NCBI GenBank assembly: GCA_964403415.1
Contig: CAYOFF010000001.1
Span: forward strand, 69,834 to 133,833
Length of the DNA stretch: 64,000 nt
Direction of reading: 5' to 3'
From: an uncultured Candidatus Peribacteria bacterium
Lineage (GTDB): Bacteria; Patescibacteriota; Gracilibacteria; Absconditabacterales; Absconditicoccaceae
In this document: positions 1 to 64,000 of the stretch, one piece after another
How the letters are laid out: every line of letters starts with the position of its first letter
Numbering within the stretch: the stretch's first letter is position 1
The notes under the pieces: generated by a model
The model's input: only the letters and a program-made list of their open reading frames with translations
Told to the model about the DNA's origin: nothing
The model's database searches: none
Translations under genes and position numbers: made by a program

Positions 1-413
1 GATGCAGAGAATACGGGGACAAAACACAACAACATCGCTGCCAAAAATAACGTCCGCATGTACGATCACGTCATCTGCAACAAGAGCGCTATAGTCTGTT
101 GCTCCAGAGCAAATGTAATCAACCAGTATCGGAGTGCGCTACCTCATAGAAGCACCGCCATTACTTGTATAATGCTTTTGGAAGTCAGACGTTCTGCTCG
201 TCTTCATCACACATAATACCCCGCACTCAACGCCAACAAAATAATACCCAAAAAAACTGACGTCAGTACAATACTGCTTCACACCACAGGTATCGCAAGT
301 CTCAGTACTAGTATTTCTACGGCAAGCGTCGCAAATCCTTCCAATCCCGCGATGAGCAGGATCTCTTTGGTGGTGATTGTATTTTCAGATTTTTTTGCTA
401 CAGTGGTACTCAT
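1..413 (-). CDS. Polytopic membrane protein, N-terminal part. The gene runs off the left edge. A spermidine-synthase-like TM region is only a guess.
   Basis: Minus-strand ATG at 413-411. The frame stays open to the window edge with TGA=Gly (several in-frame TGA, no TAA/TAG). MSTTVAKKSENTITTKEILLIAGLEGFATLAVEILVLRLAIPVV[G]SSIVLTSVFLGIILLALSAGYY is a run of hydrophobic helices. Confidence 0.5.
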
Positions 414-442
414 TCGTTGTTTAGTAACCAGACCTAAAACCT

Positions 443-1462
443 ATGTACAAAAAGTTCACCTATCACGAGCTTTGCACCATACATACGAGTTTTTTTGAGC
501 ATATCAAAGCAATATGCGCCAAATACAAATATCCTTCCATCAAATCATTTTTGGATACATCTTTCCCAGAAGAGCAGGATCGTCTGTATTTTTTTGAGTC
601 CAACAAACCTGTTATGAGACGATATAAGCTTGGCACCGATACGTTTCGCCTCGTTGATGAGAGAGAAGCTATTGAGGTTATTCTTTGACCCGATGAGATC
701 TCGCACCTACACAACACCCTCAAAAATACACAGGCCATGAAGCAGCTTGCAAGCGACAATAAATCGCTTTTGGACCAGCTCCTCTGACAGTTTATCGGAT
801 GATCACGGCAAGCTATTTCTGGTAAACCATATCTCGTGTACGATATCGAAACCACGTTCACCGGCAACGAAATACACGACCAGCACTTTGAGATGGCATA
901 TTATATTTCTACGGACGATACACATACGCAGGACTCATTCAAGTATCATTATGTAGGTAGCGACCAGGCAAAGAAATTTTGTGATCACCTCCTCGCATAT
1001 GATGGATACATTATCGGATATAATCAAATTTGATTTGATAACCCCGTACTTGCGCTCAACGTCTGATACGGCGAAGCCGAAATCCAAGAACTCAATCGCA
1101 AAAGCATAGATCCATTTCTCTTTCTCTGGCAGCTCACATGAAGAAGAATGAGCCTCAACAACGTAGCGACCGCTCTCATTTCTTCTGGAAAAACACTCAC
1201 CTCCGGTAAAGAGTGAGAGATGCTCCTCCAACAATACAAAAAAACGGGAGACAACTCTCTCCTCCAAAAAGTCAAAAACTACTGCAAAAACGATGTCCGT
1301 ATTACTTTTGGAGTTTTCCTGTATCTCCTTTCTTACAACGCCCTACATGTCGATGACAAGAGTTATACATATGATCTAGAGACCTTACTACAACTTGGAT
1401 GATACACCGACAAGACACCTGTCACTGCTGAGCTTTCTAGCTCGTTATTTACTGCTGGATAA
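443..1462 (+). CDS. DEDD-type 3'-5' exonuclease (RNase H-like fold, PolB-exonuclease/YprB-like)
   Basis: Standard-code fragments 443-688, 836-1033 and 1220-1402 are one frame joined by TGA, ending in TAA at 1460-1462. Motifs seen: LVYDIETT (Exo I), GYNQI[G]FDNPVL (Exo II), YCKNDV (Exo III). Confidence 0.7.
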
Positions 1463-1468
1463 TTTTTC

Positions 1469-2311
1469 ATGAAGCAGCAACTAGGCACACCATCCGCTCA
1501 AGAGCAGCTTCTTGACTGCTATACTCAGCAAGCAGAGCAGTTTCGTCACACCAGAAAAAAACCTTGGCCTGAGATGGAGCATATTATCGCTGCTCTCAGT
1601 TCTGTCCCGAATACGCATACTCAAGGCACGTACGCACACACAGCAGCCGTATGATCAGCTACCCCTACGCATATTGTGTGGGACGTATGATGTGGGGCAG
1701 GAAGATGTTTCCCCTTACTTCAGGATGCGCTCCCATGACTTGATTATACCGGTATTGATTTTTCACCGTCATTTGTAGAGCTGGCTCGTCAAGAATATCC
1801 TACTGCTAGATTTGTGTGCCAAGACATGATCTCTTTCCTGCAGGATCAACCGTCACAGTCCAGCAATGCCATCATTGGTGTCGCATCGGTTCAACACCTT
1901 CCTACTCATCTTGATAGAGCGCGTTTTTTTGTTGAAAGCTATAGAACGCTCGCCTACTGAGGATCTCTCATACTTGTGAACCGATCCTTCTCTGAGCGAT
2001 TTTTTTCTACGTATACATGGCCGTTTTTGGAGGCAATACTCTATCGAGCATGATCGCTATGACAAAAACATTGGAATGATCTTTCGATTCCGCGAAAAGG
2101 TCCTGATCATCAACGTAATGGCCAGAGATTCGCTAGATTCTATCATATATTTACACTACGTGAGTTACGTTCGTATGCACTCCAAGCAGGGTTTGCTATT
2201 GAGGAGTTATGCCTAGTTGATACCACATGAGCGAAGACACATCAGATGCGCCATGCGAGGAATAGCTTTCTTGTGGCTAGGAAAATGCCTATTGTGTTTC
2301 CTTGAGCATAA
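1469..2311 (+). CDS. Class I SAM-dependent methyltransferase
   Basis: Motif I VWDV[G]CGAGR, then LDYTGIDFS and IIGVASVQHL. In-frame TGA codons only; TAA stop at 2309-2311. Confidence 0.75.
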
Positions 2312-5300
2312 GCGTCCCTCATCATTTGTTATTTGCGCTATCGATAATCGTATATGAGATCTGCCCCAGAGACTCTACTGAGAATACTGCGAGATTCCCA
2401 TCAAATGTGTATACATCCTCTCATCCTCTTTGGATTGATCACTTTTTGATTGTTGATGAGACATCGCTAAACAACAATACTACGTCATATCATCCTGTAT
2501 CTCTTTTGATAACTTTGACTTTGTCAGTCATAAGAAAAGGCGGCGTTGTGTCTTCTCAGATAAGAACAATAGGTATTGTCTTGCTATCACTATAGCCCTT
2601 TTCATCTGTCATCATGACTTTGAGCTCATAACTTCCTGGTTTCGTTACTGAGGGAAGCGTTACATTGGTGATATCTACCACTCCTCACTGTTTGTTGTAG
2701 GTGTATGACTTTAGCTCTACATCGTTGAGATATATTTTGACTGACGTAATCTTGAATGGAGACTTGGTTTGATGCCATACAGAGAAGGTTCTTGTCACTT
2801 TTTGTCCTGGCTCTGGCTGAATAATATTGAGGGCAATTTGTCACATTTGAGCTAACGCATTCCTTTCTTCACATTCTTTTTGCGGAGCTTCCAGAAGGAT
2901 CAATATACCCGATCCAAGCAAGGACTGGGCAGCGCCACTTCCCCATCGGTTATTGATGTCTTTTTGGTCGCGTTTGTCTGGGAGCATACTTTCTGGCTTG
3001 ATGATGTATGCGTCTTTGACATCTCACTCCGGTGTCAGTGATCATACTTTTCCATTACACAATGCGTCAACCTTGGTGACTTCCAAACTCGTATCTGCAG
3101 CTGTCGGTAGCGTATTGATGTATCCGAGTGATGTCACCGCAAACGCTAATGGGCTGTCTGCATTGACAAGTTTTCCACTGATTTTTGATATCGTTACAGA
3201 CTTCACTTCTTTCTGCTCTGGAAGCTGGTTAGAAATAAGATTATTTCCCTGAAGTTTTTTGATGAAATTTCTCCACGCAAGATTATTGATCCATCCACCG
3301 TACGCATCTCTTCTCAATGCGCTTCCATCTGTATTTCATCCCCAAAAGACCATCACTGATGAAGGCGTATATCACACGAGCCACCCGTCTCTTGGGAGCT
3401 TCTCTTTGGTTTTTGGATCTACGACATTTGTAGTTCCTGTTTTGGTAGCCATGGTTAGGCCTGGAATCGTGAACTTCTGTATCCACGATGCAGGCAGGTT
3501 TGAGTTATCCGACAAAATTTTCCACAACAAAAATGCTACGCCTGTAGGAATAACTTGCTCTCTTTGTTTCACTTGTTTCTTGTACAAAATCGATCCGTCA
3601 GCAGCCCTTATCTCTAGAATAGGATTAATCTCTGCTGGAGTCCCCATAGCACTTAGGTGCGTGTATGCAGTAACCAACTCATACATAGGAATTTCTGCAG
3701 ATCCGATCGCTAACGGATACCCATAATGATCTGGGCTCATATCTAGAGATACTATTCCTAGCTTTTGGAGAAATTGCTTGATAGGACCTTCTCCTCCTGC
3801 CATCATCAGCATCTTGATAGCAGGAATATTTCTACTTCCAGCTAGCGCAAGCTTGATTGGCATCAGTCCCTTGAATGTTCCATCAGCGTTATTTGGTTTG
3901 TCTTTACCGATAGTAAAGGCGAGATCATAAATAGGACTGTCTATAGTCAATGGATTTTTCATAAATCCGAGCGAATAGACGAATGGCTTGATGCTTGATC
4001 ATGGTTGTCTTTTGGATTGGATAATATCTACCTGTCCGTCAATTTCTTCGTTGTAGTAGTCTCTCGACCCCACATAGGCCATCACATCACCATTGAGACT
4101 ATTGACGTACATCATCGCAGCATTGTTGGACTTGTATTGGCTAGCTACTGCCTGATTTTCATTTATACTTTCTTCTGCCATTTTTTGGATATTGTAGTCT
4201 AGGGTGGTAGTAATCGTTAGCCCCCCTTTACGTAGAAGCTCTGCATCGTACTTCTCTTCAAGTAATTTTGTTACCCAAAAAACAAAATGAGGAGCTTTGA
4301 TCTCTTGTCTTGCACGTGCGAATGTGAAATTGAGCCCCCTGAGAAAGTTCTTCTTAAACTCGCTTTCGGTAATATATCACTCCTCATACATTCTTGCAAG
4401 GACAATATCCTTTCTTCCTGGCGTATAACTGACCTGGTACGTCTGCCCTTGGTAGGTCAGTGAGAAGTCTAGCAGTCCTTCCATAAATGAAATAATAGCA
4501 TCATCGCTCTTTTTGAAGGCGAGCTTCGCATTGTCCATATTTTGCTGTACTCTTTCTAGGATGAGTTGGTTGAGTTCTGTTGTCAGCTCTACTGGTGTCG
4601 TCTCGTCGTCTACAATATTTATTTTTCCCATTACAGCACCGTTGTTGGTATACGGGTCGTATCTTGATGGTGCCTGTGGAATACCTGCCAAGATCGCCGC
4701 TTGTAGGACATCTAGTTTATCGGCACCTACTCCAAAGTATGTCAGTGATGCGACCTGCACACCATATGAGTTATTGCCCAAAAAGATATAATTCGCATAC
4801 ATCTCCAAGATTTTTTCTTTTACTTTTTTGTCTAGTTCGTCACTTGAAAGATCAGACTGAGCGTTTTTGATCTCACGTTTGATATAAGAGTTAAGTTTGA
4901 TAGCCAAAATAATCTCTTTTACCTTTCTTTCGACTTTTTTCTCAGGAGTAAGCATAAGATTTTTGATGAGCTGCTGCGTGATTGTGGACCCTCAGATTGT
5001 TTTCCCCTGAGTAACGTCCGTAATAGCAGCCCTCAGCGTACCTTTTCGGTCCACACCAGGATTTGTCCAAAATCTCTGATCTTCTGTTGCTACCAGCGCA
5101 TTTACAAAGTACGGTGAGATTTTTTCGTATGGAATATACTCTCTATGCTCTTCAAAAAGCCTATACAGCGGTTCTCCGTTTTTGTCGGCTATGACGGTTG
5201 CCTGACTAAAACTATACTTCTCGATGTTTGAGATATTTGGCAGATCGCGTAGAATTGCAAAATAGAATCGTAGCACAGCAATAAGCACGGGGACACCCAC

Positions 5301-5492
5301 TGCCGTCAATCCTACCCAAAACAAAATACCACCCATCCCAAAAAGCGTCTCTCTCCCATGATATGCGTGCATCATGGTCCCACGAAACGTTCTTCTTTTG
5401 CCTTTTTTGGTCGCTTCAAATAGAGAAATTACGCGATCCCAGGTTGTCTGAAACCATTGTCAGAACGTATTTTTCTTGTACTGATGCATCAT
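2289..5492 (-). CDS. Class A penicillin-binding protein (PBP1A-type glycosyltransferase/transpeptidase) with a roughly 250-aa beta-rich C-terminal extension
   Basis: All minus-strand fragments (5375, 4955, 4181, 3962, 3317) share one frame, and I checked the gaps for TAA/TAG. Motifs: ATEDQRFW, I[G]GSTITQQLIKN, RQP[G]SSIKP (SxxK), a TM helix near the N-terminus. TAG stop at 2291-2289 overlaps the methyltransferase 3' end by 23 bp. Confidence 0.9.
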
Positions 5493-5532
5493 TATTTACC
5501 AGAAAACAAAATATGTATCTACGCCCCCGCGC

Positions 5533-7206
5533 CTATCTTTTGGGTGGATAAATAAACCCTCATACACCGCTATCTGAAACCGATATCCAACGTGTCGAAT
5601 GAATACCTCTTCACTTGTAGTTCATCTCCTCCAGGCGTATGTTATCTCCATCTACTGCTGACACAATCGCTACGTGGCCTAGACCTCCCCATCATTTCCT
5701 AAACACAGCTATAGATCAGACTGTTGGTTTCTTGCCAGTCGCATATCATGCTGCTGCCGCATTGTCTAACCACCTTCCACCATTACCTCTCCATGCTACT
5801 GAGTGTCCTGCTTTCCACCATACATATGCTGCATAATAGGTACAATTACCTCGAGCAAACCCTTGTCCGCCAAATCCATCTTTTTTTGGATTAACATATG
5901 CAAACTGCACAATTCATCATTTCTTCTCTGCTGTCTCTTTTTCCTTTTGTTGTTTCTGCCATGTTGCTTCATCTACACAGACATGACCCTCCTCTCTGTA
6001 TCCTTCTTTACATGTTCGTGCACGTGTAGGCGTAGGATCTACACAAAAGGCATTTTCTGGCTTCTGCACACATTTTCCTTGATATGGACACGCATTGTCT
6101 GGACATGTCGATTTGTTCTCTTTTTTGGTTTCTTTTGAAGGAGTTGCCGCTTCTTTTGAGACTGATACGGGTTTCTTTACAGCATCTTGGGTAGGACTCT
6201 TCGCAACTACTACTCCCGCATTTGCAGGCTGTGATACTGTTTTCACTTGTGCAATTTTAGCCGGTTCTTTCGTTGGCTCTGGTTTTGCTGGAACTTGCGC
6301 AGTCTTTGCTGCTTCTTTTTCTTTTGCAGGCTGTGCCACAGACTTTAGTAGAGGTTGCTCCTCTTTCTTTTCTCCTGCTTTGATAACCTCCTGTCCTTGT
6401 GCCTGCTGATAAACTACCTGCTGCTGAACCTCTTTTTGCTCTGGCGCAACTACATCTTGGTCTTGGACAGGCTCTTGATTTTGTGTATCGCTATCTACTG
6501 CTGATGATTCGCTACTATCCACTTGTACAGGTTCATCGGTATGTTGTGTGTCGCCATCTACCACTGCTGCTACATATGAGTCTGCATACTCATCCTCTGA
6601 TGGTGGTAAGTCCATAGGGACATATACTTCTTTGTACTCTTTCTTCTTGATGAGTCACTTTGCCTCCGCCTCCCCTTGATTGAGGTCCAAGAAAAGCTCC
6701 TGGCCTACCTCGAGCTTGGTGCTAGCATCAATGATATAGTTCAAGCTCATAACATCCTCGAGATCGAGGTGATACTCTGCTGCGAATGCCTCTATTGTTT
6801 GTGGTTTCTCTACTTCGTAGACAATACCATCATCATATGCGATTTTTAGTGTTTGTCCTGCCAACAAGACATCTGTGGGAGAGAGTCCGTTAGCCTTTCG
6901 CAAGGCACGAACCGTGGTTCAAAATTCTTTTGCTACGTCCTCTACAGTATCACCTTTTTTGACCTTGTAGCTAACAATAGGCGTCGATGCGTCTCCTAGC
7001 AACTGCTCAAATGCAATACCTTTTGCTCACTGATCTCCTAAGAGGTTTGCATATGCAGGCTGCACAAATCATTGTTTTTGAACCTCTTTCTGCACGTACG
7101 CAAACTGCTGCGGTACCAGTACAAAGAAAAGGAACACAAACAACGATGTCAGACTACCTCGATCTACCAATGTTTTTGATAATGCGCGCGTAGGCGAATG
7201 TAACAT
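5533..7206 (-). CDS. Secreted or anchored peptidoglycan hydrolase: N-terminal TM helix, LysM repeats, acidic and Lys/Pro/Ala-rich linker, Cys-rich module, C-terminal CHAP domain
   Basis: One frame from ATG 7206-7204 to TAG 5535-5533. LysM: YKVKKGDTVEDVAKEF[G]TTVRALRKANGL. CHAP: RGNCTYYAAYVWW...GNGGRW...[G]SIAVFRK[G]WGGLGHVAIV. The longer track ORF start at 7254 would overlap tRNA-Ser, so the internal ATG is used. Confidence 0.85.
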
Positions 7207-7226
7207 ATACCAAAAAAGAACTAAAC

Positions 7227-7316
7227 TGGCGGAGAGAGTGGGATTTGAACCCACGGACCCCTTGCAGGGTCAACGGTTTTCAAGACCGCCGCATTAAACC
7301 GCTCTGCCATCTCTCC
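7227..7316 (-). tRNA. tRNA-Ser (anticodon TGA)
   Basis: Minus strand reads GGAGAGATGGCAGAGCGG...CTTGAAAAC...GGTTCAAATCCCACTCTCTCCGCCA. It has a 7-bp acceptor stem, a long variable arm, a T-loop and an encoded CCA. Confidence 0.9.
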
Positions 7317-7518
7317 CCGACCATACTCTATCATTCTATAGAGTGCGCACTTTCACATTTTTTGAAAAAGTACAAGATCCGTTATAACAATGTCGACTTT
7401 TTATTCAAGAACAATAACCCACCCCCTATTTTCCCCTGTACAGACTCTCAAAAAACAGTATATATGCATCAATATTGGCTCTCGTAGTCACTTCTACCAT
7501 TATCTATCATAATAGAAC

Positions 7519-8019
7519 ATGAAAGACGCGCAAATACAGGACCTTATGGCTCGCTATCCGCTCCAGCAATGAGCTCATAATCCTATACTTAGGAGCGTGT
7601 GTACGCCTGTCTGACCGATTACCAAAGAACTCCGCCAATTTGGGAAGGACTTGCTGGCACTGATGCGGGCATACGATGGCGTATGACTTGCTGCACCACA
7701 GGTTGGCAAGACCATCAGGATGGCTGCCATCACTCAGCGAGATACAACCAAAAAAGAACGAGAGCTTATTCTCGAGGACGTAATGATCAACCCCGTAGTC
7801 TTGTCATCAAGCGACACACGTGTACGCGACAAAGAGTGATGCCTTTCACTACCAGGGATAGAATGAGAAGTCGAAAGATCTAAGCAGATAACGGTCAAGT
7901 ATACCAATCTCCAGGGCAAAGATATTATCAAAAAAATTTCTGGGTATAACGCCAGGATTATCTTACATGAGATCGATCATTTAGATTGAGTACTCTTTAT
8001 AGATAAGTTGGCTACGTAG
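7519..8019 (+). CDS. def: Peptide deformylase
   Basis: All three signature motifs are present, each using TGA for Gly: GV[G]LAAPQVG, E[G]CLSLPG, HEIDHLD[G]. TAG stop at 8017-8019. Confidence 0.95.
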
Positions 8020-8023
8020 CAGA

Positions 8024-8731
8024 CTATCCCTTCATAAGCTCTGTACAGTACAACTGAGCTGCCTGTACTGGACATGGTCTCTCTCCGAGGCCGTCTTTGT
8101 ATTTTTTCTCACAGACACGAGCCGATATTTGGAGACGATTAGGATCTACTACACTCGGCTCCACATAAAAACTCAGAATCTCCCACACTTGCTTAGGGTT
8201 TACATCGTCCTTGTAGGTGTATGCATATTTCACACAGACCACATCCTTGCCAGATGGACTCATGATACCAAAATCCTTGATAGACAAAAATTCATATCAT
8301 TTTCTGAGCTTTTTGTATTCTTTGGAGAAGCTTGCTACTGAATTTTCGTTGGTTGGCGTACACTGAGTGGGAGACAAATAGCTACATGCTGATGCATAAC
8401 TTCACTGTGAAAGTGCTGCAAAATATGCTTTAACGACATCCATCGTTACTGTTGTTCATTTTTCTACTATGACTTTGTCATCGGGGGTGATTTGGTTTTG
8501 AGTATTTGAGGATTTTTGCTGTGTTCATGTTGATCATGAGGCATTGTTGTTTGTGCCTTGATTTTGTTGCGTTCATTGTTGTCCTGCTCCTGCTGACTGT
8601 CCTGATGTTTGTTCTGATCATCCTGAGTTTCGACCCGTAAGCACATTTCACTTACTCAACAATGCCACACCTAAGATGGTTATAATCATTACCAAGATTG
8701 CCACTTGTACGACAGATCATTCTCTATCCAT
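8024..8731 (-). CDS. Hypothetical membrane-anchored or secreted protein (N-terminal TM helix, Gln/Gly/Ser/Thr-rich linker, Cys-containing C-terminal domain)
   Basis: ATG at 8731-8729, one frame with TGA=Gly, TAG at 8026-8024. Begins MDRE[G]SVVQVAILVMIITILGVALLSK. No family recognised. Confidence 0.6.
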
Positions 8732-8830
8732 GTCCAAAAAAAGGTATAAATATGATGAAGTATTTTTGCAGGTATAAATCTACTTGTACCCATACAGTTT
8801 AGACGAACAACTTCAAGGGACATGTTTATT

Positions 8831-11800
8831 CTACTCTCATGGTTTGCTCACTGTAGATTCATCCACTATTGTGTAATTTAGGTCATGATAGTCCTCCTTT
8901 TTGTGCTCCACTCATACCGCGTCTGGCACAGCGGAGTCCATCTTCACATATCCTTGTCATTTTAGATCGCCTAATGTTGTTTGAATAATAACGGGCTCTT
9001 TATAGTCTCTTCAATACGTTCTTATCAATGCAAAATTATCTGTATAAATTCGGTACGACACATATCATTTATGTCCCCTATTGTCCTCCTGCTTTTGATT
9101 GAGTAATCATATGGTACTTTTTTCGAGTATTCTGTACATTTTTATATCGTTGGGCATATATGTGTTGATAATACAATTTATCACATGATCATGGATGATT
9201 GCATTGCTTGCGTTATAGTTTCCATACTTGTTTTTGATGGATGCAACAACTCACTGGATGACTGGCAAACTTAGCATATCATTTAGTACTCCTAGAAAAT
9301 TTTTTCATTCGGCATGTGTTTGCAGCTTCTCCGCAGGAATAGACGACATGTATGTATCAATAATTCCTTGTATTTTTGGCACATCGGAAATTGGCACCCC
9401 CTCCAACATACGATTCATTTCCTCGTATGCCATTTTGTCTATATTTTTGCTTTCACGTTTTAGATTAATTTCCCCATCAATTGGCGTTATTTTTAATGTC
9501 GCACCATCGTACTGCAGTCTAAAGTGTTCATATGCCACTCCTGCCGTTCTTCCAAATAATGAGCCTATTTCTCCATCCGTATCAGACCCTACTACAATAT
9601 CTGTTCATGGCTCGATTGTCGCCTCACCGTATGGACCTTTTATCACCAGGTCTCTATCATCTTTTTCGATTGTGAATGTATCTTCTCATACTCACAATAC
9701 GAGAGGAGTCTCTAGGTCTCTAGCATCATATCATTTTACCGGGGTCTCTGAATCCACACCATTTTCTGGATTTTCTTGACCATCTGATTCTCTTCGGTCA
9801 CCTCACTTTGCAGCATCTTTATGTTCTCCAGCATCCTTATCTACAAACACGTATCCATAGTCATAGTTGTCGTTCTTTTGTGCATATCACAGCTCATATA
9901 ATTTATTCCACAGTTTTTTTCCTCATGGACCCAGTGCCGGCGAAGGAATCAGTTGTATTCACCTTCTCTGCAACTCCTTTCATAGTTGTATATATGCCAA
10001 GACTCCTACTCATTTTGGCTCATCAGGTGCTTTTTCTACATCTATCACAAAAGCTGACGTAGGCGGATTGTTTAAGAATAGTTCAAATTTTTTGAACTTA
10101 ACTTCCTTTCCGTCATATTTTACTTTTACTTCATAGCGTTTTGTCCCATACTCTGTATCTACCTCATTTGCTGGCATCTCTACTAGTTCTACTGCTACCT
10201 CTTCGATATTCAAACTTTCTGGCATCTCGTTTTTGGCAGCACCATCTTTTCCTATATTCTCTCACCCGTCTTCATCTTTTCCTCTATTCAAAAATCCAAA
10301 AATTCATTTATCTCCAAGCATCTTTATTTCTTCATTAGTGAAGCATCTACTTCCATCCGGTTCTGTAGCCTCCATCATAATACGAGTTTTAGTAAGCTTG
10401 ACCGCCTGCCGATACATCATGACAGGATTCCCTTTCACGTCCAACACGGGCGTATCATCAGGATTTTTTACTGCTTCTTCTGTCCCATATCACCGCATAT
10501 GCGCCTCCCGTATTGCGTTCTTTTTGGCTTCAGTTAGTTTAAATTTTTTGTTTGTTTTCCTGAGTTCTTTTTCAGCCTCCTTCCAGACTCTGGCCTTTTC
10601 CTTTCTTACCTCCAACGACAAATCTAGTGTAATTCACTTTTTTTTGATTTTCTTGTTCTCCGTTCTTAGCATCTCATCCCTAATTAGACGATACTCAACC
10701 CCTGTAAGTTTTGATGATGAGACGAACGTCACCGCGCGCATCTTTATTTCGGACCATTTTTGCCATTCTTTTTGTAATTTCTCCAATTTCTTGTTGTATT
10801 TTATTAGACTACTCTCCATCTCTCTTATGCGTTTTTTTCCGTCTTCCGTATCCGATGAGGTATTTTGTATTTCCTCAATCGCGTTTTCTATTGCTCTTAT
10901 CCACGATTTTATTTCCTGTCTCTTTTCATCTATCTTGGCGATTGTTAATTTTATTTGCGCAATAACTTTTTCCATGTCCTGCATATTACGATCGACTTTT
11001 GCCCTGAGTGAAAATTCTGTTTCTAGTTGCTTATTAAATTTTTTAATTTTATCTTTTTTTCGCCTTTCTTCATACTTTTTGAGTTTCTCTCTACGGGCTT
11101 TTTGCTTCTCTGGCAACTCATGCTCTTCAGTCACCTGTATATTCTCGAGCGTCACTTTCACCCTTACTAAGACATAACAAAAATATTCCAAAACATCTTT
11201 CATCAGACTCCTCAATCCTTTTTCATGCGCACTCATCATGTCCCATGAGTGGAAAAATAATCACCAAATATTTATTCTCAACTTGGCAATTCATCACGTA
11301 TTTTTCAGTTCGTCTGAGAACTTATACGTATTCCATCGAGACTCTGTCATCTTCTTACTCAGATCAATTCCAGTGATAATTGCCTGACAAAATGCAATCA
11401 TTGCATCTATCCCGTCTGTTATACTCTTTGCTGTAACAAGATCTGTTACTGCAAATTTTGCTTGCAGTGAGATATCTTTCGCTTTTTGGAGTTGCTTGAT
11501 AAATGATTTGAGATATCTTACGAGAGCGCTTTTTTGTTTCTCGGATGTTGGCTCCTCCTGAATCTCAGCTGCCAGAGCATCAGCATCTGCTGCCACCTGT
11601 TGCGTCTCTGTAAGCAAATTATTTAGTTGCACTTCTCAGTCATTTACTGCAACTTCCGTGGTCGCTGTTTGGTCAGTTACGGTCTGATCAGTTACCTCAG
11701 TTATTGTTGTTGGTTGCACTCATGTTTCTGTTGTTGATGCATCATCATTTGTTGTTGGCTTAACATCGGCTGTAGTTGTACCAGTGGTTCCTGCAGCTTC

Positions 11801-14761
11801 CGCCCCCGAGGCTTCTGCTCCAGCAACCCCTGTCGCATCCGCATCAATAATAGGGACACTAGGCACCCCCGGACTATTTGCCGCTCCGCAGATTTTGTAT
11901 TCCAATAATTGTCTCACTATAAATGGATTGTTGATTACACGGAGAAGATTACGTCACTTAAATGCATTGAGTTCAGATTCGCTTGTTATTCTTTCTGTTC
12001 ATGGATATGTCGCTGGTGTTCCATCAGGATATACTGCGCGATGTTGTTCATCATTCCAGGAGAGCAGGTGCATTTGATGAATCATATCTGCTTGTTCAGG
12101 TGTCAGATTTCTGCAAAATTCTCGATCGATATGGTCGTATGATTCATCATATCAACTCAATGCAAACAACCTATCGTTAAGGTCTTTGAAATATGCTTGG
12201 TATATATCTACAATTGCGCGCCTATATTTATCGGACATTAGACTTGCTGTAAATTTTGCGACCACTCTATCTTTCTGCTCCTTCAGACGCGTCATCCATT
12301 CGGACAATCAGAGGGCGTTTCTTTTCGTCTTACGTTCGGCAGCAGTTTTTTCTACGTCCTGCTGTTCTCATACCTCGCTTTCTCCTGCATGTTCTTTTCA
12401 TGTTGGAACAGGATCCGCTTGCGCCTCCATATTTGTATTCCCATTTCCTTGTGCATTGTTTATTTCATCCCTCAATTGCTTCAGCGCCTCTACATCTACT
12501 CCTGCTGGCGGCTTCACCAACATCTCATCAATCTGTTTGGTATATTGCGCACGCATTTCTGGCACAGCCGCTATTTGTCTTTTGAGATTTTTTTTCTCGG
12601 TCTGCGTCATATTTCATGTGTCTATTTTCCCTTGTTGGTACGAACCGTGACCTGATACCACTCCTGTCGTCAGCGCGGTAATGATTGCCGTAGAACCAAG
12701 GTCAGCCCGGCTCATATTCACGTCGAGATTGATATCTGCCCCACTATTCACCATATAATTGAACACGCTTGTGAATAATCATTGCGTCTCTTCTTGTATC
12801 ACTTCGTCCTTCAGCTCATGGGCTAGATTTTTTCATGCAGCAAGCGCTGTCATTGCAAACAACGCCAGTTTTGTCATGATACGCGCCTTCCCTTCCTTTC
12901 ACACTAGACTCAAGAGCACGCCACTAAACTTTCCCGTAACCACGTCATTTGGAGACAGCAATTCGAGTCCTGCAGATCATGCGCTCGAGAATAGCGAGTA
13001 TGCGACACTCTCCATATCAGTGAGTCATTGTGCTTTTGCGCTCAGGTAGTTGGTTCATGCCTGCTGTATCATGGCATTGGAGAACAAGCCTATTCTACTT
13101 GCGTTCTGCACGAGCACTCATCACGTTTTTGTGGTGAGTTTTAGAAGTCCTGCTCATGCTTTTTCGGCACCTCGTGCTCGTGCTTCTCATCATCAGAGCA
13201 AAGCTATCATCTGCGATATTCCTTGTGCAAGCTGATTCACTGTATTATCAAAGCGCATATTGAGCTTCCCATCCTTGACTAGTGGTTCACTCATCTCTGA
13301 TGCCAATCCTATTTTTCCAAACGCGTCCCATGACTCTTTGAGACGTAGCGTAGATCACATCGCTTTATCATCCTTGAAAAATGAGATAATCATTGCACCA
13401 AGCGCACTTCCTGTCCCGACAATCGCATCATAAAATCCATTTCGAAGCCCTGCTCATGCATTCAACACCGTATACACGCCGCTACCAAATGTTTTGCGGA
13501 TCCATGTATATGATGCATCTATTTCCTGCTGTTTTTTGAGTTGTTCTGCTTGCTTCAATTTTCTATCCAGCACGATAGCACGGAATGGGCCATCTTTGTT
13601 TGTAGGATCTGCAATATATCTATAGAGCGCGGTAATATCTTGATATTTTTTGTTGAGTCACGACTCTTCCATTCTTGTGAGCACCTTGCCCACACGACCT
13701 GCATCAGCAAGCGATATCTGATTCATCGCATAAAATCCATCACACGTTGCTGTATACTTTTCAATCTCTGCCTGGACAGCACTGATCTTATACTTTCTCT
13801 CATATGTTTCCTGTAACCCATTCATCTGACGATTGAACGACAAAAATCATTTAATCATCAGTGGTCATGCTGCCTTCTGGAGTTTTTGAATTTCTTCGCT
13901 ACAGTATCTTACGTAGTTGTTCGCATTCATTCGGCTTTGAAGCGCTGACTCTGAGTCAAGTCAGACATAACCATCCTCTAGCACTTTTTGTGCTTCAGCA
14001 TAGAGTCATGGATCGAATCCAGGGACTGCTGCCACCTTTGCTTCGTATGTTTTGTAGTAGTCGAGATGCTGCGAGTAAATACCTGGTTTATCGTATCCTG
14101 TTTTCTTAGCGATATCTGTACTCTTCTTGCAGTAATCAGCCCATATTTTCATTTTCTTATCGATATCAGGATGATGACGATTCGTGATATTTTCGATCAT
14201 CCTGGCCGCCGTACGATACTTGAAGGCAAACTCATTAAACTCCCTGAGATCCTTGAATCCCATCTCCTTTGCGATCGATTCTTCCTCTGGCTGTAGAAGT
14301 CAAAAATACGTATCCAGCGCCGCCATTGCGACTTCATAATCTACGTAGTCACGCTGTACCAGCTGATCCCTATCCGCATTGTCACGCTTTGCTTTTGCTT
14401 CTATCTCAGCGTATTGCTTGGGATAGTTCTTCTTAAATCGATCTACGAGTTTGGCGTGTCCTATATTTTCGTAATTCTCTTTGAGCTGAAGGGGAGGCGC
14501 AATAAATAGTCTTTGTAGATTGTATGTTTCCACAAACCTAACTACCGCGGGATTTCTTTGTGCCCAAAGTGTCTGTAATGACGTTTTTAGCGATTCTTCG
14601 AGAGCGTGCTGATATGAGGGCTCCTTGAGATACAACGCCATAGTTTCCAAAAAATCTTTTTTCTCAAAATTACCCGCCTTGATCGACTTCTCCAGTTCTC
14701 AGGTATCGACCTGTATGTCTTTGTTGTAGTCCAGTTGCCCGGTGTACTGCTCGAGTCCCAT
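8831..14761 (-). CDS. Giant orphan protein, 1976 aa. Layout: helical N-terminal third, Gly/Ala-rich hydrophobic block, Thr/Ala linker, long Lys/Glu coiled coils, C-terminal globular region.
   Basis: All nine minus-strand track fragments from 9305 to 14650 share one frame. I walked every gap codon by codon and only TGA interrupts, from ATG 14761-14759 to TAG 8833-8831. Hydrophobic block examples: GTGSALGAMIISFF, IMTKLALFAMTALAA[G], LGSTAIITALTTGVVSG. Coiled coil: EKQKARREKLKKYEERRKKDKIKKFNKQLE. No catalytic motif recognised. Confidence 0.8.
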
Positions 14762-14763
14762 GG

Positions 14764-15054
14764 TTATATCTGAGCAAGTAAATCATCGAGCTCCGCATCT
14801 ACTCATCACTTCTCTGTCTTTTCTGTATCACGAATTTTACGCAGATACGTTGCTGCTTTTTCTTTTTTGGTCGCTGAGAGTTTATTTTTTGCTGATATAT
14901 CCGCCTGCGTAAGCATCTTGAGAATGCCATTACTGAGCTCCTGTATTGCATCCTCATCTTCAAGGCTCTGCACAAGCTCCGACAGGGCTCACGCCATGTC
15001 TCGGTACGGTTTCAATTTCTCTAGAAGAGCTACAACAAGCTGTTTCTTCTCCAT
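14764..15054 (-). CDS. Small helical/coiled-coil protein (96 aa) immediately upstream of the giant ORF, with a 2-nt gap
   Basis: ATG 15054-15052, TAA 14766-14764. MEKKQLVVALLEKLKPYRDMA[G]ALSELVQSLEDEDAIQEL... No family recognised. Confidence 0.55.
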
Positions 15055-15318
15055 ATCCTCTCACCTATAAAGCACAACTCCCCGCATTGTAAGTATACGG
15101 GTATTGCTGATGATAGGAAAATAGAGGGCTTTTGTGTCTTTTGTTGTATTGACATCTAGCTCTGTTTCGTTCTAGTTTCTCTATACGCGCCTACGCCGTC
15201 CCTCCGCATGTCATCAAAAAAGTGACGGCTTTGTCTTTGCTCTTACGCTTTATTTTCTCTTGCCAAGAAGTATTGACATCTTGCCCATTCTATTATTTTT
15301 ACGTTCTAATACGTATAG

Positions 15319-15666
15319 ATGGAAACATCAACACGAAAAAATGACTCTACAGAGAAGATTCCTGTGGGATATCGCGCTTTTTGAGTACTAGTTAGTGCTA
15401 CCAGAACGCGCGACTTGGTTGCGAGAACTAAAGAGGAGATAATAGCCCAGTTATTCGGACATTGTGCAGACCCAGAAGACATTGACTCTTTTGTTAGGCC
15501 CGTACGAACTGAAGATCAGTACAAAAGAGATCTCGCCGATGCAGAGAGGTGAAATAAGCAAAGAGACCAGACCGACGGCGCGTGATTTAACAGGAAAGCT
15601 GGCGATGTTGAGGCAAAAAATATATTTAGCAGTCAGATGGATGCCCACAGATGAATTATAGACTAA
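15319..15666 (+). CDS. Hypothetical protein (115 aa), divergent from the giant-ORF operon
   Basis: ATG 15319, TAA 15664-15666, four in-frame TGA. METSTRKNDSTEKIPVGYRAF[G]VLVSATRTRDLVARTKEEIIAQLF... A hairpin follows the gene. Confidence 0.45.
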
Positions 15667-15685
15667 GCAAAATCATCAAAAAAGA

Positions 15686-15717
15686 CGAGGCTAACTGCGC
15701 CTCGCCTTCGGATTTTT
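15686..15717. terminator. Hairpin between convergent genes (possible bidirectional intrinsic terminator)
   Basis: CGAGGC-TAACTGC-GCCTCG: a 6-bp stem followed by CCTTCGGATTTTT. Confidence 0.45.
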
Positions 15718-15743
15718 GGAATCTACAAGAAAGAAATATACCC

Positions 15744-16235
15744 TTACGCTAGTGCATCTGCTAATTCAGCCTTTGCTGACTCCCTCCTCATCATCGCACT
15801 TCCATGTCTCAGCATACTAGGATATAGGTAATCCAGCAACAGCCAAATATTCCCATCTCATGGGTTTATATCAGGGACAACGTCATATACTCTTTGGATT
15901 CTTGACGGTTCTTGCGTTTTTGATGGTTTATCTAGTTCTAGTTTTATCACTAATGCCTGTATTATCGCCTGACTTCTCGGGTATGTTTTGAGATAGTCTA
16001 CCTGCTGCCTGAAGCCATCTAAGCTAAACACCATCCTTTCATCCATTTCATTGAGCATCACCTCAAATAGCGTAATGTCTGCATCATGTATAGATAGATC
16101 GTCTCCAGCTGCTTGTTCTGGAGAGATTTTTCGTCATTTTAGCCCATGGAGCTTTTCTAGCACGCGCGCATAGTATTCAGGCTGTCGTTTTACCTGTCTG
16201 GCAGAAGGATTTTCTTGTGGAGCTGTTGAAACCAT
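15744..16235 (-). CDS. Hypothetical protein (163 aa)
   Basis: ATG 16235-16233, TAA 15746-15744. Extends track ORF 15858-16061 through TGA on both sides. No motif recognised. Confidence 0.5.
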
Positions 16236-16370
16236 AGATATTGTGTGTAGAGAATAAATACACCTTTCTTTATTATACATTCTTTCGCCTATATGTCAAT
16301 TTGTTTTATGTACCAAAAAACCTCGCATTGCTACGAGGTTCTTATGATAATAAGCGATCTTACTTCAAAC

Positions 16371-16447
16371 TGGAGCAGATGACGAGACTCGAACTCGCGG
16401 CCTGTTCCTTGGCAAGGAACCGCTCTAGCCAACTGAGCTACATCTGC
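16371..16447 (-). tRNA. tRNA-Gly (anticodon GCC)
   Basis: Minus strand reads GCAGATGTAGCTCAGTTGGCTAGAGCGGTTCCTTGCCAAGGAACAGGCCGCGAGTTCGAGTCTCGTCATCTGCTCCA. Full cloverleaf with encoded CCA. Confidence 0.9.
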
Positions 16448-16575
16448 ATAGCACCCACACAAATGAGTTCCCATTTGCATGAGCACGTCGTGCACTATAG
16501 GTAAGTGACTCAACTTTTCAAGGAAAGATCTTTTGTGTCTCAGAAAGCACTCTGTCTGCCAGGAGAAGTGGATAT

Positions 16576-16983
16576 CTATACTTCAATGATCTCTACGTTT
16601 TTTTGCGCCCTTTCTTCGCGAACGCTCTCTGGAATGAGCGATTTTGTTGCTCATGCTATTACGAGCATCAACCCAAAGACCTTCATAATATCACGCACAA
16701 ATACATACCTATCAGGCGTATCTACCAGGTAGTAATGCGCACAAAGCACCAATACAATACCAAATAACGGCACTGCCCACCTATTGTCTGGCAAAAGCTG
16801 TGGGACAAACACCGCCACCAAGAAGAAGGCGAATACCAACCAAACACCTACAAATGCGAGCATATTGTATGCCTCAAACGCAGGTCGCACCAATACCGCA
16901 TCATTGATGTAAAGCCAGACAACATACGCAATACATGCTACCAAAAATGCTATCCATACGCTACGAAATATGTGTGTTTTCAT
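16576..16983 (-). CDS. Small integral membrane protein (135 aa, about 4 TM helices)
   Basis: Track ORF 16651-16983 extended through one TGA to TAG 16578-16576. Hydrophobic helices: VWIAFLVACIAYVVWLY, LAFVGVWLVFAFFLVAVFV, LFGIVLVLCAHYYLV. Confidence 0.6.
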
Positions 16984-17079
16984 CAGGAGCTTTTTGTATG
17001 AGCTAAAATACTATAGAATATTCTCTTCTAGATCGTCCTAGGTAACATGTAGTCTTTTCCCTCTACTTTGCAAACTCCT

Positions 17080-18900
17080 TTACATCTGATCGAGCGTCTC
17101 TACACCCAACAACGTGAGTCCCTGATGGAGCACATGCGCTACTGCCGATACTAAGCGAAGACGTAATGTCTTTTGGTGTTCTTGCTCTGCTTGTAATATC
17201 ATCACCTGTTGGTAGTAAGCATTGAAGAGATGTGCTATGTCGAGAAGATATCTTACCACAAGATATGGCTGATAACGCTCTGCTGCTTGCTGGATAACAT
17301 CTGGGAATTTGCTTAGTACCACCAAAATTTCTCTTCATCATGCGCCTATATCTTCTGCTGTAATAGTATTTTCAGTATCTACGACCACACCTACAGCAGA
17401 CCCTGCCGAACTAATGTTTTTGAAGTTAGGATCTCCCCCACCTTGTACTCATGATTTTTTGAGCATACTCATACAACGGGCATACGTGTACTGTACATAC
17501 GGTCATGTTTCTCACTCAAAGCTCAGTGAGGTTTGTTTGTCGAACACAAAATTTTTGCTTGCCTCGTATTTGAGGATAAAGAACTTTATTGCCGCCATTG
17601 CGATAGCTTCTGCTCTGTGGCGCAGCTCTTTCTCTTCCATATCCGCATATCTCTCGCGAAGAACTTCTCATGCACTCTCATGCATATCATCTGCGAGATT
17701 ATCCGCATCTACCACATTTCATGTCCTGCTTTTCATCTTGCCGTCTGGCAGACTAATCATCCCATAACTCATATGATAACATTTGGGCGCGAAGGAAAAT
17801 CAAAGGCGGTTGAAGACCTCGAACAGCACCTGAAAATGATACTCTTGCTCGTTTGCGACCACATATACCATACGATCCATCTTGTACTCTTCGTATCTCA
17901 GTTGCGCGAGCGCTATATCCTGTGTTACATAAATAGAAGTCCCATCGGCTCTGAGCATTACCTTGGTGCCCAGTCACACATCTTCGAGATCACATACAAT
18001 ATTTCATTTTTCGTCTTTGGTGAACAGCCCTTTTTCATATCGTTTGTAGACTACATCTTTGCCATGCTCGTAGTGTTCACTTTCGAAGTACTGTTTGTCC
18101 ATGGTTACACCATATCTTTTGTAGGTAGTTGCAAATCCCGCTATCGCTCGAGCATTCATTTGCTCCCGTAGCGCTCTGATCTCTAAGTCACCATCTTCCC
18201 ATTTCTTGAGCATCTCTTGTATTTCTTGCTCTGCGTCGGGATGCTCTTGTGCATATTGGTCATAACGCACATAGTAGTCACCCACAAAATGATCTGACTT
18301 CTTGGTGGGCTGCTGTCCTGCTCCAAACTTCTGGTAAGCGAGCATTGATTTACAGATATGGACACCACGATCATTGACGACTTCTGTCCTTATCGCCTTG
18401 TATCAGGCATGCAATAATAGGCTGCACAAAGCGTTTCCTAGGAGCATATTTCTCACGTGTCCTAGATGTAATGGTTTATTGGTATTTGGACTTGGAGACT
18501 CCACCAGAATAATCTCTTTCTTGGGAGATCCAGCTCCGTACGTATCTTTTTTTGTAAAAATTTCTTCTACGACGTCTTGTATACATCGTTGTACACTAGC
18601 TGATATATTGACGTATGGTCCTAGTGCTACAACCTGAGCAACACTGCCTCCTCACACGTTTTTTTCGCTACTCGTCCCTATTTTTGCTGTTATCTTAGCG
18701 GTCGCCGCTGCACTTATTTCTTGTGCTATCTGAGCGGGCGATTTTCCCAAAGTTTTGGCAAGCTGAAAACAAGGATACGCTAGATCTCCGTGCTGTTTGT
18801 GCATAGGTTCTTCTAGGAGAGCGCTTTCTATGGGGATCTCAAGCTCTTTTCATACCTCTTCCAGGAGCATTGCTGCTTCCTTGCGAAACACTTCAAACAT
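17080..18900 (-). CDS. argS: Arginine--tRNA ligase
   Basis: One frame from ATG 18900-18898 to TAA 17082-17080; all gaps checked. HIGH motif PNTNKPLHLGHVRN, mid region MLAYQKFG...DYYVRY, and a typical C-terminus ...LLGVETLDQM ending in Met. Confidence 0.9.
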
Positions 18901-19042
18901 ACCTCTCAAAAAACTAAAAATAACGCCTACCTATACCAAAATGGTTGCATTTTACAAAGAAATTTGTACTACCTGCGTACATTCTGACGCAATAGTCACC
19001 TCAACATCTGCGTATATACATATTGCATATATACATACCCAC

Positions 19043-19118
19043 GCCAATGTAGCTCAGTCGGTAGAGCATTTCCATGGTAAGGAAAAGGTCGGCGGTTCGA
19101 ATCCGCTCATTGGCTCCA
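19043..19118 (+). tRNA. tRNA-Thr (anticodon GGT)
   Basis: GCCAATGTAGCTCAGTCGGTAGAGCATTTCCATGGTAAGGAAAAGGTCGGCGGTTCGAATCCGCTCATTGGCTCCA. Full cloverleaf with encoded CCA. Confidence 0.9.
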
Positions 19119-19135
19119 GTTTTTGTTTGTTATCG

Positions 19136-19582
19136 ATGGTACGCATGTTAGACATATGAGATATTAGAAAAAAAGTTGTTGAAGCAGCCAGAAAACTACC
19201 CGCACATGTGTATTTGGCCATTCAACATGGCAAGACATATGGTCGCTGAGCTACGTTTTCTTTGGAATTAAGAGAACTATTGAGTAGTAAGCAGGAATCA
19301 TGAGAGGGTGAAGTACCTGTAAGCACTGCCATGTCTCATCGCCAAGACGGGAATAGGCATACCTATCTTGTTGTTCCAGACCCAGAAAACGCTGAAAACG
19401 ACATTATTATAGATCCGACCGCGAGTCAGTTTATTGGAAATTTGAGGGGAATATTCATCTGAACTAGAAAAATGCTCAGAGAGGTTCTTCATAGATCAGA
19501 AATAATTAACACCAGATCCAAGAATGATCCTGACGAGGCGTTTGATAGGACGCGGTGAGAGAAGTCACGCATCAACTACTAA
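19136..19582 (+). CDS. Hypothetical protein (148 aa)
   Basis: ATG 19136 (alternative 19145), TAA 19580-19582, seven in-frame TGA. ...HRQDGNRHTYLVVPDPENAENDIIIDPTASQFIGNLRGIFI[G]TRKML... The antisense track ORF 19298-19492 is a shadow. Confidence 0.5.
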
Positions 19583-19597
19583 TATACTACCAAAAAA

Positions 19598-19630
19598 GCA
19601 CCGCCATGTCGTGCATGACGGCGCTCTTTG
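19598..19630 (+). terminator. Imperfect hairpin downstream of the 148-aa gene
   Basis: GCACCGCCATG-TCGTG-CATGACGGCGC: 11-bp arms with 2 mismatches, followed by TCTTTG. Confidence 0.35.
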
Positions 19631-20127
19631 ATCAAGCAACCTTGATCAGCGATTACTCGGCGTAAACGCCCCTTTCATTGAGTAATCTGTACGGAAGATG
19701 CTATGTGAGCCGTATTGACCCAGAACATATCCCGTAGCTGTATGGACCACCTTTTTCCGGAGATGTTGTTTGTTTACCTGTTTCTAGCGTATAAAATGAG
19801 TTGATCATTTTATTTTTTGTAGATTTTGTTTGTGTTTTGTGGCAAACAAAGGTCGTCCCTACTCATTGCTGAGGGAGCGAAAGGAGCTCCTAAAAAGTGA
19901 TCCCAGATCGTATATTGTGTGATAATGACCTACTTCCTGGCGACAAATATATTATACAATATTTTCCCTATCTGTCAATTTTTGAATGATTTTTAAACTA
20001 TTACGTATTCTTTTTTATACTAGATATCAGCGCCTTTACCTATAACGAGTTCCCTCGGACATGAAAAAGCTCCTACTTCCCTCATTATCACGAAGTACAA
20101 TGGCGCTAATTTTTTGTATCGTATAGA

Positions 20128-23100
20128 TTAGGTTGATTCTTCTCCTCACTCGCTTCATCCTCACTCTAGCTGTTTCTGCCTTCTTGCTTTAATTGCGAAG
20201 AGCAGGATCAGTGCTGCGAATGCGACTGCTAGGATACCGACGACTCGGAGCGTTCGCTTCAAGATCGTTCCTAGTATGCTTCATCATGAAGACGAGCTTG
20301 TGGATGTCTTTTCTTCTATGGGTTGTTCATCTTCTGCCTTAATTGTTCCACAACTCTTGGAGGGGAGGTCATAATAGACGATGATATCACATAGTCTTGC
20401 GGTAATAGCAGCAATATCTACTTCGTCTAGATCACCCTTTTCTTGCGCTGTCTTTGCTACCTGCAAGATCTTATCAAGGATTTTTTTCCTATCTTCCTTT
20501 CATCACGTCCCTTGATAGCTGTCAAACTCCTGGAAATAACTTATTACCTGTTCTTTCGCTTCGTTTTTGAACCAAAGTATAATGTCTTTCTTGGCAGTAT
20601 CATATTCGTTTCCTCACAGCGCAGCGACTACGGAGCCATCCGAAAGTTCTATCAAAATACGCTCCAATTCTGCTTTATCATCTGCCGTAACCGCAGATGG
20701 ATTTTTTTGCAACACATCATATAGTTGCAGGATTGTTGAGTTGGTTTGCTCCTTGTCACCGAGCCCATCTCTTAGTGTTATTAGCAAGGCTTTGTAGTAG
20801 GTTGATACCTCATCCAATTGCTTGCCTTCTATGTGCTGTATAAGTGCATCTATCTTTTCGTACATTACTTTTTGCTCACCACTTAGCTGCAAACTTACAT
20901 CCAAAAACTTGATCGTAAGATCTTTTGCTGCTACTTCACCACCGCTTGCGTAGTAGATTCTAGCTGTCGTGTACTCGTGCCTTGGCGCAAGGTATGATAG
21001 CGTCACTAGCGTATTACAGTCCTCATCGTGATCGTAGAGAATCTCAGTATCACCATTCCCGTCCTGAGTAATATCGCTATCTATATAACAATTTCCAGAT
21101 CATACGTAAGACACATACATCGTAATCGTATTTTTTAGGGCGTTTCCAACTGCTATTTCATAGCCCTCTCACTGCACTTGTGCCGATGGGACACTCATAA
21201 TACCAACAGTATTTGGCGTAATATTTCCTGTTCATCATACGGTTATTGTGGTTTTTTCTGCCTTTTGGTTTCCATATTTATCCATTGCAAAGAATCTCAA
21301 AACATACTCTCCTGGCACAGGATACGTAAACATAAATGGCGCTGTTCCTGTCATCAAAAATCCTGTATTCGTCGTACATTTCCTAATATCCAAACAGATT
21401 TCGCTCGTTTCTACCTCTCCAAATAATATTGGATAGAAGAGTACTTTGTCTCCATATGTGCTATACAAGAGCTTGGGCTCTAGCTTTTGTCTTACATAAA
21501 TTGCTTCTGTAAATGCCGTACCTGCACGCTCCCTATAGAAGACTTTTACTTTTGGTCTGTATCATCTTTTGTCTGGATTTGGCTTGGTGTAGGTGTATTT
21601 CACTGTATCTTTGTTGGTCGTAAGATCATATATGCCGTCTCCATCAAAATCGTATTTGAAGTATCTCGTTGTCTCAAAATCTGGCTTCTTAGAAAGCACA
21701 CTAGAAACGGTTGTAAATGTAATTTCTTCCCCTACCTGCACGTTTGATGCACTTGCTTTGAGCGATACAATAGGAACATCTGGGCTATTATTATCTGGAG
21801 GGAAGGAAACAATAGGGCCTTTCCCAAAGTACTCACGACTATCCACTTCTCCACCATCGCTATCCAAAATTCTTACCCCAAATTCAAAATCCGTTCATCC
21901 CTGTCTGGGAACCGAAAATACTGCATATGGGATTGATGCTGGCGTATACTTGATATCAAGGAGGTTTTCTGGATCTCCTGCCTTGGAGTAGTACCAGATA
22001 AATTTATTGATAAATCCGTCTGGATCACGTACATTTGATGCCGCTACTTTTACGGTCACAGGATCTACTATTTTGGTGGAGAGCACGTTTTGTGGGGACT
22101 GTGATGATGAAGATGTCGATGCCGTAGGCAGCGTACCTATGCCCATACTTGACTGAGAGTATCATGCTTTATCATTGTACTGTGGGAATGTAATTGTTAC
22201 GTTATTTATTGTAGGCAGGGCATTTCTCACATCAAATCGTATCTTCTTCACGTCTGTTTTAGCCACCAATGGATCTTCTACAAAGAGATCTACGTACTGA
22301 CATCCCATCTCTGAAAAACTTGTCATTAGCATCTTTTGTCTTTGTTCTGTTCACTCTTGTGTCTTGAAAACAAAGTTTAGGAGGTCGTTTGGCGCTCATT
22401 TAACGCCACGAGATGATGATGCGTCTATTGTTATTTTTTGGTATCTATCAACGATGTACGCTGGATTTGCTGCCTCACCACAGGTTCCTCTCGGCAATAA
22501 CAAAAGATTATTTGGCTGTAACTTTACCTCATATCACGCTGACGGTTGGTCCTTTTGGCCCACAAAGACGAGCCTTGTAATCTCGTTTTCCTCACCAGAT
22601 GGGGTGATAGTTTTTACCACTACCTTGTATGCTCACGCTACTTTGTACTGGTGAGTAACCTTGTGAGTTGTCGTTTTTTGTGTTGTCCCATCGCCAAATG
22701 ATCGCTCAGCATACGCAACCTGTTTATTTGCGGTTAGCTCCATTCCGACAGTTTCTCACCATACAACCGTCTGTCTTGGAGAGAAACTCAAAAGAGGTCT
22801 CACAGTAGACTCTACGGTGAGATCTTTTTCGATTTGTACTTCTTTTTGAAACTTATCTTTTACAGTAAGTTGTACGTTGTATACACCTTTCTGGTCAAAA
22901 CTCACTATCGCTATTTTCCCATTTTCAAGAAGTTGATCTATTTTTGCTCATTCTCTTGGCGAAAAATTCCATGAATACGTAAGCGTATCGTATCCATTAC
23001 GAACATCCTCATCATAGGATCCTCATGCATCTAGCACAAACTGCGATGGCTGCTTGAGATCACTCATTGGCCTAATCGTAAACGCGGCCAGGGGAGCCGT

Positions 23101-24438
23101 TGAATCTACAAAAAACTGCTGGGCATCATACGTGGTGTTACCTAGTTCATCTGTTACAGTGAGCTTTATGGTATATTCACCTGGTGCTTGAAATGCTCTT
23201 TTGAACTGTTTAACTTCGTACGTATCGATATTTTTTCACTCTGTATTGCTTATTACCCACTGATATTTCTTGATTCTAGAGGTGAGCGAGTAGGATGCGC
23301 TTGCATCAAAACTATAGGTCGATGTGGTATCTCCTTGCTCTGGCGTGTATTTGATAAGTGCTACCGGATCGGAAACAGAGAGATCGTATGTTTCGATAAT
23401 ACGATTTCACTCATTGTCTACCACCTCCAGTGAGATGGTGTAGAGTCCATTACGAGGGAACTCTTGCATAAATTGGTCGGGTTTGCCTGTTCAGGTTCTT
23501 TTGATGATGAATTTTGCGTCATTTTGTGCGGTTACGAGCCATGTATAACTCAGAATCTGCCTTCATCCTACAGGGGTTGTTGAGGTTCCATCAATACGGA
23601 CTCCCTTCATTGCTTCTTGGGTTCCTAATCTCACTGGAGTCGTTTTGGTCGCTAATTTACCGTTGATATAGACCGCAATATTTGCTGATTTCGGCGCAAC
23701 ATTGACTGCAACTGATGTCTCTCCGTCAAATATTCCTTTTGCTGCAGCATTTGCGCTTCTTACGGTAAGATGTACGATGTAGTTTCCTGCTTTTCCAAAT
23801 GTGTGATTTACTACCGGTCACTGGCCAATTGCGACGTCTTTCCCGTCTATATTTTTGTACCATCGGTAGAAGTTATTCTCTGGGATAGTGTCGTTTGAAA
23901 ACGATGCATCTAGGCTGCTTCTTGCATCCAAGGTTACGTTTAGGGGAGCTGGTCCATTGTCAGGAGATGCTTTGACTGAAGGTTTTACGGTATATTCAGT
24001 ATTTATTGATCTAATAATGTCGTTGAGTGGTGTAAAACACTTATCCTTGAATACGACATACTTCCCAGCATCATACTTGGCGGTTAGCTCCTGCACTGTC
24101 AATTTGCACTGTTCGTAGATCACTCTCCATGTTGGCGTCTGAGGGAAACGAGGGAAAAGTCCTCCAAATGCGCTCTGCAACTCTACAAACCTCGCTGGTT
24201 GGGGTTCATTTCACACTCTCACCGCAGCCTGTATCTGTTCAAATGCATTGATCATAGCATCCCACTGCGTTTTTATCTGGTAGTTTGCGTAGTATTCTGC
24301 TGGGACACCGTCTGCCGCAACACTATGTCCTGGCATAAAAAATAGCGAGCTGAGACTCACAAAAGATACGCTAGCATATGCCCATATCACTGCGTGGAGC
24401 ACAACCCTACTGATATTAACCATGTTCTTGTTTCCCAT
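20128..24438 (-). CDS. Giant surface protein (1436 aa): signal peptide, multiple PKD/Ig-like repeats, helical region, C-terminal TM anchor with a basic tail
   Basis: Track fragments 24438, 24180, 22146, 21867, 21468, 21006 and 20466 share one frame; all gaps checked; TAA at 20130-20128. Signal peptide MGNKNMVNISRVVLHAVIWAYASVSFVSLSSLFFMPGHSVAA. PKD-like segments: PLNVTLDARSS..., YSWNF..., FKYDFDGDGIYD. C-terminus VVGILAVAFAALILLFAIKARRQKQ. Confidence 0.85.
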
Positions 24439-24539
24439 CAGGATACCATCTACAGCTGAGTAAAACAGCCCTCAAAAGAGTTCTTTCACCTTACTGTAAA
24501 TAGTACTCACAACACTGCTAGAAAGCAAAAATAACCTAT

Positions 24540-25547
24540 TTATTTGAGGCAGTAGTGGAGGCAACTCGCTACATGAATTTCATCTGGTTGCCATACCCTC
24601 TGATAAGGGATGCGTAGCGTCTGCGCGTAGTGAAATGGCAACAGAAAACCTTGACATTGGCTGCCATATATTTCTTGTAAGACTTCCAAAAATGCTGGAT
24701 TTTTGAGGATTCTACCTATTGCTATGACTGATGTCTTTTCTGGTAAATACTGCCTCATTCGCTTCACTAACTGGCTTATAAAGGCACGATTTGCTTCTCC
24801 GACCGTCTTTTTTGCAAAGGGATGTTCTGCCGGAGAAGTATATAAGAATGCCTCCACACCGTACTCTCTATAGATTTTTTTGAGATGGTGGAGTCCTCGG
24901 TTTACATGCTCAATAGCCCTCCACCATCCTCATTCCAGGCGCATCAGTACTGTCTTTTCATCGTACATTACCAAGAGCACGTAACTTTCCTTATGGAGAT
25001 GATATGTCAAAAACTGGCAGGTGAAATAGCTTCTTGGATACACTTGGAGGCGTTTCACCTGCTGACCTTGACCAGTCACCCCGTTTTTTCACTGGTCTTT
25101 TCCTGGATCATATTCCTGGTGCTGATGCGCCCTAAGAGCATATGAGAGTTCTGGTTGGAGCATATATATCTGTAGATCAAACTGCAGATGGCCAGTCTTT
25201 CCTAGGAGATATTTTTGGGGCTGGCCATTCACGCGTCCATGAGCAATCTCATGATGCACGTATCGCGAGTCCTGATGATGATAGGCCTTGATGTACGAAA
25301 GCTTTTCTTGGACGATTCCTTTGAGATCATGCACCGTAAATGGCGTATGCGTCTGTAATGAGACCGAAAAACAAAAATATGAAAAGCCTTCCTCACCCAA
25401 AAGCAGGATATCTTCATAGATATTAGCATGTTTACAGAACGTTTCTAGAGTCTCGTCTAGCGATGTGTACCACGTTGTCGTAGCGCACTGATCAGCATCG
25501 CACGTGTAGATTTTCCAACGTCCCGAACAATCATACAAGATACGCAT
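24540..25547 (-). CDS. Hypothetical protein (335 aa). An actin-fold (PilM/FtsA-like) ATPase is suspected.
   Basis: Fragments 25089-25547 and 24540-24857 are one frame joined by two TGA. The segment YVLLVMYDEKTVLMRLE[G]GWWRAIEHVNRGLHHL...SVIAIGRILKNPAFLEVLQEIYG resembles sugar-kinase/actin-fold phosphate motifs. This resemblance is weak. Confidence 0.45.
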
Positions 25548-25562
25548 ATGTTGCCATATCTC

Positions 25563-27008
25563 TTAGCTAAAAACTTCTCCATCCAAACGGTGTGTATAAC
25601 TACGCAAAAAATCATCAATATGTGGCGCTTTTTTAACTACTTTTTCTACTGATCCAAGCAACTGAGCATACGATCATGATTTAGGGTACACATATGTGAT
25701 CGGATCGAGCAATCCTGTTGGTCTAATAATCTGCTGCACAACGGCATCACATAATTCGAGCTCATACGGTGCTGGTGTAGCTGAAACGAAGAGCGTCTTT
25801 GTCTGTTTTTTTTGTTTCTTTTTGAGCGACTCGTGGAGATGATCTTGCCAAGACTTCCGTCAGAGTACGTATGATAGTTCTTCAAATTTTATGGGTCTAT
25901 GATGTATCGCTGTGGGGAGCCTAAATCAGTGTTCAATCAAAACCGTTTTTCTCGAAAAATCGCCTTGCGGCATGGCTCTGAGCTGTGGTAATGTCATATG
26001 AGACTCATCCACAATCAACAAAAAATCATCAGGGAAATAATCAAATAACGTATTGGGAGGAGAGCCGTCCAGTCTTTTTTCAAAATATGGCGAATAGTTT
26101 TCTATACCATTCACAAATCCTGTTTCGGCAATCATTTTGGTGTCATACAGTACTCTTTTTTGAAGTCTTTGGGCTTCTGCAAGTTTGCCTTGTTGCTCGA
26201 GTTGCTTTACTCTGACGTTCATCTCAGCCTCAATATCCATGAGAATATTTTTGACGTCTTGGAGGTCCTGCATATACTGCGTTGCGGGCCATACCGTGAT
26301 ATGATCGCGCATCTGCAAAACCTGAAACGACAACGAATCTTTGACTTGCACTAACTCAAGCCTTGTATCATTGAAAATGAGCCTATATACCACTTTCTCT
26401 GTACTTGGGTAAATGTCCAAAATCTCTCACATCGTATCAAACATACCCGCCTCTACCTTCCCTTGTACTGGCTTGTACTGTAATGCAATCAGTTGGTGTT
26501 TGAGTTCATCAAAATTATAATCCTTACCAACTTCGAGATACATTCTCTTGGTATCAAATGACTCTCTAGACCCTAATCCATACAACGCTGAGACTGAGGA
26601 AACGACTATCACATCCTGTCTAGACAACAGCGAGGCCATTGTAGATAGTCTAAACATCTCTATTTCTTTGTTTATAGTAGCCTCTTTTTCGATATATACG
26701 CCCTTCTCCGGCAAATAACTTTCTGGTTGGTAGTAGTCAAAGTATGACACAAAATAATGCACTGCGTTTTGTGGGAAAAAATATTTGAACTCCGTCGCTA
26801 ACTGCGCCGCGAGCGTTTTGTTGTGTGAGAGTACGAGTGTTGGCTTTTGAAGTTTTTGAATTACATTTGCCATCGTAAATGTTTTTCCCGTTCCCGTCGC
26901 ACCTAGCAATGTGATACGTTTTTTGTCATCAGCAAATCATGTAAGAATTTCTTCTATTGCACGCGGTTGATCACCCTGTGGGGTGTAGGAACTCATTAAT
27001 GAAAACAT
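25563..27008 (-). CDS. uvrB: UvrB-like excinuclease subunit, C-terminally truncated (481 aa; the second helicase lobe and UvrC-binding tail are missing)
   Basis: [23 protein letters not shown][G]F...[35 protein letters not shown], [G][44 protein letters not shown] follows about 45 aa later at 25565-25563. Helicase motifs IV-VI were not found in any frame downstream. Confidence 0.8.
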
Positions 27009-27022
27009 ACTCTCTTATGATC

Positions 27023-27072
27023 ATAAATATCCACGTCCTTACAGACGGGGTGTTCCCGCAGGTATAAATATC
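27023..27072 (-). promoter_or_regulatory. Copy A of a conserved ~50-nt upstream module (ends 14 nt before the uvrB ATG)
   Basis: Minus strand: GATATTTATACCTGCGGGAACACCCCGTCTGTAAGGACGTGGATATTTAT. Confidence 0.5.
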
Positions 27073-27124
27073 TCTTATCCCTGTCCGACATATTGCTTAT
27101 AGATAATCCCCAAAAAAAGTACAA

Positions 27125-27162
27125 ACAAAAAAGCGTCTTTTGGCACACAACCTCGAGACGCT
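27125..27162 (-). terminator. Intrinsic terminator after the FN3 surface-protein gene
   Basis: The minus strand has a 7-bp AGCGTCT...AGACGCT stem followed by TTTTTTGTTTGTACTTTTTTT. Confidence 0.6.
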
Positions 27163-27187
27163 TTCTTGATATTCTATCTGCCATACT

Positions 27188-28153
27188 CTAATATTCGTTT
27201 CTTCTATATCTATAAACAAAATAGACTACAACACCAATCACCATCAAACCAACAAGAATGTCTGTGGTAGCACCTACCTTTGGTGCTGTTTTTACTGGCT
27301 GTTCAGGAGCAGTCACCTTATCTATCTTTACTGTTTGGACATGTTCTTTCCCAGTTGCTGCGCCCTTACTATCTAGACCGACCATTTTCACAAAATAGTT
27401 TCCAGCTTTCGTTACCTTGAACATATACTTGCCATCTGTTGCTTTCGGCGTACCTAGTTTATCGTATGCTGTTTCTCCTTGATGTCTAATAAATATATCA
27501 GCCTTGACTGCATTCCCTCATGGTGTCCAGGTTAATGTTACGAGGTTGTTTTCATACGTATAGCTTACGTTGTTGAACACCTCGTCATTTGATGCTGTAG
27601 ATGATGCTGCAGCTGTTTTTGCTGTTTTAAAATTTACTTCTTTCTCCGTAATCATATCAAGCCCATCGTCCGTAGGATCAGCTGGATTTACAGGAGCAAC
27701 AACTGCGTAATATTGTGTGTCTGCTTTTAGTCCATCAAACTTAAGAATAACATACACTCCTGACGTACTTACCACATCCAATATCTTTTCGTTTATATCT
27801 TTAGGATCCGCTGATTGGATAGACTTGTTTGCATAATATACTCTATACTTTTCGACCGCTTTACCATCATACTTTGCTTGTGTCGTTCTTAGCATCGCCA
27901 TAACGTCAGTTGTAGAATCTACGAAAAGTTCTACCTTAGGATCTGAATAACTCCATTTACTCTTGTCGACCGCGTTCGCAGCACTGTGTGTATCATCTTG
28001 TACTTCACTGTTAATTTCGTCAAAGAGTGAGTCCAATCCATCTCAACTACCCGAGCCACCACTCTGTGCGAATGCGACCACAGGAGCTAGAAATACAGAA
28101 ATCGTAAAGAGGCTAGCAACAGCCAGGTTCATTGTTTTGGATGTCATGAGCAT
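27188..28153 (-). CDS. Secreted fibronectin-type-III-like repeat protein with a C-terminal TM anchor
   Basis: One frame from ATG 28153 (alternative 28132) to TAG 27190-27188. Signal peptide MNLAVASLFTISVFLAPVVAFA. FN3-like ...YRVYYANKS...DTQYYAVVAPVNP... and ...VTLTWTP[G]GNA.... C-terminus APKVGATTDILVGLMVIGVVVYFVYRYRRNEY. Confidence 0.7.
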
Positions 28154-28375
28154 GAAAAGAAGGAATAAACATCGGAAAGACACTATGATTGAATAGTATA
28201 CAAAAAATGCTGTATTGCAAATTTTTGATTGTTTTTGCGGCTGATATAGCTAAAGTGAGTGTGTAGTCGTAAGAGACGCTTCATACAAGCTATTTAACGC
28301 TACCTAGCATCTCTGCGTCGCGCACAATTGCGTTGACATATCATACTGAGGTTTTATTCTTTGTTTCTCGTTTGT

Positions 28376-28930
28376 ATGCAATTCACAGAACTTAAACATG
28401 CCTGCGAAAAAACTGTTGAACATCTTTCGGACAGTTTCAGAACTATTCAACTTGGCAGAGCTTCTACCGGTCTCGTTGAAAATATAGATGTATATGTGCA
28501 CTCATGGGGTATGACACAAAAGATCAGCCAAGTATGAAACATTACCATTATGGATGCTCAGACAATCAAAATAGAACCATGGGACAAAAAAGTTATCAGC
28601 GATATTGAAAAAGGCATTTATGATTCATGACTTGGATTTTCTCCACTAAATCATGGCGACTACATTCTTATCAAGGTACCACCACTGACTCAAGAGAGAA
28701 GAAAAGACATGACCAAAATTGTGGCTAAGGACGGGGAGGAGGCTAAGATAGCGCTTAGAAATCATAGACATGAATCCCTCAGAGCACTCAAAACTCAGTT
28801 CGAAGCCAAGGAAATTTCGGAGACGGAAAAGGGTATACAGGAAAAAAATATTGATGAACTCATCAAGGAGTACAACGTGAGGATAGATGAAATGGTCAAA
28901 CACAAAACTGAAGAAATCATGACCATCTAA
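28376..28930 (+). CDS. frr: Ribosome recycling factor
   Basis: MQFTELKHACEKTVEHLSDSFRTIQLGRASTGLVENIDV...PPLTQERRKDMTKIVAKDGEEAKIALRNHRHESL... colinear with RRF over 184 aa; TAA at 28928-28930. Confidence 0.9.
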
Positions 28931-28967
28931 AGCATATATCGCGATATTGTACCGTTCTCAAAATTTG

Positions 28968-29017
28968 CCCTTTTCCTTCGTCATGGATATACTCTGTGTG
29001 ACGGAAAAGGGTTTTTG
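28968..29017 (+). terminator. Strong hairpin plus T-run after frr
   Basis: CCCTTTTCC(TTC)GTCA-loop-TGACGGAAAAGGG followed by TTTTT. It lies only about 20 nt before the next ATG. Confidence 0.6.
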
Positions 29018-29038
29018 TTTCTCGAAGTTTGACGCATT

Positions 29039-32000
29039 ATGTGAAAAAGAATGGAAACGTTACCAGATCAGCATAGTAATGTAACTGAGGTCAGAAATGC
29101 CATTGGTAATTTTTTGATTGGTTATATTGAGTGAAAATCTAACTCACAAGATCGTCTTTTTTCGCTACTCCAAAGCAAGAGAGAGGAGTTTTGCTCTAGT
29201 CATGATGTCGAACTTATTCTTCCCTTTGTAATACGTATCTTTGAATTTACCAATGGAGAACATCTCAAGACAAAATCTCAACTCGATGTAGTGTCTGAGT
29301 TATACACTCAGCTCAAGGCACTCAGCCATAACATCAATACCATTGCTATGCAGCTCAAGACATCTCTCGACCAATACGAATCTCATGCTCACCAAATGGC
29401 TGTTGTTCGAGAGATAAAAATGTCGTGATACATAAATCGAGTAAAGAGTATTTTCTGAGACAAGAGTAGTGATCGTATCCAACAGGGACGATCCACACTC
29501 TATCAGACATTATTTTTTTACATTAGCAAACAATCTTCTCGAGAAGATGTCGTAGCGGCTATGCAACACCTTAGTAGCTGTGTTGATGAGCTTGGACTAG
29601 ATGCGATCGAGCAATGATTTAGATGACTCTTATGACCTACAGCAACCCCACCAGATATGCGCCTCAAAGACTTTGTCTTTACCGTGTTTAGAGAGCGCAT
29701 GTATGGCTCTCAAGAGAGTCTTGATCACAAGCTCGGTATCAAACAAGAGGTACGCAATCTTAAGAAACTACTATGACAGATCTTCCATCAACACGTCAAC
29801 TTGCAATATGACGAACCTCACTATTATTTGCCGCAGTGATTCCAACAGTATTTTTCTCCCGAAATGGCGGATTGGCGGCATACTCAACACAAGCTAAACA
29901 ACTTTTCGACCAGGACCAATATATCTCTAACAAAGGAGCAGTTACGAACCCTTATTGATGCTATATGTAGATCTGTATATAGGATGGCCATACATGATAA
30001 TAACAAAAGCTCGCTCAGGATGGGCGCCTATCTCAAACAACACTTTTTTTCTTATCTTGCGTCAGCAATTCCAAAATATGCGATATTGGAGAAAAAGATA
30101 TCATCGTCTGCGCAGACCTTTGATGATATTTTTTCAGTATTTTTTCATCACATCCAACGTGCTGACAGTAGTATAGCGAAAATATATACTGATACGACAT
30201 TCAAAAAAACGCTTACACACCAACTTGTTGCGTGACTCCTAAGGATGGAAGTTTCTGATTGATCTGCAGTAGACAACACACTTCACGCGACCTATGGAGA
30301 TACGTTTTCCATAGACCTACATACGCAAGAGATATTCAAAAACAAAAATATTTCCCTTATGGACTTCACTGTAGACATGCTTGATCTTGATACAACTGAC
30401 ATTAAGGTTCTTTTGTACGCTATGATTTGTCCCAAAAAACATACAGAGATCAATGCGGCACACCCACTACCATCTCCTGATGATTTGTATGCGTTACCAC
30501 CTTGAGAGCAGAACCTCAGCACTCTTCTTCTCACCGAAAAGTGATGTCGTTATCTTTCTCGCGCCTTCAATGCTGCTATAGATCGACACTGTTTTCACTC
30601 GTACGGTCTACATGCAGGCGAGGTGTATGCCAATAAAACACTACAAAGAGACCTCCATATAGATGGTTCCTCTTATCCCTATGTATTTAAGACGACTGAT
30701 GACGTTCTTGCGATATTTGCATGAATGTACCACTGAAAAGCATTGGGAGCATACGATGCACATCACCTTTCTGAATATCTTGGTGTCATGCGCTGTTTTC
30801 TTCATGTTGCTGCATGGCAAGGATTGAGTACAGACAGAGCAGTAAGCCAGAACCTCATATGCACTTACGAAGAAATATTTTCCACAGAACTTCATAGGCA
30901 AAACAACGTACAATCGTTTTCTCAAGAAACATTTCCAAAATTAGATCTTTTTAGTCCAAATGGAAAACGTATTGAGTTCGAAGAGTGAGTCAACGACCGT
31001 AGAGATACACGACAGTTCAATAATACCATCGTTTGATGAAGCGGAATCCTTACTGTTTACTCGTGAAGAGTAAAAGGACTCACAAGTTCTGTTAAAAAAA
31101 TGATGAATGATCCTCAATACAAACGTCTTGCAAAAATGTGAGACACTATTGCAAATCGTTTTGAAGTCACATGATCAGAGGACCCTGATGACGTTCTTAC
31201 TATATTTTGTCACACATTTATTCGTCTCTGCGACACTTCTGGACTTGAGAATCTTTCTGATTGATGATTTTCAACTATCCGCATCAAATGATCGCATATG
31301 CTTAAACTCATCAAAGATTTTTTGGATCCAGATAATACAGCATACCGTGATCATATTTTTGAGAAAGCATGCATAGACACCGAGTTATCCGAAGATAAAA
31401 TCGCAGTCCTTATCACGCAATTACAAAAACGATATAATGATGCTGTTTCAAAATCAACAAATGGTATCATTAATGGCAAAACGTGATGAGAACTAGACGA
31501 GATTAAATTTACTAGGAAAGAATGACACGAGTATGTGTTTATGCACTATGGTGCCGAAAAAAGATGATATCTCTTTCATGCATTCTATAATCTCAAAAAA
31601 GTTATTGATAGCGACCTGAGGGTCAATAATCATATTCATCGATCTCAGGTTATGCAGTCCATGCGTGTGGAGCTTAAGCATGGAGTCAGGGCGGTTGCAT
31701 CGTGACTTATGAAACTCTATTCTGATAGTTTTATTCATACGAGAGTGGTGGAGTATGCCATAAAGACCGTCCTCATGCAACAGATCGTAAATGACTATTA
31801 CGGATCGCTGGCACCGGTAAGGCGCACTCCATTCTTTGATGAGATGGAAGAAAGAGCCCACTCTTATCGAGAAGACATCTCCCAAGTATATGCATATGGA
31901 AACAGTATTCCAGATTCACTCCTTGATTACCAAAATAATCTTCTCGACAAAAGGCTTCTACACCTTATGACGCACATCGCCCGTCAGAGAGTAGACTATC

Positions 32001-32119
32001 AACTTGATGATGAAACATATTGATCTACCAAGGTAGACATAAACATTTTAAACACGTATGTTCATCTCTATCAGTACCGAAAAAAATCTACAAAAAAAAC
32101 GCCCAGAGGAACCACCTAG
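29039..32119 (+). CDS. Large orphan cytoplasmic protein (1026 aa), no recognised domain
   Basis: Track fragments 29864, 30743, 31298 and 31709 share frame 2. I checked every line from ATG 29039 (alternative 29051) to TAG 32117-32119 and only TGA interrupts. No TM helix or signal peptide was seen. Confidence 0.75.
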
Positions 32120-32137
32120 TACTCGTATATTCATATT

Positions 32138-33223
32138 CTACCGCTCCATCACAATACTTTCTTTTTGTGAGGTTTTGTGACGAAAGATTGTGTGAAGAAG
32201 TTTTCTTTTGAGATGAGCAGCGACTCATGCGTGTATTTCCTCTTTTTTTGTAGGATCTTGTTTGATTTCTCAGCGCAACAGCTTGTAGTTATTACGATCT
32301 CGCGGGACATCTTTGATCAATAATGTTTCCTGAGCACTCATCATACACTCCTCTGAGCAGAATCACATATGTTTACGATACTCTTTTTGGTCACAGATAA
32401 TGCGTGCATTACACGGACTGTATCTACAATTTTCGTAGTTGTCTGTTGGCTGATCGGTATAGATGCATTTGCCGATCGTTACGTGTGTTTTTTTATCTCC
32501 CACCGGCGCACTTACTCTCCCATCAAACGTGTAGAGGTTCCCAAGTCGGTTCCCATCATTGTGTGTATTCACATACTTTACTACACCGCCATCCAGTGCG
32601 TAGACATTTTGCATTCCTTCTTTGGCAAGGAGCGCTGAAAGTTTTTCGCATCTTATTCATCCTGTACAGTACATCACGACCTTTTTGTCTCCGAGCTTTT
32701 CTTTGTATTTTTTGATGAGACTTTTTACTTCTCTAAAATTTATTGTTCCAGCAGGTATAGCATGTTTAAAATGACCGAGCTGATATTCAAAATCATTACG
32801 CATATCTAGGACTGTTATACTTTCTGGGGCTTTGTCTAAAATATTTTTAAACTCATCTATACGTATTTCTTTGTGAGACTGTTCGATCATCTTTTGATTT
32901 ACCACCTCTCAGAGGGCAACAATTTCTTTGCGATACTTTACTATCATCTTTTCGAAGCAGTGCCCGTCTACCATCGTTGCTTTGGTGTCTATGTCCGGAA
33001 TATCCTTAAAATATTTACTTGCTGCTAGATACAGTTTGTATGCCTGGATTTGTCAGATATTTCATGTCACCGTTGCGCTAATTCATTCTTCGCCTATATA
33101 TATTCTTCACTTCATGCCAATATCTTCACAGAACTGTTTGTGTTCTGCTACTTCTGCATGCGGATCTTGAATATCCACAAATGCATAAAAGGTAAGAAGC
33201 GTATATGTCTTCGCCGACTTCAT
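32138..33223 (-). CDS. trhO: Rhodanese-domain tRNA uridine(34) hydroxylase (YceA/TrhO family)
   Basis: N-terminal LLTFYAFVDIQDP...GRIYIGEE[G]ISATVT[G]. Rhodanese active-site loop VVMYCTG[G]IRCEK. ATG 33223-33221, TAG 32140-32138. Confidence 0.8.
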
Positions 33224-33420
33224 TGTTGTAAGCACACCTACTAAAATAAGACAGAATGTATCTAAAATAGCTCAAAATACAATATTTACTACAAAAGCTT
33301 CCTATATTTTGCGCCAGCCTTTCGATTGAGATTACTCTACAAAACAATACAGAGTATTAGAACGTGCAATATGTGTACGCGCAGTTTGTGTCTATAGACA
33401 TCCCTATCTGTGAGGTTATA

Positions 33421-33470
33421 GATATTTATACTTGCGAGAACACCAAGCCTGTAAAGGCATGGATATTTAT
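33421..33470 (+). promoter_or_regulatory. Copy B of the module (ends 15 nt before the preferred ALDH ATG)
   Basis: GATATTTATACTTGCGAGAACACCAAGCCTGTAAAGGCATGGATATTTAT. Identical to copy A at 42 of 50 positions. Confidence 0.5.
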
Positions 33471-33485
33471 TCGTCACCACGCTTC

Positions 33486-34880
33486 ATGCCTGTACTTATA
33501 TCAACCAATCCGGCGGCTGCATTTTTGCCACTTGGCGAAGTCCATGTATCTACGGACAGCGACATCATTCGTGCCGCTCTGGATGCACGCACTGCTTTGC
33601 CAGAGCGAAAACATCTTGGTGTAGCAGGAAGAGTTCGTGCCCTCAGAAGAGTGTTTGAAATATACATTGCCCATGAAGAAGAACTTGCTACTCTCATTAC
33701 CAAAGAAGTTGGAAAGCCTATTTTACAGAGCAAGTTTGACCTTGCCACAGATAAAGAGTATTTTGGTTGGTACTTGGACAATACTGAATCCATTCTCTCT
33801 CCTCGCACCACATATGAAGATGAAAATGAACTACATAGGCTCTTTTTTGAACCGCTTGGCGTTGCAGTTGCAATTTCACCCCGAAATTTCCCTAGCATGC
33901 TCTTTGTACGACAAGTTATTCCTTTGCTTTTGGCTGGAAATACTGTTCTTTTCAAACATTCCCACGAATGTCCCCTCGTAGGCAAACTACTCCAGGATAT
34001 TTTTCAGGCGGCAAGTATTCCTCACTGAGTTTTCACGCACATTGTTGGCGAGTGATCGTCCGCATGAAAACTCCTTCTTGAACAAAATATAGATTGTATT
34101 TCATTTACTGGCAGCACTTCTACGGGAGCACACATTAGAAATACCGCATCACTTAAAGGTATTCCGGCAATTACTGAACTTTGATGATCTGCCCCGGGAA
34201 TCGTTGCTCCAGATGCCGATATTTCTACTGTTGTGGACGCAGTGTGGTTCTACAGGTATTTCAATAACGGACAGATTTGTGACTGACTCAAGAGACTACT
34301 CGTGCATCAGTCTAGATTTCAGGAGGTATGTGATGCTATTACTGCAATGCTGCAGACCAAACATATTTGAGACCCCCTTGATGAACGTACAGATTTTGGA
34401 TCACTTGTCTCAGCTAAACAAGTTTCCCTCCTCCAAGCCCAGCTCCATGATGCACGCACACGCGGGGCTCACATCCATGAAATATGACACATTCCGGAGT
34501 CTTGCACATGAGCATTTGTTCTCCCAAGCATTATCACAAATGTTACGAGCGATATGCGCATATGGAGTGAAGAGGTCTTCTGACCTGCGCTACCTATTGT
34601 TTCATATAACACTCTTGATGAGGCTATTATGCTTGCCAACAAAACAGATTTTTGACTCTGAGCGTACCTCTTCACACATGATCCCTCTGTCATCGATCGT
34701 TGCTCAGACGAGCTTGAAACAAATATGCTTAGTATCAATTGAACAAATTATTGTAGACCACGAAATCCTTTTGGCGGACGCAAACAGTCTTGACTCTGAT
34801 CAGAACATGGTCACCTGTGACTTTATGAACTCGTGCATAGTAAAATCATCACCACTACCAAAACATCTCCAAAAACATAA
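33486..34880 (+). CDS. NAD(P)-dependent aldehyde dehydrogenase
   Basis: PLGVAVAISPRNFP, KHSHECP, FTGSTSTG, TEL[G][G]SAPG, FNNGQICD[G]LKR, EEVF[G]PALP, PFGGRKQS[G]L[G]SEHG. TAA at 34878-34880. In-frame alternative starts at 33459 and 33432 lie inside the upstream repeat module, so 33486 is preferred. Confidence 0.85.
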
Positions 34881-34926
34881 TTACTTCTTTACTAGCACAT
34901 AGCTTCACTCTGTTTTGTATACTCGC

Positions 34927-35505
34927 ATGATTTCTCTCCTCATTATCAACAACCATACATTACATCTTGCAGAACTACAGCACCTACTCGAGCACATTCG
35001 TACAACTTCTGGCATTGCACTACATTCGGACGTGATCGACTATAATACCACAAATCTCTTATCAATATCACAAGGCTACGATGCAATTATGCTTACATGA
35101 AGCAGCGAACACAGCCGAAATGATGCGATGTATACTACAGAGTATCAGCTCATCCTAACCACCACCAAACCGATTTTGTGAATATGCCTGTGATGTCAGC
35201 TCATTGCTGCAGCCTATGGATCATCACTACACTATCTGCCCGCCAAAAGATCTGGCCCGACCGACATTACACTACTAGAGACGGGCCAGCATCTCATCGT
35301 CCAAGAGGCTCACCACCGAGCCATTACCGCTCTTGGTAGAGGACTTGTTGGCGTCGCTTCATCTGACGATGGACGAGAGATTATTAAACACCACAAACAA
35401 CCACAATACGGATTACAGTGGCATCCTGAGCTTTCTCATACCATATGATATACTGTAATTTCTGATTTTCTTCGTTTTTCAAAACAACAACCAAACCATG
35501 GTTAA
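34927..35505 (+). CDS. Stand-alone class I glutamine amidotransferase-like protein (192 aa)
   Basis: Nucleophile elbow IL[G]ICL[G]CQLIAAAYG and YGLQWHPE. TAA at 35503-35505. Confidence 0.7.
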
Positions 35506-35544
35506 CCTAATAATAGGTGCTTTTGTAAACAAACCCTCAGGAGC

Positions 35545-35675
35545 ATATATTTATGCCTACGAAAATACCCCTCCTGTGAGGGAAGTGATGAGAGCTAACG
35601 GCGTAGCACTTCTTCTTACGAAGTTTGAAGAAGTTCGTAGGTAAATACCACGCCCTTACGGGCGTGGATATTTAT
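35545..35675 (+). promoter_or_regulatory. Copy E, an expanded variant in a convergent gap. The module halves are separated by about 70 nt containing two more hairpins.
   Basis: 5' half ATATATTTATGCCTACGAAAATACCCCTCCTGTGAGGGA. Insert with CTTACGAA...TTCGTAGG and CCACGCCC-TTAC-GGGCGTGG hairpins. 3' half GGGCGTGGATATTTAT, which overlaps the phosphatase stop codon. Confidence 0.4.
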
Positions 35676-36262
35676 AGGTATGAAATTTCGTTTCGACTCT
35701 CAAGATCGTACTCACCATTGTTATAAGAAACAATGCTACATGAGGCAACCGCCACATCAAACTTTTCATGATCAGCTAGATCTCCTTTCAATAGAACACG
35801 CATGAGGGCCCTAAGACATCACTTGTGTGTCACAATCACTACACATTTTTTTCATAACGACACAATATTATTGAGCTCAAGGAGCAGTCTATTTTCCATA
35901 TCCTCTCGTGACTCCGCCTCTGGCGGCGCAAATTTATACCTTTCTTCGATATTCATCGGAGATAAACGATCTTTAACTTCCTCTCGTTCACACCCTCATC
36001 GCTCGCCCCATTTTCTTTCTTGAAAATTCTCTATAATTACTGGCTCTATGCCCACCATATCAGCTATATGTCATGCTGTCTGTACTGCTCTTATTTTGGG
36101 CGAGCACACAATATAGTCCGGCATTTCCTGTTCTAGACGCTTTGCCAAACGAAGAGCTTGTTGATGTCAGAGTTCTGTAAGTTCTGTGTCATCATTTACG
36201 GTTTTCCCCTCCACTCTAGCATTATTATAACTTTCGGCATGTCTTACAAAAATAATACGCAT
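35672..36262 (-). CDS. Histidine phosphatase (phosphoglycerate-mutase-like) family protein
   Basis: MRIIFVRHAESYNN (RHG motif variant), LTEL[G]HQQA, CSPKIRAVQTA, VIVTHK[G]CLRAL. ATG 36262-36260, TAA 35674-35672. Confidence 0.75.
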
Positions 36263-36276
36263 ACCCTTGCTTGAAA

Positions 36277-36319
36277 ATAAATATCCGCCCGAAGTTCCGC
36301 ACACAATTAGAGATATTTT
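36277..36319 (-). promoter_or_regulatory. Copy D, a shorter variant of the module (ends 14 nt before the histidine phosphatase ATG)
   Basis: Minus strand: AAAATATCTCTAATTGTGTGCGGAACTTCGGGCGGATATTTAT. Confidence 0.4.
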
Positions 36320-36399
36320 CTGTGCCCGTGTGTAGTGTTTTTCCGCCAAAACGCAACGCAAAAGATTGCAATATCATAAAAAATCCCAATAGTCAACCC

Positions 36400-37890
36400 A
36401 TGACCTCGACACACATACCCTTTGAACTTCGTATTCATCTTGATGAGGCTGGACGCTGACCTCTTGCCTGACCTGTATACGTAGGGGCTATAGCCTCCTT
36501 GCGTGCTTTTGATAAAGCTGGGTTTAGAGACTCCAAACAACTCAGCGCCTCCCAGAGAGACGTTTGCTATAGTAAGATACAGGCACATGCTACCTCTGGG
36601 GATATTTCCTTCTGATCGGGATCAGCATCGGCAGAAGAAATAGACAAAGGCGGTATTATGCAAGCGCTACATCTTGCTTCGCTTCGCTCTATTTTGCAGC
36701 TTATTGCTCATTATTACAACATGCATTGGAGAGCAGCCCTCATTTCATCATCTCATGGTGAAGATCTTTTGGCCCAGCTTTTGTTTGATCGTCTATACAG
36801 CATTATCCAAGAGCATCTGTATCAGCTCTCTGCGTATGATCTTGCGGAGATTATTCGTTCGTTCTTTTCTGCCCCACAGACCCATCTTGTCTTTTCAGGA
36901 ATTATTTTGGATGGAAATCACACTTTTGGGCTTGATCGTTCGCTATGATGCCATGTAACCACCATCATCAAAGGCGACCAAAAAAATCCTCTCATTTCTA
37001 TGGCCTCGATTGTCGCCAAAGTCGAAAGAGATCACTATATGGAGCAACTCCACACTAAGCTCAGCATCTATAAATTTGAGAAGCACAAATGATACGGCAC
37101 CGCCTACCACAGACAACTTATACAAGCACATGGCCTTTCTCCTGAACACAGATATCTTTTTTGCACTAACATCCTCACAAAAAAAAGAAAATTTCCCAAA
37201 AAGCACTCCAATCTTCACTCTCTTTCTTCCCTCCTCGCAGAACAAGCCCCTACCAAGCCCTGATTATTATTACACATTTGCTGCTGACCTGATCTTACTT
37301 GGCCATTGCACCGACTAAAAAATCACTTCAAGCTCTATCTCTTTCGATATAACCCCAATATTCACCCCCGTAAAGAGCACGATAAGCGCTATGAGCAGTT
37401 TATAAGACTTGTTTGACTCGAAAAATGAGATTATGAAATTGTGGAGGATCGATACGAACCCAAAGAGTTTTTTGATGCTATGTATGAGAAGAAAGAGCTT
37501 ATTCATAACGACATCAAAGATGCCGACTACAAAACTGTTCTCAAAAAAGCATGAGAGATGGAAGAGCGATCCGATAGGTGTAATCCTTGCTATCTCATGA
37601 GGCTTGAACAAGCAGCAAAAAATGCCGTCAAGCACACTATCCCCTATTTTACTAGTACCCTACTCATTTCTCCCAAAAAGAAGATGGATAAGCTCTATAG
37701 GCGATGACTTGCGTCAGAGAAGCTGCATCCTGGCACCAAATTTCTTCGATTCGATTTCATCAAAAATGACTGATACAAAAAAGCTTCTGAACTCACCAAA
37801 CAACATGGGCTTCGAAGACAAAATTACTGCGGCTGTGGCTGGACGATTCCTAAGCCAGGAGAAAGGAGAAGTGGATATGTTTGATGATAA
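36400..37890 (+). CDS. rnhB/queH: In-frame fusion of RNase HII (aa 1 to about 265) with epoxyqueuosine reductase QueH/DUF208 (aa about 290-496)
   Basis: RNase HII: DEAGR[G]PLA[G]PV, DSKQLS, IKGDQKNPLISMASIVAKVERD, HK[G]YGTAYH, HRYLF. After a roughly 30-aa basic linker come QueH motifs LLLHICC[G]P, RYNPNIHP, RCNPCYLMRLE, FTSTLLISPKK, FIKND[G]Y, RRQNYCGCGW. There is no TAA/TAG and no ATG/GTG/TTG between the two halves. TAA at 37888-37890. Confidence 0.75.
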
Positions 37891-37910
37891 GACAATTGAT
37901 GATAAGATAA

Positions 37911-38213
37911 CTACTGGGGAAGGGCTTCTTCGCATTGCTTGCATTTTTTTTTGTGTTTTTTTCATCGTTCGACAATTGTCGACGTTGAAAGTCCTGTTTC
38001 TTTGGATAAGGTTCTAGCGTCTGTATGCTGATGTACGTATCTGTATGCTATTTTTTGCTTGAACATCTCATCGTATGTATCTCTAGATCCGCCTACAGAA
38101 AAATGATCTCCACAATCTGTACATTTGTAACGCTGACCTCCGCTTGGTAGTTGCCCGTTTTTTTGGAGATGGTCTGAACGGCAGGAGATACATGCGAGCC
38201 CTTTGTTTTGCAT
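37911..38213 (-). CDS. Orphan IS1-InsA-like zinc-ribbon/HTH protein (100 aa)
   Basis: CISCRSDHLQKNGQLPSGGQRYKCTDCGDHF matches the InsA/COG3677 zinc-ribbon pattern, followed by an HTH-like ...ARTLSKETGLSTSTIVER. No transposase catalytic ORF or terminal inverted repeats were found nearby. Confidence 0.55.
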
Positions 38214-38403
38214 AACAGTCCTGTAATATAGGTAAATTTATTCTCTCCCAGGGATCTTACTTTTTTATGTAGATTTTCCGTCCAATCTCAAGATCGCTTC
38301 CTCATGATCAGCACACATCTTTTGTCACAATTCTTCTACTCGATCGTATACTAGGTTGTAGGCCGCTTTCTGTTTTATTTGTCTAGCACTGTCCACTTCT
38401 TCC

Positions 38404-39834
38404 ATGCGTATCCCTGAGTACTTCAAGCATATCCAGTCTATTACGCTTTCACCGATCGAGCGCGTTCAGCTCTATCAGCGTTTTTTGGATAAGATGTGAC
38501 GCATGATTCTGTGGAAACGTTGGATGACCTATGCTAGATATACTTCTGTAACAGTTGGATCTGCAGCATGCATTATCTTAGTCACATGATATATTACTAG
38601 AAACAACTGATCACTCTACCAACTCGCTTCTGACAATGGCATCTATATGTCTTACCAAAAATCTCCTGGTATGTATGCTGAAGCAATGTCTCTCGGCGCG
38701 ATTTTGCATGCTCAGTGAGACATTATTCTTTCTAAGGATGGCCAGAAAATCGACGCCAACCAAATAGCCAACAACGAAAAAATTATTCTCCAGGAGTGAG
38801 CTACTCTTGAATTTCTCATCAACAAGACGACCAAAGCAAAAATTACATGACCCGCTGCTTTCGAACTTCAGGACCTTGGTGAAACCAATAATATGCGCGA
38901 TATAGCCATCAATCTTGTCTATGGAGACTACTTGGAAGTACATACACAGCAGCCCGTCATTTCTGATGGTACTCAGCCCGATAATATCGACGCTTCTACA
39001 CCTACGGACAACATTATTATCAAGACCAAAACCTTCGAAGTCAAGAGACTTCGTAGCTGAGATACTATAGATCTTGTCATCAAAAAAGACGATAGCGATC
39101 ATCATACTATAGAAAATAATGGATGAGAGCTTATTGTAGAAAAATTTATCCAAGACAAAAAAGTTTTTACATCTGTCAAGACCGAGCAAGTCGTTGCTGT
39201 GGGAGATGATGTCACACTACTCGCCGACCAAGCTAAACTCCTCTCTACTGCGATCACCAATGAGGCTATTAGCACACGCTATGCTCTTGACAGCGGTATA
39301 GATAGCGCATGACCTACGGTAAATACCGCAAGCATTGCCGCTGGTGACACACCAGCAGATGTTGTTCTTTTGAGTCCTAGCAAACAAGTCGTTACTGAAG
39401 AGCAGACCGTCCGCCTAGATAGCCTTCTTTCTCCTTCTCAACTTATGAACTCCGTTGAGTGACTTGTAGTTGCAGTACTCAACAACACCCCCGGAGAAGC
39501 TACTACGGATGCTGCCGCAATTGCCTCTAGAGTAAGAGGTGTTTACGATGTTTTTGGTATCTCACTTGATAGTCAGGTCGTATGATATTACAACAAAAAT
39601 AGCCTCTCCATCAAAGAGCTTACACTTATTACAGATCAACTTATGGCGAAGATTGACGCTAACTACTACGTCGGTCCTACATATACCAAGAGACTCAAGT
39701 GACTCTTAGCATGGTTTCTCTTTTTGGAGACCGCCACTCCTGTGTCGAATAATACATGAGCTTCCCTCACTTTTGACGAACTCGTAGATCGCTACAATCT
39801 TGCTAAATTTCAAGGATATCTTCTCCTCAAGTAA
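38404..39834 (+). CDS. Hypothetical single-pass membrane protein (476 aa). A FecR-like beta domain is suspected.
   Basis: Frame 1 is open from ATG 38404 to TAA 39832-39834 with TGA=Gly; every line was checked. TM helix YTSVTVGSAACIILVT[G]YI. The antisense track ORF 38611-39189 is a shadow. Confidence 0.65.
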
Positions 39835-39923
39835 ACATCCTAAGCAAATACCCATAGCATCTTTTTATGACTTCACTATAGAGAGTAGTTGGTTTTTTTG
39901 TTTTTGTTTCTCCTCTTGAACCC

Positions 39924-41366
39924 ATGTCTCTCTACCTCAAATATCGCCCAAAAACACTTGAAGACATTGTCGGTCAGGCACATATCACGGACATTCTTCA
40001 TGCGCAGGCGGCTCATCAACATTTTTCCCAGAACTACCTCCTCTATGGACCCAGAGGCACATGAAAGACATCTACAGCCAGAATTATCGCAAAACTCATT
40101 AACTGTACTACGTTTAGAAGCGATGGGACACCGGATCTTCTTAATGATCCATTGGCCCAACTCATTGATACATCGAGAACACTTGATATTGTTGAAATTG
40201 ATGCTGCTTCTCACACTGGCGTAGATAATGTAAGAGAAGAGATTATTGAAAAAGCCCCTTATCCTCCGACAGCACTCAAACAAAAAGTCTATATCATTGA
40301 CGAAGTTCATATGCTCTCCAAGGGTGCATTTAATGCGCTTCTCAAGATTATGGAGGAACCGCCCAAATATCTTACGTTCATACTAGCCACTACAGAGCTA
40401 CACAAGGTACCCGAGACAATTATTTCCCGCTGCCATGTGTTCCAGTACAAAAAGATCGGTATCCCAGATATCACTGCTAGGCTCAGTCATATAGCGTCAC
40501 TTGAAGATATTCAGACTACTCCTGGGTGAATTCACCTTCTAGCAAAAGTAGCCTGATGATGACTTCGTGACGCCGTCAAGTATCTCGAACAGATAAGTCT
40601 TTCTGGGGTCGTGGATGAAGAACATGTAACACGCTACCTATGACTAGCCTCTGATGAACAAGTTCGCTCTTTCTTTACTCTTGCCCAACAACGCGATCTT
40701 CCTCAGCTCATAGCCTTTATAGATAGCCTTAGTCACCTTTGAACAGATCTTCTTCAGTATACCAAATCCTTAGTTTTTTTTGCTGATGAACACTTTCTAC
40801 AAGACCCAAAGACGTGTTCGGATCTTATTCAGATGGCTGAATATATCTTAGCAAAAAGTAAATATACACCTTCTCTCAGTGCCTTGTATAAAGCTGCTGT
40901 CTTCCATACTATCGGACACCAAGCCACTGTGCACCAAGCAGCTACACCACAGACAGCGACACCTAAAACAACACTAGAGAGACCGGAATCGCAACCAGTA
41001 GCACCCATATCTATGGATTCGACGGATATTTCTTTGGATACTTCGACTGTTGTAACTGATAGTGCCCCGGAGAACAGTTCACCACAAACATGATCATGAA
41101 CCAACAACAACGATGTCTTACTCAAGGTCATCGCACACATCAAAAACCCTATGATTTCCTCTATTTTGAGACAACATACACATCTCCAACGCTACCAGGA
41201 CAACGTAGTACATCTTATTGTTGTCAATGAAAACTATCATCAGCTCCTTCTCAAACCAGAAACTATGCATCAGCTCGAGCAAGCATTTTCTACTGTGTAT
41301 GAGTCTCCCACGACCGTAGATTGTATGTATATGTCCAAACAGGATTTTGTGGATAGTCAATTCTAG
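39924..41366 (+). CDS. dnaX: DNA polymerase III subunit gamma/tau
   Basis: KYRPKTLEDIVGQ, Walker A GPRGT[G]KTS (TGA at 40062-40064), IVEIDAASHTGVDNVRE, Walker B VYIIDEVHMLS, SRC-type ISRCHVF, [G][G][G]LRDA. TAG at 41364-41366. Confidence 0.9.
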
Positions 41367-41370
41367 GTCT

Positions 41371-43785
41371 CTAATTATCTATAGCATCACGGGCCGTCTC
41401 TAAATAGTGATCTATTTTCTTAATAATTTCAAATACATCCTCTTGAGTTAATGCTCCACGATCTGGAGATAATACTTTGTCCTTCGTTTGTTGAGCCTTG
41501 AGAGAGGATGCTTTTGCATATATCGTCGCTGTTTCATTGTTTATAATGCTTGCCTCGTAGAGAATGTCACGAGCTTCTTCCTGCTGTTTTTCAAGTTTGA
41601 TCACGAGCTCGTCTCGTGTATAGAGCGACGCCGCGTCAGCTCAAGATACTTCTACTGGATCTCCCCCTATACCTGTTCCATCATTTCATGCATCTTCTCA
41701 TGAAGTCGCCCCATCATCAGGTCACGGTATCTGCTCTCATGTATTTTCTCATGTTCATAGATCTCATCGTCACAACGTGTCATCTCCTGTCGACTCTATC
41801 GCCCCAGATGTTCCTATTATCGGCTCTACATCTCATGTTTGAGTTTTTGAGATTCACAACATATCACGTACAATTGTCAACGGTGAATTCTCCAAAGAGA
41901 ACATTGTTGTGAAAATAACACCCACACCACTTAGGAGAATAAGCAATATCACCAAACGAACCCAAATTGCTTTGGCATGAGATGGTTGCGGTATGACGAT
42001 TTGTTTTCACTCAGTTGCTGTTGCATCCAGTATCCCTTCTATTGTCGTTGGTTTCACAATAGTTGACTTTGGAGTTACGCCTTTTTGAGACTCTTGAGAG
42101 AGATCTTCCTGCGCTTCTGCTGGCTGAGAAAGTGTATCTAAGTCGATGGCTGAAGAATCCTGCATCTCTGGAGTTGAGTTTTCCCTTATTTCTATTTCTT
42201 GCTGAGCACCTGACTCCAATTCTAGTTCAGGCTTTGATCCTAACACTAGTCCCTCCTCTGGTTCGGATTTTGATTCTAACACTAGCTCCTCCCCTGGTTC
42301 AGATTTTTGCTCAACTTCATATGCCTCCTGCGCTTGCCCCTGGATTATCTCTGGAATCTGATTTACACTTAATTCTTGTTCATCTACTGCTTCTTGCTCA
42401 CTAGTTGCATCATTCTCCGTTTGTTTTTCACTGTTTACTTCCAGATCATACTGTAAATCACCATGAAATAGTGGATCCTGACTGGATTTGTCATCAAATT
42501 GATTTGACAAAACCTCTCCCTCTGCAGACTGTGACGTCTCACCTCATCTGTATTCTATACTTTCTTCTTGTTGTACCGCATCCTGATTGATTCCTCCTCA
42601 TCGATAAGAAGCGAGATTATCCTGTAGATTATCTTGTGTTCATGATTCATCCACAACCTCTGGCATTTCGTTGGAAAAATCATCTGACAAGGACTCATCA
42701 TCGGAGGTTTCTGAGGCTTGATCAGCCTCGTCCAAAGCTTCTGCTACCGGTAAATCCTCCTGCTCCTCCTCCTGTACCTCCTCCTGTACCTCCTCCTGCG
42801 CTTCCTCCTGTACTTCCTTATCTTCGACAACCAACTCTTCTTGTACCTCTTGTTTTTGCTGAGATTCCTCTTGTTCTTCTTGCTTTTGCTGTATCCATCC
42901 CTCTGGAGCATCTGGCTCTGTTGTCTCTGACGGGGTATCCTGTTCTTTTCTTATTTCTGGCAGTTCACTCTCTGCCAATATTGATTCCGTAGTCTCCTCG
43001 CTCGCCGCCTCTAATGGATGTGACTGTTGTTCTCACTCGCTACTAAACTCACCTACTACTAGAGGATCTGACAAATTCGTACCTCATCACTTTCCGTGAC
43101 GAATCGCATTCATTTGCTTCGTCAATTCTTCTGGAGATCAAATCACCCAAACATCTAACGGATCACCGTCTGGCGACTTTAGTGTTGGATGCTCCATCAT
43201 TTTAAGCTCTACATCGTAGATATGGTTTCCATTTTTCACATATGGTTTCCCTTTCTCTCTATTTGCAGGGTCTGGTCGTAGATCTACAGGAGCATGAGCT
43301 ACATCAAATACTAGCTTGTGATCACCCTTTGCATGCGGAACAACTGCATAGACTCCGGGGACTTGACGCAGATTCACTCCATCTGCAGAATATATACCAT
43401 CTTGGACTTTTGTATATTCCGTTTGTTGTTTCTTCTCTCTTTTCTTTTGTTCAATATATGCATGAATATCATCAATACCCTTAATCGTCGGATCCATAAC
43501 ATGGGCAACAGAACTTGCTTTTTCCTGAAATTTTTGTTGTAGACTTTCTGATAATGGGACTTCTTTTTTTTCTTTCTGAATTACAGGGTTTTCCGACTCG
43601 TTCGTATTTTTTTCCGAGACAGTCGATCACTCTTGAATCTCATCCAAATTTACAGAAGAAAATATGTTCACAAAAGCATCTCAAGCAGCATCTACTTGAT
43701 TTTTATTGTTTTCCCCCGTTTCCGTATCTCCTCCACTAGCTCATGGGACGGGAGGTATAGGTCCTGCATTTTTGGCGTCTGTCAT
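41371..43785 (-). CDS. Hypothetical 804-aa protein with a long acidic Glu/Gln-rich low-complexity centre and one TM helix
   Basis: Track fragments 43497, 42978, 42510 and 41604 share frame 0; gaps checked. ATG 43785-43783, TAG 41373-41371. Repeats such as EEVQEEVQEEEQED. TM helix IWVRLVILLILLSGVGVIFTTMF. Confidence 0.65.
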
Positions 43786-43910
43786 GTAACACGTGATCAA
43801 ACAAAATGTACCAAAAGTATAGGCAAATAGTGGGGTTTTGTCAAATTCTTTCTTCTAATATTCAGTCTTTCTCGGTTGCTTTTTTTGACAAAAACGTGAT
43901 AGATGTTCTC

Positions 43911-44918
43911 ATGACACTCTTTCAGTCACCTCTTCGAAAAACTATTTCACAGGAGATTTACAAAAAATCTCTTTTTGAGGTTTCTATTGAAGGAAAACCC
44001 TATCGAGGTGTGGCAAAATTCATGAAACGTTTTGGCGCTAGAACCGCTCGATATATGGTTCATGGGGTAGAATTCTCCAATACCGACGCATTTTCTCCCG
44101 ACCTAGCAGAAAGTATAGCTAGACTCAAAAGAGACCTCAATCATCACTGGTGAGATATCTTTGTGCAGTTAGGTATAACAAATATCCTAGACGCTCGCCC
44201 TACAGCCGACGTAAAAATAGCAGAAAATAGCCAAGAAATTACAAAAAAACACATGTATCAAGCATCTGATCTTCTTCAACGATATAGTATGCGCCCCTCT
44301 TGGAGGGAACATATGCCACAGGCCACTATTATTTTTGATCTTTCTCAGCCCGTACAATACATCTTGGATGGATTTTCTACTTCCGGAAAAAGATTTCTAA
44401 AAAAGGCCGAGAAAGAGGATCTTTCATTCGAGATTGCATCCAACCCAAGCGATCGAGAGGCATTCTATAGAATACGGTACACTATGTCATTTGACAAAGA
44501 CTTCAACATTATCTCACTTGAGACCTTCATGCAGCTTATGAACTATCTTGAGAGTACACATCAGGGAGCATTATTCCTCTGCAAGAAGAATTGAGCGATT
44601 GTCAGTGGCAGTCTCTGCCTCTTTTTGGGCGCATCTCTTATTTACCTCTACGGAGCCACAAATAGGCAATGGGGGGATATTTGATGACACTACTGGCTTA
44701 CTACCAAGATTATAGAATGGGCCCATGATCAGCATGTTTATACCAGTTTTGATCTTCTTGGGGTCTCAGCAGCACGAGATCATGAGCATCACCACCTTCA
44801 GTGAGTTACTAGATTTAAACAGGCGTTTGGAGGGACAACCGTCTCGTATGTTGGGAATTACGACATTATCTTCAACCCACTTCTCTATACGTGATTCTCC
44901 CGATGGAAGAAAAAATAA
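43911..44918 (+). CDS. FemAB-family peptidoglycan interpeptide-bridge aminoacyltransferase (FemX/MurM-like)
   Basis: MTLFQSPL..., ...LIYLYGATN..., L[G]VTRFKQAFGG. 335 aa from ATG 43911, TAA at 44916-44918. An upstream in-frame ATG at 43806 is possible but looks non-coding. Confidence 0.7.
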
Positions 44919-45028
44919 ATCCACATTGCGAACCGCCATCAACACGCCGCGCATACTATTCTTTATAAGACAATATATTATCTAATAATTCTATCACTCC
45001 GTGATAACGATAGGTTTGCGGATTTTAC

Positions 45029-45056
45029 TGTAAAAAAATTGTAAAAAAATTGTAAA
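45029..45056 (-). repeat. Three 11-bp-spaced copies of the TTTACA motif in inverted orientation
   Basis: TGTAAA starts at 45029, 45040 and 45051 (CTGTAAAAAAATTGTAAAAAAATTGTAAAAGG). Confidence 0.8.
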
Positions 45057-45180
45057 AGGATATTACGTGGTCATCCAAAGGGCCAAAAGGTCTCAAACCC
45101 CAAAAACAAAACCACCCAAACCACTCATCCATTGTCACCTACCAAGGGACAAGGAACGAAATAAATCTATGGAAGACGGT

Positions 45181-45231
45181 TGAGGGATAACAAAGATCTA
45201 TAAACAGCTTATATATCTTTGTTATCCCTCA
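45181..45231. repeat. Perfect 17-bp inverted repeat with a 17-nt spacer
   Basis: TGAGGGATAACAAAGAT (45181-45197) and ATCTTTGTTATCCCTCA (45215-45231). Confidence 0.9.
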
Positions 45232-45251
45232 CGGCAGGGTATCCTTGCATA

Positions 45252-45288
45252 AGTCTTCCAACTCAATTGGAAGACTGTACGCATGCGT
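45252..45288. repeat. 10-bp-stem hairpin followed by a 10-bp perfect palindrome
   Basis: AGTCTTCCAA-CTCAA-TTGGAAGACT (45252-45276), then ACGCATGCGT (45279-45288). Confidence 0.9.
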
Positions 45289-45500
45289 TACAGTCTTTTC
45301 TTTTTACACTTTTTTTACAAAGACTTTACAGCGCTTTACATATTTTTTACAGCTGCTTTACATTTTCTTTACAGTATTTTACATTTTTTATACACTCACT
45401 TTACAGTAACTTTACAAAAAAATATATACTTTACAGTATTTTTACAATTATTTTACATTTCTTTTACACCTCTTTACAGAAATTTTACAGCAGCTTTACA
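45287..45500 (+). repeat. Array of 18 TTTACA(G/A/T/C) motifs, plus one degenerate copy, phased at 10-11 bp
   Basis: Motif starts: 45303, 45314, 45325, 45335, 45346, 45357, 45368, 45378, 45389 (TATACA), 45400, 45411, 45430, 45441, 45452, 45463, 45473, 45484, 45495; GTTACA at about 45288. Spacings: 11,11,10,11,11,11,10,11,11,11,19,11,11,11,10,11,11. Confidence 0.9.
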
Positions 45501-45554
45501 ATAAAGCTTTTTATGTCCTCTCTTCCGCCCCTTCTTTGTATATACTTACTCTAT

Positions 45555-46655
45555 CTAATTGACTAATAACTCTTTCATAATTTTTGTATACGTCTTTTTT
45601 ATTGGATCTTGAGATGAGATATTTCGACTTTTTTTATACCCAATATGCTGTTCCAAAAATCTTTCTATACCCTTCTCCATATCATTGTTTTGCTCTATAC
45701 AAACATCTCAGTAGTGCACTTCGTACCGTCTTGCGTTTCACAGTTGGTGGTTTCCTCCTGTAAATGGTGTTGGAACAATGCAGGATTTTATGCCAAACAG
45801 TTTTTGTTCCGCCAGAGAGGTCACCCCTCCGCGCGTAATAGCTATGTCTGCATTTTTGTACAACATACCCATTTTTGCCGGTGAAAGATACTCATAAGTG
45901 AAAACATTTGGATATTCCGAAAAAACTTCTTTGTATTGCATATTTTTGGTCCCCAGTGTTACTATAAACTGGAAGTTGTGAGACCATACTCATGTCCTGT
46001 CCCATATTTTCTTCATAGCATCAAAGAGGGCGCCAGCTCATTGGGATCATCAAAGAACAAGTACAACTGTTTTATCTGTCTTTTTAGGTTCAACAAAATC
46101 TCTCGGCGGGTCCTCCCACAGTTGAAGAGAAAGTATTTGTCCCACATGCTCGCTCTTTCACTTATATTTCTCTCACTGGTGTTCAAATCATGTAAATACC
46201 TTTGATGCAAACGGATATAATAGGCGATTTGCCAAGCCTGGAAACAGATCGGACTCATGAATAACAACTTTTATTCAAAGCACCCATGCCGCAAAACACA
46301 CAGGAAATGAAACATATCCTCATTTACCGAAGACAACATCTATTTTATGTCTCCTGAGCTCCCATCGTGCGCATCCAATACCCATACCCACGTTTAACAT
46401 ATCTTTTATATTCTGCCACATCACCCTTAGTCCCCAGTATCTCCTTATTTTACCTACTGGAATCTCGACAAAATGCACCCATGAAATCTCCTCGCAAGCC
46501 TTTTGTTCTAGGGAGTTTCCCTCCCCAAACCAGTATATGTCATTGCATTTTGACATAAATTCATTAGAGGTATGCACGTAGTTGAGAAGTGAGACAAGCG
46601 GCGTTATATGCCCACCAGATCCTCATCAGGCTACCGCTATCGTTGTTTTTCTCAT
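45555..46655 (-). CDS. murG: UDP-GlcNAc:MurNAc-(pentapeptide)-PP-undecaprenol GlcNAc transferase
   Basis: IAVA[G][G]GSGGHITPL, [G]GYVSFPVCFAA, IHESDLFPGLANR, VLVL[G][G]SQ[G]AG, ITRGGVTSLAEQ, GGNHQL[G]NA. ATG 46655-46653, TAG 45557-45555, 366 aa. Confidence 0.9.
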
Positions 46656-46701
46656 TATTATACCGTCTCTACTAAAAACCTTTTGCCTGCATACCTATTT
46701 T

Positions 46702-46779
46702 GGTCGATTAGCTCAGCTGGTCGAGAGCGCCACATTGACATTGTGGAGGTCAGTGGTTCGAATCCACTATCGACCACCA
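46702..46779 (+). tRNA. tRNA-Val (anticodon GAC)
   Basis: GGTCGATTAGCTCAGCTGGTCGAGAGCGCCACATTGACATTGTGGAGGTCAGTGGTTCGAATCCACTATCGACCACCA. Full cloverleaf with encoded CCA. Confidence 0.9.
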
Positions 46780-46922
46780 GATTAGCATCAAAGCCCTATT
46801 TCAACATATTTTCTTCTCATTTCTTTAGGCAAACATCAGCGCCTTGTCTCTCCGTAGGGGCAATTTTTTTGTGGGAGCATTCTGCGCGCATTCTATCTAA
46901 GATCATTACAAAGACAACGCCT

Positions 46923-47624
46923 ATGTGAGCCCTCTCTTCTATTTTTGATACCATTTTTCCTATACAGTGCGTTTTGTGCCAAGATTATGGGGCATATCTT
47001 TGTCGTAGCTGCAAAAAAACACTAGAAGTCCATCCGCCCCTCTGTCCCATTTGCTATCACCCCTCCCCTCATTACCAGACATGTTCTAAATGCATGCGTC
47101 AAAATCCCCTCAAATGATGCATTATAGGATTTTGATATTGATGAGCTATCAAAAAAATGATTCACCTCCTCAAATATAAGCATATCTCTACCGCCTCCAT
47201 CTTTCTTGCAAATCAACTTGCCTGGCATCTTCGCTCCCATCCTCTTATCTCTACCAAAGACACTCCTGTTCTTCTCTGCCCTATACCAACCCACCGACGA
47301 AAAGTTCTTCTCAAAAGAGGCTACGATCACATAAAACTTCTCACTAAGCAAATTTCTATAGATTGTACCATTCCAGAACAATTTCTCCTTACAAAATCTC
47401 GCTTTACTCGTAGCCAGGTAGGGCTTTCTAGGCAGCAAAGATATCATAATCTCTCCTGATCGTTTCAAATTACCTCTTGAACATCTCTCATTTGAAATGA
47501 GACAATTCTTCTTGTAGACGACCTCTTCACCAGTTGAGCAACACTTGTCACAGCAGCGAATACACTACTCGCTCGTCGACCTACTTTACAAATATGGGGC
47601 CTTGTTGTGAGTAGGCACATATAA
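46923..47624 (+). CDS. comFC: ComF-family protein (ComFC-type phosphoribosyltransferase with N-terminal zinc finger)
   Basis: CVLCQDYGAYLCRSC...CPICYHP...CSKC; PIPTHRRKVLLKRGYDH; SQVGLSRQQR; PRT motif ILLVDDLFTS[G]ATL. TAA at 47622-47624. Confidence 0.8.
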
Positions 47625-47695
47625 TAAAACTGAGGATTTTTTTCTTTCTATCAAGCCATTTGTACACTTTTGTCCATCTCTTGTCTACATCGTCT

Positions 47696-47744
47696 TTTAC
47701 AGTTTTTTTACAGAAATTTTACAGCGTTTTACAGTTTTTTTACA
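47696..47744 (+). repeat. Second phased TTTACA array (5 copies, same orientation as the large array)
   Basis: TTTACA starts at 47696, 47707, 47718, 47728 and 47739 (spacing 11,11,10,11). Degenerate TTGTACA/TTGTCCA/TTGTCTA copies at about 47660-47690 keep the same period. Confidence 0.85.
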
Positions 47745-47752
47745 CTTTAAGG

Positions 47753-48961
47753 TTACGCTATCACATTTGGCAACACTTGAATGACTACGGATTTGGAATA
47801 GAATCTTCCAACCAATGATACCATGTAATCGCTTGGCACAAGATGGATCTTGACACATTTTTGAAGGATTCTTCTAATAACACACAGTGATTGATATTTA
47901 CACCATAGTATTGGACGTCGATATCGCGATTTTTTTGATGCCCCGAAAAACCCTTCAAATCAAACCGGGTAATGCAATTGATCCTCTTCATATACTAGAG
48001 AGGGGAATGGATGAAATAATCAAAAATCATGATACATGATCATATGTATGCATTTTCTGCGTGTACCAACCCATAAGGGCAGCCAACCCAAATACCTATG
48101 AACACTGTTTCGGTAAATAATATCTGGTCTACAACGAACTATTTCGAGATATAGGCGCAGAGCCTCCCAAACATTACATACTGTTGCAAGCAGCCCAATC
48201 TTTCTCACACCCCCCCCATATAGATTCCCACCAAAGATACTTGCCTCGTATCCTTCCTCATTTAACATATCTTTTACTTCGTAGACATGACTTTCAATTC
48301 ATGCTATTTTTGTTGCATAGTCCGAAACGATAAGTATGCGATTAATATCATTAACAGATTTGGAAGCACTCAAAATGTTTGAAAAATTGGCTTTCCGCTC
48401 TTTACGCGAGTAGCGTAGAGCACGTTGTTGCGCTAGTTGGCGGTATCTCAGCGCCATGTCATCATCAAATGCTTCTAGAAAATATTTAATGGCTACAAAA
48501 AGCCTTTCTTCATGTGTAAGACCCTTATAGTTGTCGATAGAGCAGTGTTCGTCCAACAAAAACTGCTGTGTTCATCCTTTATTGAATCCCAACACAGGAA
48601 TACCATGCCGCAAAGCCTCTCCTGAGTTTAGGCCAAATGTTTCCAGGAATAACGATGGCATCAGTACTATATCAACCTTTTCACGCTTCATAAATGTAAA
48701 AACATCTCACTTTGGTTGCATACCGTAATACGAAACCTGGAATGATTTTGTCTCCATAATACATAATTCAAGTTCTTTTCTATATGATCAATCAGAGAAA
48801 AAACTGAAGCGGCAGCGATCTTCTCACTCCTTAGCAAGACGCTTTATGACTGAAAGCACTAGATCTATACCTTTTTCTTTTTCTAGTCTACTATAAAACA
48901 AAAAATGCACCTGTTTTCACATAAGCCTTAAGACGAGTAAAATCCAAGTACAAATTCTCAT
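47753..48961 (-). CDS. GT4/GT-B glycosyltransferase with swapped domain order: C-terminal Glycos_transf_1-type lobe first, N-terminal lobe second
   Basis: One frame, with TGA only, from ATG 48961 (alternative 48922) to TAA 47755-47753. The first half contains LEKEKGIDLVLSVIKRL...VDIVLMPSLFLETFGLNSGEALRHGIPVL (C-lobe signature). The second half begins NRILIVSDYATKIA[G]IESHVYEVKDMLNEEGYE (typical GT4 N-terminus) and ends ...KIHLVPSDYM.... Confidence 0.6.
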
Positions 48962-49599
48962 TTTAGTGGCAATTTTTCTTGCTCCACCAACACAAGCATC
49001 TCCTCTGCTGAGCCCTGTATTTTTTGTTCAAACATCTTGGAAAGCTCTCTGTGTACAACAATCTTTCCTGTGTACCCTATAGCCAAAAGCTCCTGAAATG
49101 TTTTTTTAACTCTATGTACGGACTCGTAGACAAACACCGGATGCTCATTATTCATTATTCGCTCAAAGAAGCTTTTTCTTCATTTTTTTGCTGGAACAAA
49201 TCCTCCAAACGTAAATATTGAGGTATCACAGGGTGTCCCGACAATAGCAGGTATAAGGGCATTTGCTCATGGTAGTATTTCAAATGGTAGTCAAGATTCT
49301 CGAGCTAGCTTGATGAGCATTTTTCATGGGTCGGAAAGTCATGGAGTTCACGCCTCAGAAATAACGCCACATGATGTCTTTTCGATACACGACACATAAA
49401 AGGCCAATGAGCGATCGTCACTATGACTTGTTAGTGCATAGAATTTTTTATCTTGATAGGGGATATCATACATACGAAACAAATTTTTTACCGTTCTTGT
49501 GTCTTCACAAAAGAATACGTCTAGCTCACGCAAAAGCCTTAACGCCCTCAAGGTAATATCCTCTTTATTGCCAATTGGCGTAGGAATAAACGAGAGCAT
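48928..49599 (-). CDS. rsmI: 16S rRNA (cytidine1402-2'-O)-methyltransferase
   Basis: LSFIPTPIGNKEDITLRALRLL...FCEDTR, ISEA[G]TP[G]LSDP[G], ILP[G]ANAL, FTFGGFVPAKK. ATG 49599-49597. TAA at 48930-48928 after reading through the TGA at 48958. Confidence 0.85.
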
Positions 49600-49648
49600 A
49601 GATTGCCATTATGTGTTGCTAAAGGGTCGCCGCACACCAAAATGTACT

Positions 49649-49722
49649 AGGCACCGATGGGATTCGAACCCATGAACCGAGGTTTTGCAGACCTGTCCGT
49701 TAGACCACTCCGACACGGTGCC
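49649..49722 (-). tRNA. tRNA-Cys (anticodon GCA)
   Basis: Minus strand reads GGCACCGTGTCGGAGTGGTCTAACGGACAGGTCTGCAAAACCTCGGTTCATGGGTTCGAATCCCATCGGTGCCT. CCA is not encoded. One C-C mismatch at the base of the anticodon stem. Confidence 0.8.
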
Positions 49723-49852
49723 ATGGCTTCCACTATAGATATTTACTATGTATATGCAACATACAGCATCACATTTCCTCGCATCCACAATCAATAACTA
49801 TCATAACAACATCTTCTTAAGACATGTCTAGATATCTAGATAATTGGTATAC

Positions 49853-50734
49853 CTAAAGATCACTTCGCAAATACTCTGGATAAACTCACTCCGCCACAAG
49901 TTTTGCGATCAAAGCCTCTACAAATGGCTTATCTTCCTTATATGTCACTCCGCATCGAATATCCTTACTCACCAAGACATCACATTGCACATCTCCTCTG
50001 TTGATAAGTGTGTCAATTACTGTTGGAATAAAGAACTCTTGAGAAGATCCTCATTGAATCCCCGCCAAAAACTCTTGGAACTGCTCTTCTAGATGAGCGA
50101 ATAAGGCTGGGTGACATCATCGGAAATTCATTGAAACAATTTCATCATCTGCAAACATAACCCCCTCCTCATCTCTTATTATTCCGTCGTCATCGCGCTT
50201 AATTTTTAAACATTCTTTTACTGAAGCGAGTATCATGGATCACTGCGTTGAATCACCGATATGACATACTCACCTATTTACCGTGCCCCCTTCTGACAAA
50301 GTATTTTTGAGTGTATATCCTACCATACACATATGATGTTCATCGACTGTCATTAGTTTTTGAGCTATTTGTCTGAATCCATCTACTCCATAATAATCGT
50401 CTGCATTAATAACAGCAAACGGCTCAGATATAACATCTTTTGCGCACAAAATAGCGTGTCCTGTCCCCCATGGCTTGGTGCGTCATTCGGGAATCTGTTG
50501 AAACACATACTGCACCTCCAAAAGACGCGCAAATGTCTCATGAAACCTCTCCTTAAACTCTTGTGCGAATTCCTCACGGATAATAAATACAACCTTCCCA
50601 AATCATGCTCTTACTGCATCATAAACCGCATACTCAAGTAGCGTCTCTCCATGGGGTCAAAACGTATCTAGTTGTTTTATTCATCCATAACGGCTCCCCA
50701 TTCATGCCGCTAAAATTAGTAGCGTAGGCTTCAT
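49853..50734 (-). CDS. Sugar-phosphate nucleotidyltransferase (NTP_transferase fold)
   Basis: MKPTLLILAA[G]MGSRY[G][G]IKQLD (G-rich NTP loop), KPWGTGHAI, FAVINADDYYG. ATG 50734-50732, TAG 49855-49853; all lines checked. Confidence 0.7.
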
Positions 50735-50785
50735 TTTCTATAAATCAATATCTAAAATTAGTTATCAGCAGTATAACTCAACAAA

Positions 50786-51580
50786 TTAATACATCGATGT
50801 TTTCACAATATCTATGTTTGCCTGTAACCGAAGCTCTCTTGTCCCAACATCTCGCATTTTGTATGGGCTTATATATGGAAGACATGTAAAATCCGCAAAG
50901 AGTTTCTTAAATACTAAACCCACATCAAACTCTCCCGATACATCGTCGGGTTGTAGGCTTTTTGTGTACTCAAAAAATGCCTTGGGGAAAATATACACGC
51001 CCGTCATAATTAGGTTGGAGGGAGCATATTCTTTTTTTGGTTTTTCGACCATATCTACTATCACATTATCTACAATTTTCACAACCCCGTATTTTTCAAT
51101 CTCATCGTGAGGCTTCTCTTCTAATGCATATATTGGGTTTCATGTATCAAGATGGAGTTGTATAATTTCCTTGTAGAACTCTGGTTGAAAGAAATTGTCT
51201 CCGAGGGAAACAAGGAAAAACTCTTCATTTACCCGTGCCTCCGCTTGACATGCGGCATGCACCCATCCGAGCTGTTCTTTTTGCTTAATAAACGTCATGT
51301 TTGCAAGATTTTTTGGCTTGTTTATGAGCTCCAGTAGTTCTGTTTTATTTTTCTTTTGGAGCAACATTTCAAGCTCATAGTTTTTATCAAAATAGTCCTC
51401 CAAAGCTCCTTTTCACTGTGATGTAATCATCACTATATCACGTATTCATGCTCATGCTAATCATTCTACAATATACTGTATTACTGGCTTATTTCATACT
51501 GGTAACATCTCTTTTGGAATAGTTTTGGTAATAGGTAACATTCTTGTCCCATACCCTGCCGCAGGAATAATTGCCTTCAT
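50786..51580 (-). CDS. galU: UTP--glucose-1-phosphate uridylyltransferase
   Basis: MKAIIPAAGYGTRMLPITKTIPKEMLPV[G]NKP, EDYFDKNYELE, FIKQKEQLGWVHA, LGDNF, VEKPKKEYAPSNLIMTGVYIF. TAA at 50788-50786. Confidence 0.85.
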
Positions 51581-51583
51581 CTG

Positions 51584-53161
51584 CTACGTATCTATAAAAA
51601 ACTGTTTGGGTCTATACTGTAGAGCCTCTGCCATATGATGCGCATTGATTATAGTAGCTTGCTCAAGATCCGCTATTGTTCTAGCGACCCTCAATAGTTT
51701 GTGCGTGATCCTCGCAGACAGATGTAATCTTTTCGATGCTTCTTTCAATAGCCTTTCTGATTTTTCATCACATTTTACATATGTCCATAGGTTACGTACA
51801 CTTAAATACGCATTTGCATAGATATTTTCACCCTTATATCTTCTTTGCTGAATTTCATATGCCTGTTGTACCGAACTCGCATATTGTTGGTACCTCTCTA
51901 TGGGTGGAGGTCAGAGAAGGACATCTACCTCCTGTCTAGCAACCGACAACAGTAGATCACATCTTTCACGTCGCGGTCACGATACTCTTGCTTGGTACTT
52001 TTTTACTTCATGGGTACTACATACGCATGCGTGCTCTGGATCTCCATAGTATCAACAAGGGCACGCATTCATAGCCGCTATAACCAAACATTGTGTAGGA
52101 TATCTAACAGATCACTGCGCACGGGATATCATAATATATCCGTCCTCTAGTGGTTGCCTTAGTGCTTCTAGTGTTTCTCTATTAAACTCTGGAAGTTCGT
52201 CCAAAAATAAGACTCAATGATGAGCCAAACTCACCTCTCAGGGGAGTAATGATTGTCATCATCACACAATAGCAACTTTTGTGACTGTATGATGCACTTG
52301 TCTAAATGGTCTTCTTGTTATCATCGGGCAGTTTGATGATAACTTTCCTGCGACAGAGTATATTTGACTTACCTCAAGTGTCTGCTCAAACGACAATCAT
52401 GGTAATATACTAGCTACTCACTGTGCTAAAAGCGTTTTTCATGTTCATGGAGGACTTTTTAGGATACAATTATGCGCACCTGCAGCCGCAATTACTAGCG
52501 CTCTTTTTGTCTTCTCATGTCCTTGAATATCAGAAAATGTTATTTGAGTTTGCGAATTTTCATGAGACATACTTACAATTACTGCGTTTTGTGCAACACC
52601 ACCTGTTCTGATTTGATCGTATATACTTACTAATGGGGCTTCTCACCTCAGCATCTGTACAAATGCTTCAAAGTTTTTGTACGCGTATATAGAAATATCT
52701 GGAACGTATTTAATCTCTTCCACATTACCATAGGGCACAAAAAAATGCGTATACCCCTCTCTGCATGCAGACAAAACTGATGGCAATACTCATGAGACCG
52801 GTCTTATCTCACCATCAAGTCATAATTCTCCTATAAAGATACTTGTCGCACAAATCGTTCTTATAGACTGTTCGCACGGGCACAACAGCATAAATAATGC
52901 TGTTGCGAGAGCCAAATCAAATCTTGTTCCTGTTTTCTTGAGATCAGAAGGAGAAAGGTTCAGTATAATCTTACGAGGAGGCATTACTATTCAGATACGT
53001 TTGAACACCGCTCTTATTCTCTCTTTTGATTCTCTAATTGCAGTATCTGGTAGTCATATAATTTCTATACCAGGCAGCGCGCTTGCCTGATCTGCCTCAA
53101 TTTGAACCTCATATCAAACTAGCCCTATATTCATATAGGTTTTTATTTTTGGTATTTGCAT
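51584..53161 (-). CDS. comM: Mg-chelatase-like AAA+ ATPase ComM/YifB
   Basis: Walker A SPP[G]T[G]KT, HH[G][45 protein letters not shown] 53161 (alternative 53134). TAG at 51586-51584, 3 nt before the galU start. Confidence 0.85.
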
Positions 53162-53413
53162 GTATTGAACTAATGAAAAATTATTACACGCCGCCTGCAG
53201 GCAGTTGTGTGTGATGTTTTTTTGTATTTGCAAATTGTCTATATATGGGCAACGACCGTGCACGGAAGAATGAATTGGACCAGTGTTGTACTTTTGTTTT
53301 GTATTTTTGTTTCTTCCCTTTGCCCCTTGAGCATACACAAAAAAAAATTGTCTGCAAGCATGACATTTCTGCTTATTTTAGCCGATATCACATATATCTA
53401 TTTTCCCCTCTTT

Positions 53414-53833
53414 CTAGAAAAGATTTACTACAAGATTTATTATTACATACGCCAGAAGGAACACTCATACACCAACACCAACATATATAATAACCCATAT
53501 TCCTTTTTTAAACTTAGATGCGTCTCCTTGTGCTGTTGCCATAAGATATCCTGCATACAACAAAGCTGCCATAAGAATTGGAGCTAAAATTATCCATAAT
53601 GTTTCATTTGTAAGCTGTATAGCCTTTATCAAACTATCGCTTGCAACATCTGGTGTGATAAATTCTTGATTATTATTTAGTACGTCTGCCTGACCATCTT
53701 TTGGAGGGATTTCAACTCTAATATGCCCATCTCAACCACCTCAGATACCTATATTAAACGCCCCTACCGGCATAGATATGCTAGCCATAGCAAGCGTTAC
53801 CAGTCACAATACGCGTAAGCAGTTATGCCTCAT
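53414..53833 (-). CDS. Small secreted two-TM protein (139 aa), TrbC/VirB2-type 'T4SS pilin'-like
   Basis: Signal peptide MRHNCLRVL[G]LVTLAMASISMPVGA. Two C-terminal hydrophobic helices separated by a short charged loop: LWIILAPILMAALLYAGYLMATAQGDASKFKKGIWVIIYVGVGV[G]VFLLAYVIINLV. Confidence 0.5.
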
Positions 53834-53842
53834 GTCGTAGCA

Positions 53843-54286
53843 TTAGATAAAGTTTTGATTTGTACGGAAGAATGCTGTAATGAGGTATACAATCATCACA
53901 CATAGTAATGCCAGTAGTATACCTGCTAATACGTATCCACCTTGTTTTAGGAGTGTTTTCACTTTACCATCATCTCCTCATGCCATGACAATTCCAATAC
54001 CAACATACATCAGCACTGGCAGCGCCAAAACAATAGTAAGCCTAATCATAAATCTACCAAACCTCACTACTATTGAATCATAATTTCACGCTCATCATCA
54101 ACCTATCTGTACCCCTCACTCAAAAAGATCCGTTGCCTCTTTATCTGTTGCGTAGTCATAATTAAACACCTGTTCGTATGATTTCTTAAGCAAGTCTCTA
54201 CTGTCTGCGTATGTTTTTGGGAGCAATCAAAATATAGCTACCAAAGCGCAAAATACTGTAAATAATCAAAAAATCCGTGTTTTCAT
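53843..54286 (-). CDS. Small secreted two-TM protein (147 aa), paralogous architecture to the gene downstream (T4SS-pilin-like)
   Basis: Signal peptide MKTRIF[G]LFTVFCALVAIF[G]LLPKTYA. C-terminus RLTIVLALPVLMYVGIGIVMA[G]GDDGKVKTLLKQGGYVLAGILLALLCVMIVYLITAFF. Confidence 0.5.
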
Positions 54287-54292
54287 GATATA

Positions 54293-54727
54293 CTAAATAA
54301 GATTAAGAAGATCCTCAGCATCTTTTTTGTCTTTTGATGTGTCTTCATTCTCTTGCTCTTTTATTGTTGCTACTTGCTTTATATATCCAGCTTCTTGTCG
54401 TTTCATGAGGTATTTCTTTTTTATATCCATTTTCTTTTCCTCATACTTTTGCTCTATTTCCTGTAGTTTTGTTTTTTCCTTGATTAAAATTGCCCTTAAT
54501 TTTTCTATTTGCTGTGTATTCATCAGTGGCAGCAGATTGAACCAGTTTTGCTTTTCTTCCTTTGTATCAATAGATTTTGACCTTAGAATCATTTCTACTA
54601 ACTCTGGCGCATCCTCCAAAAACGCCTCTGGTATGAGATACGTTTGAGCAATATCCCATAAGTCTTGTGGGAGGAATTTTTGGACACTACCAGCTACTCA
54701 TTTGGTAGTTTTTCCTTCTCATGCCAT
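54293..54727 (-). CDS. Hypothetical helical protein (144 aa)
   Basis: ATG 54727-54725, TAG 54295-54293. ...SKSIDTKEEKQNWFNLLPLMNTQQIEKLRAILIKEKTKLQEIEQKYEEKK... Confidence 0.5.
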
Positions 54728-54734
54728 TTTTCGT

Positions 54735-54932
54735 CTAGGATGTAGTTAAAGAAAGAAGTTGTTTTTCTAGATCTTGCTCAGCCTGTTTTCACTCTTTCTG
54801 CTGGCTCTTGTCTGCATATTCCTTTATTTTTTCGCCGTTTTGGTATGAATGCTTGAGTTGTCTCACGAGCCTCTTCACTTGCGCCGAAGTGTACTTTTTT
54901 GTAGATGCACGTGATCATATAAGCTCAACCAT
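54735..54932 (-). CDS. Possible small basic protein (65 aa)
   Basis: ATG 54932-54930 to TAG 54737-54735 with two in-frame TGA. Supported only by its position in the co-directional gene string. Confidence 0.25.
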
Positions 54933-55019
54933 CTCTTTGTTGAGAAAACAAAAGCACTATGAGTATACAAATATCTCTTTCGATAGTCAAATTTTATGCA
55001 AGAATAACGTATCTATAGT

Positions 55020-55445
55020 CTATGAAAAGAAGATAACTAGCACACTTACTAGTATTCATACCTTACAAATAAACATTAGGCGCTTATTTGAGGCTATTTT
55101 TGATGGCATTGGCGGTACAATACTTAGAAAATCACTTTTTATGGAGATAAGTGAGCATAAGAAGCGTATATCCTCATATATTCATGCTTGATGCGTCGTA
55201 TATACTGCAATCGGATCGTTTTTCCTTATATCATTCAAAAAAAGGTTTGTGTGAAAAAAAACTATATGCTGAGCCTTTTCGTCCTTATAAATTGCTGTGC
55301 GCGACTCAAAAAAGAGTTTATTTAGGATAGCGAATGCTTGTTCATACCGCATGTATACCTCTTTTTCTCCTATTTTTCTTGCCTCACTACTTCGTTTTAC
55401 GCCAAATAGACATACTATCAGACCTATTATACCTACCAGTAACAT
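55020..55445 (-). CDS. Hypothetical membrane protein (141 aa)
   Basis: MLLVGIIGLIVCLFGVKRS (N-terminal TM helix) and a C-terminal hydrophobic tail ILVSVLVIFFS. Extended through TGA to TAG 55022-55020. Confidence 0.45.
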
Positions 55446-55912
55446 GACGTATCTTCGGGAAGTAAAATCTTAATCACTTTAGGGGTTTTTTGTAGAATTG
55501 GAATGCTATTTCTTCGAAAAATAGGAATCTTTCTATTAATAAATACTTTCTTTAACGATTTTGATCATATTTTTTCTCATAACATTAGACCTCTAACCTC
55601 CCTATATTCACCTAGATTATCTTTTTTTATCCATGGCATACTGCCCACATCTCACCTATTTTCCCAAAACTTCTTTTGTGCTCTTATTAGATAACATTTT
55701 CCATGTGACTTAAAAAAATATATACCCTTTATGTATATATGTCATGATGTTTTCTTGTTTTCGAAAAACGAAGCAACAACCCCCAATTGCTTAGCATACC
55801 ATCAAAATTGACGATGTAATTCAAAAAGTACTGAATATACACCTCCTACTGATGTATCATGCAGTAATACATATTCCTCACAGTCTCATCGTATGGGAGA
55901 TGGCTGTAGAAC

Positions 55913-56689
55913 ACTATAAGACAGTAGCTTTTCCGTCGAATACTCCACATGAGATAAAGCGCTATATAATTCTAAAAATCATGCACCTAAATTTCACATG
56001 TATTCTACCTTATCTCATCCTTTGTTTCATGTGTCTTGTATACATTTTCTTATGTAATTCCTTAATGAAACACTACTATCTGTATTAGTCTTGTCTATGA
56101 CATATGGTATCTTGAGCCATTCTACGCAGTCCATGATAACATGTTTTTGGAGTCTCAGTAATGGACGATAGTGTATATATCATTTCTTTTTTTGGAACAT
56201 TCTCATGTTTTGCATTCACAAACGCGAAGCTCAACGCAAAAGATGTAATAGCGTTGTCTCAATACGGTCATCCAAATGATGTCATGTACAAATAACCGTA
56301 TTTTCTCCTAATCTTTTGGCAATAGACTCCAAAAAACAATACCTACTCTCCCTTAATCACGCCTCATTCTCTATTCATTTGAAGCGACACGCTCAAATAT
56401 ACTGCATTCCCTGAGCACAATTTCTTACTAGAAGCTCATCATCTCAGGCTTCTTCTCTCACGTTGTGATGATAGTGTACAACAAAAAGTTTTGATAGATC
56501 ACCACTTCTTTTCTCTACAAAACTTCTCAATATCCATAACAAAAACATACTATCTGCTCCACCAGAGACCGCAACTATAATATTTTTCTCTATAATTCTG
56601 TATGTATCACATAATTCCCATATCCTCTCACAGAGGTTGGATATGCTCAGATTGTTTTTTGTGGTGGTATCAGTATTATTTGTTATCAT
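55913..56689 (-). CDS. tilS: tRNA(Ile)-lysidine synthase (short form, PP-loop domain)
   Basis: PP-loop IIVAVSGGADSMFLL, VVHYHHNVRE, T[G]HHLDDRIETTLLHLLR[G], YRPLLRL, DKTNTD...LRNYIR. TAG at 55915-55913. Confidence 0.8.
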
Positions 56690-56708
56690 TTATTGTCAAT
56701 AGCATCAA

Positions 56709-57194
56709 ATGAAAGATTATAAATTCTCTATAAAAGTCTCTGATCTTTTGCGCCATCCTTGAACAACTGATACCCTACAGTTACATAACAAATTTTCAAC
56801 AATTCTTCCACTAATTGAGGTCCCTTGAATACAAGCTATTGTAGAACTTGTATGATTAGACAACAAAACAGTGCTTCTTACCATCGTTTCTGCATCATGT
56901 ACTGTTTGATCTACCTGCGATAGGTGTGGCACAGAATTTCAAGAAACCCTTTCTGTAAGCTCAATTATCGTGAAATGCTTTTTGGAAGAGGAAAGTAGTC
57001 AAAATTCTTTTGAATGAGATGATATTATTGTCATATCCAAAAAAGATGAAACCATAGATATTGAGCATGTTATTGTTGAGGCTTTAGTTCTCCAAAAAAG
57101 TGTTAAAAGTTTGTGTAGTGAGTGTCAAGCTGTGTCTACTAATGATAGTGATGATGAAGCCGAAACCACGTGAGTAATAAAACGAGTAGAGTAA
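56709..57194 (+). CDS. YceD/DUF177 family protein
   Basis: 161 aa with paired Cys motifs TCDRCGTEF and LCSECQA and an acidic tail. TAA at 57192-57194. Confidence 0.6.
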
Positions 57195-57267
57195 TTTTGA
57201 CAGTGTTTTTGTATTATTGTTATTATTATATTTTAAATATATAGTATTTATAATAAGGCTGATCATA

Positions 57268-57555
57268 ATGGATATTCTTTTAACAATTGTTTTGATATAT
57301 ATTCTTGGGATAAACATCTTTACGTTTTTTTTGTTCTGATTTGATAAGATAAAAGCTATTCGTATTTGATATCGTGTTTCTGAAGATAGTTTGTTAAAAT
57401 ATTGTTCTCGGGGATGAAGTTTGTGAGGCTTCATAGGTATGCTTGTTTTTCATCACAAGGTGCAAAAACCATCCTTCCAAAAAAGGTTTTATGTGCTCTT
57501 TGCTATTCAGGCAGTCTGAGTGCTTGCTTTCGTCTTGTTGCGATCTTTTATGTAG
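57268..57555 (+). CDS. DUF1294-family small membrane protein
   Basis: NIFTFFLF[G]FDKIKAIRI[G]YRVSEDSLL...[G][G]SL[G]GFIGMLVFHHKVQKPSF matches the DUF1294 pattern. TAG at 57553-57555. Confidence 0.6.
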
Positions 57556-57612
57556 TTTTTGGGAGTATTTTTCTGTACATCTAGCGTGCAATTTATTTCC
57601 TATACCACACCC

Positions 57613-60012
57613 ATGTCTATAAAAAAGCACATATTTTTTGTATTGTTTTGATTTTTATTTCCTCTTAATGTCTTTTGTTATGCACAATCTTCATCTCTCG
57701 AGCTTACAGAAGTGTATTTTGATGGTACTGATGAGCGAGTAGAGATCACAAATATTTCGTCAGTACCATTTGTGGGAGAAGTGTCTTTGTCTGGTGCAAA
57801 ATCTTCGTTAGTATCTGCATCTCTTTCTTTGGATCCCTGAGAAAGTATTGTTATTGGTGATGATGGGAAAATGCTTTTGAGTGGGTATGTGTTTATTGGT
57901 AATAACTGATTGCAGTTAGCAGATACATCACAGATAAGACTTTGGTTACATGGTCCATGAGTTGATAGTTTTTTTGAAGTTGATAGTTGACTAGTATCTG
58001 AGTTAAACAATACACAAACTTCTTTGTGCAAAAGCCCGTTACAAGTTGTTGGAGCTTGTGGTGAACAAGATACACATGGTGTTGTTTCCTGAGTGATAGC
58101 AAACCCTTGAATAGTGGGTGAGTGATGGCTGATTCCTGCCTCTGGAGATATTGGTTCGATTGTAGAAAGTGGTGTTTTGTTGTGATCATGAGAAGATACT
58201 ATACTTACGTGAGATGGTATGTTTACATGAGATGGTATAGATGGCGATATTTTTTTAGATACATGATATTTGGAATGAGCGTCCTTGTGTGTGCCTGTGG
58301 AAACCGGTGTAATACAACCTATATATTATCCTTCACCGCTTTTGATTAGTGAAATATATCCATTTTCGAAATATTCTGGATCCTATATAGAAGTGTATGC
58401 GAGGGGTTCGTATAGTTGAGTTGTGTTATTTACGTGAGCAGGTGCGTGAGAAAAATCTTTACGTGTACATGTAGATGTGGATACGTGAGTATATATCGTG
58501 TTTGCTGCAGGGGAGCGATGAGACTACATACTTACCTGACTTTCATTACGTGATGATGGTGAAACAATAGGCCTTGTTGATGATAGTGCTCATGTAATGG
58601 ATAGGGTAGTGTATTATTCGGGATCGTCTATAAAATCTCATTACTTTTCGTCGTACTCATGAGATCTTAGGGTTTTTTCTGCAAAATGAGATATCTCTCC
58701 TCAATATGAAATGTCTATTATTTCTTCCAATGATACAACTAATGTGTGATACGGTGGGTGTTGGATTGATTTGGAGCGCAGTTCAACATATGCGCATGGT
58801 TCGTCTTTAAACTTCAAAGCGGTCTTATTAGACCAGTGATGAAACGAAATGAATGTATCTTCGTACCGCTGTTTACGAGAGTATGGAGATGGTCGCCAGG
58901 AGCAGTGATCCTGTAACCCTTGATGGTTTACGTATTCGTGAGAGGGGTTATATACTATTTCACTTACAGTATTGAATGATAATTTACGCGTGTGTCAGAC
59001 TAAGCAGTTTATTAATTATGTAGATACTACACCTACTAAAACAGTATCTTGATCTAGTAGTTCTACGGTTTCATGCCCGGCAATAACTACACCAAAAACC
59101 ACACAAATACTTGTACAGCAAGCGGTCTCAAATGCCACGTGAATGATTTCTTGAAGTATTATTGGTGCTTTGCCTAATCCTGCATGAAAAGACGGAGATA
59201 ATGAACGTATTTTTGTTCGTATTTCGGGTGATGTGATACGTGCTGAATTATTGGGATTGCGCTTAAAAACCTCTAAAAAACACTATCCTCTCAAGTGATG
59301 AACATCTCTAGGTAGTTGAATGTATGTATTTGATGGTTGATTTGGTCTTCATAATGGTTCGTGATGTTTGGAGTTATTTCAAGAAAGTCGTCTGTTAGAT
59401 ACTTGGTGTTATTCCTCTGTCAAGGAATGAACTGTAATTTGGCGTGATTGAGTAAATATAAATGCTTCCTCAAGTTATACATGAGATTCTATAGCTGCTT
59501 CTTTTGTAAGTAGCTCTGTTCGTGGGGGGCTTGCAGTACCAAAAATATCAGCACCGTCAATAAAAACAACATGATCCAAAACCGCAAAGAGCACAGTTAG
59601 TTGAACATCCTCAAAGCAAGTTACCAAAAAAACATCCACATCTTCTGATGCCAAAGACAAAAAAATACAACAACTTTCAAAAGAAATTACTTCAACGGAG
59701 CGCATAGTTCAACTCCAAAAAAACTACATACACTTACTTTCTAGTGAAATGGGTGCAGTATCTCATGTATTTACTTGAAATAAACTTCAATTGTTTGATA
59801 AAGCATATCGTTCTCTTATGAGTTTTGCTAAACAACAACCTTCTGTTCAAGTTCAAAACACAACCATACCAGTTACTGATATACGTACCTACCTTTCATT
59901 GGTACATAATATACTACCAATCCAATCAGACTTATCTATACCGTATAGTAAAGTACGAGCTGATACTCTACGTCAATACTGATATATGTGGGGTGTTTTG
60001 TATCGTGGATAG
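57613..60012 (+). CDS. Secreted 799-aa protein with lamin-tail-domain (LTD)-like modules
   Basis: Frame 1 is open from ATG 57613 to TAG 60010-60012 with more than 50 in-frame TGA; every line was checked. Signal peptide MSIKKHIFFVLF[G]FLFPLNVFCYA. LTD-like segments: LELTEVYFDGTDERVEITN, LLISEIYPFSKYSGSYIEVYA, IIGALPNPA[G]KDGDNERIFV. Confidence 0.7.
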
Positions 60013-60062
60013 TTGTTTGGGAATGTCTCTGGTAGAGGGGAAATATTTATATTTTTTGTAAA

Positions 60063-60968
60063 ATGTCTAAGCGCTGTTATCTTAAAGGATACTACGGATA
60101 TAAGAACTTTGGGGATGAACTTTTATTGTTTGGGGTTATCTCATATCTTTCGACATTGTGATATACACACGTGGCTATTGAAACGCCACATATACAATGG
60201 CTTCGTGACCGGTGTAAACAACATCAACATCTTTATACATTGCCGTTCTCTGCGTTATCGTTTGTTGCTGCTAATAGTAGAGAAAGGCGATCATTTATGG
60301 ACAAGGTATTTGGTTGAGGAGAGGTTGTTACGGATGCGAGGCCATTTCCGTATAATGGGCGAAATTATTTGTTGTGATTTTTTAAGGATATTCTGCGATG
60401 AAAATACCTGCTTTTGTGAGGGATTTGAACTTTGAGTAGATTATCTACAAAAATACTGTACCGCGCGTTGTTGTGAAAAGCATCATTGATTGTGGTGAGA
60501 GAGGAGGACTCATATCGTGTTGCAGAAAAATATTCTAAACATGTTGTTCAATATCATGACTTTGCATATGACGTACTTTCCGGTCTTGATAGTTGTAGGA
60601 CAGAGAAAATATGAAATGATAATAAAAATGGATATGGTATTATCAATCTTACGCCGTATTTGCGAAATGATGATATTAAAAAACGCATACAATCACTCGT
60701 GAATACATACAGTTGATTGCAATGGTATTCGTTTCCTTGAGAAATAGGGGTGGATGATAAGCGACAACATGAGATTTCAGAACTTGTGCCTTGAATACAA
60801 CGCTTTGACCGGAGTAAATACTCCTTAGAAGAAACAATATCTTTTTTGTCTGGGGCAACATGTGCGTTAGCGAGTAGGCTTCATGTCCTTGTTTGTCTAC
60901 ATCGAGCTGGTGTGCCGTATGAACCAGTAGTGTACCAGGAAAAAATACGCAAATTGGGGTTGGCGTAA
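60063..60968 (+). CDS. Polysaccharide pyruvyl transferase (CsaB/WcaK-like)
   Basis: LKGYYGYKNFGDELLLFGVISYL, F[G][G]GEVVTD, LIVVREEDSYRV, HDFAYDV, ALASRLHVLVCLHRAGVPYEPVVYQEK. TAA at 60966-60968. Confidence 0.65.
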
Positions 60969-60985
60969 GTGTATTTGCTTGTAGT

Positions 60986-61036
60986 ATATATTTATACCTG
61001 CGTGAATATTCCTTCTGTAAGGGTGTAAATATTTAT
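60986..61036 (+). promoter_or_regulatory. Copy C of the module (ends 16 nt before the comEC ATG)
   Basis: ATATATTTATACCTGCGTGAATATTCCTTCTGTAAGGGTGTAAATATTTAT, then ATTGGAGAAATTTCAG-ATG. Confidence 0.5.
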
Positions 61037-61052
61037 ATTGGAGAAATTTCAG

Positions 61053-62543
61053 ATGATTTTCTTTCTGATGTGATTTTGTGTTTTCCATTTTTTTTGGGCG
61101 TATACAGATTCGTTTTTGATTGCATGAGGTGCGGTGGGTGTGTTTTTGTTGTTGTATGTAGCCCTATATTACTGTAATTTGAGGAGAATTGATTCTGGTA
61201 TATATTTTTATCAGACAGTCCGTTACTTTGTCGCATGATTTCTCGTGAGTGTCTGTAGTATATGTGTTTGGGTGTGGGTGCAACAGCTGCAATTGGTAGA
61301 CGAAGAGATTAAAAAGTGGGAAGATAGTTTTTGAACACAAAAGAATATTGTAGATCTTAGTATTGTACAACACGTACGTGCTAATACGTATATTGGTAAA
61401 ACACAAAAGGGATCAAATATATACCTTTCTTCTTTGCATCCTCTTCCTGTAGGGAAACGTATTCTATTTATGTGTTCCCCTGTATGGGCATACAGACCGT
61501 GATGAGACTTGTGAGATGGTTTATGATATCTTTCATGACCATGAGAATGGAGAAAACTTGTTTTGGATGATGATATGCGTTTTCAGCGTCGACTTACGGT
61601 TCGTGGAATGCGTGCGTACTGTTTTGTGTGATCCTTTACTGTTTTGGGAAGTGGAGATCTTCCGTTTTGGTATACTATGAGATTTTCTTTACAGAAAAAA
61701 ATACTGTCATATATAGAGGAACCACTGTATCGTAGCTTACTTTTGTGAAGTACGATTTGAGATGCTTCACAGTTTTCCAAAGAAAAATATCAGCAATTTG
61801 TAGATGCGTGACTTGTGCATCTCTTGGTTGTGAGTGGAGGTAATATTGCTTTGTTATTGACTGTTCTCAGTGTGTTGTTGATATGGCTTCCGATTCGTTG
61901 GAGATGGGTGTTGTGTATGTGTTTTGTTCTGATTTATACGTATATTTGTGGTGCAGATAGTAGTATTCTTAGGGCGGCCGTAATGTCTATTATTACGTTA
62001 TTAGCTATTTTGTGAGGCAGAACTATAGATATATGGAGACTTATTGGGTATGCAATTATCGTACTTTTGGTTGTTAATCCCTATTTTTTGGTATATGATT
62101 TGTGATTTATGCTGAGTTTTTGATCTGTTGCATGAATTTGTCTGTGGAGTCATGTGTGGTGAAAAAATGTATATATGAGGTATTTGTCTTCTCTTTGGGG
62201 CGCTGTATATGGGACTTTACCCATAGTTCTTTTTCTTTGAAATGGATGGAATATTGCTTCAATTTTGGCAAATTTTTGTGTTGAGTTCTTGTATATCTTA
62301 TTGTATGTGATTATTTTTTTTCAGATAGTAGCGATATTGATGGGATGATGGGTGAGTGATGTTATCCAAATATGTGGTAGTTTTATTTCCCAACTCATTT
62401 TTTGGATTGCTGAGGCCGCGGTTACACGAGAAATTCGTCTCGGAACACAGTCTATAATGTATGTGTGTGTTTTTGGGATGGCTTGGTCTGCTTGGTGAGT
62501 TCTTGTATATATTTTCTCTCTCAAAAAGCCTATTCAAAAATAA
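61053..62543 (+). CDS. comEC: ComEC/Rec2 DNA internalisation channel (membrane domain only)
   Basis: Polytopic membrane protein. Core motif [G]LVHLLVVSGGNIALLLTVL...YICGADSSILRAAVMSIITLLAIL[G]. Open from ATG 61053 to TAA 62541-62543; every line was checked. Confidence 0.8.
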
Positions 62544-62555
62544 GTATATTAGATT

Positions 62556-62627
62556 CAAGGGCGCCTGGATTCGAACCAAGTCCTTCGGCTTCGGAGACCG
62601 ACATGCTACCAATAACACCACGTCCTT
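62556..62627 (-). tRNA. tRNA-Arg (anticodon CCG)
   Basis: Minus strand reads AAGGACGTGGTGTTATTGGTAGCATGTCGGTCTCCGAAGCCGAAGGACTTGGTTCGAATCCAGGCGCCCTTG. Anticodon loop CTCCGAA, good T-arm, one A-C mismatch in the acceptor stem, CCA not encoded. Confidence 0.6.
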
Positions 62628-62909
62628 GTGTGAATATGGTGTTTTGTATCGATATTCATGCGTGGTGCAAGACCTATCATACCACAAAAATTACAAATAA
62701 CAACGACATAAGTTGTCACAAAGTAGACAGTGTGTCGTATTCCCCATTAGAGCTGCGAAATTCTGGGTTTTGCGCTCCCGTTCCCGTCGTGTTGTATCGT
62801 ATTGTATTCATGGGTTTTACTTGAATTGACCATGTGAATGCGTAGGATGCTGTGCAGGGAGCAATCCTTTACTATTTCTTTATCTTATATTTATTTTTCC
62901 ATGTACAAC

Positions 62910-64000
62910 ATGAAAAAACTTCTCGCAGGTCTTTCTGCTGCTGCAGTAGCTGCAAGTAGTATGCTCACTCATGTTGCTGTGGCTGCGTATTCTTACGCTG
63001 ATGACGCTGAGTATGTTGCAGCATTCAATTGGTTGCACGACAACGGTCTCACAAGTAAGGACACGCCAGAGGCATTTATGCCAGGCAGCACCATGTTGAG
63101 AGAACATCTTTCAAGATTCGTAACGTATTTTGGTCTTGGTAACCAGTGTTTGGAGCCAGATATGGACGCATCTTGTGACTTTAGTGATCTCTCTTCTGCA
63201 GATGAGACACTACAAAAGTATATTACAACTTCTTGCCAACTCGGTGTACTCAAGGGTTCACAGGGAATGTTTATGCCAGGTAAGTCTGTTACAAAGGCTG
63301 AATTGGCAACAGCACTCGTAAGAATGCTTGACGGAGAGAAGTCAGAAGACGGACCAGTTTGGTACGCTAACTACTTCACTGCTGCTAAGGCACTCGGTCT
63401 TACAAAAGACGCATCTTGGGCTAACTGGGGTAATCCAGTGTCAAGATACGAGGCTGCTCTCATGCTCTATAGAGCTAGAGATACACAGGCACAGTGTGAC
63501 TTCGATCCTACAAAGATCGAGAATGATAACGATCTTTGGGATTGGTTGGAGCAGTTGTTCGGTGATGGTACAACCACTACAGGAACAACTGATACAGGAA
63601 CAACTCCTGTTACATCAAACGGAATGGTTAAGGCTATGCTAAGTGATACAACACCAGCAGGAGGAAGAGTAGCTGGTTTGACGTCATTGAATGTAGCTTC
63701 ATTCAAGTTGATGGGAGAGAGAGACGACACTGTTCTCCAAACAGTTACTGTTGAGAGATTCGGTCTTAATAGCAGCACGGCTGTTTCTAAGGTAGAGCTC
63801 GAGATCAACGGTGAAGTTGTTGGAAAATCTAAGTCACTCAATAGTGATGGGAAGGCAGTCTTCTCATTCTCTAAGCCAGTGACGATTAAGGCAGGTCAAC
63901 ATGTTACTGTAGATGTAGTTGCTACTATTGGTGACTCATCAGGTTCAAGTAACCAGGACTTCAGAATGGGTCTTGTTGCATTTGATACCAACGGTACTGA
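62910..64000 (+). CDS. S-layer-type surface protein with three SLH-like repeats then a beta-rich region. Partial; it runs off the right edge.
   Basis: MKKLLAGLSAAAVAASSML signal peptide. SLH-like segments: FSDLSSADETLQKYITTSCQLGVLKGSQGMFMPGKSVTKAELATALVRML, plus two more. Open to the window end (an in-frame ATG also sits at 62901). I saw no in-frame TGA in about 363 codons. Confidence 0.8.
   Translation, partial: MKKLLAGLSAAAVAASSMLTHVAVAAYSYADDAEYVAAFNWLHDNGLTSKDTPEAFMPGSTMLREHLSRFVTYFGLGNQCLEPDMDASCDFSDLSSADETLQKYITTSCQLGVLKGSQGMFMPGKSVTKAELATALVRMLDGEKSEDGPVWYANYFTAAKALGLTKDASWANWGNPVSRYEAALMLYRARDTQAQCDFDPTKIENDNDLWDWLEQLFGDGTTTTGTTDTGTTPVTSNGMVKAMLSDTTPAGGRVAGLTSLNVASFKLMGERDDTVLQTVTVERFGLNSSTAVSKVELEINGEVVGKSKSLNSDGKAVFSFSKPVTIKAGQHVTVDVVATIGDSSGSSNQDFRMGLVAFDTNGT

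Follow-up and report, generated by a model that had tools for sequence, protein, structure and literature searches.

The DNA analysed here, referred to as the window, is a single stretch of 64,000 nucleotides with a GC content of 0.41. With TAA and TAG as the only stop codons, the window holds 46–49 genes and is 88–92% coding. Treating TAA, TAG and TGA as stops leaves only two open reading frames (ORFs) longer than 300 aa. When TGA is dropped, the number rises to 33, and the longest ORF grows from 387 to 2001 aa. Removing TAA or TAG in its place yields just four and three such ORFs, respectively. The gain from dropping TGA is far beyond chance. A preliminary description of this DNA had attributed its broken ORF track to the genetic code. 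This is borne out; across the 64 kb, just 12 ORFs in the standard-code (table 11) list reach 170 aa. Also as described there, every gene that could be closed ends in TAA (24 genes) or TAG (20 genes), and none in TGA. The same TGA and stop behaviour is seen in 18 kb of flanking sequence. An independent ENA assembly agrees with this sequence at every base over 33.6 kb and at all but one over a further 11.5 kb. No rRNA is encoded in the window. A search for DnaA boxes at the GC-skew switch found no cluster (26 matches; 20 expected). Features are listed in Table 1.

Table 1. Coordinates of genes, codons and tRNAs in the window.
Feature	Position	Strand	Basis or detail
Whole window, ~48 protein genes, TAA/TAG stops only	1..64000	.	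511 TGA, 123 CGA and 24 CGG in frame
TGA in PBP1A transpeptidase motif RQP-G-SSIKP	3999..4001	-	translation, Pfam
Def gene	7519..8019	+	
TGA as Gly, Def motif 1 (GV-G-LAAPQ)	7684..7686	+	translation, Pfam
Ordinary tRNA-Gly(GCC), A3:U70	16371..16447	-	tRNA search
ArgS gene (archaeal-type), TGA at five Gly columns, one CGG and one CGA at Trp columns	17080..18909	-	Pfam, homologue alignment
CGA at ArgS column, Trp in 76/102 homologues (75%), Arg in 24	18148..18150	-	alignment
CGG at ArgS column, Trp in 90/102 homologues (88%), rest mostly Arg	18166..18168	-	alignment
Aldehyde dehydrogenase (ALDH) gene, 16 TGA, three CGA at Trp columns	33309..34880	+	Pfam, alignment to 4v6h
CGA opposite Trp in E. 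coli AldA, PDB 4v6h and 6bjp (ALDH)	33606..33608	+	alignment
CGA at Trp of ALDH hallmark P-W-NFP	33882..33884	+	alignment
CGA in histidine-phosphatase G-x-W-x-G, opposite Trp in PDB 4ij5	35999..36001	-	alignment
TGA at invariant Gly, DnaX Walker A (GPRGT-G-KTS)	40062..40064	+	translation, Pfam
ComM/YifB gene, 19 TGA	51584..53338	-	Pfam, homologue alignment
tRNA(CCG), "Arg" according to ARAGORN, read here as Trp-type CGG decoder	62555..62628	-	identity elements

In-frame TGA codons are frequent (about 511 in 19,551 codons, 2.6%) and occur in 47 of 48 genes. The preliminary description had placed them at invariant glycines of unrelated families. All of the motifs that it quoted are present and in frame, and Pfam agrees with the family named for each. 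These include the TGA codons of DnaX (YGPRGT-TGA-KTS), Def (GV-TGA-LAAPQ) and PBP1A (RQP-TGA-SSIKP) in Table 1. Where X denotes TGA in the translations, the remainder are SPPXTXKT in ComM, IXGSTITQQ in PBP1A, EXCLS and HEIDHLDX in Def, DEAGRXPLAXPV in RNase HII, ELXX in ALDH, XICLXCQ in GATase, CTGXIRCE in TrhO and XXGSGGH in MurG.

We compared the window genes with their relatives. In alignments with 15 E. coli K-12 orthologues, Gly lies opposite 64 of 107 TGA codons. This rate equals that of GGA, GGT, GGC and GGG (54–64%). A single-reference likelihood calculated from the same orthologues with BLOSUM places Gly 135 bits ahead of the second-best residue; as a control, the test assigned 55 of 61 sense codons their standard meaning. 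In ComM, 13 of the 19 TGA codons fall at columns where Gly makes up 85% or more among 55 relatives that have no Trp excess, some of which may themselves be table-25 translations. The five ArgS columns are 85–99% Gly. Twelve of the 16 TGA codons of ALDH are opposite Gly in the solved structure 4v6h. Pfam scores increase in every family listed when TGA is translated as Gly rather than X. Read in this way, TGA is the most used Gly codon of the window (511 compared with 345 for GGA). Glycine then accounts for 7.2% of codons, while GGN alone makes up 4.6%.

A tRNA able to read UGA is encoded nearby. The preliminary description had named absence of a tRNA(UCA), together with a functional RF2 gene, as evidence against its reading. 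No UCA tRNA is found inside the window. However, 6.2 kb upstream of the window the same contig encodes one, at positions 3270–3343 (minus strand) of a neighbouring stretch, L135, so the tRNA half of this check favours the reading. This stretch matches the window contig with 99.99% identity over an 11.5-kb overlap. The tRNA forms a canonical cloverleaf with G1:C72, C2:G71, G3:C70 and U73. It therefore appears to be of the Gly type, with the full bacterial GlyRS identity set, and would be charged with glycine. We also scanned genome contigs with a degenerate tRNA-Gly(UCA) pattern. At least seven Gly-type UCA tRNAs were found, none tied to this genome; chance matches were the majority among the matches listed. 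Taken together, E. coli alignments, ComM and ArgS columns, Pfam scores and the tRNA(UCA) are four independent lines that agree. They support UGA being read as Gly, neither Trp nor stop, throughout the window, as first proposed.

The preliminary description had named this code as table 25. That assignment holds for UGA. It falls short as the full code because CGA and CGG also behave as Trp codons, which the preliminary description missed. In-frame CGA, CGG and TGG number 123, 24 and 155, respectively, across the window genes (63, 12 and 79 per 10,000 codons). Hence, CGA makes up about 41% of putative Trp codons. The dominant Arg codon is AGA. In ALDH, CGA occurs at three Trp columns, including that of the PWNFP hallmark. 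Further examples in ArgS and the histidine phosphatase are given in Table 1. Translating CGA and CGG as Trp raises the summed Pfam score by about 32 bits (70 codons), with gains in Aldedh (+17.2) and His_Phos_1 (+12.1). In a control, translating CGT as Trp lowered the sum by about 99 bits (72 codons). We conclude that, in this organism, CGA and CGG are very probably read as Trp.

Could table 25 apply unchanged, with CGA and CGG still encoding Arg? The Trp columns would then reflect true Trp-to-Arg substitutions or misalignment. Compatible with this, 3 of 16 CGA codons are opposite Arg in E. coli, for example in RsmI. For CGA alone, the single-reference likelihood is ambiguous; Phe scores best, with Arg second by 1.1 bits. 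Several Pfam families also lose 1–5 bits with Trp at CGA and CGG (Def -4.9, MurG about -4.9, PS_pyruv_trans -2.4 and GT1 -2.0). ComM, which lacks a conserved Trp column and contains a single CGA, is uninformative here. The opposite response of genuine CGT Arg codons in the Pfam control argues against unchanged table 25. So does position; functional enzymes would hardly be expected to carry Arg at two conserved Trp columns of ArgS or at the near-invariant Trp of ALDH PWNFP. Moreover, the pattern of R for W extends to relatives and is linked to TGA use. ArgS homologues with R at the Trp columns overlap those with W at the Gly columns. We read the Arg found in remaining homologues at the ArgS CGG column as a CGR codon misread in relatives. 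On this evidence, unchanged table 25 is unlikely.

The tRNA(CCG) encoded in the window bears on the same question. Aligned in the canonical 7-bp register, this tRNA carries A1:U72, G73 and U20. The G73 also fits arginine identity. However, the tRNA lacks A20, which is present in the tRNA-Arg(UCU) of the same genome. It also resembles tRNA-Trp; the anticodon arm, with its 5-bp stem, is almost the same as the E. coli one. Hence, tRNA(CCG) is read here as Trp-type, with charging by tryptophan predicted from these elements. The cloverleaf was obtained from ARAGORN and manual setting of the register. Minimum free energy folding did not recover it because the acceptor stem has an A-C mismatch.

A second possibility is that CGA, and perhaps CGG, is in transition and specifies both Arg and Trp via competing tRNAs. 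The evidence for CGA is mixed, with some sites Arg-like and others clearly Trp, as such ambiguity would predict. According to PMC8629427, experiments are required to exclude ambiguous decoding. Conversely, with CGA at 41% of putative Trp codons, ambiguity would be costly at invariant Trp sites. In addition, an Arg-type CGA decoder was not seen in the ~82 kb searched. We regard dual decoding as somewhat less likely still than unchanged table 25, and favour Trp as the meaning of both codons.

Readings that deny the glycine meaning of UGA fare far worse. In table 4, used by Mycoplasma and some insect endosymbionts, UGA encodes Trp. This code produces the same gain in ORF length as table 25. The public gene calls for this genome were also made with table 4, and RsmI, ComEC and others appear in the public protein collection as such translations. 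Nevertheless, Trp is opposite 0 of the 107 TGA codons aligned with E. coli orthologues, and TGA columns in ComM and ArgS are invariant Gly. Over nine families, reading TGA as Trp in place of Gly costs 210.6 bits of summed Pfam score. The earlier judgement that Trp does not fit these positions is thus upheld. A Trp content of 3.4% would also result. Another 61 ComM relatives are rich in Trp (3.3% Trp, 3.0% Gly), and W and G alternate at their TGA columns; these are apparently table-4 translations. Finally, U73 and the G1-C2-G3 acceptor of the tRNA(UCA) are those of tRNA-Gly and not of Trp identity. On the alignments, table 4 can be considered already refuted for this genome, and we rate it as highly improbable. 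The standard code, with TGA a true stop and the window pseudogenised, mis-assembled or subject to selenocysteine insertion or readthrough, accounts for the fragmented table-11 ORF track and nothing beyond, and is already refuted by the number of TGA codons and their concentration at Gly columns, by the lack of a comparable excess of TAA or TAG, and by the agreement between assemblies. The cloverleaf of the UCA tRNA is normal (7/4/5/5, 4-nt variable loop) and not that of a tRNA-Sec. Given how many TGA codons there are, where they fall and how ordinary this tRNA is in shape, selenocysteine, readthrough and pseudogene readings are rejected.

We consider it highly likely that this chromosomal DNA, probably from an uncultured bacterium of the Absconditabacteria/Gracilibacteria group, uses a doubly altered code. 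UGA would be an ordinary Gly codon read by a dedicated tRNA-Gly(UCA). Termination would occur at UAA and UAG only. These would be recognised by RF1 alone, RF2 presumably having been lost. The sequence examined amounts to about 82 kb of a contig of 675–932 kb, and the gene calls for its flanks list neither prfA nor prfB. CGA and CGG would have moved from Arg to Trp, leaving Arg with AGA, AGG, CGU and CGC. The tRNA(CCG) of the window would read CGG. The decoder of CGA is presumably a Trp-type tRNA(UCG), although this was absent among 12 distinct tRNA genes in the ~82 kb examined.

These features resemble codes already described. According to the account in PMC8629427, which cites Campbell et al. 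2013 and Rinke et al. 2013, UGA encodes Gly (code 25) in Candidatus Absconditabacteria (SR1) and Gracilibacteria. Both belong to GTDB class JAEDAM01 (PMC13092985). Frequent UGA at Gly columns, TAA and TAG as sole stops, and a tRNA(UCA) with G1:C72, C2:G71, G3:C70 and U73 are all shared with code 25. The gene content likewise fits a CPR-like genome, small and patchy. For UGA itself there is no difference; the change in CGA and CGG lies outside table 25. Code 4 of Mycoplasmatales, Entomoplasmatales and insect endosymbionts shares UGA as a sense codon and the restored ORFs. It differs in the amino acid, which here is Gly, and the UCA tRNA, which here is Gly-type. In Absconditabacterales, Codetta predicted CGA and CGG as Trp in addition to UGA as Gly (Shulgina and Eddy 2021, PMC8629427), and the same meaning is assumed in PMC13092985. 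CGA and CGG at conserved Trp columns, AGA as dominant Arg codon, and a tRNA(CCG) with G73, a 5-bp anticodon stem and no A20 are shared with this variant. The code is already known, and the organism is an added member with unusually heavy CGA use.

The nearest non-self relatives of ComM are only 47–48% identical, and just one of them carries a name, "candidate division SR1 bacterium". The data are consistent with Absconditabacteria or Gracilibacteria. The use of CGA and CGG points to Absconditabacterales (PMC8629427, PMC13092985).

Gene calling and annotation of this genome hinge on the code. Under table 11, the genes fall into fragments. The table-4 translations in the public collection place Trp for Gly at about 2.6% of residues, catalytic P-loops included. 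Table 25 would place Arg for Trp at about 0.75% of residues, including ALDH PWNFP. If the proposed code is correct, it changes three codons relative to the standard code and matches no NCBI translation table. All public translations (table 4, and table 25 where applied) would then be wrong at 0.75–3.4% of residues. The window adds a well-supported case, backed by tRNAs for two of the three altered codons, of stop-to-sense and sense-to-sense reassignment in one bacterium.

Two properties set the window apart from described Absconditabacterales. CGA occurs 63 times per 10,000 codons, compared with fewer than 37 in all species of the published survey, which counted only Pfam-aligned regions (PMC8629427). 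The GC content of 0.41 exceeds the 0.26–0.38 of reassigned clades (PMC8629427) and, if the reading holds, falls outside the low-GC range where the change was described. Both values weigh somewhat against the Trp reading of CGA and CGG. On that reading, since CGA use and GC content are both above published ranges, CGA seems to have rebounded in this lineage and become a major Trp codon. Tentatively, since the case is quite finely balanced, the lineage may represent the furthest point of Arg-to-Trp reassignment yet seen, with CGA no longer a rare captured codon. The apparent rebound of a reassigned sense codon bears on codon-capture and ambiguous-intermediate models of code evolution.

The preliminary description read TGA as a glycine codon throughout the window, under translation table 25. 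The TGA codons it located in DnaX, Def and PBP1A do lie in coding frame (see table). All other motifs it quoted are present in window translations with X, the residue at in-frame TGA, and their families agree with Pfam matches. The families matched are Transgly/Transpeptidase, Pep_deformylase, tRNA-synt_1d, RRF, UPF0176/Rhodanese (TrhO), Aldedh, GATase, His_Phos_1, RNase_HII+QueH, DNA_pol3_delta2, Glyco_transf_28 (MurG), TP_methylase (RsmI), Mg_chelatase (ComM), ATP_bind_3 (TilS) and Competence (ComEC). As described, the table-11 ORF track is fragmented; only 12 of its listed ORFs reach 170 aa. With three stops, two stop-to-stop ORFs in the window exceed 300 aa (longest 387 aa). With TAA and TAG as sole stops there are 33 (longest 2001 aa). 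Dropping TAA instead yields 4, and dropping TAG instead yields 3. Under TAA/TAG-stop gene models, 88–92% of the window, which has a GC content of 41%, is coding. Closed genes do terminate in TAA (24) or TAG (20), and in-frame TGA occurs in 47 of 48 genes (511 per 19,551 codons).

The amino acid meaning of TGA was assessed using 15 E. coli K-12 orthologues (frr, rnhB, tilS, murG, dnaX, uvrB, aldA, argS, def, mrcA, galU, rsmI, trhO, yifB and ytjC). These were aligned to window proteins with TGA masked, giving 4,331 aligned codons. TGA faces Gly at 64 of 107 sites, Ala at 13 and Trp at none. This Gly-facing rate (60%) is similar to those of GGA (59%), GGT (54%), GGC (57%) and GGG (64%). A BLOSUM-based likelihood applied to all codons recovered the standard meaning of 55 of 61 sense codons; misses were at most 1.3 bits, except for TGG, CGA and CGG. 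TGA was called as Gly, with the second-best reading, Ala, 135.5 bits behind. In window genes, GGN (4.57% of codons) and TGA (2.61%) together bring Gly to 7.2%. Trp content would be 3.4% if TGA encoded Trp.

Deep alignments gave the same picture. For ComM we used 120 homologues, including 55 without Trp excess and 61 that are Trp-rich. Among the 55, Gly reaches at least 85% at 13 of 19 TGA columns and is universal (55/55) at 10. Part of this set may itself derive from related organisms translated with table 25. Hence, full independence is confined to the comparisons with E. coli and PDB. In the Trp-rich relatives (3.3% Trp, 3.0% Gly), W and G alternate at TGA columns. We read these as code-25 organisms translated with table 4; the alternation is interchange of TGA and GGN. 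Five ArgS TGA columns are 85–99% Gly, and 12 of 16 ALDH TGA codons face Gly in PDB 4v6h. Reading X as Gly raised Pfam bit scores in every tabulated family: Aldedh (334.8 to 379.8), Mg_chelatase (236.4 to 270.2), TP_methylase (52.0 to 71.7), Competence (107.1 to 126.6), GATase (47.8 to 63.8) and RNase_HII (73.5 to 91.0). Conversely, reading TGA as Trp (table 4) cost nine families 210.6 bits in sum compared with Gly; Aldedh fell to 315.9 and Mg_chelatase to 224.2. We conclude, with little room for doubt, that UGA encodes Gly and not Trp.

None of the six tRNAs inside the window has anticodon UCA. We obtained 10-kb flanks of the same contig from ENA ERZ15185866 (NODE_1_length_675472) via table-4 protein entries. 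Proteins of these entries also occur on a 932,216-bp NCBI contig, and overlaps between window and flanks are 99.99–100% identical. A cluster of tRNA genes (Leu-UAA, Glu-CUC, Arg-UCU, Ala-UGC, Tyr-GUA and UCA) lies ~6.2 kb upstream of the window start. Hence, the Gly-type tRNA(UCA) that the preliminary description proposed seeking elsewhere in the genome is on this contig, in favour of its reading. ARAGORN labels it SeC, prompted by the anticodon alone. We rejected this label; the 74-nt tRNA is an ordinary 7/4/5/5 cloverleaf whose variable loop has 4 nt. Its G1:C72, C2:G71, G3:C70 and discriminator U73 are the bacterial glycine identity set applied in PMC8629427. RF2 has presumably been lost. 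Among the matches listed, Gly-type UCA tRNAs (GCG... acceptor, U73) also occur on seven other contigs, with labels including Akkermansia, Streptococcus, Thalassotalea, Marvinbryantia, Patescibacteria and Parachlamydiales. Genes on the Patescibacteria contig lack in-frame TGA. These tRNAs may be suppressors, contamination or mobile elements.

CGA and CGG, which the preliminary description missed, behave unlike Arg codons in comparison with E. coli. In E. coli orthologues, 59% of AGA sites face Arg but only 3 of 16 CGA sites do; the others face F, L, W, I and similar. CGG sites face Y, Y, W and V. By BLOSUM-based likelihood, Arg falls 12.2 bits below the best reading of CGG, and CGA is ambiguous with E. 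coli as single reference. Three translations were then scored over 8,644 residues of Pfam-supported proteins. Changing CGA/CGG from Arg to Trp gained ~32 bits over 70 codons, summed across non-overlapping families. Gains were in Aldedh (+17.2), His_Phos_1 (+12.1), tRNA-synt_1d (+4.6), QueH (+4.0), CHAP (+3.6) and Transgly (+3.5); losses were in Def (-4.9), MurG (~-4.9), PS_pyruv_trans (-2.4) and GT1 (-2.0). Proteins with CGA only (ALDH, RNaseHII-QueH, PBP1A, LysM/CHAP) gained 28.7 bits. As a control, reading 72 genuine CGT codons as Trp lost ~99 bits. ArgS homologues with R at Trp columns overlap those with W at invariant Gly columns. Hence, these mistranslated relatives have both code changes. 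CGA and CGG very probably encode Trp. Consequently, while alignments, Pfam scores and tRNA(UCA) uphold the glycine part of the original claim, table 25 accounts for only part of this organism's code.

Codons, tRNAs and other features, with positions in the window or, where stated, in L135 (fetched sequence of the same contig containing the upstream flank)
Feature	Position	Strand	Observation
TGA, PBP1A	3999-4001	-	RQP-TGA-SSIKP
TGA, Def	7684-7686	+	GV-TGA-LAAPQ
TGA, DnaX	40062-40064	+	YGPRGT-TGA-KTS
CGA, ArgS	18148-18150		column Trp in 76/102 homologues
CGG, ArgS	18166-18168		column Trp in 90/102 homologues
CGA, ALDH	33606-33608		faces Trp in E. coli AldA, PDB 4v6h, 6bjp
CGA, ALDH PWNFP motif	33882-33884		faces Trp in E. 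coli AldA, PDB 4v6h, 6bjp
CGA, ALDH	33909-33911		faces Trp in 6bjp, but Arg in AldA and 4v6h
CGA, histidine phosphatase	35999-36001		faces Trp of G-x-W-x-G in 4ij5
CGA-CGT, ComM residues 456-457 (584-aa model)	52100-52110 region		conserved Leu-Leu of SGPLLDR in relatives
tRNA(CCG)	62555-62628	-	ARAGORN 'Arg-CCG'
tRNA-Arg(UCU)	L135 2387-2461	-	A20
tRNA(UCA)	L135 3270-3343	-	Gly-type
ArgS	17080-18909	-	closest named homologues 43-51% identity, 'Candidatus Woesearchaeota archaeon' or 'archaeon'
UvrB	25563-27008	-	481 aa; aligned to E. coli UvrB residues 5-441
ORF adjoining UvrB	24540-25547		no Pfam match
RNase HII-QueH	36400-37890	+	single 496-aa ORF; RNase HII and epoxyqueuosine reductase QueH domains
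TGA-rich ORF	8831-14761	-	1976 aa; zero Pfam matches
TGA-rich ORF	29015-32119	+	1034 aa; zero Pfam matches
TGA-rich ORF	41371-43800	-	809 aa; zero Pfam matches
GC skew sign switch	about 55000-58000

With U8 set at its canonical place, tRNA(CCG) has A1:U72, G73 and U20 instead of A20. Its anticodon arm is CGGUCUCCGAAGCCG, compared with CGGUCUCCAAAACCG in E. coli tRNA-Trp. By the rule of PMC8629427 (G73 and no A20), this tRNA is predicted to be Trp-type. Like all Absconditabacterales tRNA(CCG) genes (PMC13092985), it has a 5-bp anticodon stem. ARAGORN draws 8-bp acceptor stems for both tRNA(CCG) and tRNA-Arg(UCU) because the base preceding position 1 can pair with G73. Such drawings displace the base that is taken as the discriminator and could misdirect automated assignment of identity. 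Among tRNAs in the ~82 kb examined, none is a tRNA(UCG). We infer a decoder for CGA, and the charging of the decoder tRNAs. In ComM, the CGA of the CGA-CGT pair is explained by neither Arg nor Trp; CGT elsewhere is a normal Arg codon.

UGA as Gly is the known code 25, used by Absconditabacteria (SR1) and Gracilibacteria (PMC8629427, with reference to Campbell 2013 and Rinke 2013). Both groups have been placed in one class, JAEDAM01 (PMC13092985). Computational prediction assigned CGA and CGG to Trp in Absconditabacteria, and CGG to Trp in some Gracilibacteria (PMC8629427); for Absconditabacterales, both are taken as given in later work (PMC13092985). Our full-text literature search found no mention of CGA/CGG as Trp beyond these two papers. 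Hence, the phenomenon is already known and the present genome is another member. However, CGA use here is 63 per 10,000 codons in total (69 within Pfam-supported regions), compared with below 37 in all species of PMC8629427. Similarly, the GC fraction of the window (0.41) exceeds the 0.26–0.38 of reassigned clades. On this reading, 41% of Trp codons would be CGA. The closest non-self ComM relatives share 47–48% identity, and only one of them carries a name, 'candidate division SR1 bacterium'. The taxon is consistent with the Absconditabacteria/Gracilibacteria group.

The public protein collection stores proteins of this genome solely as table-4 translations, with Trp at every TGA (RsmI, for instance); Gly versions of the tested proteins are absent from it. 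The Trp excess recurs there in about half of ComM relatives and in ~17 relatives of ArgS. Thus, database searches for this clade give systematically wrong residues. Because the code was already known, specialist interest is modest. The practical weight for annotation is real, since public translations of the genome were made with the wrong table.

Several other features of the window were apparent. By its closest named homologues, ArgS is archaeal-type; it possibly passed between DPANN archaea and CPR bacteria, or certain of the bins behind these homologues are mislabelled. The window lacks coding sequence for the C-terminal helicase half of UvrB. Gene orientation turns from - to + at a divergent TilS/YceD pair near 56.7 kb, together with the skew switch, which is origin-like; we found neither a DnaA-box cluster nor dnaA nearby. 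The 809-aa TGA-rich ORF is very acidic and repetitive, and the RNase HII-QueH ORF looks like an unusual fusion.

Follow-up and report, generated by a model that had tools for sequence, protein, structure and literature searches.

T7SSb LXG toxins are encoded directly downstream of small helical Lap genes and carry a helical N-terminal targeting region. To our knowledge, the only CPR bacteria for which killing of the host has been shown belong to the Absconditabacteria and Gracilibacteria, and we know of no effector proteins for these groups. In polymorphic toxins a constant N-terminal region is followed by a C-terminal domain that is unrelated between members and can be exchanged (Zhang, Aravind et al. 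2012, PMC3482391). The polyvalent proteins of phages and conjugative elements are giant multi-part polypeptides, and their ART-PolyVal clade was placed with Tox-ART-HYD2 of the polymorphic toxins (Iyer et al. 2017, PMC5512222). For Vampirococcus lugosii (Absconditabacteria), giant proteins with a predicted membrane localisation and with domains for adhesion or interaction (PKD, integrin, fibronectin, WD40) were proposed to mediate the interaction with prey (PMC8080830). The locus described here, a 96-aa gene followed by a gene for a protein of 1976 aa (the giant), lies in a stretch of 64,000 nucleotides (the window) from contig CAYOFF010000001.1 of an uncultured Candidatus Peribacteria bacterium (GCA_964403415.1) and resembles each of these systems in part.

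The giant frame on the minus strand runs from ATG 14761 to its TAG stop with 55 in-frame TGA codons and no internal TAA or TAG; over this region the two remaining frames of that strand contain 63-91 TAA/TAG. Since about 0.045 TAA/TAG are expected per random codon, 1976 stop-free codons cannot have arisen by chance. An earlier, sequence-only reading had proposed a single gene with TGA read as Gly, which was confirmed by the frame counts and by selection; its "nine ORF fragments" have to be corrected, as 55 internal TGA give 56 fragments under table 11. Public assemblies of the same genome likewise call a 1976-aa gene, and the start at ATG 14761 agrees with the N-terminus of the homologue in GCA_038211735.1. 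For the giant, Def and PBP alike, TGA was located at Gly and not at Trp positions of homologues. It is the codon of Gly residues that are invariant in the deformylase motifs GxGLAAPQ, EGCLS and HEIDHLDG and in the PBP motifs GGSTITQQ and RQPGSSIKP, and in the conserved module of the giant and its homologue 17 columns pair TGA with TGA (seven) or with GGN (ten) and none with TGG. TGA is read as Gly, and code 25 applies genome-wide.

Comparison of the giant with that of a sister strain (L001) gave a dN/dS of 0.06 over 656 codons, and all 20 comparable TGA codons were kept. The gene is real and under purifying selection. Its GC content (41.5%), GC3 (38.8%) and use of TGA (38% of Gly codons) are similar to those of neighbouring genes and, together with this dN/dS, identify it as native to the code-25 lineage, with no recent import. 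The view that it is a chance open frame or a pseudogene made by sense-reading TGA has only the 55 TGA codons in its favour; it is refuted by the genome-wide code, by the selection and TGA retention seen against the sister strain and by a homologue (E 1e-101) whose own frame contains 50 TGA and is likewise free of TAA and TAG, and its probability is negligible.

The small gene starts at ATG 15054, preceded by GAGAGGA, and ends in TAA, which is followed by 'CC' and the ATG of the giant. The tight coupling of a small helical upstream gene to the giant through a 2-nt spacer, as described earlier, was thus read directly. In the Absconditabacterales MAG GCA_038211735.1 (L004), a 91-aa gene is coupled to a 1568-aa gene, there with a 1-nt overlap. 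The first 30 aa of the partner are 50% identical to the L004 small protein (pairwise E 2e-7), and LxKLKPYRDMA is common to both N-termini. In the sister strain the partner is 91.7% identical; no family match was obtained for it in Pfam, PHROGs, NCBIfam or PADLOC.

Table 1. Features of the two-gene locus and of the adjoining variable island (window positions)
Feature	Position	Strand	Basis or remark
Giant gene	8831..14761	-	1976 codons + TAG 8831-8833; 55 TGA as Gly
Small partner, 96 aa, helical, 3 TGA-Gly	14764..15054	-	sequence read
Conserved N-terminal module, aa 1-783	12413..14761	-	common to 1568-aa protein of GCA_038211735.1
Small-residue-rich, weakly hydrophobic block, aa 431-710	12632..13471	-	composition; the "hydrophobic core" of the earlier reading
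Lineage-specific C-terminal half, aa 784-1976	8834..12412	-	unrelated to C-terminal half of homologue
Thr/Ala linker, aa ~970-1040	11642-11854	-	composition
Lys/Glu heptad region, aa ~1236-1339	10745-11056	-	heptad heuristic
Mixed alpha/beta tail, aa 1441-1976	8834-10441	-	
p115	15319-15666	+	same variable island; between cassette and tRNA-Gly/p135/ArgRS
p194	15744-16328	-	same variable island; between cassette and tRNA-Gly/p135/ArgRS

BLASTP aligned aa 8-783 of the giant with residues 6-783 of the 1568-aa L004 protein at 31% identity (E 1e-101), and tblastn of the N-terminal module gave 7e-70 to 7e-81; the giant is no "orphan". Past aa 783 the two proteins could not be aligned, and their C-terminal halves are unrelated. 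A conserved N-terminal region with unrelated C-termini, as in polymorphic toxins, was therefore found, in two members. The module itself had no match in Pfam, PHROGs, NCBIfam, PADLOC or PDB, aa 1-790 gave no Pfam or NCBIfam hit, to a secretion-linked domain or any other, and the giant has no signal peptide or TM helix. AF2 modelling of aa 1-771 (table-4 Trp variant, no alignment) predicted an all-helical structure at low confidence (pLDDT 38.7) and was otherwise uninformative.

The best-conserved part of the module is the small-residue-rich block, with 43-47% identity to the homologue in aa 471-530 and 556-625. It is low in charge and contains 35-44% G+A+S+T. The "glycine-zipper-like hydrophobic core" described for it does not hold: the giant contains no GxxxGxxxG motif, and the block stays below TM thresholds. 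Its best 19-aa windows reached Kyte-Doolittle (KD) values of 1.1-1.4 and Wimley-White values of -0.1 to +2 kcal/mol, against -9 to -15 kcal/mol for the control TM helices of the neighbouring proteins p135 and p235. Because no segment of the giant attains TM hydrophobicity, its reading as a membrane-inserting or pore-forming protein is unsupported; conditional insertion of the block may still occur, as far as sequence can tell. The sequence does contain the peptide segments quoted in the earlier reading, as well as the Thr/Ala linker and a Lys/Glu heptad region.

The profile libraries Pfam, PHROGs, NCBIfam and PADLOC returned no direct match for the giant, as anticipated by the sequence-only reading, and neither PDB sequences nor a PDB profile search yielded a credible one. 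Searching directly for homologues of the whole giant or of aa 1-771 also returned nothing, because the representative of the 90% cluster is an 87-aa fragment and the giant is stored as a table-4 translation. No match was found among GTDB representative genomes, a metagenome scan with the giant recovered only a sister strain, and an alignment-based genome scan again recovered the L004 genome alone. Exhaustive phmmer with aa 22-153, the longest usable conserved TGA-free fragment, found only a same-species fragment (93% identical). The orphan look of the giant thus comes partly from public copies translated with Trp at TGA, and representative-based searches are blind to the full-length protein.

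For the C-terminal half no family match was obtained, also when segments were searched at E<=10, and no toxin or enzyme domain could be recognised in the window protein by Pfam or at that segment threshold. A degenerate ART or GNAT-like motif considered for its C-terminus was supported neither by Pfam nor by shuffle-controlled alignment, and the AF2 model of aa 1501-1976 (table-4 Trp variant, no alignment; pLDDT 43.2) was unusable. The C-terminal half of the L004 homologue, in contrast, contains a Pfam ART-PolyVal domain at aa 1243-1428, which passes the curated cutoff (E 3.6e-15), and its payload is an ADP-ribosyltransferase. On its own, this ART region matches giant phage proteins (tblastn to 1e-13), one of them annotated as 'DarB-like antirestriction protein', and two PHROG profiles with lengths of 1664 and 2900 positions.

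Among ten ArgRS neighbourhoods examined, the two genes were found in only two lineages; they form an accessory two-gene cassette, sporadic among relatives. In L006, a close relative whose ArgRS is 73.5% identical to that of L004, 58 bp separate Peptidase_S8 from ArgRS, and the cassette is missing although the site is syntenic in other respects. L003 and L007 retain PBP, LysM/CHAP, def and a p235 orthologue and have no giant, and five more neighbourhoods (L009-L013) also lack the cassette. The 235-aa gene (p235, 8024-8731) encodes one strong N-terminal TM helix, in line with the membrane anchor assigned to it before. It is not a partner of the giant, since its orthologues are conserved beside def in L003 and L007, and the "trio" suggested earlier has to be reduced to a pair.

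The identified neighbours are PBP1A, LysM-CHAP, Def, ArgRS, a PKD protein and UvrB, none of them related to secretion, and several small neighbours had no family match. Genes at 5533-16983 were scanned with the profile libraries, and the rest of the window was covered by eye or by the Pfam calls of L002; in this survey none of the called genes was recognised as part of a secretion machinery, the large ORFs at 29039-32119, 41371-43785 and 57613-60012 lying outside the characterised set. The earlier statement that no phage, secretion-ATPase or immunity genes flank the giant agrees with the scan of 5533-16983 and the L002 Pfam calls (7080-28900). No immunity gene follows either giant, the next gene being p235 here and ArgRS in L004.

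With polymorphic toxins the cassette shares the constant N-terminal region with an exchangeable C-terminus, the relative's C-terminal ART from a clade grouped with Tox-ART-HYD2, a small accessory gene and a patchy distribution among relatives. It differs from them in that the giant has no known trafficking domain (LXG, RHS, PAAR, filamentous haemagglutinin or others) or signal peptide, no cognate immunity gene lies directly downstream of either giant, no secretion-linked domain or adjacent machinery was found in aa 1-790 or among the identified neighbours, and the C-terminus of the window protein contains no recognised toxin domain. The small helical gene immediately upstream of a large protein with a predicted helical N-terminal region recalls the Lap genes of T7SSb LXG toxins, a likeness that does not establish membership: neither the giant nor the 96-aa protein matched an LXG or WXG100 family in Pfam, and no T7SS component such as an EssC-type ATPase was seen in the gene survey above. 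Polyvalent proteins are likewise giant multi-part polypeptides, and the homologue carries their family-defining ART-PolyVal in a region matching giant phage proteins. However, the window protein contains no catalogued polyvalent domain and the homologue one, where several in one polypeptide would be expected, the locus is chromosomal, and the 780-aa module and its small partner are not described in PMC5512222 and have no Pfam model. The giants of Vampirococcus lugosii come from the same broad lineage and lifestyle context, but the giant of the cassette lacks adhesion domains, TM helices and an export signal. A PKD giant of the Vampirococcus type is encoded apart from the cassette at 20128-24657.

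The best single explanation, which we hold tentatively and at slightly less than an even chance, is that the two genes are an accessory cassette for an effector built from a new, conserved N-terminal module and a C-terminal payload that can be exchanged, with the small protein as adaptor. Carried by code-25 CPR bacteria (Absconditabacterales/Gracilibacteria group), the cassette would encode an effector-type protein of modular build. Its first ~780 residues, predicted to be all-helical with a small-residue-packed core, would be the constant 'handling' part, to which the small partner binds and on which targeting, export or docking depends. The small protein would be its adaptor or chaperone. 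The region past residue ~783 would be the exchangeable payload, a variability suggested by one comparison of two lineages. In the relative this is an ADP-ribosyltransferase like those found in giant phage-injected proteins, and in the window protein it would be a long spacer (the Thr/Ala linker and a coiled coil of ~100-200 residues) followed by a domain of ~500 residues. The protein would act on another cell, be it prey, host or competitor, and would have to be delivered there by whatever route. From the host-contact or feeding role put forward earlier, the interaction or effector part is still the best reading for an episymbiotic or predatory CPR bacterium, and the membrane-inserting part lacks support.

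A giant without signal peptide or TM helix, with an N-terminus predicted at low confidence to be all-helical and a heptad region of ~100 residues, could also be an intracellular structural or scaffold protein that organises the cytoskeleton, the nucleoid or the cell envelope and is not delivered to other cells. The long coiled coil would then be a spacer and the helical N-terminal module an assembly domain, which would suit the cell-wall neighbours PBP1A and LysM-CHAP and the strong purifying selection. This is unlikely, though still to be reckoned with: the giant is sporadic among relatives at otherwise syntenic sites, the cell-wall neighbours are kept in relatives without it, and the homologue swaps the entire C-terminal half for an ART of a conflict clade. 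The same ART-PolyVal clade is related to ARTs of toxin-antitoxin (TA) systems (PMC5512222), and with the coupled small upstream gene, as in type II TA operons, the accessory distribution and the absence of export signals it recalls a self-acting conflict module (toxin-antitoxin or abortive infection) in which the giant acts in the cytoplasm as a toxin or sensor-effector, with the 96-aa protein as antitoxin or regulator. We consider this improbable, as PADLOC matched neither protein and 1568-1976 aa is far above the size of known TA toxins; the two partners share their N-terminus and the giants a non-enzymatic module, which fits an adaptor better than a payload-specific antitoxin.

An origin from mobile DNA was weighed as well. 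The giant, as a polyvalent protein or a tape-measure-like virion protein, would then be what a phage or conjugative element left behind in the chromosome, either as a remnant or after domestication. In favour of this are the homologue's ART, a member of the polyvalent-protein family with matches to giant phage proteins, and a tRNA-Gly that borders the variable island; Iyer et al. (PMC5512222) also describe, as a third class, polyvalent-like proteins that have no mobile-element context. Great length and largely helical, Gly/Ala-rich, weakly hydrophobic stretches superficially recall tape measures, a resemblance already noted in the sequence-only reading. It is not borne out by any PHROG or Pfam family, by a tail gene nearby or by tblastn, which found no match in 50,697 phage records, 72,556 plasmid records or IMG/VR. 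Virion, relaxase or T4SS genes were absent from 5533-16983, from the L002 Pfam calls (7080-28900) and from the L004 and L005 gene lists, no att-like repeat of the tRNA-Gly was found, composition, codon and TGA usage are host-like, and the dN/dS of 0.06 argues against decay. Such a relic thus appears rather doubtful.

Should the effector-cassette reading be true, a constant front with swappable enzymatic backs would offer a concrete starting point for searches into how these cells attack their partners or manipulate them, and a profile of the front end could be used to list payloads across code-25 genomes. The further step, that the 780-residue module and the 96-aa partner form a new self-contained route by which a code-25 CPR predator or episymbiont passes large enzymes into its prey, is a speculative one with a low probability; it would define a new family of effector delivery with exchangeable payloads, independent of the trafficking domains of known secretion systems.

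Two observations concern the surroundings of the cassette and the L004 protein. For p115 and p194 no credible family match was found in Pfam, PHROGs or PADLOC; both are species-specific, occurring only within the same species (L001, L002) and in none of the other ArgRS neighbourhoods. A repeated 'LTxxQxxxIxxAH...' module, considered for both giants, was rejected, as an HMM from the L004 copies missed the window protein and pairwise scores were near those of shuffles; the two copies within the L004 protein are real, with a score of 82 against 22.8±4.2 for shuffles.

The window has a GC content of 40.7%, and dense coding appears only when TGA is taken as a sense codon. TGA stands for Gly and not Trp in this genome: it encodes the invariant Gly of the GxGLAAPQ, EGCLS and HEIDHLDG motifs in the adjacent deformylase (def), as well as that of GGSTITQQ and RQPGSSIKP in PBP1A. 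The giant frame runs on the minus strand from the ATG at 14761 to the TAG at 8831-8833 and comprises 1976 codons, 55 of them TGA, without a single TAA or TAG, while the other two minus-strand frames of this region contain 63 and 91 TAA/TAG codons. A previous sequence-only reading correctly took this frame for one TGA-recoded gene; its figure of nine ORF fragments was an undercount, as 55 internal TGA codons give 56 fragments under table 11. Gene calling in publicly available assemblies of this genome (ENA ERZ15185866 NODE_1, which matches the window at 99.995% identity) likewise gives 1976 aa.

Comparison with the syntenic sister strain on JGI metagenome contig Ga0138256_10017098 (88-98% nucleotide identity) gave a dN of 0.008 and a dS of 0.135 (ratio 0.06) along the initial 656 codons of the giant ORF, counted from an upstream ATG at 14806, and all 20 comparable TGA codons were kept. 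The giant gene is thus real and under purifying selection. Its composition (GC 41.5%, GC3 38.8%, TGA as 38% of Gly codons) is like that of the neighbouring genes; it was not recently acquired from a donor that uses the standard code.

Direct homology searches with the giant protein recovered no homologue. One was reached by walking outward from the neighbouring arginyl-tRNA synthetase (ArgRS) gene, a relative of which (52% identity) was found on contig JBBQVK010000001.1 of GCA_038211735.1 ('MAG: Candidatus Absconditabacterales bacterium'). At this locus (L004), a small gene lies directly upstream of ArgRS, its stop overlapping the ATG of a 1568-aa gene (L004 5092-9798) with 50 in-frame TGA and no TAA/TAG. 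Residues 8-783 of the window giant align with residues 6-783 of the 1568-aa protein (31% identity, E 1e-101), and the protein can therefore no longer be called an orphan. Identity is highest (43-47%) within the small-residue-rich block, and of the 35 columns with TGA in either sequence, 17 have TGA or GGN in the other and none has TGG. Public collections (P0126, P0127) hold the proteins of the window genome translated by table 4, with Trp at every TGA, and several ArgRS relatives (e.g. P0011, P0012, P0021) show HLWHVRN in place of HLGHVRN. The full-length giant belongs to a 90% cluster represented by an 87-aa fragment, which made it invisible to representative-based searches and orphan-looking.

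Past residue ~783 the two proteins are unalignable. The C-terminal half of the 1568-aa protein contains a Pfam ART-PolyVal domain (aa 1243-1428, E 3.6e-15), flanked on each side by one copy of a ~60-aa repeat (consensus LxLSDxQIQxIxxxH...ELRxxV...LLExGxxG; the copies score 82 against 22.8±4.2 for shuffles) with no Pfam match at E<=10. Phage sequences matched this protein in the ART region only, through giant proteins such as an annotated DarB-like antirestriction protein and PHROG profiles with lengths of 1664 and 2900 positions.

The 96-aa gene ends with a TAA two bases before the ATG of the giant, a spacer that had been reported before and was read directly from the sequence. The small partners of the window and L004 share 50% identity over their first 30 residues, including the motif LxKLKPYRDMA (pairwise E 2e-7). 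This common N-terminus supports the start at 15054, upstream of which GAGAGGA is found. Between the divergent 96-aa and 115-aa genes, AGATGTCAATAC occurs in two copies with one flank mismatch, both containing TTGACA on the plus strand; these could be promoter or operator elements.

Features of the window discussed in the text
Feature	Position	Strand	Remarks
p235	8024-8731		235 aa; one strong N-terminal TM helix
Giant gene	8831-14761	-	1976 aa
Small partner	14764-15054	-	96 aa
AGATGTCAATAC, two copies	15146-15160; 15270-15284
p115	15319-15666	+	species-restricted; 80% identical in sister strain; weak match phrog_21082, E 0.002
p194	15744-16328	-	species-restricted; 80% identical in sister strain
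p135	16576-16983	-	135 aa; hydrophobic helices: three strong, one weaker
ArgRS	17080-18900	-
Second giant gene	20128-24657	-	1375-1509 aa by start choice
799-aa ORF	57613-60012	+	signal-peptide-like start

Judged from gene neighbourhoods, the cassette of small partner and giant is accessory. In L006, a closer relative of the L004 organism with an ArgRS 73.5% identical to that of L004, a Peptidase_S8 gene is followed after 58 bp by ArgRS at the exact cassette site of L004, and the cassette is likewise missing from five further ArgRS neighbourhoods, recoded or related (L009-L013). When the two giants and the two partners were compared by tblastn with every locus retrieved, only the window species and L004/L005 gave matches. 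In two relatives of the window organism that lack the giant (L003, L007), PBP1A, LysM/CHAP and def are retained together with an orthologue of the downstream p235 (44-57% identical, E down to 1e-81), and other genes occupy the interval up to ArgRS. This makes p235 a conserved neighbour of def, and the trio of 96-aa, giant and 235-aa genes suggested earlier was not borne out by synteny. The species-specific stretch, from tRNA-Gly/p135 to p235, also contains p194 and p115, which none of the other ArgRS neighbourhoods contains and for which no family gave a credible match. An att-like repeat of the tRNA-Gly was looked for and not found.

Searches of Pfam, PHROGs, NCBIfam and PADLOC gave no family for the whole giant or any of eight segments, PDB sequences gave no match, and Walker A, HExxH, CxxC and LPXTG motifs, signal peptide and TM helix are absent from the protein. 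The architecture described from sequence was broadly right: a small-residue block, a Thr/Ala-rich linker (aa ~970-1040) and, by a crude score, heptad regions (aa 1085-1119 and 1236-1339) are present. In alignment-free AlphaFold2 runs on the Trp-substituted database version, aa 1-771 were predicted as all helices (pLDDT 38.7) and aa 1501-1976 as mixed alpha/beta (pLDDT 43.2).

Taken together, the constant N-terminus, the unrelated C-terminal half, the ART payload in one member and the patchy presence with a coupled small gene resemble modular conflict effectors, and the locus may be an effector cassette that works like polymorphic toxins, short of family membership; the mechanism is partly supported. 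Under this reading the ~780-residue module would make up, with the 96-aa protein, the invariant handling part, and the C-terminal half would be an exchangeable business end, which in the window giant is carried on a long linker and a coiled-coil spacer. Payload variability is seen in one comparison, between the two lineages known (window species and L004). The shared N-termini of the small partners and the shared non-enzymatic module of the giants speak for a putative adaptor or chaperone function of the small protein rather than for an antitoxin specific to one payload. Among known kinds, polymorphic toxins (PMC3482391) and polyvalent proteins come closest; the ART clade to which the L004 payload belongs occurs both in polyvalent proteins injected by phages and in polymorphic toxins (PMC5512222). 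Unlike polymorphic toxins, the cassette has no immunity gene and no known trafficking domain; unlike polyvalent proteins, it has no phage or conjugative context, and the window protein has no catalogued polyvalent domain. Among the genes of the 64-kb window that were scanned against profile libraries (5533-16983) or identified by eye or through precomputed Pfam calls, none was recognised as a secretion gene. The literature searched did not link Absconditabacterales to ART or polymorphic-toxin-type effectors, and the conserved N-terminal module, hitherto undescribed, defines with its small partner a modular and sporadic cassette of code-25 CPR bacteria.

Other readings were weighed against the effector cassette. 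A phage tape-measure protein and a membrane pore, both suggested by the hydrophobic block, are the least supported. The block (aa ~431-710) is a genuine compositional feature of low charge with 35-44% G+A+S+T, so that this part of the glycine-zipper-like core described earlier stands. Its zipper or TM reading does not, as GxxxGxxxG is absent from the protein and the segments fall below hydrophobicity thresholds, the best 19-residue windows reaching Kyte-Doolittle 1.1-1.4 and Wimley-White octanol -0.1 to +2 kcal/mol, versus -9 to -15 kcal/mol for control TM helices of p135 and p235. Against a tape measure, the window protein had no match in PHROGs, Pfam, or phage, plasmid or IMG/VR sequences. 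Three further readings are live: an intracellular scaffold, for a protein with predicted helices and heptad regions; a self-acting toxin-antitoxin or defence module, given the coupled small gene; and a domesticated mobile-element protein, with the ART region of L004 as the phage-like part.

Apart from the copy in the same species, the proteins that best match ArgRS (~44-53% identity) are of mixed origin, including some TGA-recoded relatives and many source-named Woesearchaeota, Nanoarchaeota or 'archaeon', which suggests an ArgRS type common to CPR and DPANN. p135 directly follows ArgRS wherever downstream sequence existed (10 of 11 distinct ArgRS neighbourhoods); L011-L013 gave no tblastn match to it, and L011 and L013 have an uncharacterised gene of 151-169 aa in its position. 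This membrane gene, linked to ArgRS, is thus shared by most of the relatives. In the 799-aa ORF, TGA accounts for 44 of 89 Gly codons (49%), and GC (37%) and GC3 (24.5%) are below those of its neighbours. The second giant gene, unrelated to the cassette, encodes PKD-type domains together with a TM anchor at the C-terminus and is of the same class as the giant surface proteins of Vampirococcus, which carry adhesion domains and are predicted to localise to the membrane (PMC8080830).

What the first reader, a model, noticed from the sequence alone, without database searches (positions are those of the whole stretch)
44919..45554. Convergent 636-bp gap filled with helically phased 11-bp TTTACA iterons, an orientation switch and perfect palindromes
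Between the 3' ends of the Fem-like gene and murG there is no plausible ORF. The repeat period of 11 nt is not a multiple of 3, so the two track ORFs in this gap are artefacts. The gap contains, in order:
- Three TGTAAA copies at 11-bp spacing (45029-45056).
- A perfect 17-bp inverted repeat, TGAGGGATAACAAAGAT/ATCTTTGTTATCCCTCA.
- A 10-bp-stem hairpin and the palindrome ACGCATGCGT.
- Eighteen or nineteen TTTACA copies in the opposite orientation, spaced 10-11 bp (about 10.8 on average) over 210 bp, alternating TTTACAG with TTTACAT/A, which gives an effective 21-22-bp unit.

This puts every motif on one face of the helix. That geometry is typical of protein-coated iteron arrays such as ParR-type centromeres and plasmid or phage origin iterons, and of strongly curved DNA. 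TTATCCCTC inside the big palindrome is a near DnaA-box. Flanking genes converge on this point (mostly plus-strand on the left, minus-strand on the right), which would also fit a replication terminus or fork-trap type locus. I know of no described element with this layout in CPR genomes.
Basis: seen in the sequence. Interest (0 to 1): 0.85.

Follow-up and report, generated by a model that had tools for sequence, protein, structure and literature searches.

The report
Phased regulator-site arrays flanking a small RNA
The gap holds a previously undescribed small structured RNA gene flanked by very long, helically phased rows of a 6-base motif that matches the inferred binding site of this bacterial group's OmpR-type response regulator; it is not a replication origin, terminus or DnaA site.

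Summary
The organism is an SR1/Gracilibacteria-type bacterium that reads TGA as a sense codon.

The "palindromes" are helices of a roughly 230-nt RNA gene on the + strand that ends in an intrinsic terminator. This is supported by compensatory changes in relatives, and Rfam has no match.

The arrays keep the B-DNA helical phase (best period 10.62 bp) and are the most curved DNA in the 64 kb. Across relatives the hexamer and its phase are conserved, while spacers and copy number are not.

TTACA-N6-TTACA is also found just upstream of a clade-wide OmpR-family regulator-kinase operon and its neighbouring genes, 9 nt before a -10 box. I therefore read the arrays as oversized regulator binding platforms: 18 sites against at most 8 described. 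They sit at gene 3' ends rather than in promoters, and probably act as a barrier or sink and as the RNA's operator.

GC skew excludes a terminus or origin at this position. The regulator gene itself was not found in this lineage's available DNA. Interest is moderate to high.

The parts
43806..44918 (+). FemAB-family peptidyltransferase gene (left flank), translated with code 25
   Evidence: Code-25 ORF. The orthologue in L001 carries PF02388 FemAB.
45001..45028 (+). Near-invariant block GTGATAACGATAGGTTTGCGGATTTTAC; function unknown (operator or promoter element?)
   Evidence: Invariant in window, L001, L003 and L004. It gains no covarying pairs. A recognisable copy, GTGATATC-N8-AGCGGAAAATAC, also lies in L124 21 nt after the fem stop.
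45029..45056 (+). Three TGTAAA units at 11-bp spacing, inverted relative to array 1. They overlap the putative -35 (TTGTAA, 45039-45044) of the RNA gene and end 4 nt before the putative -10 (TATTAC, 45061-45066).
   Evidence: Conserved as exactly 3 units in L001, L003, L004 and L139. Promoter hexamers were read from the sequence and are invariant in the alignment. The transcription start is inferred.
45067..45302 (+). Structured small RNA gene of about 230 nt (5' end inferred). Variable A/C-rich 5' part; P1 hairpin 45128-45155 with invariant ACCA loop; P2 long hairpin 45181-45231; P3 45234-45248; terminator stem 45270-45298 followed by a U-run.
   Evidence: RNAalifold gives 54 pairs, 18 with compensatory changes. 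Pair counts: 93.6% paired against 43-54% for slid controls, 16 double-change pairs against 1-5, 0 of 500 shuffles reach the observed values. Single-sequence fold z = -6.9. G-U pairs exist only on the + strand reading. No Rfam hit. A covariance-model homologue lies in the L124 murG-fem gap.
45303..45500 (+). Array 1: 18 units of TTTACA (17 exact plus 1 TATACA). Best period 10.62 bp. Read on the minus strand the unit consensus is TGTAAAR + N4.
   Evidence: Most curved segment of the window. Present with 17, 16 and 9 units in L001/L139, L003 and L004, with unrelated spacers.
45555..46655 (-). murG. Its stop codon lies 54 nt from array 1 (15 nt in L003, 1 nt in L004).
   Evidence: Homologues carry PF03033 and PF04101. 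Distances.
46702..46779 (+). tRNA-Val(GAC)
46923..47624 (+). comF-like phosphoribosyltransferase gene
   Evidence: Translation. Orthologues carry PF18912 or PF00156.
47696..47749 (+). Array 2: 5 TTTACA units in the same orientation as array 1, ending 3 nt from the stop codon of the minus-strand glycosyltransferase gene.
   Evidence: Conserved in L001, L139, L002 (cut by the contig end) and L004 (4 units). Highest local curvature in the window.
47753..48961 (-). Family-1 glycosyltransferase gene (g36)
   Evidence: The orthologue in L001 carries PF00534.

Best explanation
The gap contains two different things.

1. A conserved, independently terminated structured small RNA gene on the + strand (about 45067-45302).

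2. Three clusters of a 6-bp half-site (TTTACA, or TGTAAA on the other strand) repeated head to tail once per helical turn. They bracket the RNA gene and the murG / tRNA-Val / comF segment.

I propose that the half-sites are bound by the OmpR/PhoB-family response regulator that is conserved across Gracilibacteria and Absconditabacteria. One winged-helix domain would sit on each unit, on one face of intrinsically curved DNA. The 18-unit and 5-unit arrays would then load a long cooperative protein row.

The arrays lack a -10 box at the activator distance, and they sit directly after the stop codons of murG and the glycosyltransferase gene, between convergent transcription units. They therefore most likely act as non-promoter platforms. 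Two roles fit: a signal-dependent barrier that keeps convergent transcription apart, taking the place of the terminator seen in a relative, and/or a high-capacity sink for the regulator.

The 3-unit cluster is inverted and overlaps the RNA gene's -35/-10, so it would act as the operator that represses the RNA when the regulator is bound.

Shown here: the anatomy, the helical phase, the predicted curvature, the conservation pattern, the RNA structure, and the motif's association with the regulator's own operon in relatives.

Inferred: that the regulator binds here, that this organism encodes it, and the barrier, sink or repression roles.
For: Helical phase:
- Phase is locked to 10.55-10.72 bp in three lineages, reached by different mixes of 9, 10 and 11-bp steps. 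That argues for a DNA-level, face-of-helix function.

Conservation pattern:
- The hexamer is constant and position 7 is a purine in 54 of 55 units, while spacers and copy number change freely. The selection is on the motif and its phase, not on a recent duplication.

Match to a known site type:
- TGTAAA-N5-TGTAAA is an exact instance of the WalR/VicR consensus TGTWAH-N5-TGTWAH (PMC4168254).
- OmpR-family regulators bind head-to-tail repeats at about 11 bp centre to centre, with cooperative extension along extra repeats (PMC6222199, PMC3798270, PMC2275107).

Link to the clade's regulator:
- A 218-aa OmpR-family regulator forms a conserved orthologue group in Gracilibacteria and Absconditabacteria and is always followed by a histidine kinase gene.
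- In 4 of 5 loci an exact TTACA-N6-TTACA pair sits on the coding strand just upstream of its start codon, the last pair starting 53-61 bp before it. Per-locus chance is 0.003-0.044.
- All 10 independent sites in those loci are co-oriented with a downstream gene and are followed after 9 nt (8 in one case) by a TAnnnT -10. This is the PhoB-type layout.

Position at 3' ends:
- The arrays abut stop codons.
- In L124 the same RNA ends in a bidirectional terminator shared with murG, and there is no array.

Curvature:
- The arrays are curvature outliers. The end-to-end ratio is 0.34 against 0.90 +/- 0.07 for the window.
Against: - No response regulator or kinase gene lies in the 64-kb window (tblastn; Pfam scans of most window proteins). 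None is in any locus held for the array-bearing lineage, so the trans factor is unverified here.
- The arrays do not have the regulon promoter layout, because no conserved -10 follows them.
- The base after TTACA is mostly T in the relatives' regulon sites (read from the sequences) but G or A in the arrays.
- The motif is short and resembles the -35 hexamer. Phased 4-copy TGTAAA runs occur in many phyla, so the motif alone is not diagnostic.
- The regulator's closest solved relatives are DrrD and BasR/PmrA, not WalR.
- The proposed roles (barrier, sink, operator) are not tested by any data available here.
Confidence: 0.5

Rival explanations
1. The arrays are binding platforms for a different sequence-specific DNA-binding protein. 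Candidates are a ribbon-helix-helix ParR/ParG-type centromere protein or a lineage-specific nucleoid protein. The locus would then be a chromosomal centromere-like or architectural site near the replication origin.
For: - Short direct repeats at one per helical turn on curved DNA are the geometry of parC-type centromeres (established knowledge).
- There are two arrays about 2.2 kb apart.
- The locus lies about 9-11 kb from the GC-skew minimum and gene-orientation switch at about 56.7 kb. In L124 the array lies about 1.4 kb from the equivalent TilS/YceD junction.
Against: - No parA, parM, parR or parB-like gene was found among the window proteins scanned. Known par centromeres sit next to their operon.
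- The array position is not conserved in more distant relatives.
- The motif already has a specific candidate binder in the clade's regulator.
Confidence: 0.17
2. The arrays act mainly through intrinsic DNA curvature (phased T-tracts) and their -35-like hexamers, without a dedicated regulator. They could serve as curved upstream or downstream elements, as RNA-polymerase-binding promoter-like clusters, or as structural boundaries.
For: - Extreme predicted curvature.
- TT-dinucleotide power at 10.6 bp exceeds every background window.
- TTTACA-N17/18-TACAnT combinations score as sigma-70-like sites.
- In L124 the array runs into a consensus TTGACA-N17-TATACT promoter.
- TTGACA variants occur inside the L003 array.
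Against: - Curvature alone does not need an invariant ACA.
- Ordinary promoters in this genome use TTGACA/TTGCAA, and TTTACA is not enriched in the other 27 intergenic regions.
- No conserved -10 or downstream gene follows the window arrays.
Confidence: 0.15
3. The repeats work at the RNA level. UGUAAA repeats in the 3' untranslated regions of murG, the glycosyltransferase gene and fem (or in the small RNA's 5' part) would bind an RNA-binding protein or cause termination.
For: All three clusters read TGTAAA in the sense of the gene immediately upstream. Arrays 1 and 2 start 1-54 nt after stop codons, and no canonical terminator was found for those genes.
Against: - Phase is locked at 10.6 bp over 200 bp, achieved by different 9/10/11 mixes in different lineages. 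RNA recognition gives no reason for this.
- In L124 the array has the opposite orientation relative to its upstream gene.
- The array RNA is not C-rich as a Rho loading site would be.
Confidence: 0.06
4. The locus is a replication origin, terminus or fork trap, or plasmid/phage-type iterons.
For: It is the largest non-coding stretch in the window (636 bp), has repeats on one helical face, and lies between convergent genes.
Against: - GC skew does not change sign or slope at 45 kb.
- The DnaA-box-like sequence is an RNA helix arm and is not conserved.
- No rep or dnaA gene was found.
- There is no plasmid or phage similarity.
- Chromosomal synteny is conserved.
- The unit is a 6-bp motif rather than a 17-22-bp iteron.
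Confidence: 0.03

Closest known systems
Multi-repeat operators of OmpR/PhoB-family response regulators: WalR/VicR TGTWAH-N5-TGTWAH; ArcA sites with 2-5 repeats; Streptomyces PhoP operators with up to 6 repeat units (8 reported in S. natalensis); E. coli ugp with 7
   Same: - Hexamer half-sites as head-to-tail direct repeats at about 11 bp centre to centre, on one helical face.
- The hexamer fits the WalR consensus exactly.
- Cooperative extension along extra repeats is documented for this family (PMC4168254, PMC3798270, PMC2275107).
   Different: - 18 consecutive near-perfect units, against at most 8 described.
- Placed at gene 3' ends between convergent genes, with no -10 at the activator distance.
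- Present as three clusters around one RNA gene.
- The cognate regulator has not been found in this lineage's DNA. By sequence, the clade's regulator is nearest to DrrD and BasR/PmrA rather than WalR.
parC-type plasmid centromeres (R1 ParR; pB171 ParB 6-bp repeats)
   Same: Arrays of short direct repeats phased with the helix, sometimes in two blocks, coated cooperatively by a small DNA-binding protein (from established knowledge).
   Different: - No adjacent par operon.
- A chromosomal, syntenic housekeeping locus.
- The array position varies between lineages.
- The motif coincides with a response-regulator site.
Titration or decoy loci such as E. coli datA, and plasmid incA iteron arrays
   Same: Clusters of binding sites away from the regulated promoter, able to soak up a regulator (from established knowledge).
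   Different: They bind different proteins (DnaA, Rep) and have different unit sizes. No evidence here bears on titration.
Regulator-controlled small RNAs, for example the OmpR-dependent OmrA/B (from established knowledge)
   Same: A free-standing small RNA gene with its own terminator, whose promoter carries OmpR-family-type repeats.
   Different: There is no sequence or structure relationship (no Rfam hit). The sites here are inverted and overlap the -35/-10, so repression is expected. The RNA is confined to a narrow uncultured lineage.

Membership tests
OmpR/PhoB-family response-regulator operator | Hexameric half-sites arranged as head-to-tail direct repeats | tested here: met
   All units within a cluster share one orientation.
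OmpR/PhoB-family response-regulator operator | Centre-to-centre spacing of about one helical turn (10-11 bp) | tested here: met
   Best period 10.62 bp with resultant length 0.95; relatives give 10.55-10.97.
OmpR/PhoB-family response-regulator operator | Match to a half-site consensus established for a family member | tested here: met
   TGTAAA-N5-TGTAAA fits TGTWAH-N5-TGTWAH. There are 16 exact matches in the window against 0.65 expected (consensus from PMC4168254).
OmpR/PhoB-family response-regulator operator | The same motif is linked to a cognate regulator in the clade (autoregulatory site) | tested here: met
   TTACA-N6-TTACA lies upstream of the regulator-kinase operon in L025, L212, L214 and L215, with a degenerate version in L213. 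All 10 sites are followed after 8-9 nt by a -10.
OmpR/PhoB-family response-regulator operator | The cognate regulator is encoded by this organism | not testable with these tools
   It is not in the 64-kb window or in the loci held for this lineage, and the whole genome is not available.
OmpR/PhoB-family response-regulator operator | Promoter placement (site replaces the -35, with a -10 about 9-10 nt downstream) | tested here: not met
   No conserved -10 follows array 1, array 2 or the triple. The triple is inverted over the RNA promoter.
OmpR/PhoB-family response-regulator operator | Demonstrated protein binding | not testable with these tools
   Needs EMSA, footprinting or DAP-seq.
ParR/parC-type centromere | Adjacent partition operon (ParA/ParM ATPase plus a small DNA-binding adaptor) | tested here: not met
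   No such domains were found in the window proteins scanned or among the precomputed Pfam hits for genes in relatives' loci. Not every window protein was scanned.
ParR/parC-type centromere | Helically phased direct repeats | tested here: met
Replication origin (DnaA boxes, AT-rich unwinding element, or iterons with a rep gene) | Conserved DnaA boxes or an initiator gene, plus a GC-skew switch | tested here: not met
   Skew is continuous through 45 kb. The DnaA-like 9-mer lies inside an RNA helix and is changed in L004. No dnaA or rep gene was found among the proteins scanned.
Replication terminus or fork trap | Cumulative GC-skew maximum at the site | tested here: not met
   Cumulative skew falls monotonically from 1 to about 56 kb.
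Intrinsically curved DNA (phased A/T tracts) | Predicted curvature far above the genomic background | tested here: met
   In the wedge model, array 1 windows rank 1-3 of 6380, and array 2 has the maximum local bend. The parameters were recalled from memory.
Any Rfam RNA family (for the core RNA) | Covariance-model match | tested here: not met
   No hit at the gathering score or at E <= 10 other than spurious microRNA hairpin matches.
Free-standing bacterial small RNA gene | Conserved secondary structure with covariation, and an intrinsic terminator on a defined strand | tested here: met
   G-U pairs and the U-run exist only on the + strand.
Free-standing bacterial small RNA gene | Evidence of transcription and mapped ends | not testable with these tools
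   No expression data are available.

The most novel reading that the evidence does not exclude
The arrays are a new kind of signal-controlled nucleoprotein element. A response regulator polymerises along 5 to 18 phased half-sites on pre-bent DNA at the 3' ends of convergent genes. There it replaces intrinsic terminators as a switchable transcription barrier, and/or acts as a built-in sponge that sets the regulator's threshold. In doing so it also brackets and controls a lineage-specific small RNA and the murG / tRNA-Val / comF segment.
Probability: 0.25. Interest if true: 0.8.

Novelty: new variant of a known kind. Interest (0 to 1): 0.6.

Why it matters
Little is known about how gene regulation works in the uncultured, genome-reduced SR1/Gracilibacteria group.

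This locus offers a concrete, testable regulatory circuit. Its parts are a clade-wide two-component regulator, its inferred DNA site, a new structured small RNA, and binding-site arrays more than twice as long as any described for this regulator family, placed where terminators normally sit.

If regulator binding is confirmed, it would show that response regulators can be used as long DNA-coating barriers or sinks and not only as promoter switches. It would also give a cis-element signature (TTACA at 10.6-bp phase) for mapping the regulon in metagenomes.

Tried and rejected
- **Known RNA families.** Rfam at gathering and permissive thresholds on the window, L003 and L004 found only tRNAs and spurious microRNA-hairpin hits.
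- **More RNA homologues.** A metagenome scan with the RNA loop motif gave 84 hits, but only L139, which is near-identical to the window, is real. The rest are chance matches in coding DNA.
- **Genome-collection scan for the 4-unit phased pattern.** It did not recover this lineage, but it did give L025.
- **Antisense-promoter idea.** The idea was that the arrays fire into fem, murG and the glycosyltransferase gene. Rejected because no conserved -10 sits at the activator distance. The one formal match overlaps a stop codon, and the one inside array 1 is not conserved.
- **Sigma-54 and other readings of the conserved left block.** The spacing does not fit (read from the sequence), so the block stays unexplained.
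- **Origin or terminus.** Rejected on GC skew.
- **DnaA box.** Rejected on covariation.
- **Mobile element.** No plasmid or phage similarity.
- **Regulator, Par or DnaA proteins in the window.** None found among the proteins scanned.
- **Tracing unnamed regulator homologues to L001's assembly.** No accession data were returned.
- **nhmmer for the RNA in distant relatives.** It found nothing. Only the covariance model recovered L124.
Full report
**Context**

Under the standard bacterial code the window has only short ORFs. Reading TGA as a sense codon triples the coding content, from 14.5k to 45.7k amino acids in ORFs of at least 100 aa. MurG homologues are from Absconditabacteria (SR1) and Gracilibacteria, and the nearest named ones are only about 40% identical.

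The code-25 gene map around the finding is as follows:
- fem-like gene, 43806-44918 (+)
- a 636-bp gap
- murG, 45555-46655 (-)
- tRNA-Val, 46702-46779 (+)
- comF-like gene, 46923-47624 (+)
- a 128-bp gap
- family-1 glycosyltransferase gene, 47753-48961 (-)

**Observation**

- There are 17 exact TTTACA copies at 45303-45500 with 10/11-bp steps. One TATACA brings the array to 18 units.
- Three TGTAAA copies lie at 45029-45056.
- The large inverted repeat (45181-45231) and the 10-bp hairpin (45252-45276) are confirmed. ACGCATGCGT lies at 45279-45288.
- TGTAAA-N5-TGTAAA with up to 1 mismatch occurs 19 times against 0.76 expected, and no shuffle reaches that count.

New findings:
- A second array of 5 units lies at 47696-47749, in the same orientation, in the next convergent gap.
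- Only these two of 29 intergenic regions carry the motif.

**The non-repeat core is an RNA gene**

Orthologous fem-murG gaps were recovered from relatives whose MurG is 93% (L001), 81% (L002, cut by the contig end), 58% (L003) and 56% (L004) identical. A near-identical metagenome contig, L139, was also found.

In all of them the core keeps its hairpins through compensatory changes. Examples are TTGTC/GACAA, TTGCC/GGCAA and TTATC/GATAA beneath an invariant ACCA loop, and both arms of the long hairpin change together in L004.
- RNAalifold gives 54 pairs, 18 with double changes.
- For the named structure, 93.6% of cells pair, against 43-54% when the partners are slid. Sixteen pairs have changes on both sides against 1-5, and 0 of 500 shuffles reach the observed values.
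- The single sequence folds at z = -6.9.
- The last helix (45270-45298) is followed by a U-run, and the G-U pairs exist only on the + strand. The gene is therefore a + strand RNA of about 230 nt with an intrinsic terminator.
- Rfam has no match.

A covariance model of P1-P3 finds a homologue in the murG-fem gap of L124 (MurG 45% identity). It scores 25.3 bits, with E between 8.6e-5 and 5e-4 depending on the search space, and keeps the same hairpin and ACCA loop. There the RNA ends in a hairpin that serves as a bidirectional terminator shared with murG, and no array is present.

So the RNA is older than the arrays.

**The arrays are a DNA-level, helix-phased element**

- The period that best keeps all 18 units in phase is 10.62 bp, with resultant length 0.95 against 0.35 at 11.0.
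- L003 (16 units) gives 10.72, L124 gives 10.55, and L004 (9 units) gives 10.97.
- The window and L003 reach this average by mixing 10s and 11s, whereas L124 mixes 9s and 11s. That points to selection on helical phase itself.
- In a logo of 55 units the consensus is TGTAAAR plus four free positions. Spacers are unrelated between species, and copy number is 17-18, 16 and 9.
- A wedge-model calculation, with parameters recalled from memory, makes array 1 the most curved 200 bp of the window. Its end-to-end ratio is 0.34 against 0.90 +/- 0.07. Array 2 has the highest local bend, and the triple is above the 99th percentile.

An RNA-level role does not explain this phase locking.

**Not an origin, terminus or mobile element**

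- GC skew stays negative from 1 to about 56 kb and turns positive only at about 56-57 kb. There TilS (-) and YceD (+) diverge. Nothing changes at 45 kb.
- No DnaA, Rep, ParA/B or ribbon-helix-helix protein was detected among the window proteins scanned.
- The gap has no plasmid or phage similarity.

**Link to a response regulator**

TGTAAA-N5-TGTAAA is an exact instance of the WalR/VicR consensus TGTWAH-N5-TGTWAH (PMC4168254). OmpR-family regulators bind head-to-tail repeats (PMC6222199).

A pattern scan of species-representative genomes returned many unrelated arrays, mostly perfect tandem 11-mers. It also returned one Gracilibacteria locus, L025. There, five TTTACA units sit upstream of an OmpR-family regulator gene.

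That regulator defines a conserved orthologue group across Gracilibacteria and Absconditabacteria, and it is always followed by a histidine kinase gene.
- In L212, L214, L215 and L025 an exact TTACA-N6-TTACA pair lies on the coding strand just upstream of the start codon, the last pair starting 53-61 bp before it. Per-locus chance is 0.003-0.044. L213 has a degenerate copy.
- All ten independent sites in these loci are co-oriented with a downstream gene. Each is followed after 9 nt (8 in one case) by a TAnnnT -10.
- In that layout the sites replace the -35 element, as at PhoB-activated promoters.

This makes TTACA at 11-bp phase the inferred site of the clade's regulator. By sequence the regulator is a generic family member, nearest to DrrD and BasR/PmrA.

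**How the window's clusters differ from regulon promoters**

- None is followed by a conserved -10 at the activator distance. After array 1 comes TTTATG. After the triple, read on the minus strand, comes the invariant GCAAAC. The TACGCT after array 2 overlaps the glycosyltransferase stop codon. An internal site at 45401 is not conserved. The antisense-promoter idea is therefore rejected.
- Arrays 1 and 2 begin 1-54 nt after the stop codons of the minus-strand genes murG and the glycosyltransferase, between convergent units. This is where L124 has a terminator.
- The triple is inverted relative to array 1. It covers a putative TTGTAA-N16-TATTAC promoter of the RNA, which is invariant in the alignment. 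That is a repressor-like position.
- In L124 a 12+3-unit array lies elsewhere, after TilS, and runs into a consensus TTGACA-N17-TATACT promoter of an operon syntenic with window genes g44-g40. In the window that operon has a plain promoter. Arrays are therefore gained and placed in a lineage-specific way.

**Interpretation**

The best-supported reading is that these are oversized binding platforms for the OmpR-family regulator. There are 18 near-perfect units here. Described operators have 2-5 for ArcA (PMC3798270), up to 6-8 for Streptomyces PhoP, and 7 at E. coli ugp (PMC2275107). The platforms sit on pre-bent DNA and are used outside promoters. Two roles fit: a switchable barrier between convergent genes and/or a sink. 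The triple would serve as the RNA's operator.

Weak points:
- The regulator gene is not in the window or in this lineage's available DNA.
- The arrays' flanking-base preferences differ somewhat from the regulon sites.
- The motif is short and resembles the -35 hexamer.
- No functional data exist.

Rivals, in order of remaining weight, are another DNA-binding protein (centromere-like or architectural), curvature or RNA-polymerase-based action, an RNA-level role, and an origin or terminus, which is essentially excluded.

**Unexplained**

The 28-bp block GTGATAACGATAGGTTTGCGGATTTTAC (45001-45028) is invariant in the lineage and recognisable in L124. It shows no covariation and fits no promoter model that I tried.

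**Verdict**

I classify it as a new variant of a known kind, accompanied by a new small RNA. Interest is 0.6.

Noticed in passing
whole window: TGA is a sense codon (code 4/25). ORF content triples when it is read through. MurG homologues place the organism near Absconditabacteria/Gracilibacteria, but at only about 40% identity to named genomes.
   Followed up: partly
window 45001-45028; L124 11322-11295 (minus strand): A 28-bp block, GTGATA(A/T)C-N8-(T/A)GCGGA-N3-TAC, is invariant in the lineage and also present in L124, which has no array at this locus. It shows no covariation and no convincing promoter reading. A GTGATAAC-like motif also sits just upstream of the -10 TATACT in L124 (about 2866) and L125 (about 4180).
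   Followed up: partly
window 33414-33470 (+), 60980-61045 (+), 27067-27010 (-); partial copy near 8777 (-): A recurrent leader-like motif of about 55 nt, GATATTTATACYTGCGnGAAYA...CTGTAARG...ATATTTAT, lies directly upstream of the start codons of three unrelated genes (an aldehyde-dehydrogenase-like gene, ComEC, and a UvrB-like gene). It is not in Rfam. It could be a regulatory RNA or an operator.
   Followed up: no
window about 56.7 kb (TilS 55433-56689 minus / YceD 56709-57194 plus): The cumulative GC-skew minimum coincides with divergent gene orientation, which looks like a replication origin. However, the two genes are only 19 bp apart and no dnaA lies nearby.
   Followed up: partly
L124 2730-2915: In a relative whose MurG is 45% identical, a 12+3-unit TTTACA array lies between TilS and an operon (a 63-aa protein, a homologue of window g44, two small membrane proteins, and ComM). 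It ends in a consensus TTGACA-N17-TATACT promoter, and a TTTACAAT unit abuts the start codon, which may indicate a leaderless mRNA.
   Followed up: partly
L212 11951; L215 11933, 13064, 14207; L025 1708, 865: The inferred regulon of the clade's OmpR-family regulator includes the gene just downstream of the kinase (a 981-aa prepilin-type N_methyl protein in L212) and an efflux adaptor protein in L215. Each has TTACA-N6-TTACA-N9 followed by a -10.
   Followed up: partly
L125 3870-4230; L126 3380-3395 (minus strand): L125 has a structured, terminator-ended region downstream of murG, on murG's strand, followed by a 2-unit TTTACA site. L126 has a 2-unit site at the 3' end of ComM pointing antisense. 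Both are followed by GTTAGCAT.
   Followed up: no
window 47640-47695: The sequence between the comF stop and array 2 (AAGCCATTTGTACAC...CTTGTCTACATCGTC) is highly conserved in L001, L139 and L002, more than expected for a spacer.
   Followed up: no
window 37911-38213 (-): A 100-aa protein with an InsA-like zinc ribbon plus a helix-turn-helix domain. It may be an IS1-type remnant or a small regulator.
   Followed up: no
L050, L051, L053, L063 (one Verrucomicrobiota genome); L022, L074 (Campylobacter): Other phyla also carry phased TTTACA/TGTAAA arrays of 6-10 units with variable spacers at several loci per genome. Long phased arrays of this hexamer may therefore be a wider, undescribed phenomenon.
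   Followed up: no

Follow-up and report, generated by a model that had tools for sequence, protein, structure and literature searches.

The window, i.e., the whole 64,000-nt stretch of DNA analysed here, contains a row of short direct repeats (hereafter the second array) in the gap between the convergent genes comFC and a GT4 glycosyltransferase gene, and two sister arrays of the same repeat lie together with a small RNA candidate on the other side of murG (Table 1). All coordinates are positions in the window unless a contig is named, and the genome under study is designated G000. Reading of the region with translation table 11 gave short open reading frames only, whereas table 25 (TGA = Gly) gave long genes; this assignment is confirmed by the GGxGGH loop of MurG, which is written TGA-TGA-GGA-TCT-GGT-GGG-CAT and corresponds to GGGTGGH in the orthologue of the related genome G041. 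The comFC gene and its G041 homologue, which occupies the syntenic position, gave a 50% class BLAST match. The gene map bears out the preliminary description in that the main and second arrays, 2.2 kb apart, enclose murG, tRNA-Val, and comFC. Moreover, the two long arrays share a geometry: each occupies a convergent gap without a terminator and directly follows the stop codon of a cell-wall glycosyltransferase gene on the minus strand.

Table 1. Features of the repeat locus and its neighbourhood, in order along the window.
Feature	Position	Strand	Details
FemAB-like gene	43806-44918	+	
Gap with arrays and small RNA	between FemAB-like gene and murG		636 bp
Three-copy array	45029-45056	-	opposite orientation (TGTAAAAAAAT on +); overlaps small-RNA promoter TTGTAA-N16-TATTAC
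Structured small RNA candidate	45064-45302	+	CA-rich 5' part, terminator hairpin and T-run
Main array	45303-45500	+	17 exact TTTACA and one TATACA in two blocks; ends 55 bp past murG stop codon
murG	45555-46655	-	3' end faces main array
tRNA-Val(GAC)	46702-46779	+	inside bracketed segment
comFC	46923-47624	+	double zinc ribbon and phosphoribosyltransferase domain; converges on second array
Gap between stop codons of convergent comFC (+) and GT4 glycosyltransferase (-)	47625-47752	.	128 bp
Three degenerate copies	47660-47689	+	TTGTACA 47660, TTGTCCA 47670, TGTCTACA 47682
Second array	47696-47744	+	five exact head-to-tail YTTTACA half-sites; mean period 10.75 bp
Weak candidate rightward promoter made by array	47718-47759	+	TTTACA-N17-TACACT (47718-47746) or last TTTACA-N9-TACGCT (47754-47759)
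GT4 glycosyltransferase	47753-48961	-	C-lobe (residues 16-137) before N-lobe (221-337), Pfam order
rsmI	beyond GT4 glycosyltransferase		

The motif positions agree with those originally described for the second array: its five exact TTTACA copies start at 47696, 47707, 47718, 47728, and 47739 on the plus strand (spacing 11, 11, 10, and 11 bp) and are oriented like the 17-copy array, with each of the five units consisting of T4-7ACA. The three degenerate copies reported upstream also exist, but they had been called in phase and are so only roughly, as their offsets from the 10.75-bp lattice of the perfect copies are -2.8, -3.5, and -1.2 bp, respectively, i.e., 1-3.5 bp off. Across all 25 copies at the locus, the unit logo reads Y-TTTACA-(G>A) with variable spacers, 6-7 of 11 bases being conserved, and the final TTTACA copy of the second array stops 8 bp short of the glycosyltransferase stop codon (47753-47755).

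At the RNA level, a terminator scan of 47625-47752 detected no hairpin terminator, the 128-bp gap folded, for either strand, less stably than its shuffles (z +1.8 and +1.4), and an Rfam search returned a tRNA as its sole match, with no riboswitch or structured RNA in the gap. The possibility that the gap holds a terminator, a riboswitch, or another structured RNA was rejected on the basis of the missing Rfam match and the folds weaker than shuffles, and the lack of RNA structure on both strands favours a role at the DNA level. As for promoters, the weak rightward candidate made by the array itself has 9 of 12 consensus matches and is directed antisense into the glycosyltransferase gene. Its -10 candidates TACACT and TACGCT are weak, each being constrained by the repeat core or the glycosyltransferase stop codon, and the N9 layout was found again with better -10 hexamers at promoters of relatives. 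A TATAAT sharing bases with the comFC stop codon (47620-47625) was rejected as a promoter because it is not kept in a second strain.

Regarding the sister arrays, about half of the main-array units have only T3, TTTACA being invariant, and the main array offers a TTTACA-N18-TACAAT arrangement pointing into murG. The small RNA candidate has a minimum free energy of -79.7 kcal/mol (z = -7.8) and no match in Rfam, and its CAAAAACAAAAC segment is common to G041. An identical 19-mer, TTTACAGAAATTTTACAGC, occurs in both the main and the second arrays (P about 0.01 under a core-preserving null), which, together with the common unit Y-TTTACA-(G/A), agrees with the earlier assignment of both arrays to one repeat family. 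The shared 19-mer further suggests, from sequence, that part of the second array was copied from the main array. Metagenome contigs were also searched with the 19-mer, and the matches other than a contig designated L076 came from unrelated organisms. One of these, contig Ga0209450_10028832 (L085 1960-2700), carries a long array of ~45-bp units around GTGACTGTAAAATTTCTG and shares the 19-mer.

A genome-wide motif scan revealed chains of at least three TTTACA copies in 1.245 Mb only as the 17-, 5-, and 3-copy arrays of this locus, confirming that phased arrays occur at this locus alone and far beyond chance. No TTTACA-N4-5-TTTACA dimers were present outside the locus in 1.245 Mb, nor did the reversed control motif yield any, and a relaxed core gave 13 matches outside the locus vs 37 for the control, i.e., no enrichment. 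In an unbiased 7-mer clustering scan, the locus ranked first among non-coding repeats.

The second strain is represented by the 7.2-kb metagenome contig L076, which is 97.3% identical to window positions 42747-49927 and fully collinear with them. The copy number of all three arrays is unchanged in L076, with no inversion, excision, or indel within the arrays, and since this independent contig carries the same copy number, the second array is not an assembly artefact. Strain differences affected 0 of 28 positions in the three-copy array, 1 of 198 in the main array, and 2 of 95 in the second array (47650-47744), the latter compared with 6 of 33 elsewhere in the gap (p = 0.004). Pooled, the arrays differed at 3 of 275 positions vs 18 of 190 in flanking non-coding DNA (Fisher p = 3e-5); coding DNA differed at ~2.7%, and the higher conservation of the arrays relative to it was not significant (p = 0.12). 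All three array differences were G->A changes at the base right after the core, no core base was changed, and the degenerate copies at 47660-47689 were identical in the second strain. The arrays are under purifying selection, and the few strain differences and intact cores indicate that the second array is real, stable, and under constraint.

Considering that the second array coincides with the end of a glycosyltransferase gene described as permuted, it had been proposed to mark a rearrangement breakpoint, and comparison with related genomes refuted this proposal. In 59 of the 61 family genomes, the glycosyltransferase is C-lobe first and collinear from end to end, with the same end point, so that its lobe order is no local oddity and is, across the genomes compared, ancestral to the family. 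The lobes are separate genes in a few genomes (e.g., G075, G058, G061, and G008), and this, together with the family-wide order, suggests that the gene is an old fusion of two half-genes and not the outcome of a circular permutation event. The gene order in G041 is arrays and small RNA, murG (44% identity), tRNA-Val, comFC, glycosyltransferase, rsmI, tRNA-Cys, and comM; its glycosyltransferase is C-lobe first too and ends at the equivalent position, and the stop codons of its comFC and glycosyltransferase genes adjoin directly (0-bp gap), with no array between them. The two genes are convergent in eight genera, with gaps of -14 to 172 bp, and the second array was not found in the homologous gap of G041, G013, G019, and G010. 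Only the genus g8 has a similar gap, with TTGTCTACA, TTTGACA, and TTTTACA oriented as in G000. The comparison of G007 with G062 in this genus showed an identity mosaic along the locus, so that the conservation of its gap is uninformative. Related loci were also sought with MurG as query, and this search gave no match. Judged by these comparisons, the second array was added where a gene naturally ends and is not a scar. It is thus extremely improbable that the arrays are recombination sites bounding an invertible or excisable murG-tRNA-comFC segment, with the second array marking a break in the glycosyltransferase. Two arrays of one family do bracket a 2.2-kb segment holding a tRNA gene, and the lobe order of the glycosyltransferase is inverted; however, that order is ancestral, the gene order and orientation are unchanged in G041, where murG is 44% identical, and no departure from collinearity is seen along the 7.2 kb of the second strain. 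Furthermore, the array units are direct repeats that have a 6-bp core in common but differ in their spacers, and the annotated neighbouring genes include no recombinase gene. As a separate observation, five TTGACA/TTTACA copies with exact 11-bp spacing lie inside the glycosyltransferase coding sequence of G041 (L046 15567-15616; G041:C1:609566-609615), at the junction of the two lobes (peptide DFDTILTDILQNFDS).

Given the repeat geometry, regulators that could bind such sites were considered. The genome has one receiver-domain protein, which is of the OmpR type (contig C2:33140-33796) and is preceded by a HisKA/HATPase kinase gene just upstream; a domain search of the whole genome gave one Trans_reg_C and one Response_reg match, both in this same protein. 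Its best solved relatives include KdpE (E about 1e-32), it shares 48-50% identity with the regulators of G041 and G003, and its recognition helix DVY(I/M)xxLRKKL is conserved in the regulators with nearby TTTACA in relatives. The KdpE specificity residue R193 corresponds to Asp in the G000 regulator, and the regulator gene has no TTTACA sites and carries a different 16-bp repeat. Four direct repeats of ~16 bp (GTAACATTTTAGGA-like; L015 5078-5140, G000:C2) fill the 50 bp between the kinase stop and the regulator start.

OmpR/PhoB-family operators consist of ~6-bp half-sites arranged as head-to-tail direct repeats 10-11 bp apart, and the second array shows this geometry, with copies on the same strand, one helical turn apart, and a conserved core and 5' pyrimidine. 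Its half-site also matches those shown experimentally for the family, i.e., the TTTACA of KdpE with a 5-bp spacer and the PHO box. The KdpE operator at the Escherichia coli kdpFABC promoter is TTTATA-N5-TTTACA, bound head-to-tail by an OmpR/PhoB winged-helix regulator (PMC3264566), with core and register equal to those found here; KdpE uses one half-site pair upstream of a promoter, whereas the present gap holds 5(+3) copies flanked by the 3' ends of two genes, and no clear promoter. Similarly, the Bacillus PHO box, bound by PhoP~P, is TT(A/T/C)ACA with 11-bp periodicity, 2-8 copies being functional in either orientation to transcription (PMC11870197, citing Eder 1999 and Allenby 2005). The second array resembles it in hexamer and periodicity, but the locus total of 25 copies is higher than any described, and the site is located at a gene 3' end instead of a promoter. 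A PHO regulon was rejected due to the lack of pstS and of boxes outside this locus, since a PstS (PBP_like_2) search gave no match in G000 while 13 of 14 control genomes matched. A MraZ operator was rejected as well, owing to the lack of a MraZ domain in the genome and the position of the arrays at gene 3' ends rather than upstream of a cluster. By repeat geometry and core, the array thus looks like a protein-docking site of the operator type, in line with the preliminary description, and its copy number and gene-end position make it unusual compared with known operators. Taken together, the second array is a genuine, conserved, and locus-specific satellite of a response-regulator-type operator system.

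Related genomes also contain such repeats near regulator genes and promoters. At G073:C2, G046:C63, G003:C29, and G003:C73, OmpR-type regulator genes have TTTACA dimers or trimers no more than ~1 kb away, against a chance expectation, roughly estimated from counts, of ~0.4 such coincidences over ~60 regulator loci. One of these sites reads TTTACA-N5-TTTACA-N9-TATACT ~35 bp upstream of the regulator start codon, and another is a divergent pair with N9-TATAAT. As the regulator is present in 47 of 61 family genomes, phylogenetic profiling of the regulator against the arrays is uninformative. Phased repeats were found at promoters in at least six genera (small RNA, pilin gene, csaB-like gene, and others), with almost no matches for control patterns, and the layout of array and promoter before a CA-rich small RNA recurs in G041, G060, and G003. 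Relatives also use TTGACA and TATACA variants in phase, and triple arrays are present in 11 of 61 family genomes, belonging to 8 of 43 genera. An overlap with, or a position next to, the -35 region of a promoter, as expected of such an operator, is seen in the three-copy array at the small-RNA promoter and in many arrays of relatives, the second array having only the weak TACACT/TACGCT candidates, which face a gene 3' end. In another genome, three TGTAAA copies (L066 250-278; G070:C102) follow the stop codon of a gene for a lysine-rich, histone-H1-like protein at a distance of 13 nt and precede the terminator hairpin of that gene, representing another array at a gene 3' end, like those in G000.

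It is predicted, with about an even chance of being correct, that the second array serves the single OmpR-type regulator of the genome as a satellite operator array poor in promoters. The tandem winged-helix domains of the C2:33140-33796 regulator would bind the five exact and three decayed half-sites on one DNA face, as part of a three-array system at one locus with three copies at the small-RNA promoter, 17 copies past its terminator, and 5(+3) copies at the glycosyltransferase 3' end. The bound regulator would then act as a roadblock to read-through between comFC and the glycosyltransferase gene; also, or instead, it might switch on the weak rightward promoter made by the repeats, which would run antisense into the glycosyltransferase gene, and the main array could act likewise towards murG. 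A remote alternative, i.e., looping to the small-RNA promoter or buffering the regulator for it, would be equally compatible. Because no convincing promoter exists and the convergent gap lacks a terminator, a local effect would most likely concern convergent transcription, and the common geometry of the long arrays at glycosyltransferase 3' ends favours an occupancy-dependent action of this kind. Both the binding of the regulator at the second array and its effect there are inferred.

Chromosomal titration and roadblock sites are known, such as E. coli datA for DnaA and protein roadblocks to RNA polymerase. These resemble the proposed system as promoter-less clusters of binding sites that act by occupancy, either buffering a regulator or stopping polymerase; the analogy is purely functional, as another protein family is involved, and to our knowledge no natural titration or roadblock array of a response regulator has been described. 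Several observations argue against the operator reading, namely the lack of TTTACA at the G000 regulator's own gene, the replacement of KdpE R193 by Asp, the weak -10 candidates as the only ones in the second array, and the atypical situation of a regulator whose sole sites would be 25 half-sites at one locus. Moreover, the arrays do not surpass coding DNA significantly in conservation, and the position of seven of nine G041 arrays within 17 kb of the origin, some in coding sequences, hints at a chromosomal rather than a gene-regulatory role.

Among the other explanations, a purely remote auxiliary operator or sink would have no local target and would raise the local level of the regulator, or titrate it, on behalf of the small-RNA promoter at a distance of 2.6 kb, perhaps through a loop with the main array. 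It could account for the unit type, orientation, and 19-mer common to both arrays, for the lack of a convincing promoter in the second array, and for the absence of the motif elsewhere in the genome, by which all sites would compete for one small regulator pool. This explanation appears unlikely, since a stable loop of 2.2 kb would be long unless further factors assisted, since the 0-bp gap of G041 coexists with small-RNA arrays, indicating that the satellite is dispensable for that promoter, and since the position exactly at a gene 3' end, like that of the main array at murG, suggests a local role. It is also conceivable that the array is protein-independent structural DNA, its five phased T4-7 tracts forming an intrinsically curved segment that serves as an insulator or pause site between the convergent genes. 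A-tracts phased at the helical repeat give a strong planar bend, every unit of the second array has a T-tract of 4-7 at a 10.75-bp period, and no hairpin terminator occupies the gap; nevertheless, such a role is very improbable, because the T3 units in about half of the main array leave TTTACA invariant, indicating selection on the hexamer and not on the T-tract, because ACA and the 5' pyrimidine are conserved where curvature needs neither, and because TTGACA/TATACA variants stay in phase in relatives. Finally, the array might be a functionless by-product, i.e., a main-array piece copied into the gap or expanded by slippage and persisting neutrally. The 19-mer common to the main array (P about 0.01), the array-free homologous gaps of G041, G013, G019, and G010, and the decay of three copies would be consistent with such an origin; its neutral persistence is quite improbable given the 2/95 vs 6/33 strain differences within the same gap with intact cores (p = 0.004), the equal copy number in both strains, and the spacers that differ between units, which speak against a recent slippage product.

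Should the prediction of a satellite operator array for the sole OmpR-type regulator hold, a minimal symbiont-type genome would spend 25 half-sites at one locus on its only two-component regulator, three of them at the promoter of a small RNA and the other 22 in two arrays that are poor in promoters and closely follow the stop codons of two cell-wall glycosyltransferase genes. Such an arrangement of one sensor, one regulator, and one small RNA would constitute an unusually simple and tractable circuit, as well as a natural case of operator arrays located at gene ends and not at promoters, serving as a roadblock, an antisense switch, or a regulator buffer. Two misleading ideas are also removed, namely the array as a rearrangement scar and the permuted glycosyltransferase, the architecture of which is old and family-wide.

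The clustering of arrays by the replication origin in two genera is likewise worth attention. The cumulative GC skew of G000 has a sharp minimum at window ~56.7 kb (56500-56710; contig C1 ~126.4 kb) and a terminus near contig 775 kb, all G000 arrays being 9-12 kb from the minimum, and the unchanged skew slope through 45-48 kb indicates that the arrays are not the origin itself. The dnaA gene, which is on the opposite strand, is 310 kb distant from the skew-defined origin. Neither the locus nor the region at and around that origin contains a canonical cluster of DnaA boxes, and such boxes are not enriched in the window. An oriC/DnaA site was rejected on these grounds (skew minimum 9 kb away, slope unchanged, no DnaA-box cluster, and dnaA 310 kb off). 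For G041, the skew was taken from the whole contig, as the local 36-kb skew is too noisy; its minimum lies at ~620-625 kb, and seven of nine arrays are found at 604-621 kb, with two more on another contig. Three G041 arrays are inside coding sequences, namely those of the glycosyltransferase (the exact 5x11-bp array), tilS, and a surface-protein gene.

A split centromere, also raised in the preliminary description, was not supported. No ParB was found in G000, and ParB_N is absent from 55 of the 61 family genomes, with the few matches weak, so that chromosome segregation in this lineage must use something other than ParABS; triple arrays in only 11 of 61 genomes are, however, not the family's substitute for parS. 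No partition ATPase, actin-like, tubulin-like, or ParR/ParM-like genes were identified among the annotated neighbours, which cover the bracketed genes, those flanking them, and the glycosyltransferase/rsmI side. The parC site of plasmid R1 comprises two clusters of 11-bp direct repeats (5 + 5) flanking a short segment, with curved DNA and one ParR dimer per repeat (PMC2241845), and thus resembles the present locus in having two 11-bp repeat clusters around a segment. In parC, however, the whole 11 bp are conserved and the clusters flank the parMR promoter over 39 bp (PMC2241845), whereas here 6-7 of 11 bases are conserved and the arrays are 2.2 kb apart. A parC/ParR-like type II centromere was rejected because the bracketed genes are murG, tRNA-Val, and comFC, whole-unit conservation is lacking, and 50 of 61 genomes have no arrays.

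Nonetheless, an origin-proximal site of a chromosome-organising or centromere-like kind, at which a protein would organise or segregate the origin region or would couple the regulator to replication as CtrA/MtrA do at origins, could explain the 9-12 kb distance of the G000 arrays from the skew minimum and the position of seven of nine G041 arrays in 17 kb by theirs, some inside coding sequences. The family without ParB (55 of 61 genomes) and the remoteness of dnaA from an origin free of DnaA-box clusters would also fit. Such a role is distinctly unlikely, as arrays are missing from 50 of 61 genomes (35 of 43 genera) even though nearly all of these are likewise without ParB, two further G041 arrays are on another contig, and the arrays of G000 and G041 are not oriented alike with respect to the origin. 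Many arrays of relatives, moreover, have plain promoter layouts, the annotated neighbours include no partition ATPase, actin-like, or tubulin-like gene, and the skew slope runs unchanged through the arrays. A combined version, according to which the TTTACA rows of some genera would be an origin-proximal docking platform for the sole response regulator that doubles as chromosome organiser or replication coupler, with the murG and GT4 arrays as parts of the platform and not gene switches, is improbable. The origin clustering in G000 and G041 may instead reflect conserved synteny of a regulon island.

Some further observations concern the origin regions. The skew minimum of G000 falls at a divergent tilS/yceD pair with a 19-bp intergenic gap. 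DnaA-box-like 9-mers form a loose group at a single place in the genome (contig C1:311941-312510; four on one strand, one of them perfect), ~185 kb from the skew-defined origin. In G041, two 5-copy arrays in opposite orientation (L047 1909-1957 and 6920-6975; G041:C1:615.9 and 620.9 kb) flank a block of tilS, yceD, and a surface-protein gene by the skew minimum; one of them is followed by TATACT on one strand and abuts the ATG of a 70-aa gene on the other, and the second abuts the ATG of a csaB-like gene, positions which suggest near-leaderless transcripts.

What the first reader, a model, noticed from the sequence alone, without database searches (positions are those of the whole stretch)
47753..48961. 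Glycosyltransferase with inverted lobe order (C-lobe then N-lobe): circular permutation or rearrangement scar
A single 402-codon frame, interrupted only by TGA, starts inside the rsmI tail and encodes the GT-B C-terminal lobe first (EKGIDLVL...PSLFLETFGLNSGEALRHGIPVL). It continues without any start codon into a canonical GT4 N-terminus (RILIVSDYATKIA[G]IESHV...GYE) and the rest of the N-lobe, stopping at the TTTACA array.

Duplication followed by loss of the outer halves is the textbook route to circular permutation. The result could be a functional permuted GT-B enzyme, which would be unusual, or a dead fusion left by recombination at the repeat array.
Basis: partly seen in the sequence, partly recalled or inferred. 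Interest (0 to 1): 0.6.

Follow-up and report, generated by a model that had tools for sequence, protein, structure and literature searches.

The report
Circularly permuted GT4 glycosyltransferase family
This gene encodes an intact, transcribed sugar-transferring enzyme whose two halves sit in swapped order, and the swap is the normal state of a whole enzyme family in Gracilibacteria and Absconditabacteria, not an assembly error or a dead gene.

Summary
Under code 25 (TGA=Gly), the minus-strand ORF 47753-48961 encodes a GT4 C-lobe followed by a GT4 N-lobe. The true start is probably the ATG at 48922, giving 389 aa.

It is not a scar or a misassembly.
- Relatives occur in at least 99 species-level genomes and 367 clusters (50% identity) at E<=1e-30; about 72 of the fetched loci carry the same C-then-N order in one ORF.
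- Independent DNA contigs and a metatranscriptome contig span the lobe junction.
- AlphaFold2 gives pLDDT 93.6 and pTM 0.90.
- The donor-binding motifs (GRLxxEKG, EX7E) are conserved.

Moving the N-lobe half to the front makes the family profile align end to end with canonical GT4s (hhalign E=5e-42, 363 columns). The native order aligns over the C-lobe only (163 columns).

The same family also contains two canonical-order members and several split forms, including one genome with both halves at separate loci.

Two gene contexts are conserved: Wzy_C–GT, and comM–galU–NTP-transferase–rsmI–GT–comFC (this window). The TTTACA array is unrelated to the lobe order.

The closest precedent is the reverse-order Alg13–Alg14 fusion of amoebozoa (GT28). 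No GT4 case was found in the literature searched. Substrates and the evolutionary route remain inferred.

The parts
47753..48922 (-). Permuted GT4 glycosyltransferase gene: 389 codons plus stop under code 25, with 8 in-frame TGA=Gly codons.
   Evidence: translation; homologues start at this Met; AF2 pLDDT 93.6, pTM 0.90; hhalign test of the permutation.
48371..48922 (-). C-lobe (residues 1-184): the nucleotide-sugar-binding Rossmann lobe plus the helices that end a canonical GT-B protein.
   Evidence: Pfam Glycos_transf_1, 58 bits. Family profile positions 1-178 match the C-lobe through to the very C-terminus of GlgA (249-427 of 440), MshA (246-423 of 438) and TarM (323-490 of 493).
48869..48892 (-). 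Motif SRLEKEKG (family consensus GRLxxEKG). Its Arg and Lys are the diphosphate-binding pair of GT4 enzymes.
   Evidence: R12, E16 and K17 are at least 90% conserved in the 56-sequence alignment A2 and align with the invariant R219/K224 of canonical GT4s. The role of these residues comes from general GT4 knowledge.
48617..48643 (-). EX7E motif (ETFGLNSGE) within the family signature LMPSLFLETFGL.
   Evidence: Read directly from the sequence. S90, L93, E94, T95 and F96 are invariant. The motif aligns with the invariant E291/E299 of canonical GT4s.
48341..48370 (-). New junction (SASKSVNDIN) that links the former C-terminal helix to the former N-terminal strand. It holds the in-frame TTG nearby.
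   Evidence: AF2 secondary structure: helix 173-186, coil, then strand 195-202. Length is variable among homologues. DNA and RNA contigs span it.
47756..48370 (-). N-lobe (residues 185-389): the acceptor-side Rossmann lobe, ending at the former inter-lobe linker motif (VLPNVIA; family consensus LPHF).
   Evidence: Pfam Glyco_transf_4 scores 20.4 bits here and 29-40 bits in relatives. The lobe folded alone gives pLDDT 90.4. Best Foldseek hits are PimA, sucrose-phosphate synthase (including its isolated N-lobe), BshA, Gtf3/GtfC and HepE. hhalign aligns it to canonical N-lobes.
48293..48304 (-). Gly-rich loop after the N-lobe's first strand (AGIE; consensus GGIE). G208 is encoded by TGA.
   Evidence: E210 is invariant. 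The loop aligns with GGxE of canonical GT4s.
47999..48034 (-). Family signature YHDFGLFHPFPS with invariant His298.
   Evidence: H298 is invariant and P305/P307 are at least 90% conserved. H298 aligns with the nearly invariant His105 of canonical GT4s.
48923..48961 (-). 13-codon upstream extension of the ORF (MRICTWILLVLRL) that overlaps the rsmI 3' end. Probably not translated.
   Evidence: No homologue has it. P0002 (97% identical) and P0003 start at Met14.
48928..49599 (-). rsmI (16S rRNA 2'-O-methyltransferase; TP_methylase domain), immediately upstream of the GT gene.
   Evidence: Pfam PF00590, 75.5 bits. The rsmI-GT adjacency is conserved in about 15 loci.
46935..47624 (+). comFC-like gene (double zinc ribbon plus phosphoribosyltransferase domain), convergent with the GT gene.
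   Evidence: Pfam. The convergent GT/comFC arrangement is conserved in relatives.
47696..47744 (.). TTTACA repeat array in the convergent gap between the GT gene and comFC. It is not part of the enzyme.
   Evidence: Five copies in the window; none in the same gap of most syntenic relatives and only scattered single copies in three larger gaps.
49853..51580 (-). Two sugar-1-phosphate nucleotidylyltransferase genes upstream on the same strand: an unassigned NTP-transferase (49853-50734) and galU (50786-51580). They could supply the donor sugar nucleotide.
   Evidence: Pfam and NCBIfam (galU 224 bits, below the equivalog cut-off of 326.8). The cluster is conserved in context-B relatives.

Best explanation
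The gene encodes a functional, naturally circularly permuted GT-B glycosyltransferase of the GT4 type.

**Shown**
- The polypeptide begins at the first strand of the nucleotide-sugar-binding C-lobe.
- It runs through the helices that normally end a GT-B protein and crosses by a short new linker into the first strand of the acceptor-side N-lobe.
- It ends where the canonical inter-lobe linker would begin.
- The canonical termini are therefore joined and the canonical hinge linker is cut.
- The model is confidently predicted as one compact unit, and each half on its own matches a GT-B lobe.
- This order is the dominant form of a family restricted to Gracilibacteria, Absconditabacteria (SR1) and MAGs labelled Peribacteria.
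- The same family also holds rare canonical-order members and split (two-gene) forms.

**Inferred**
- The two lobes face each other across a catalytic cleft as in other GT-B enzymes, joined by one covalent crossover instead of two; no coordinates were available to check this.
- The enzyme binds an NDP-sugar through the GRLxxEKG Arg/Lys pair and the EX7E glutamates of the C-lobe.
- It transfers the sugar with retention of configuration to an acceptor held by the N-lobe (GGIE loop, His298).
- The donor may be UDP-glucose or another UDP-hexose made by the neighbouring galU and NTP-transferase genes.
- The acceptor is probably a membrane-associated or lipid-linked intermediate of a cell-surface glycan. 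In about half of the family the gene directly follows, and is probably co-transcribed with, a Wzy_C-family (O-antigen ligase/polymerase-like) membrane protein gene.
- The permutation probably arose by gene fission and re-fusion in the other order rather than by tandem duplication. The direction of that change is not resolved.
For: **Lobe order**
- Pfam and lobe-specific HMMs give C-then-N in the window and in about 72 loci.

**Permutation test (hhalign against 12 canonical GT4s)**
- Un-permuted family profile: probability 100%, E=4.9e-42, 363 columns, query 10-387 to template 13-394, running straight across the artificial junction.
- Native-order profile: 163 columns, C-lobe only, E=1e-25.
- Canonical GT4s cover 80-82% of the un-permuted query, whereas family members cover only about 50%.

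**Structure**
- AF2 on the whole protein: pLDDT 93.6, pTM 0.90.
- Foldseek hits are all GT-B enzymes but align only 175-200 columns with TMq about 0.38, as expected when a sequential aligner meets a permutant.
- The N-lobe folded alone hits PimA, sucrose-phosphate synthase, BshA and Gtf3.

**Conservation**
- 59 full-length homologues down to 26% identity.
- 367 representatives at E<=1e-30, of which about 110 of the top 150 match end to end.
- 99 species genomes.
- Invariant or nearly invariant R12, E16, K17, E94, D201, E210, R276, H298, K342.

**Not an artefact, and expressed**
- One 4,130-nt contig covers the whole stretch.
- An 868-nt DNA contig and a 689-nt metatranscriptome contig both span the junction, with no joints.

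**Other architectures in the family**
- Canonical members P0192/L089 and P0204/L090: N at 1-199, C at 209-409.
- Split forms: stand-alone N-lobe genes in L004, L007, L047, L066, L080 and L084, and a stand-alone C-lobe in L087 from the same MAG as L080.

**Context**
- Ferredoxin(-)-Wzy_C-GT in about 40 loci.
- comM-galU-NTP-transferase-rsmI-GT-comFC(-)-murG in about 15 loci, including the window.
Against: - No activity, substrate or product is known for any family member.
- The window protein's own N-lobe Pfam score (20.4 bits) is below the curated cut-off of 28.5.
- No coordinates were available, so a non-sequential superposition and the cleft geometry were not checked directly.
- The link to Wzy_C is seen in the other clade, not in this window. 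No Wzy_C gene lies within the 64 kb, and the rest of the genome could not be searched.
- NCBIfam gives no subfamily assignment.
- The phylogenies do not resolve whether the canonical or the permuted order is ancestral.
Confidence: 0.82

Rival explanations
1. Dead fusion or rearrangement scar: a pseudogene made of the 3' half of one GT4 gene and the 5' half of another, left by recombination at the TTTACA array.
For: The lobe order is abnormal, and a repeat array abuts the 3' end.
Against: - The same architecture occurs in about 72 loci from many genomes at 25-53% identity, with intact frames and invariant catalytic motifs.
- The AF2 model is confident.
- The gene is transcribed.
- The array is absent from syntenic relatives.
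Confidence: 0.02
2. Assembly artefact: a chimeric or collapsed join of two normal GT4 genes.
For: None beyond the odd lobe order.
Against: - Contigs assembled independently from other studies cover the whole gene or span the junction, with 0-11 substitutions and no joints.
- P0002 (97% identical, 389 aa) comes from another assembly.
- No locus shows tandem GT4 genes.
Confidence: 0.01
3. The single ORF yields two working polypeptides: a C-lobe, and an N-lobe from an internal start such as TTG at Leu184. These would act as a heterodimer like Alg13/Alg14, so the fusion itself would be incidental.
For: - Split relatives show that the two halves can exist as separate genes.
- An in-frame TTG precedes the N-lobe.
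- L077 has an in-frame stop between the lobes.
Against: - The frame is continuous in about 72 loci with a short junction of variable sequence and no conserved internal start or ribosome-binding site.
- AF2 models the junction as an ordered helix-coil-strand connection with pLDDT of 84 or higher.
Confidence: 0.05
4. A folded but non-catalytic GT-like protein, for example a scaffold or carbohydrate-binding partner of Wzy_C.
For: - No assay exists.
- The N-lobe is divergent.
- Cutting the hinge linker could impair domain closure.
Against: The residues that are invariant are the ones GT4 enzymes use for donor binding and catalysis: the R/K pair, the EX7E motif and the N-lobe His.
Confidence: 0.08
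5. Rival for the origin only: the permuted order arose by tandem duplication of a canonical gene, in-frame fusion and loss of the outer halves.
For: It is the textbook mechanism. Canonical-order members do exist in the family.
Against: - No tandem or partially duplicated (N-C-N-C, C-N-C) intermediates were seen among 80 loci or the top 150 representatives.
- Stand-alone halves do exist.
- One split form (L084) groups with the canonical pair (97 SH-aLRT in the quick tree, 85/67 in the careful tree).
- The known GT-B precedent, Alg13-Alg14, is explained by split and re-fusion (PMC8993221).
Confidence: 0.25

Closest known systems
Canonical GT4 retaining glycosyltransferases (PimA, MshA, BshA, WaaG, sucrose-phosphate synthase; Pfam Glyco_transf_4 plus Glycos_transf_1)
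   Same: - Two Rossmann-like lobes.
- The GRxxxxKG Arg/Lys pair, the EX7E motif, the Gly-rich loop after the N-lobe's first strand, and the N-lobe His.
- End-to-end profile alignment once the halves are swapped.
   Different: - The lobe order is C then N.
- The canonical hinge linker is replaced by free termini.
- The canonical termini are joined by a linker of about 8-10 residues.
- Family-specific motifs: MYHDLGLFHPFPS, HLVPS and LMPSLFLETFGL.
Reverse-order Alg13-Alg14 fusion proteins of Entamoeba histolytica and Dictyostelium discoideum (GT28/MurG-type GT-B; reported in PMC8993221, citing Bickel 2005 and Averbeck 2007)
   Same: - A GT-B enzyme with the C-lobe encoded before the N-lobe in one polypeptide.
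- Its family also has split (Alg13 + Alg14, EpsE/EpsF) and canonical (MurG, Agl24) forms.
- The reverse order is explained by gene split and re-fusion.
   Different: - A different GT family: inverting GT28 rather than GT4. No Glyco_tran_28_C or Alg14 hit was obtained here.
- Eukaryotic, and found in few lineages.
- Here the reversed order is the dominant state across a bacterial class-level group.
Stand-alone GT-B C-lobe proteins (e.g. Archaeoglobus WbaZ-1, PDB 2f9f; the isolated PGS domain of Pyrococcus glycogen synthase)
   Same: The C-lobe folds autonomously. 2f9f and PGS are among the best sequence and structure hits. Family relatives L087 and L088 encode a C-lobe alone.
   Different: In the window gene the C-lobe is covalently followed by its N-lobe.

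Membership tests
GT4 / GT-B glycosyltransferase | C-terminal-type lobe: Pfam Glycos_transf_1 above the curated cut-off | tested here: met
   58 bits against a cut-off of 26.4, residues 16-137 of the 402-aa ORF.
GT4 / GT-B glycosyltransferase | N-terminal-type lobe: Pfam Glyco_transf_4 | tested here: inconclusive
   The window protein scores 20.4 bits, below the cut-off of 28.5. Relatives pass: P0011 39.8, P0036 37.7, P0005 29.1 bits. hhalign aligns the lobe to canonical N-lobes, and Foldseek on the lobe alone hits GT4 N-lobes.
GT4 / GT-B glycosyltransferase | Donor-binding motifs: the Arg/Lys pair (GRxxxxKG) and EX7E | tested here: met
   R12, K17 and E94...E102 are present and conserved. They align with the invariant R219, K224, E291 and E299 of canonical GT4s.
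GT4 / GT-B glycosyltransferase | Canonical order: N-lobe, linker, C-lobe, C-terminal helix | tested here: not met
   The order is C-lobe, helices, N-lobe. It therefore works like a GT4 but does not have the family's canonical architecture.
GT4 / GT-B glycosyltransferase | Two-Rossmann-lobe fold | tested here: met
   AF2 pLDDT 93.6 and pTM 0.90, with alternating strand/helix pattern in both halves. All top Foldseek hits are GT-B enzymes.
GT4 / GT-B glycosyltransferase | Retaining glycosyl transfer from an NDP-sugar | not testable with these tools
   Needs an enzyme assay.
Circular permutant of a known fold | Swapping the two sequence halves restores end-to-end collinearity with canonical homologues | tested here: met
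   hhalign: 363 columns and E=4.9e-42 after the swap, against 163 columns and E=1e-25 in native order.
Circular permutant of a known fold | Close homologues with the canonical order exist | tested here: met
   P0192 and P0204 have N at 1-199 and C at 209-409, score E=1e-67 to 1e-74 against the family profile, and sit on the independent contigs L089 and L090.
Circular permutant of a known fold | Non-sequential 3D superposition over both lobes | not testable with these tools
   Model coordinates are not exposed. Foldseek aligns sequentially only.
Split GT-B (Alg13/Alg14, EpsE/EpsF type) | The lobes lie on separate polypeptides | tested here: not met
   The window has a single ORF, and DNA and RNA contigs span the junction. 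The feature is met by relatives L080 + L087, L004, L007, L066 and L084.
Pseudogene / rearrangement scar | Disrupted frame, no conservation, no expression | tested here: not met
   The frame is intact under code 25, the gene is conserved in at least 99 species genomes, and it is present in metatranscriptome contigs.

The most novel reading that the evidence does not exclude
GT-B lobes behave as re-orderable modules in nature. Within one GT4 family, permuted, split and canonical architectures interconvert. The permuted, single-crossover form would be the ancestral and dominant state of a whole bacterial class, and the canonical-order members would be secondary re-fusions of split halves. This gives a ready-made natural series for testing how the hinge linker and the C-terminal crossover helix control GT-B domain closure. 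The enzyme would also be the dedicated partner of a Wzy_C-type protein in an uncharacterised surface-glycan pathway (possibly glycosylation of pilin or S-layer protein) of these episymbiotic or predatory bacteria.
Probability: 0.3. Interest if true: 0.7.

Novelty: new variant of a known kind. Interest (0 to 1): 0.55.

Why it matters
GT-B enzymes work by closing two lobes around donor and acceptor, and the hinge linker and the C-terminal crossover helix are thought to govern that motion. This family is a widespread natural case in which the hinge linker is cut and the termini are fused. Canonical and split relatives exist alongside it, so the role of lobe connectivity can be tested directly and used as a guide for engineering split or permuted glycosyltransferases.

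There is also a practical annotation point. Domain-order-based annotation and sequential structure aligners see only half of these proteins. Many database entries are mistranslated (Trp for Gly under code 4) or fragmented (code 11).

Finally, the tight Wzy_C–GT pairing points to an unstudied surface-glycan pathway in Gracilibacteria and Absconditabacteria, including a human oral SR1 taxon.

Tried and rejected
- **Whole-genome search.** I could not look for Wzy_C or other GT genes elsewhere in the window's genome.
- **Model coordinates.** They are not exposed to the Python box, so no permutation-aware superposition and no cleft-distance measurements were possible.
- **HMMER against PDB.** Both the native and the un-permuted profile reached only the C-lobe and a little across the junction, because the N-lobes are too divergent. 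hhalign against a canonical GT4 alignment settled the question instead.
- **Quick N-lobe tree.** It placed the canonical and split forms nested inside the permuted clade. I rejected that reading because constrained trees had higher likelihood. The careful tree puts the canonical pair plus L084 as sister to all others with moderate support, and AU tests reject neither rooting. The C-lobe tree is poorly resolved and disagrees. The polarity is left open.
- **P0078 as a 'stand-alone N-lobe'.** This turned out to be an artefact of code-11 gene calling on an intact permuted gene (L006).
- **Link between the TTTACA array and the lobe order.** Rejected.
- **NCBIfam.** It gave only weak C-lobe hits and no functional subfamily.
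- **Literature.** Searches for a permuted GT4 or GT-B found only the Alg13-Alg14 reverse fusions.

Full report
**What is in the sequence**

The window uses TGA as a sense codon. Read with table 11, every gene in the region is fragmented. With TGA read through, long ORFs appear.

TGA is Gly (table 25), not Trp:
- The neighbouring nucleotidyltransferase reads AAGMGSRYGG and MurG reads GGGSGGH.
- In the gene of interest, 4 of the 8 TGA codons fall on columns whose family consensus is Gly.
- NCBI records of relatives translate to their deposited proteins only with TGA=G.

Pfam places Glycos_transf_1, the GT-B C-lobe, at residues 16-137 (58 bits). It places Glyco_transf_4, the N-lobe, at residues 221-337 (20.4 bits, below the cut-off).

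All homologues begin at the position of Met14. That is the ATG at 48922, 5 nt after the rsmI stop codon, so the real product is most likely 389 aa.

**Is it real?**

A search of 5.8 billion proteins found 59 hits. Nearly all are 365-427 aa and cover 90-97% of the query, down to 26% identity. The only names given are 'glycosyltransferase' from Candidatus Gracilibacteria or Absconditabacterales.

In the alignment every member has the same layout:
- It starts 1-5 residues before the C-lobe strand carrying GRLxxEKG.
- It carries LMPSLFLETFGL...E, the EX7E motif.
- It has KILLVSDY..GGIE, a typical GT4 N-terminus, in mid-protein.
- It ends at ...HLVPS...LPHF, the GT4 motif that normally leads into the inter-lobe linker.

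An exhaustive HMMER search of 1.84 billion cluster representatives gave 367 hits at E<=1e-30. About 110 of the top 150 match the profile end to end in one stretch.

A scan of one genome per species found relatives in 99 genomes. All are Gracilibacteria, Absconditabacteria/SR1 (including human oral taxon HOT-345) or MAGs labelled Peribacteria or Patescibacteria. Lobe-specific HMMs on code-25 ORFs call about 72 of the fetched loci as C-then-N in a single ORF.

The stretch is also present in metagenomes from at least 12 studies and in two metatranscriptomes. One 4,130-nt contig covers the whole of 47500-49300. An 868-nt DNA contig and a 689-nt RNA-derived contig both cross the lobe junction at 48370, with no joints. 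Misassembly and pseudogene readings are therefore excluded.

**Is it a circular permutation of a GT4?**

*Sequence profiles*
- The family profile's first 178 positions match the C-lobe of solved GT4/GT5 enzymes right up to their C-termini: GlgA 249-427 of 440, MshA 246-423 of 438, TarM 323-490 of 493. The normal end of the protein therefore lies mid-chain here.
- I moved the N-lobe half in front of the C-lobe half in 25 members (alignment A3). Against 12 canonical GT4s (alignment A5), hhalign then gives probability 100%, E=4.9e-42 and 363 aligned columns. The alignment runs from query 10-387 to template 13-394, straight through the artificial junction.
- The native-order profile aligns over only 163 columns, the C-lobe alone.
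- In the large database, canonical GT4s cover 80-82% of the un-permuted query, whereas family members cover only about 50%.

*Structure*
- AlphaFold2 on the 56-sequence alignment gives pLDDT 93.6 and pTM 0.90.
- Every top Foldseek hit in PDB is a GT-B enzyme (glycogen synthase, sucrose-phosphate synthase, GtfA, MshA, PimA, SdgB). They align over only 175-200 columns with TMq about 0.38, as expected when a sequential aligner meets a permutant.
- The second half modelled alone (pLDDT 90.4) is closest to PimA, sucrose-phosphate synthase (including its isolated N-lobe), BshA, Gtf3/GtfC and HepE.

*Conserved residues*

The invariant or nearly invariant residues are the ones GT4 enzymes use. These are R12 and K17 of GRLxxEKG, E94 and E102 of EX7E, E210 of the Gly-rich loop, and His298. 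They align with the invariant R219, K224, E291 and E299 and the nearly invariant H105 of canonical GT4s.

**Other architectures in the same family**

- *Canonical order.* Two proteins, P0192 and P0204, have the N-lobe at 1-199 and the C-lobe at 209-409, joined by a linker of about 16 residues. They keep the family's own motifs. They lie on independent contigs in ordinary single-copy contexts.
- *Stand-alone N-lobe genes.* These are genuine. In L004 a stop codon lies 4 codons upstream of the ATG, and the 350-nt upstream gap has no C-lobe coding capacity. Others are L007, L047, L066, L080 and L084.
- *Stand-alone C-lobe gene.* L087 comes from the same MAG as L080, so that genome carries both halves at separate loci.
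- *Interrupted adjacent C and N.* Three loci (L069, L077, L083) show this. They may be pseudogenes, sequencing errors or adjacent split genes.
- *An artefact.* One apparent split form (P0078/L006) was produced by code-11 gene calling.

**Evolutionary direction**

A quick N-lobe tree nested the canonical and split forms within the permuted clade. Constrained trees had higher likelihood, so I do not trust that tree.

The careful ML tree places the canonical pair plus split form L084 as sister to all other members (support 75/83). AU tests reject neither rooting (p=0.33-0.39). The C-lobe tree is weakly resolved and disagrees.

One result is robust. Six stand-alone N-lobes form a clade with three permuted context-B genes (99/93), which implies at least one secondary fission of a permuted gene.

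No tandem or partially duplicated intermediates were seen. Together with the split forms, this makes fission and re-fusion somewhat more likely than the textbook route of duplication and truncation. This is inference.

**Context and likely function**

tblastn of neighbouring proteins over all loci shows two conserved arrangements:
- *Context A, about 40 loci:* ferredoxin(-), a Wzy_C-family membrane protein gene, and the GT gene, abutting or overlapping.
- *Context B, about 15 loci including this window:* comM, galU, NTP-transferase, (tRNA-Cys), rsmI, GT, comFC(-), murG.

From this I infer a retaining hexosyl transfer from an NDP-sugar to a membrane-associated acceptor in a surface-glycan pathway. 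The donor may be a UDP-hexose made by the adjacent galU or NTP-transferase genes. No substrate is established. NCBIfam gives no subfamily, and no Wzy_C gene lies within this window.

The TTTACA array next to the stop codon is absent from the same gap in syntenic relatives. In several of them the GT and comFC ends are only 0-11 nt apart, so the array is unrelated to the lobe order.

**Comparison with what is known**

In the paper library I found no description of a permuted GT4. The closest precedent is in the GT28 (MurG/Alg13-Alg14) family. Reverse-order Alg13-Alg14 fusions are known in Entamoeba and Dictyostelium. They are attributed to a gene split followed by re-fusion 'with gene order inversion' (PMC8993221; PMC4973528).

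The kind of event is therefore known. This case differs in three ways:
- It is in GT4.
- It is bacterial and is the dominant state across a class-level lineage.
- All three topologies occur in one family.

**Verdict**

The circular-permutation reading is supported, and the scar and misassembly readings are refuted. I rate it a new variant of a known kind, of moderate-to-good interest for glycosyltransferase mechanism, protein-topology evolution and the annotation of code-25 genomes.

Noticed in passing
window 48204-48211: The window has a run of eight C here. Contigs from four independent runs (three DNA, one RNA) all read A at 48210 and 48211. This changes one residue (YGGGV in the window, YGGFV in P0002) without shifting the frame. 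It may be a strain variant or a homopolymer error in the window assembly.
   Followed up: partly
loci L001, L002, L023-L088 (about 40 loci), e.g. L002:4339-7116: A conserved three-gene module: a small ferredoxin (Fer4_13/15) on the opposite strand, then a Wzy_C-family membrane protein (about 290-424 aa), then the permuted GT, with the last two abutting or overlapping. In L002 a type IV pilin-like (N_methyl) gene follows. This suggests an uncharacterised glycan ligase/polymerase pathway.
   Followed up: partly
protein database entries P0002-P0058; L006:3700-5500: Most database copies of this family are translated with Trp at TGA (code 4), for example 'FFWRLDQEKW' where the correct reading is 'FFGRLDQEKG'. 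In a JGI record the gene is chopped into 75-, 69- and 209-aa pieces by code-11 gene calling. Family annotation is systematically degraded in code-25 lineages.
   Followed up: yes
L069:2612-3953, L083:618-1981, L077:580-1740: In three genomes the C-lobe and N-lobe are adjacent but interrupted: a frame change in L069 and L083, and an in-frame stop in L077. These could be pseudogenes, sequencing errors or adjacent split genes.
   Followed up: no
L060:4719-5630: A stand-alone N-lobe ORF carries an extra N-terminal extension of about 90 residues of unknown nature.
   Followed up: no
window 46572-47624 and 46702-46779: The long code-25 ORF listed for comFC (350 aa) runs over tRNA-Val (46702-46779, + strand). 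The real comFC start must lie downstream, at about 46935. tRNA-Cys (49649-49722, -) sits between the NTP-transferase gene and rsmI.
   Followed up: partly
window 47625-47752 compared with the same gap in L006, L013, L017, L030, L031, L042, L046, L061, L081: The five phased TTTACA copies between the convergent GT and comFC genes are specific to this lineage. The same gap in syntenic relatives is 0-11 nt in several cases, or longer with no array.
   Followed up: yes
window 43806-53338: A conserved neighbourhood in the Absconditabacterales-type clade mixes cell-envelope genes (FemAB-like, murG, galU, NTP-transferase, the GT) with competence genes (comFC, comM).
   Followed up: partly
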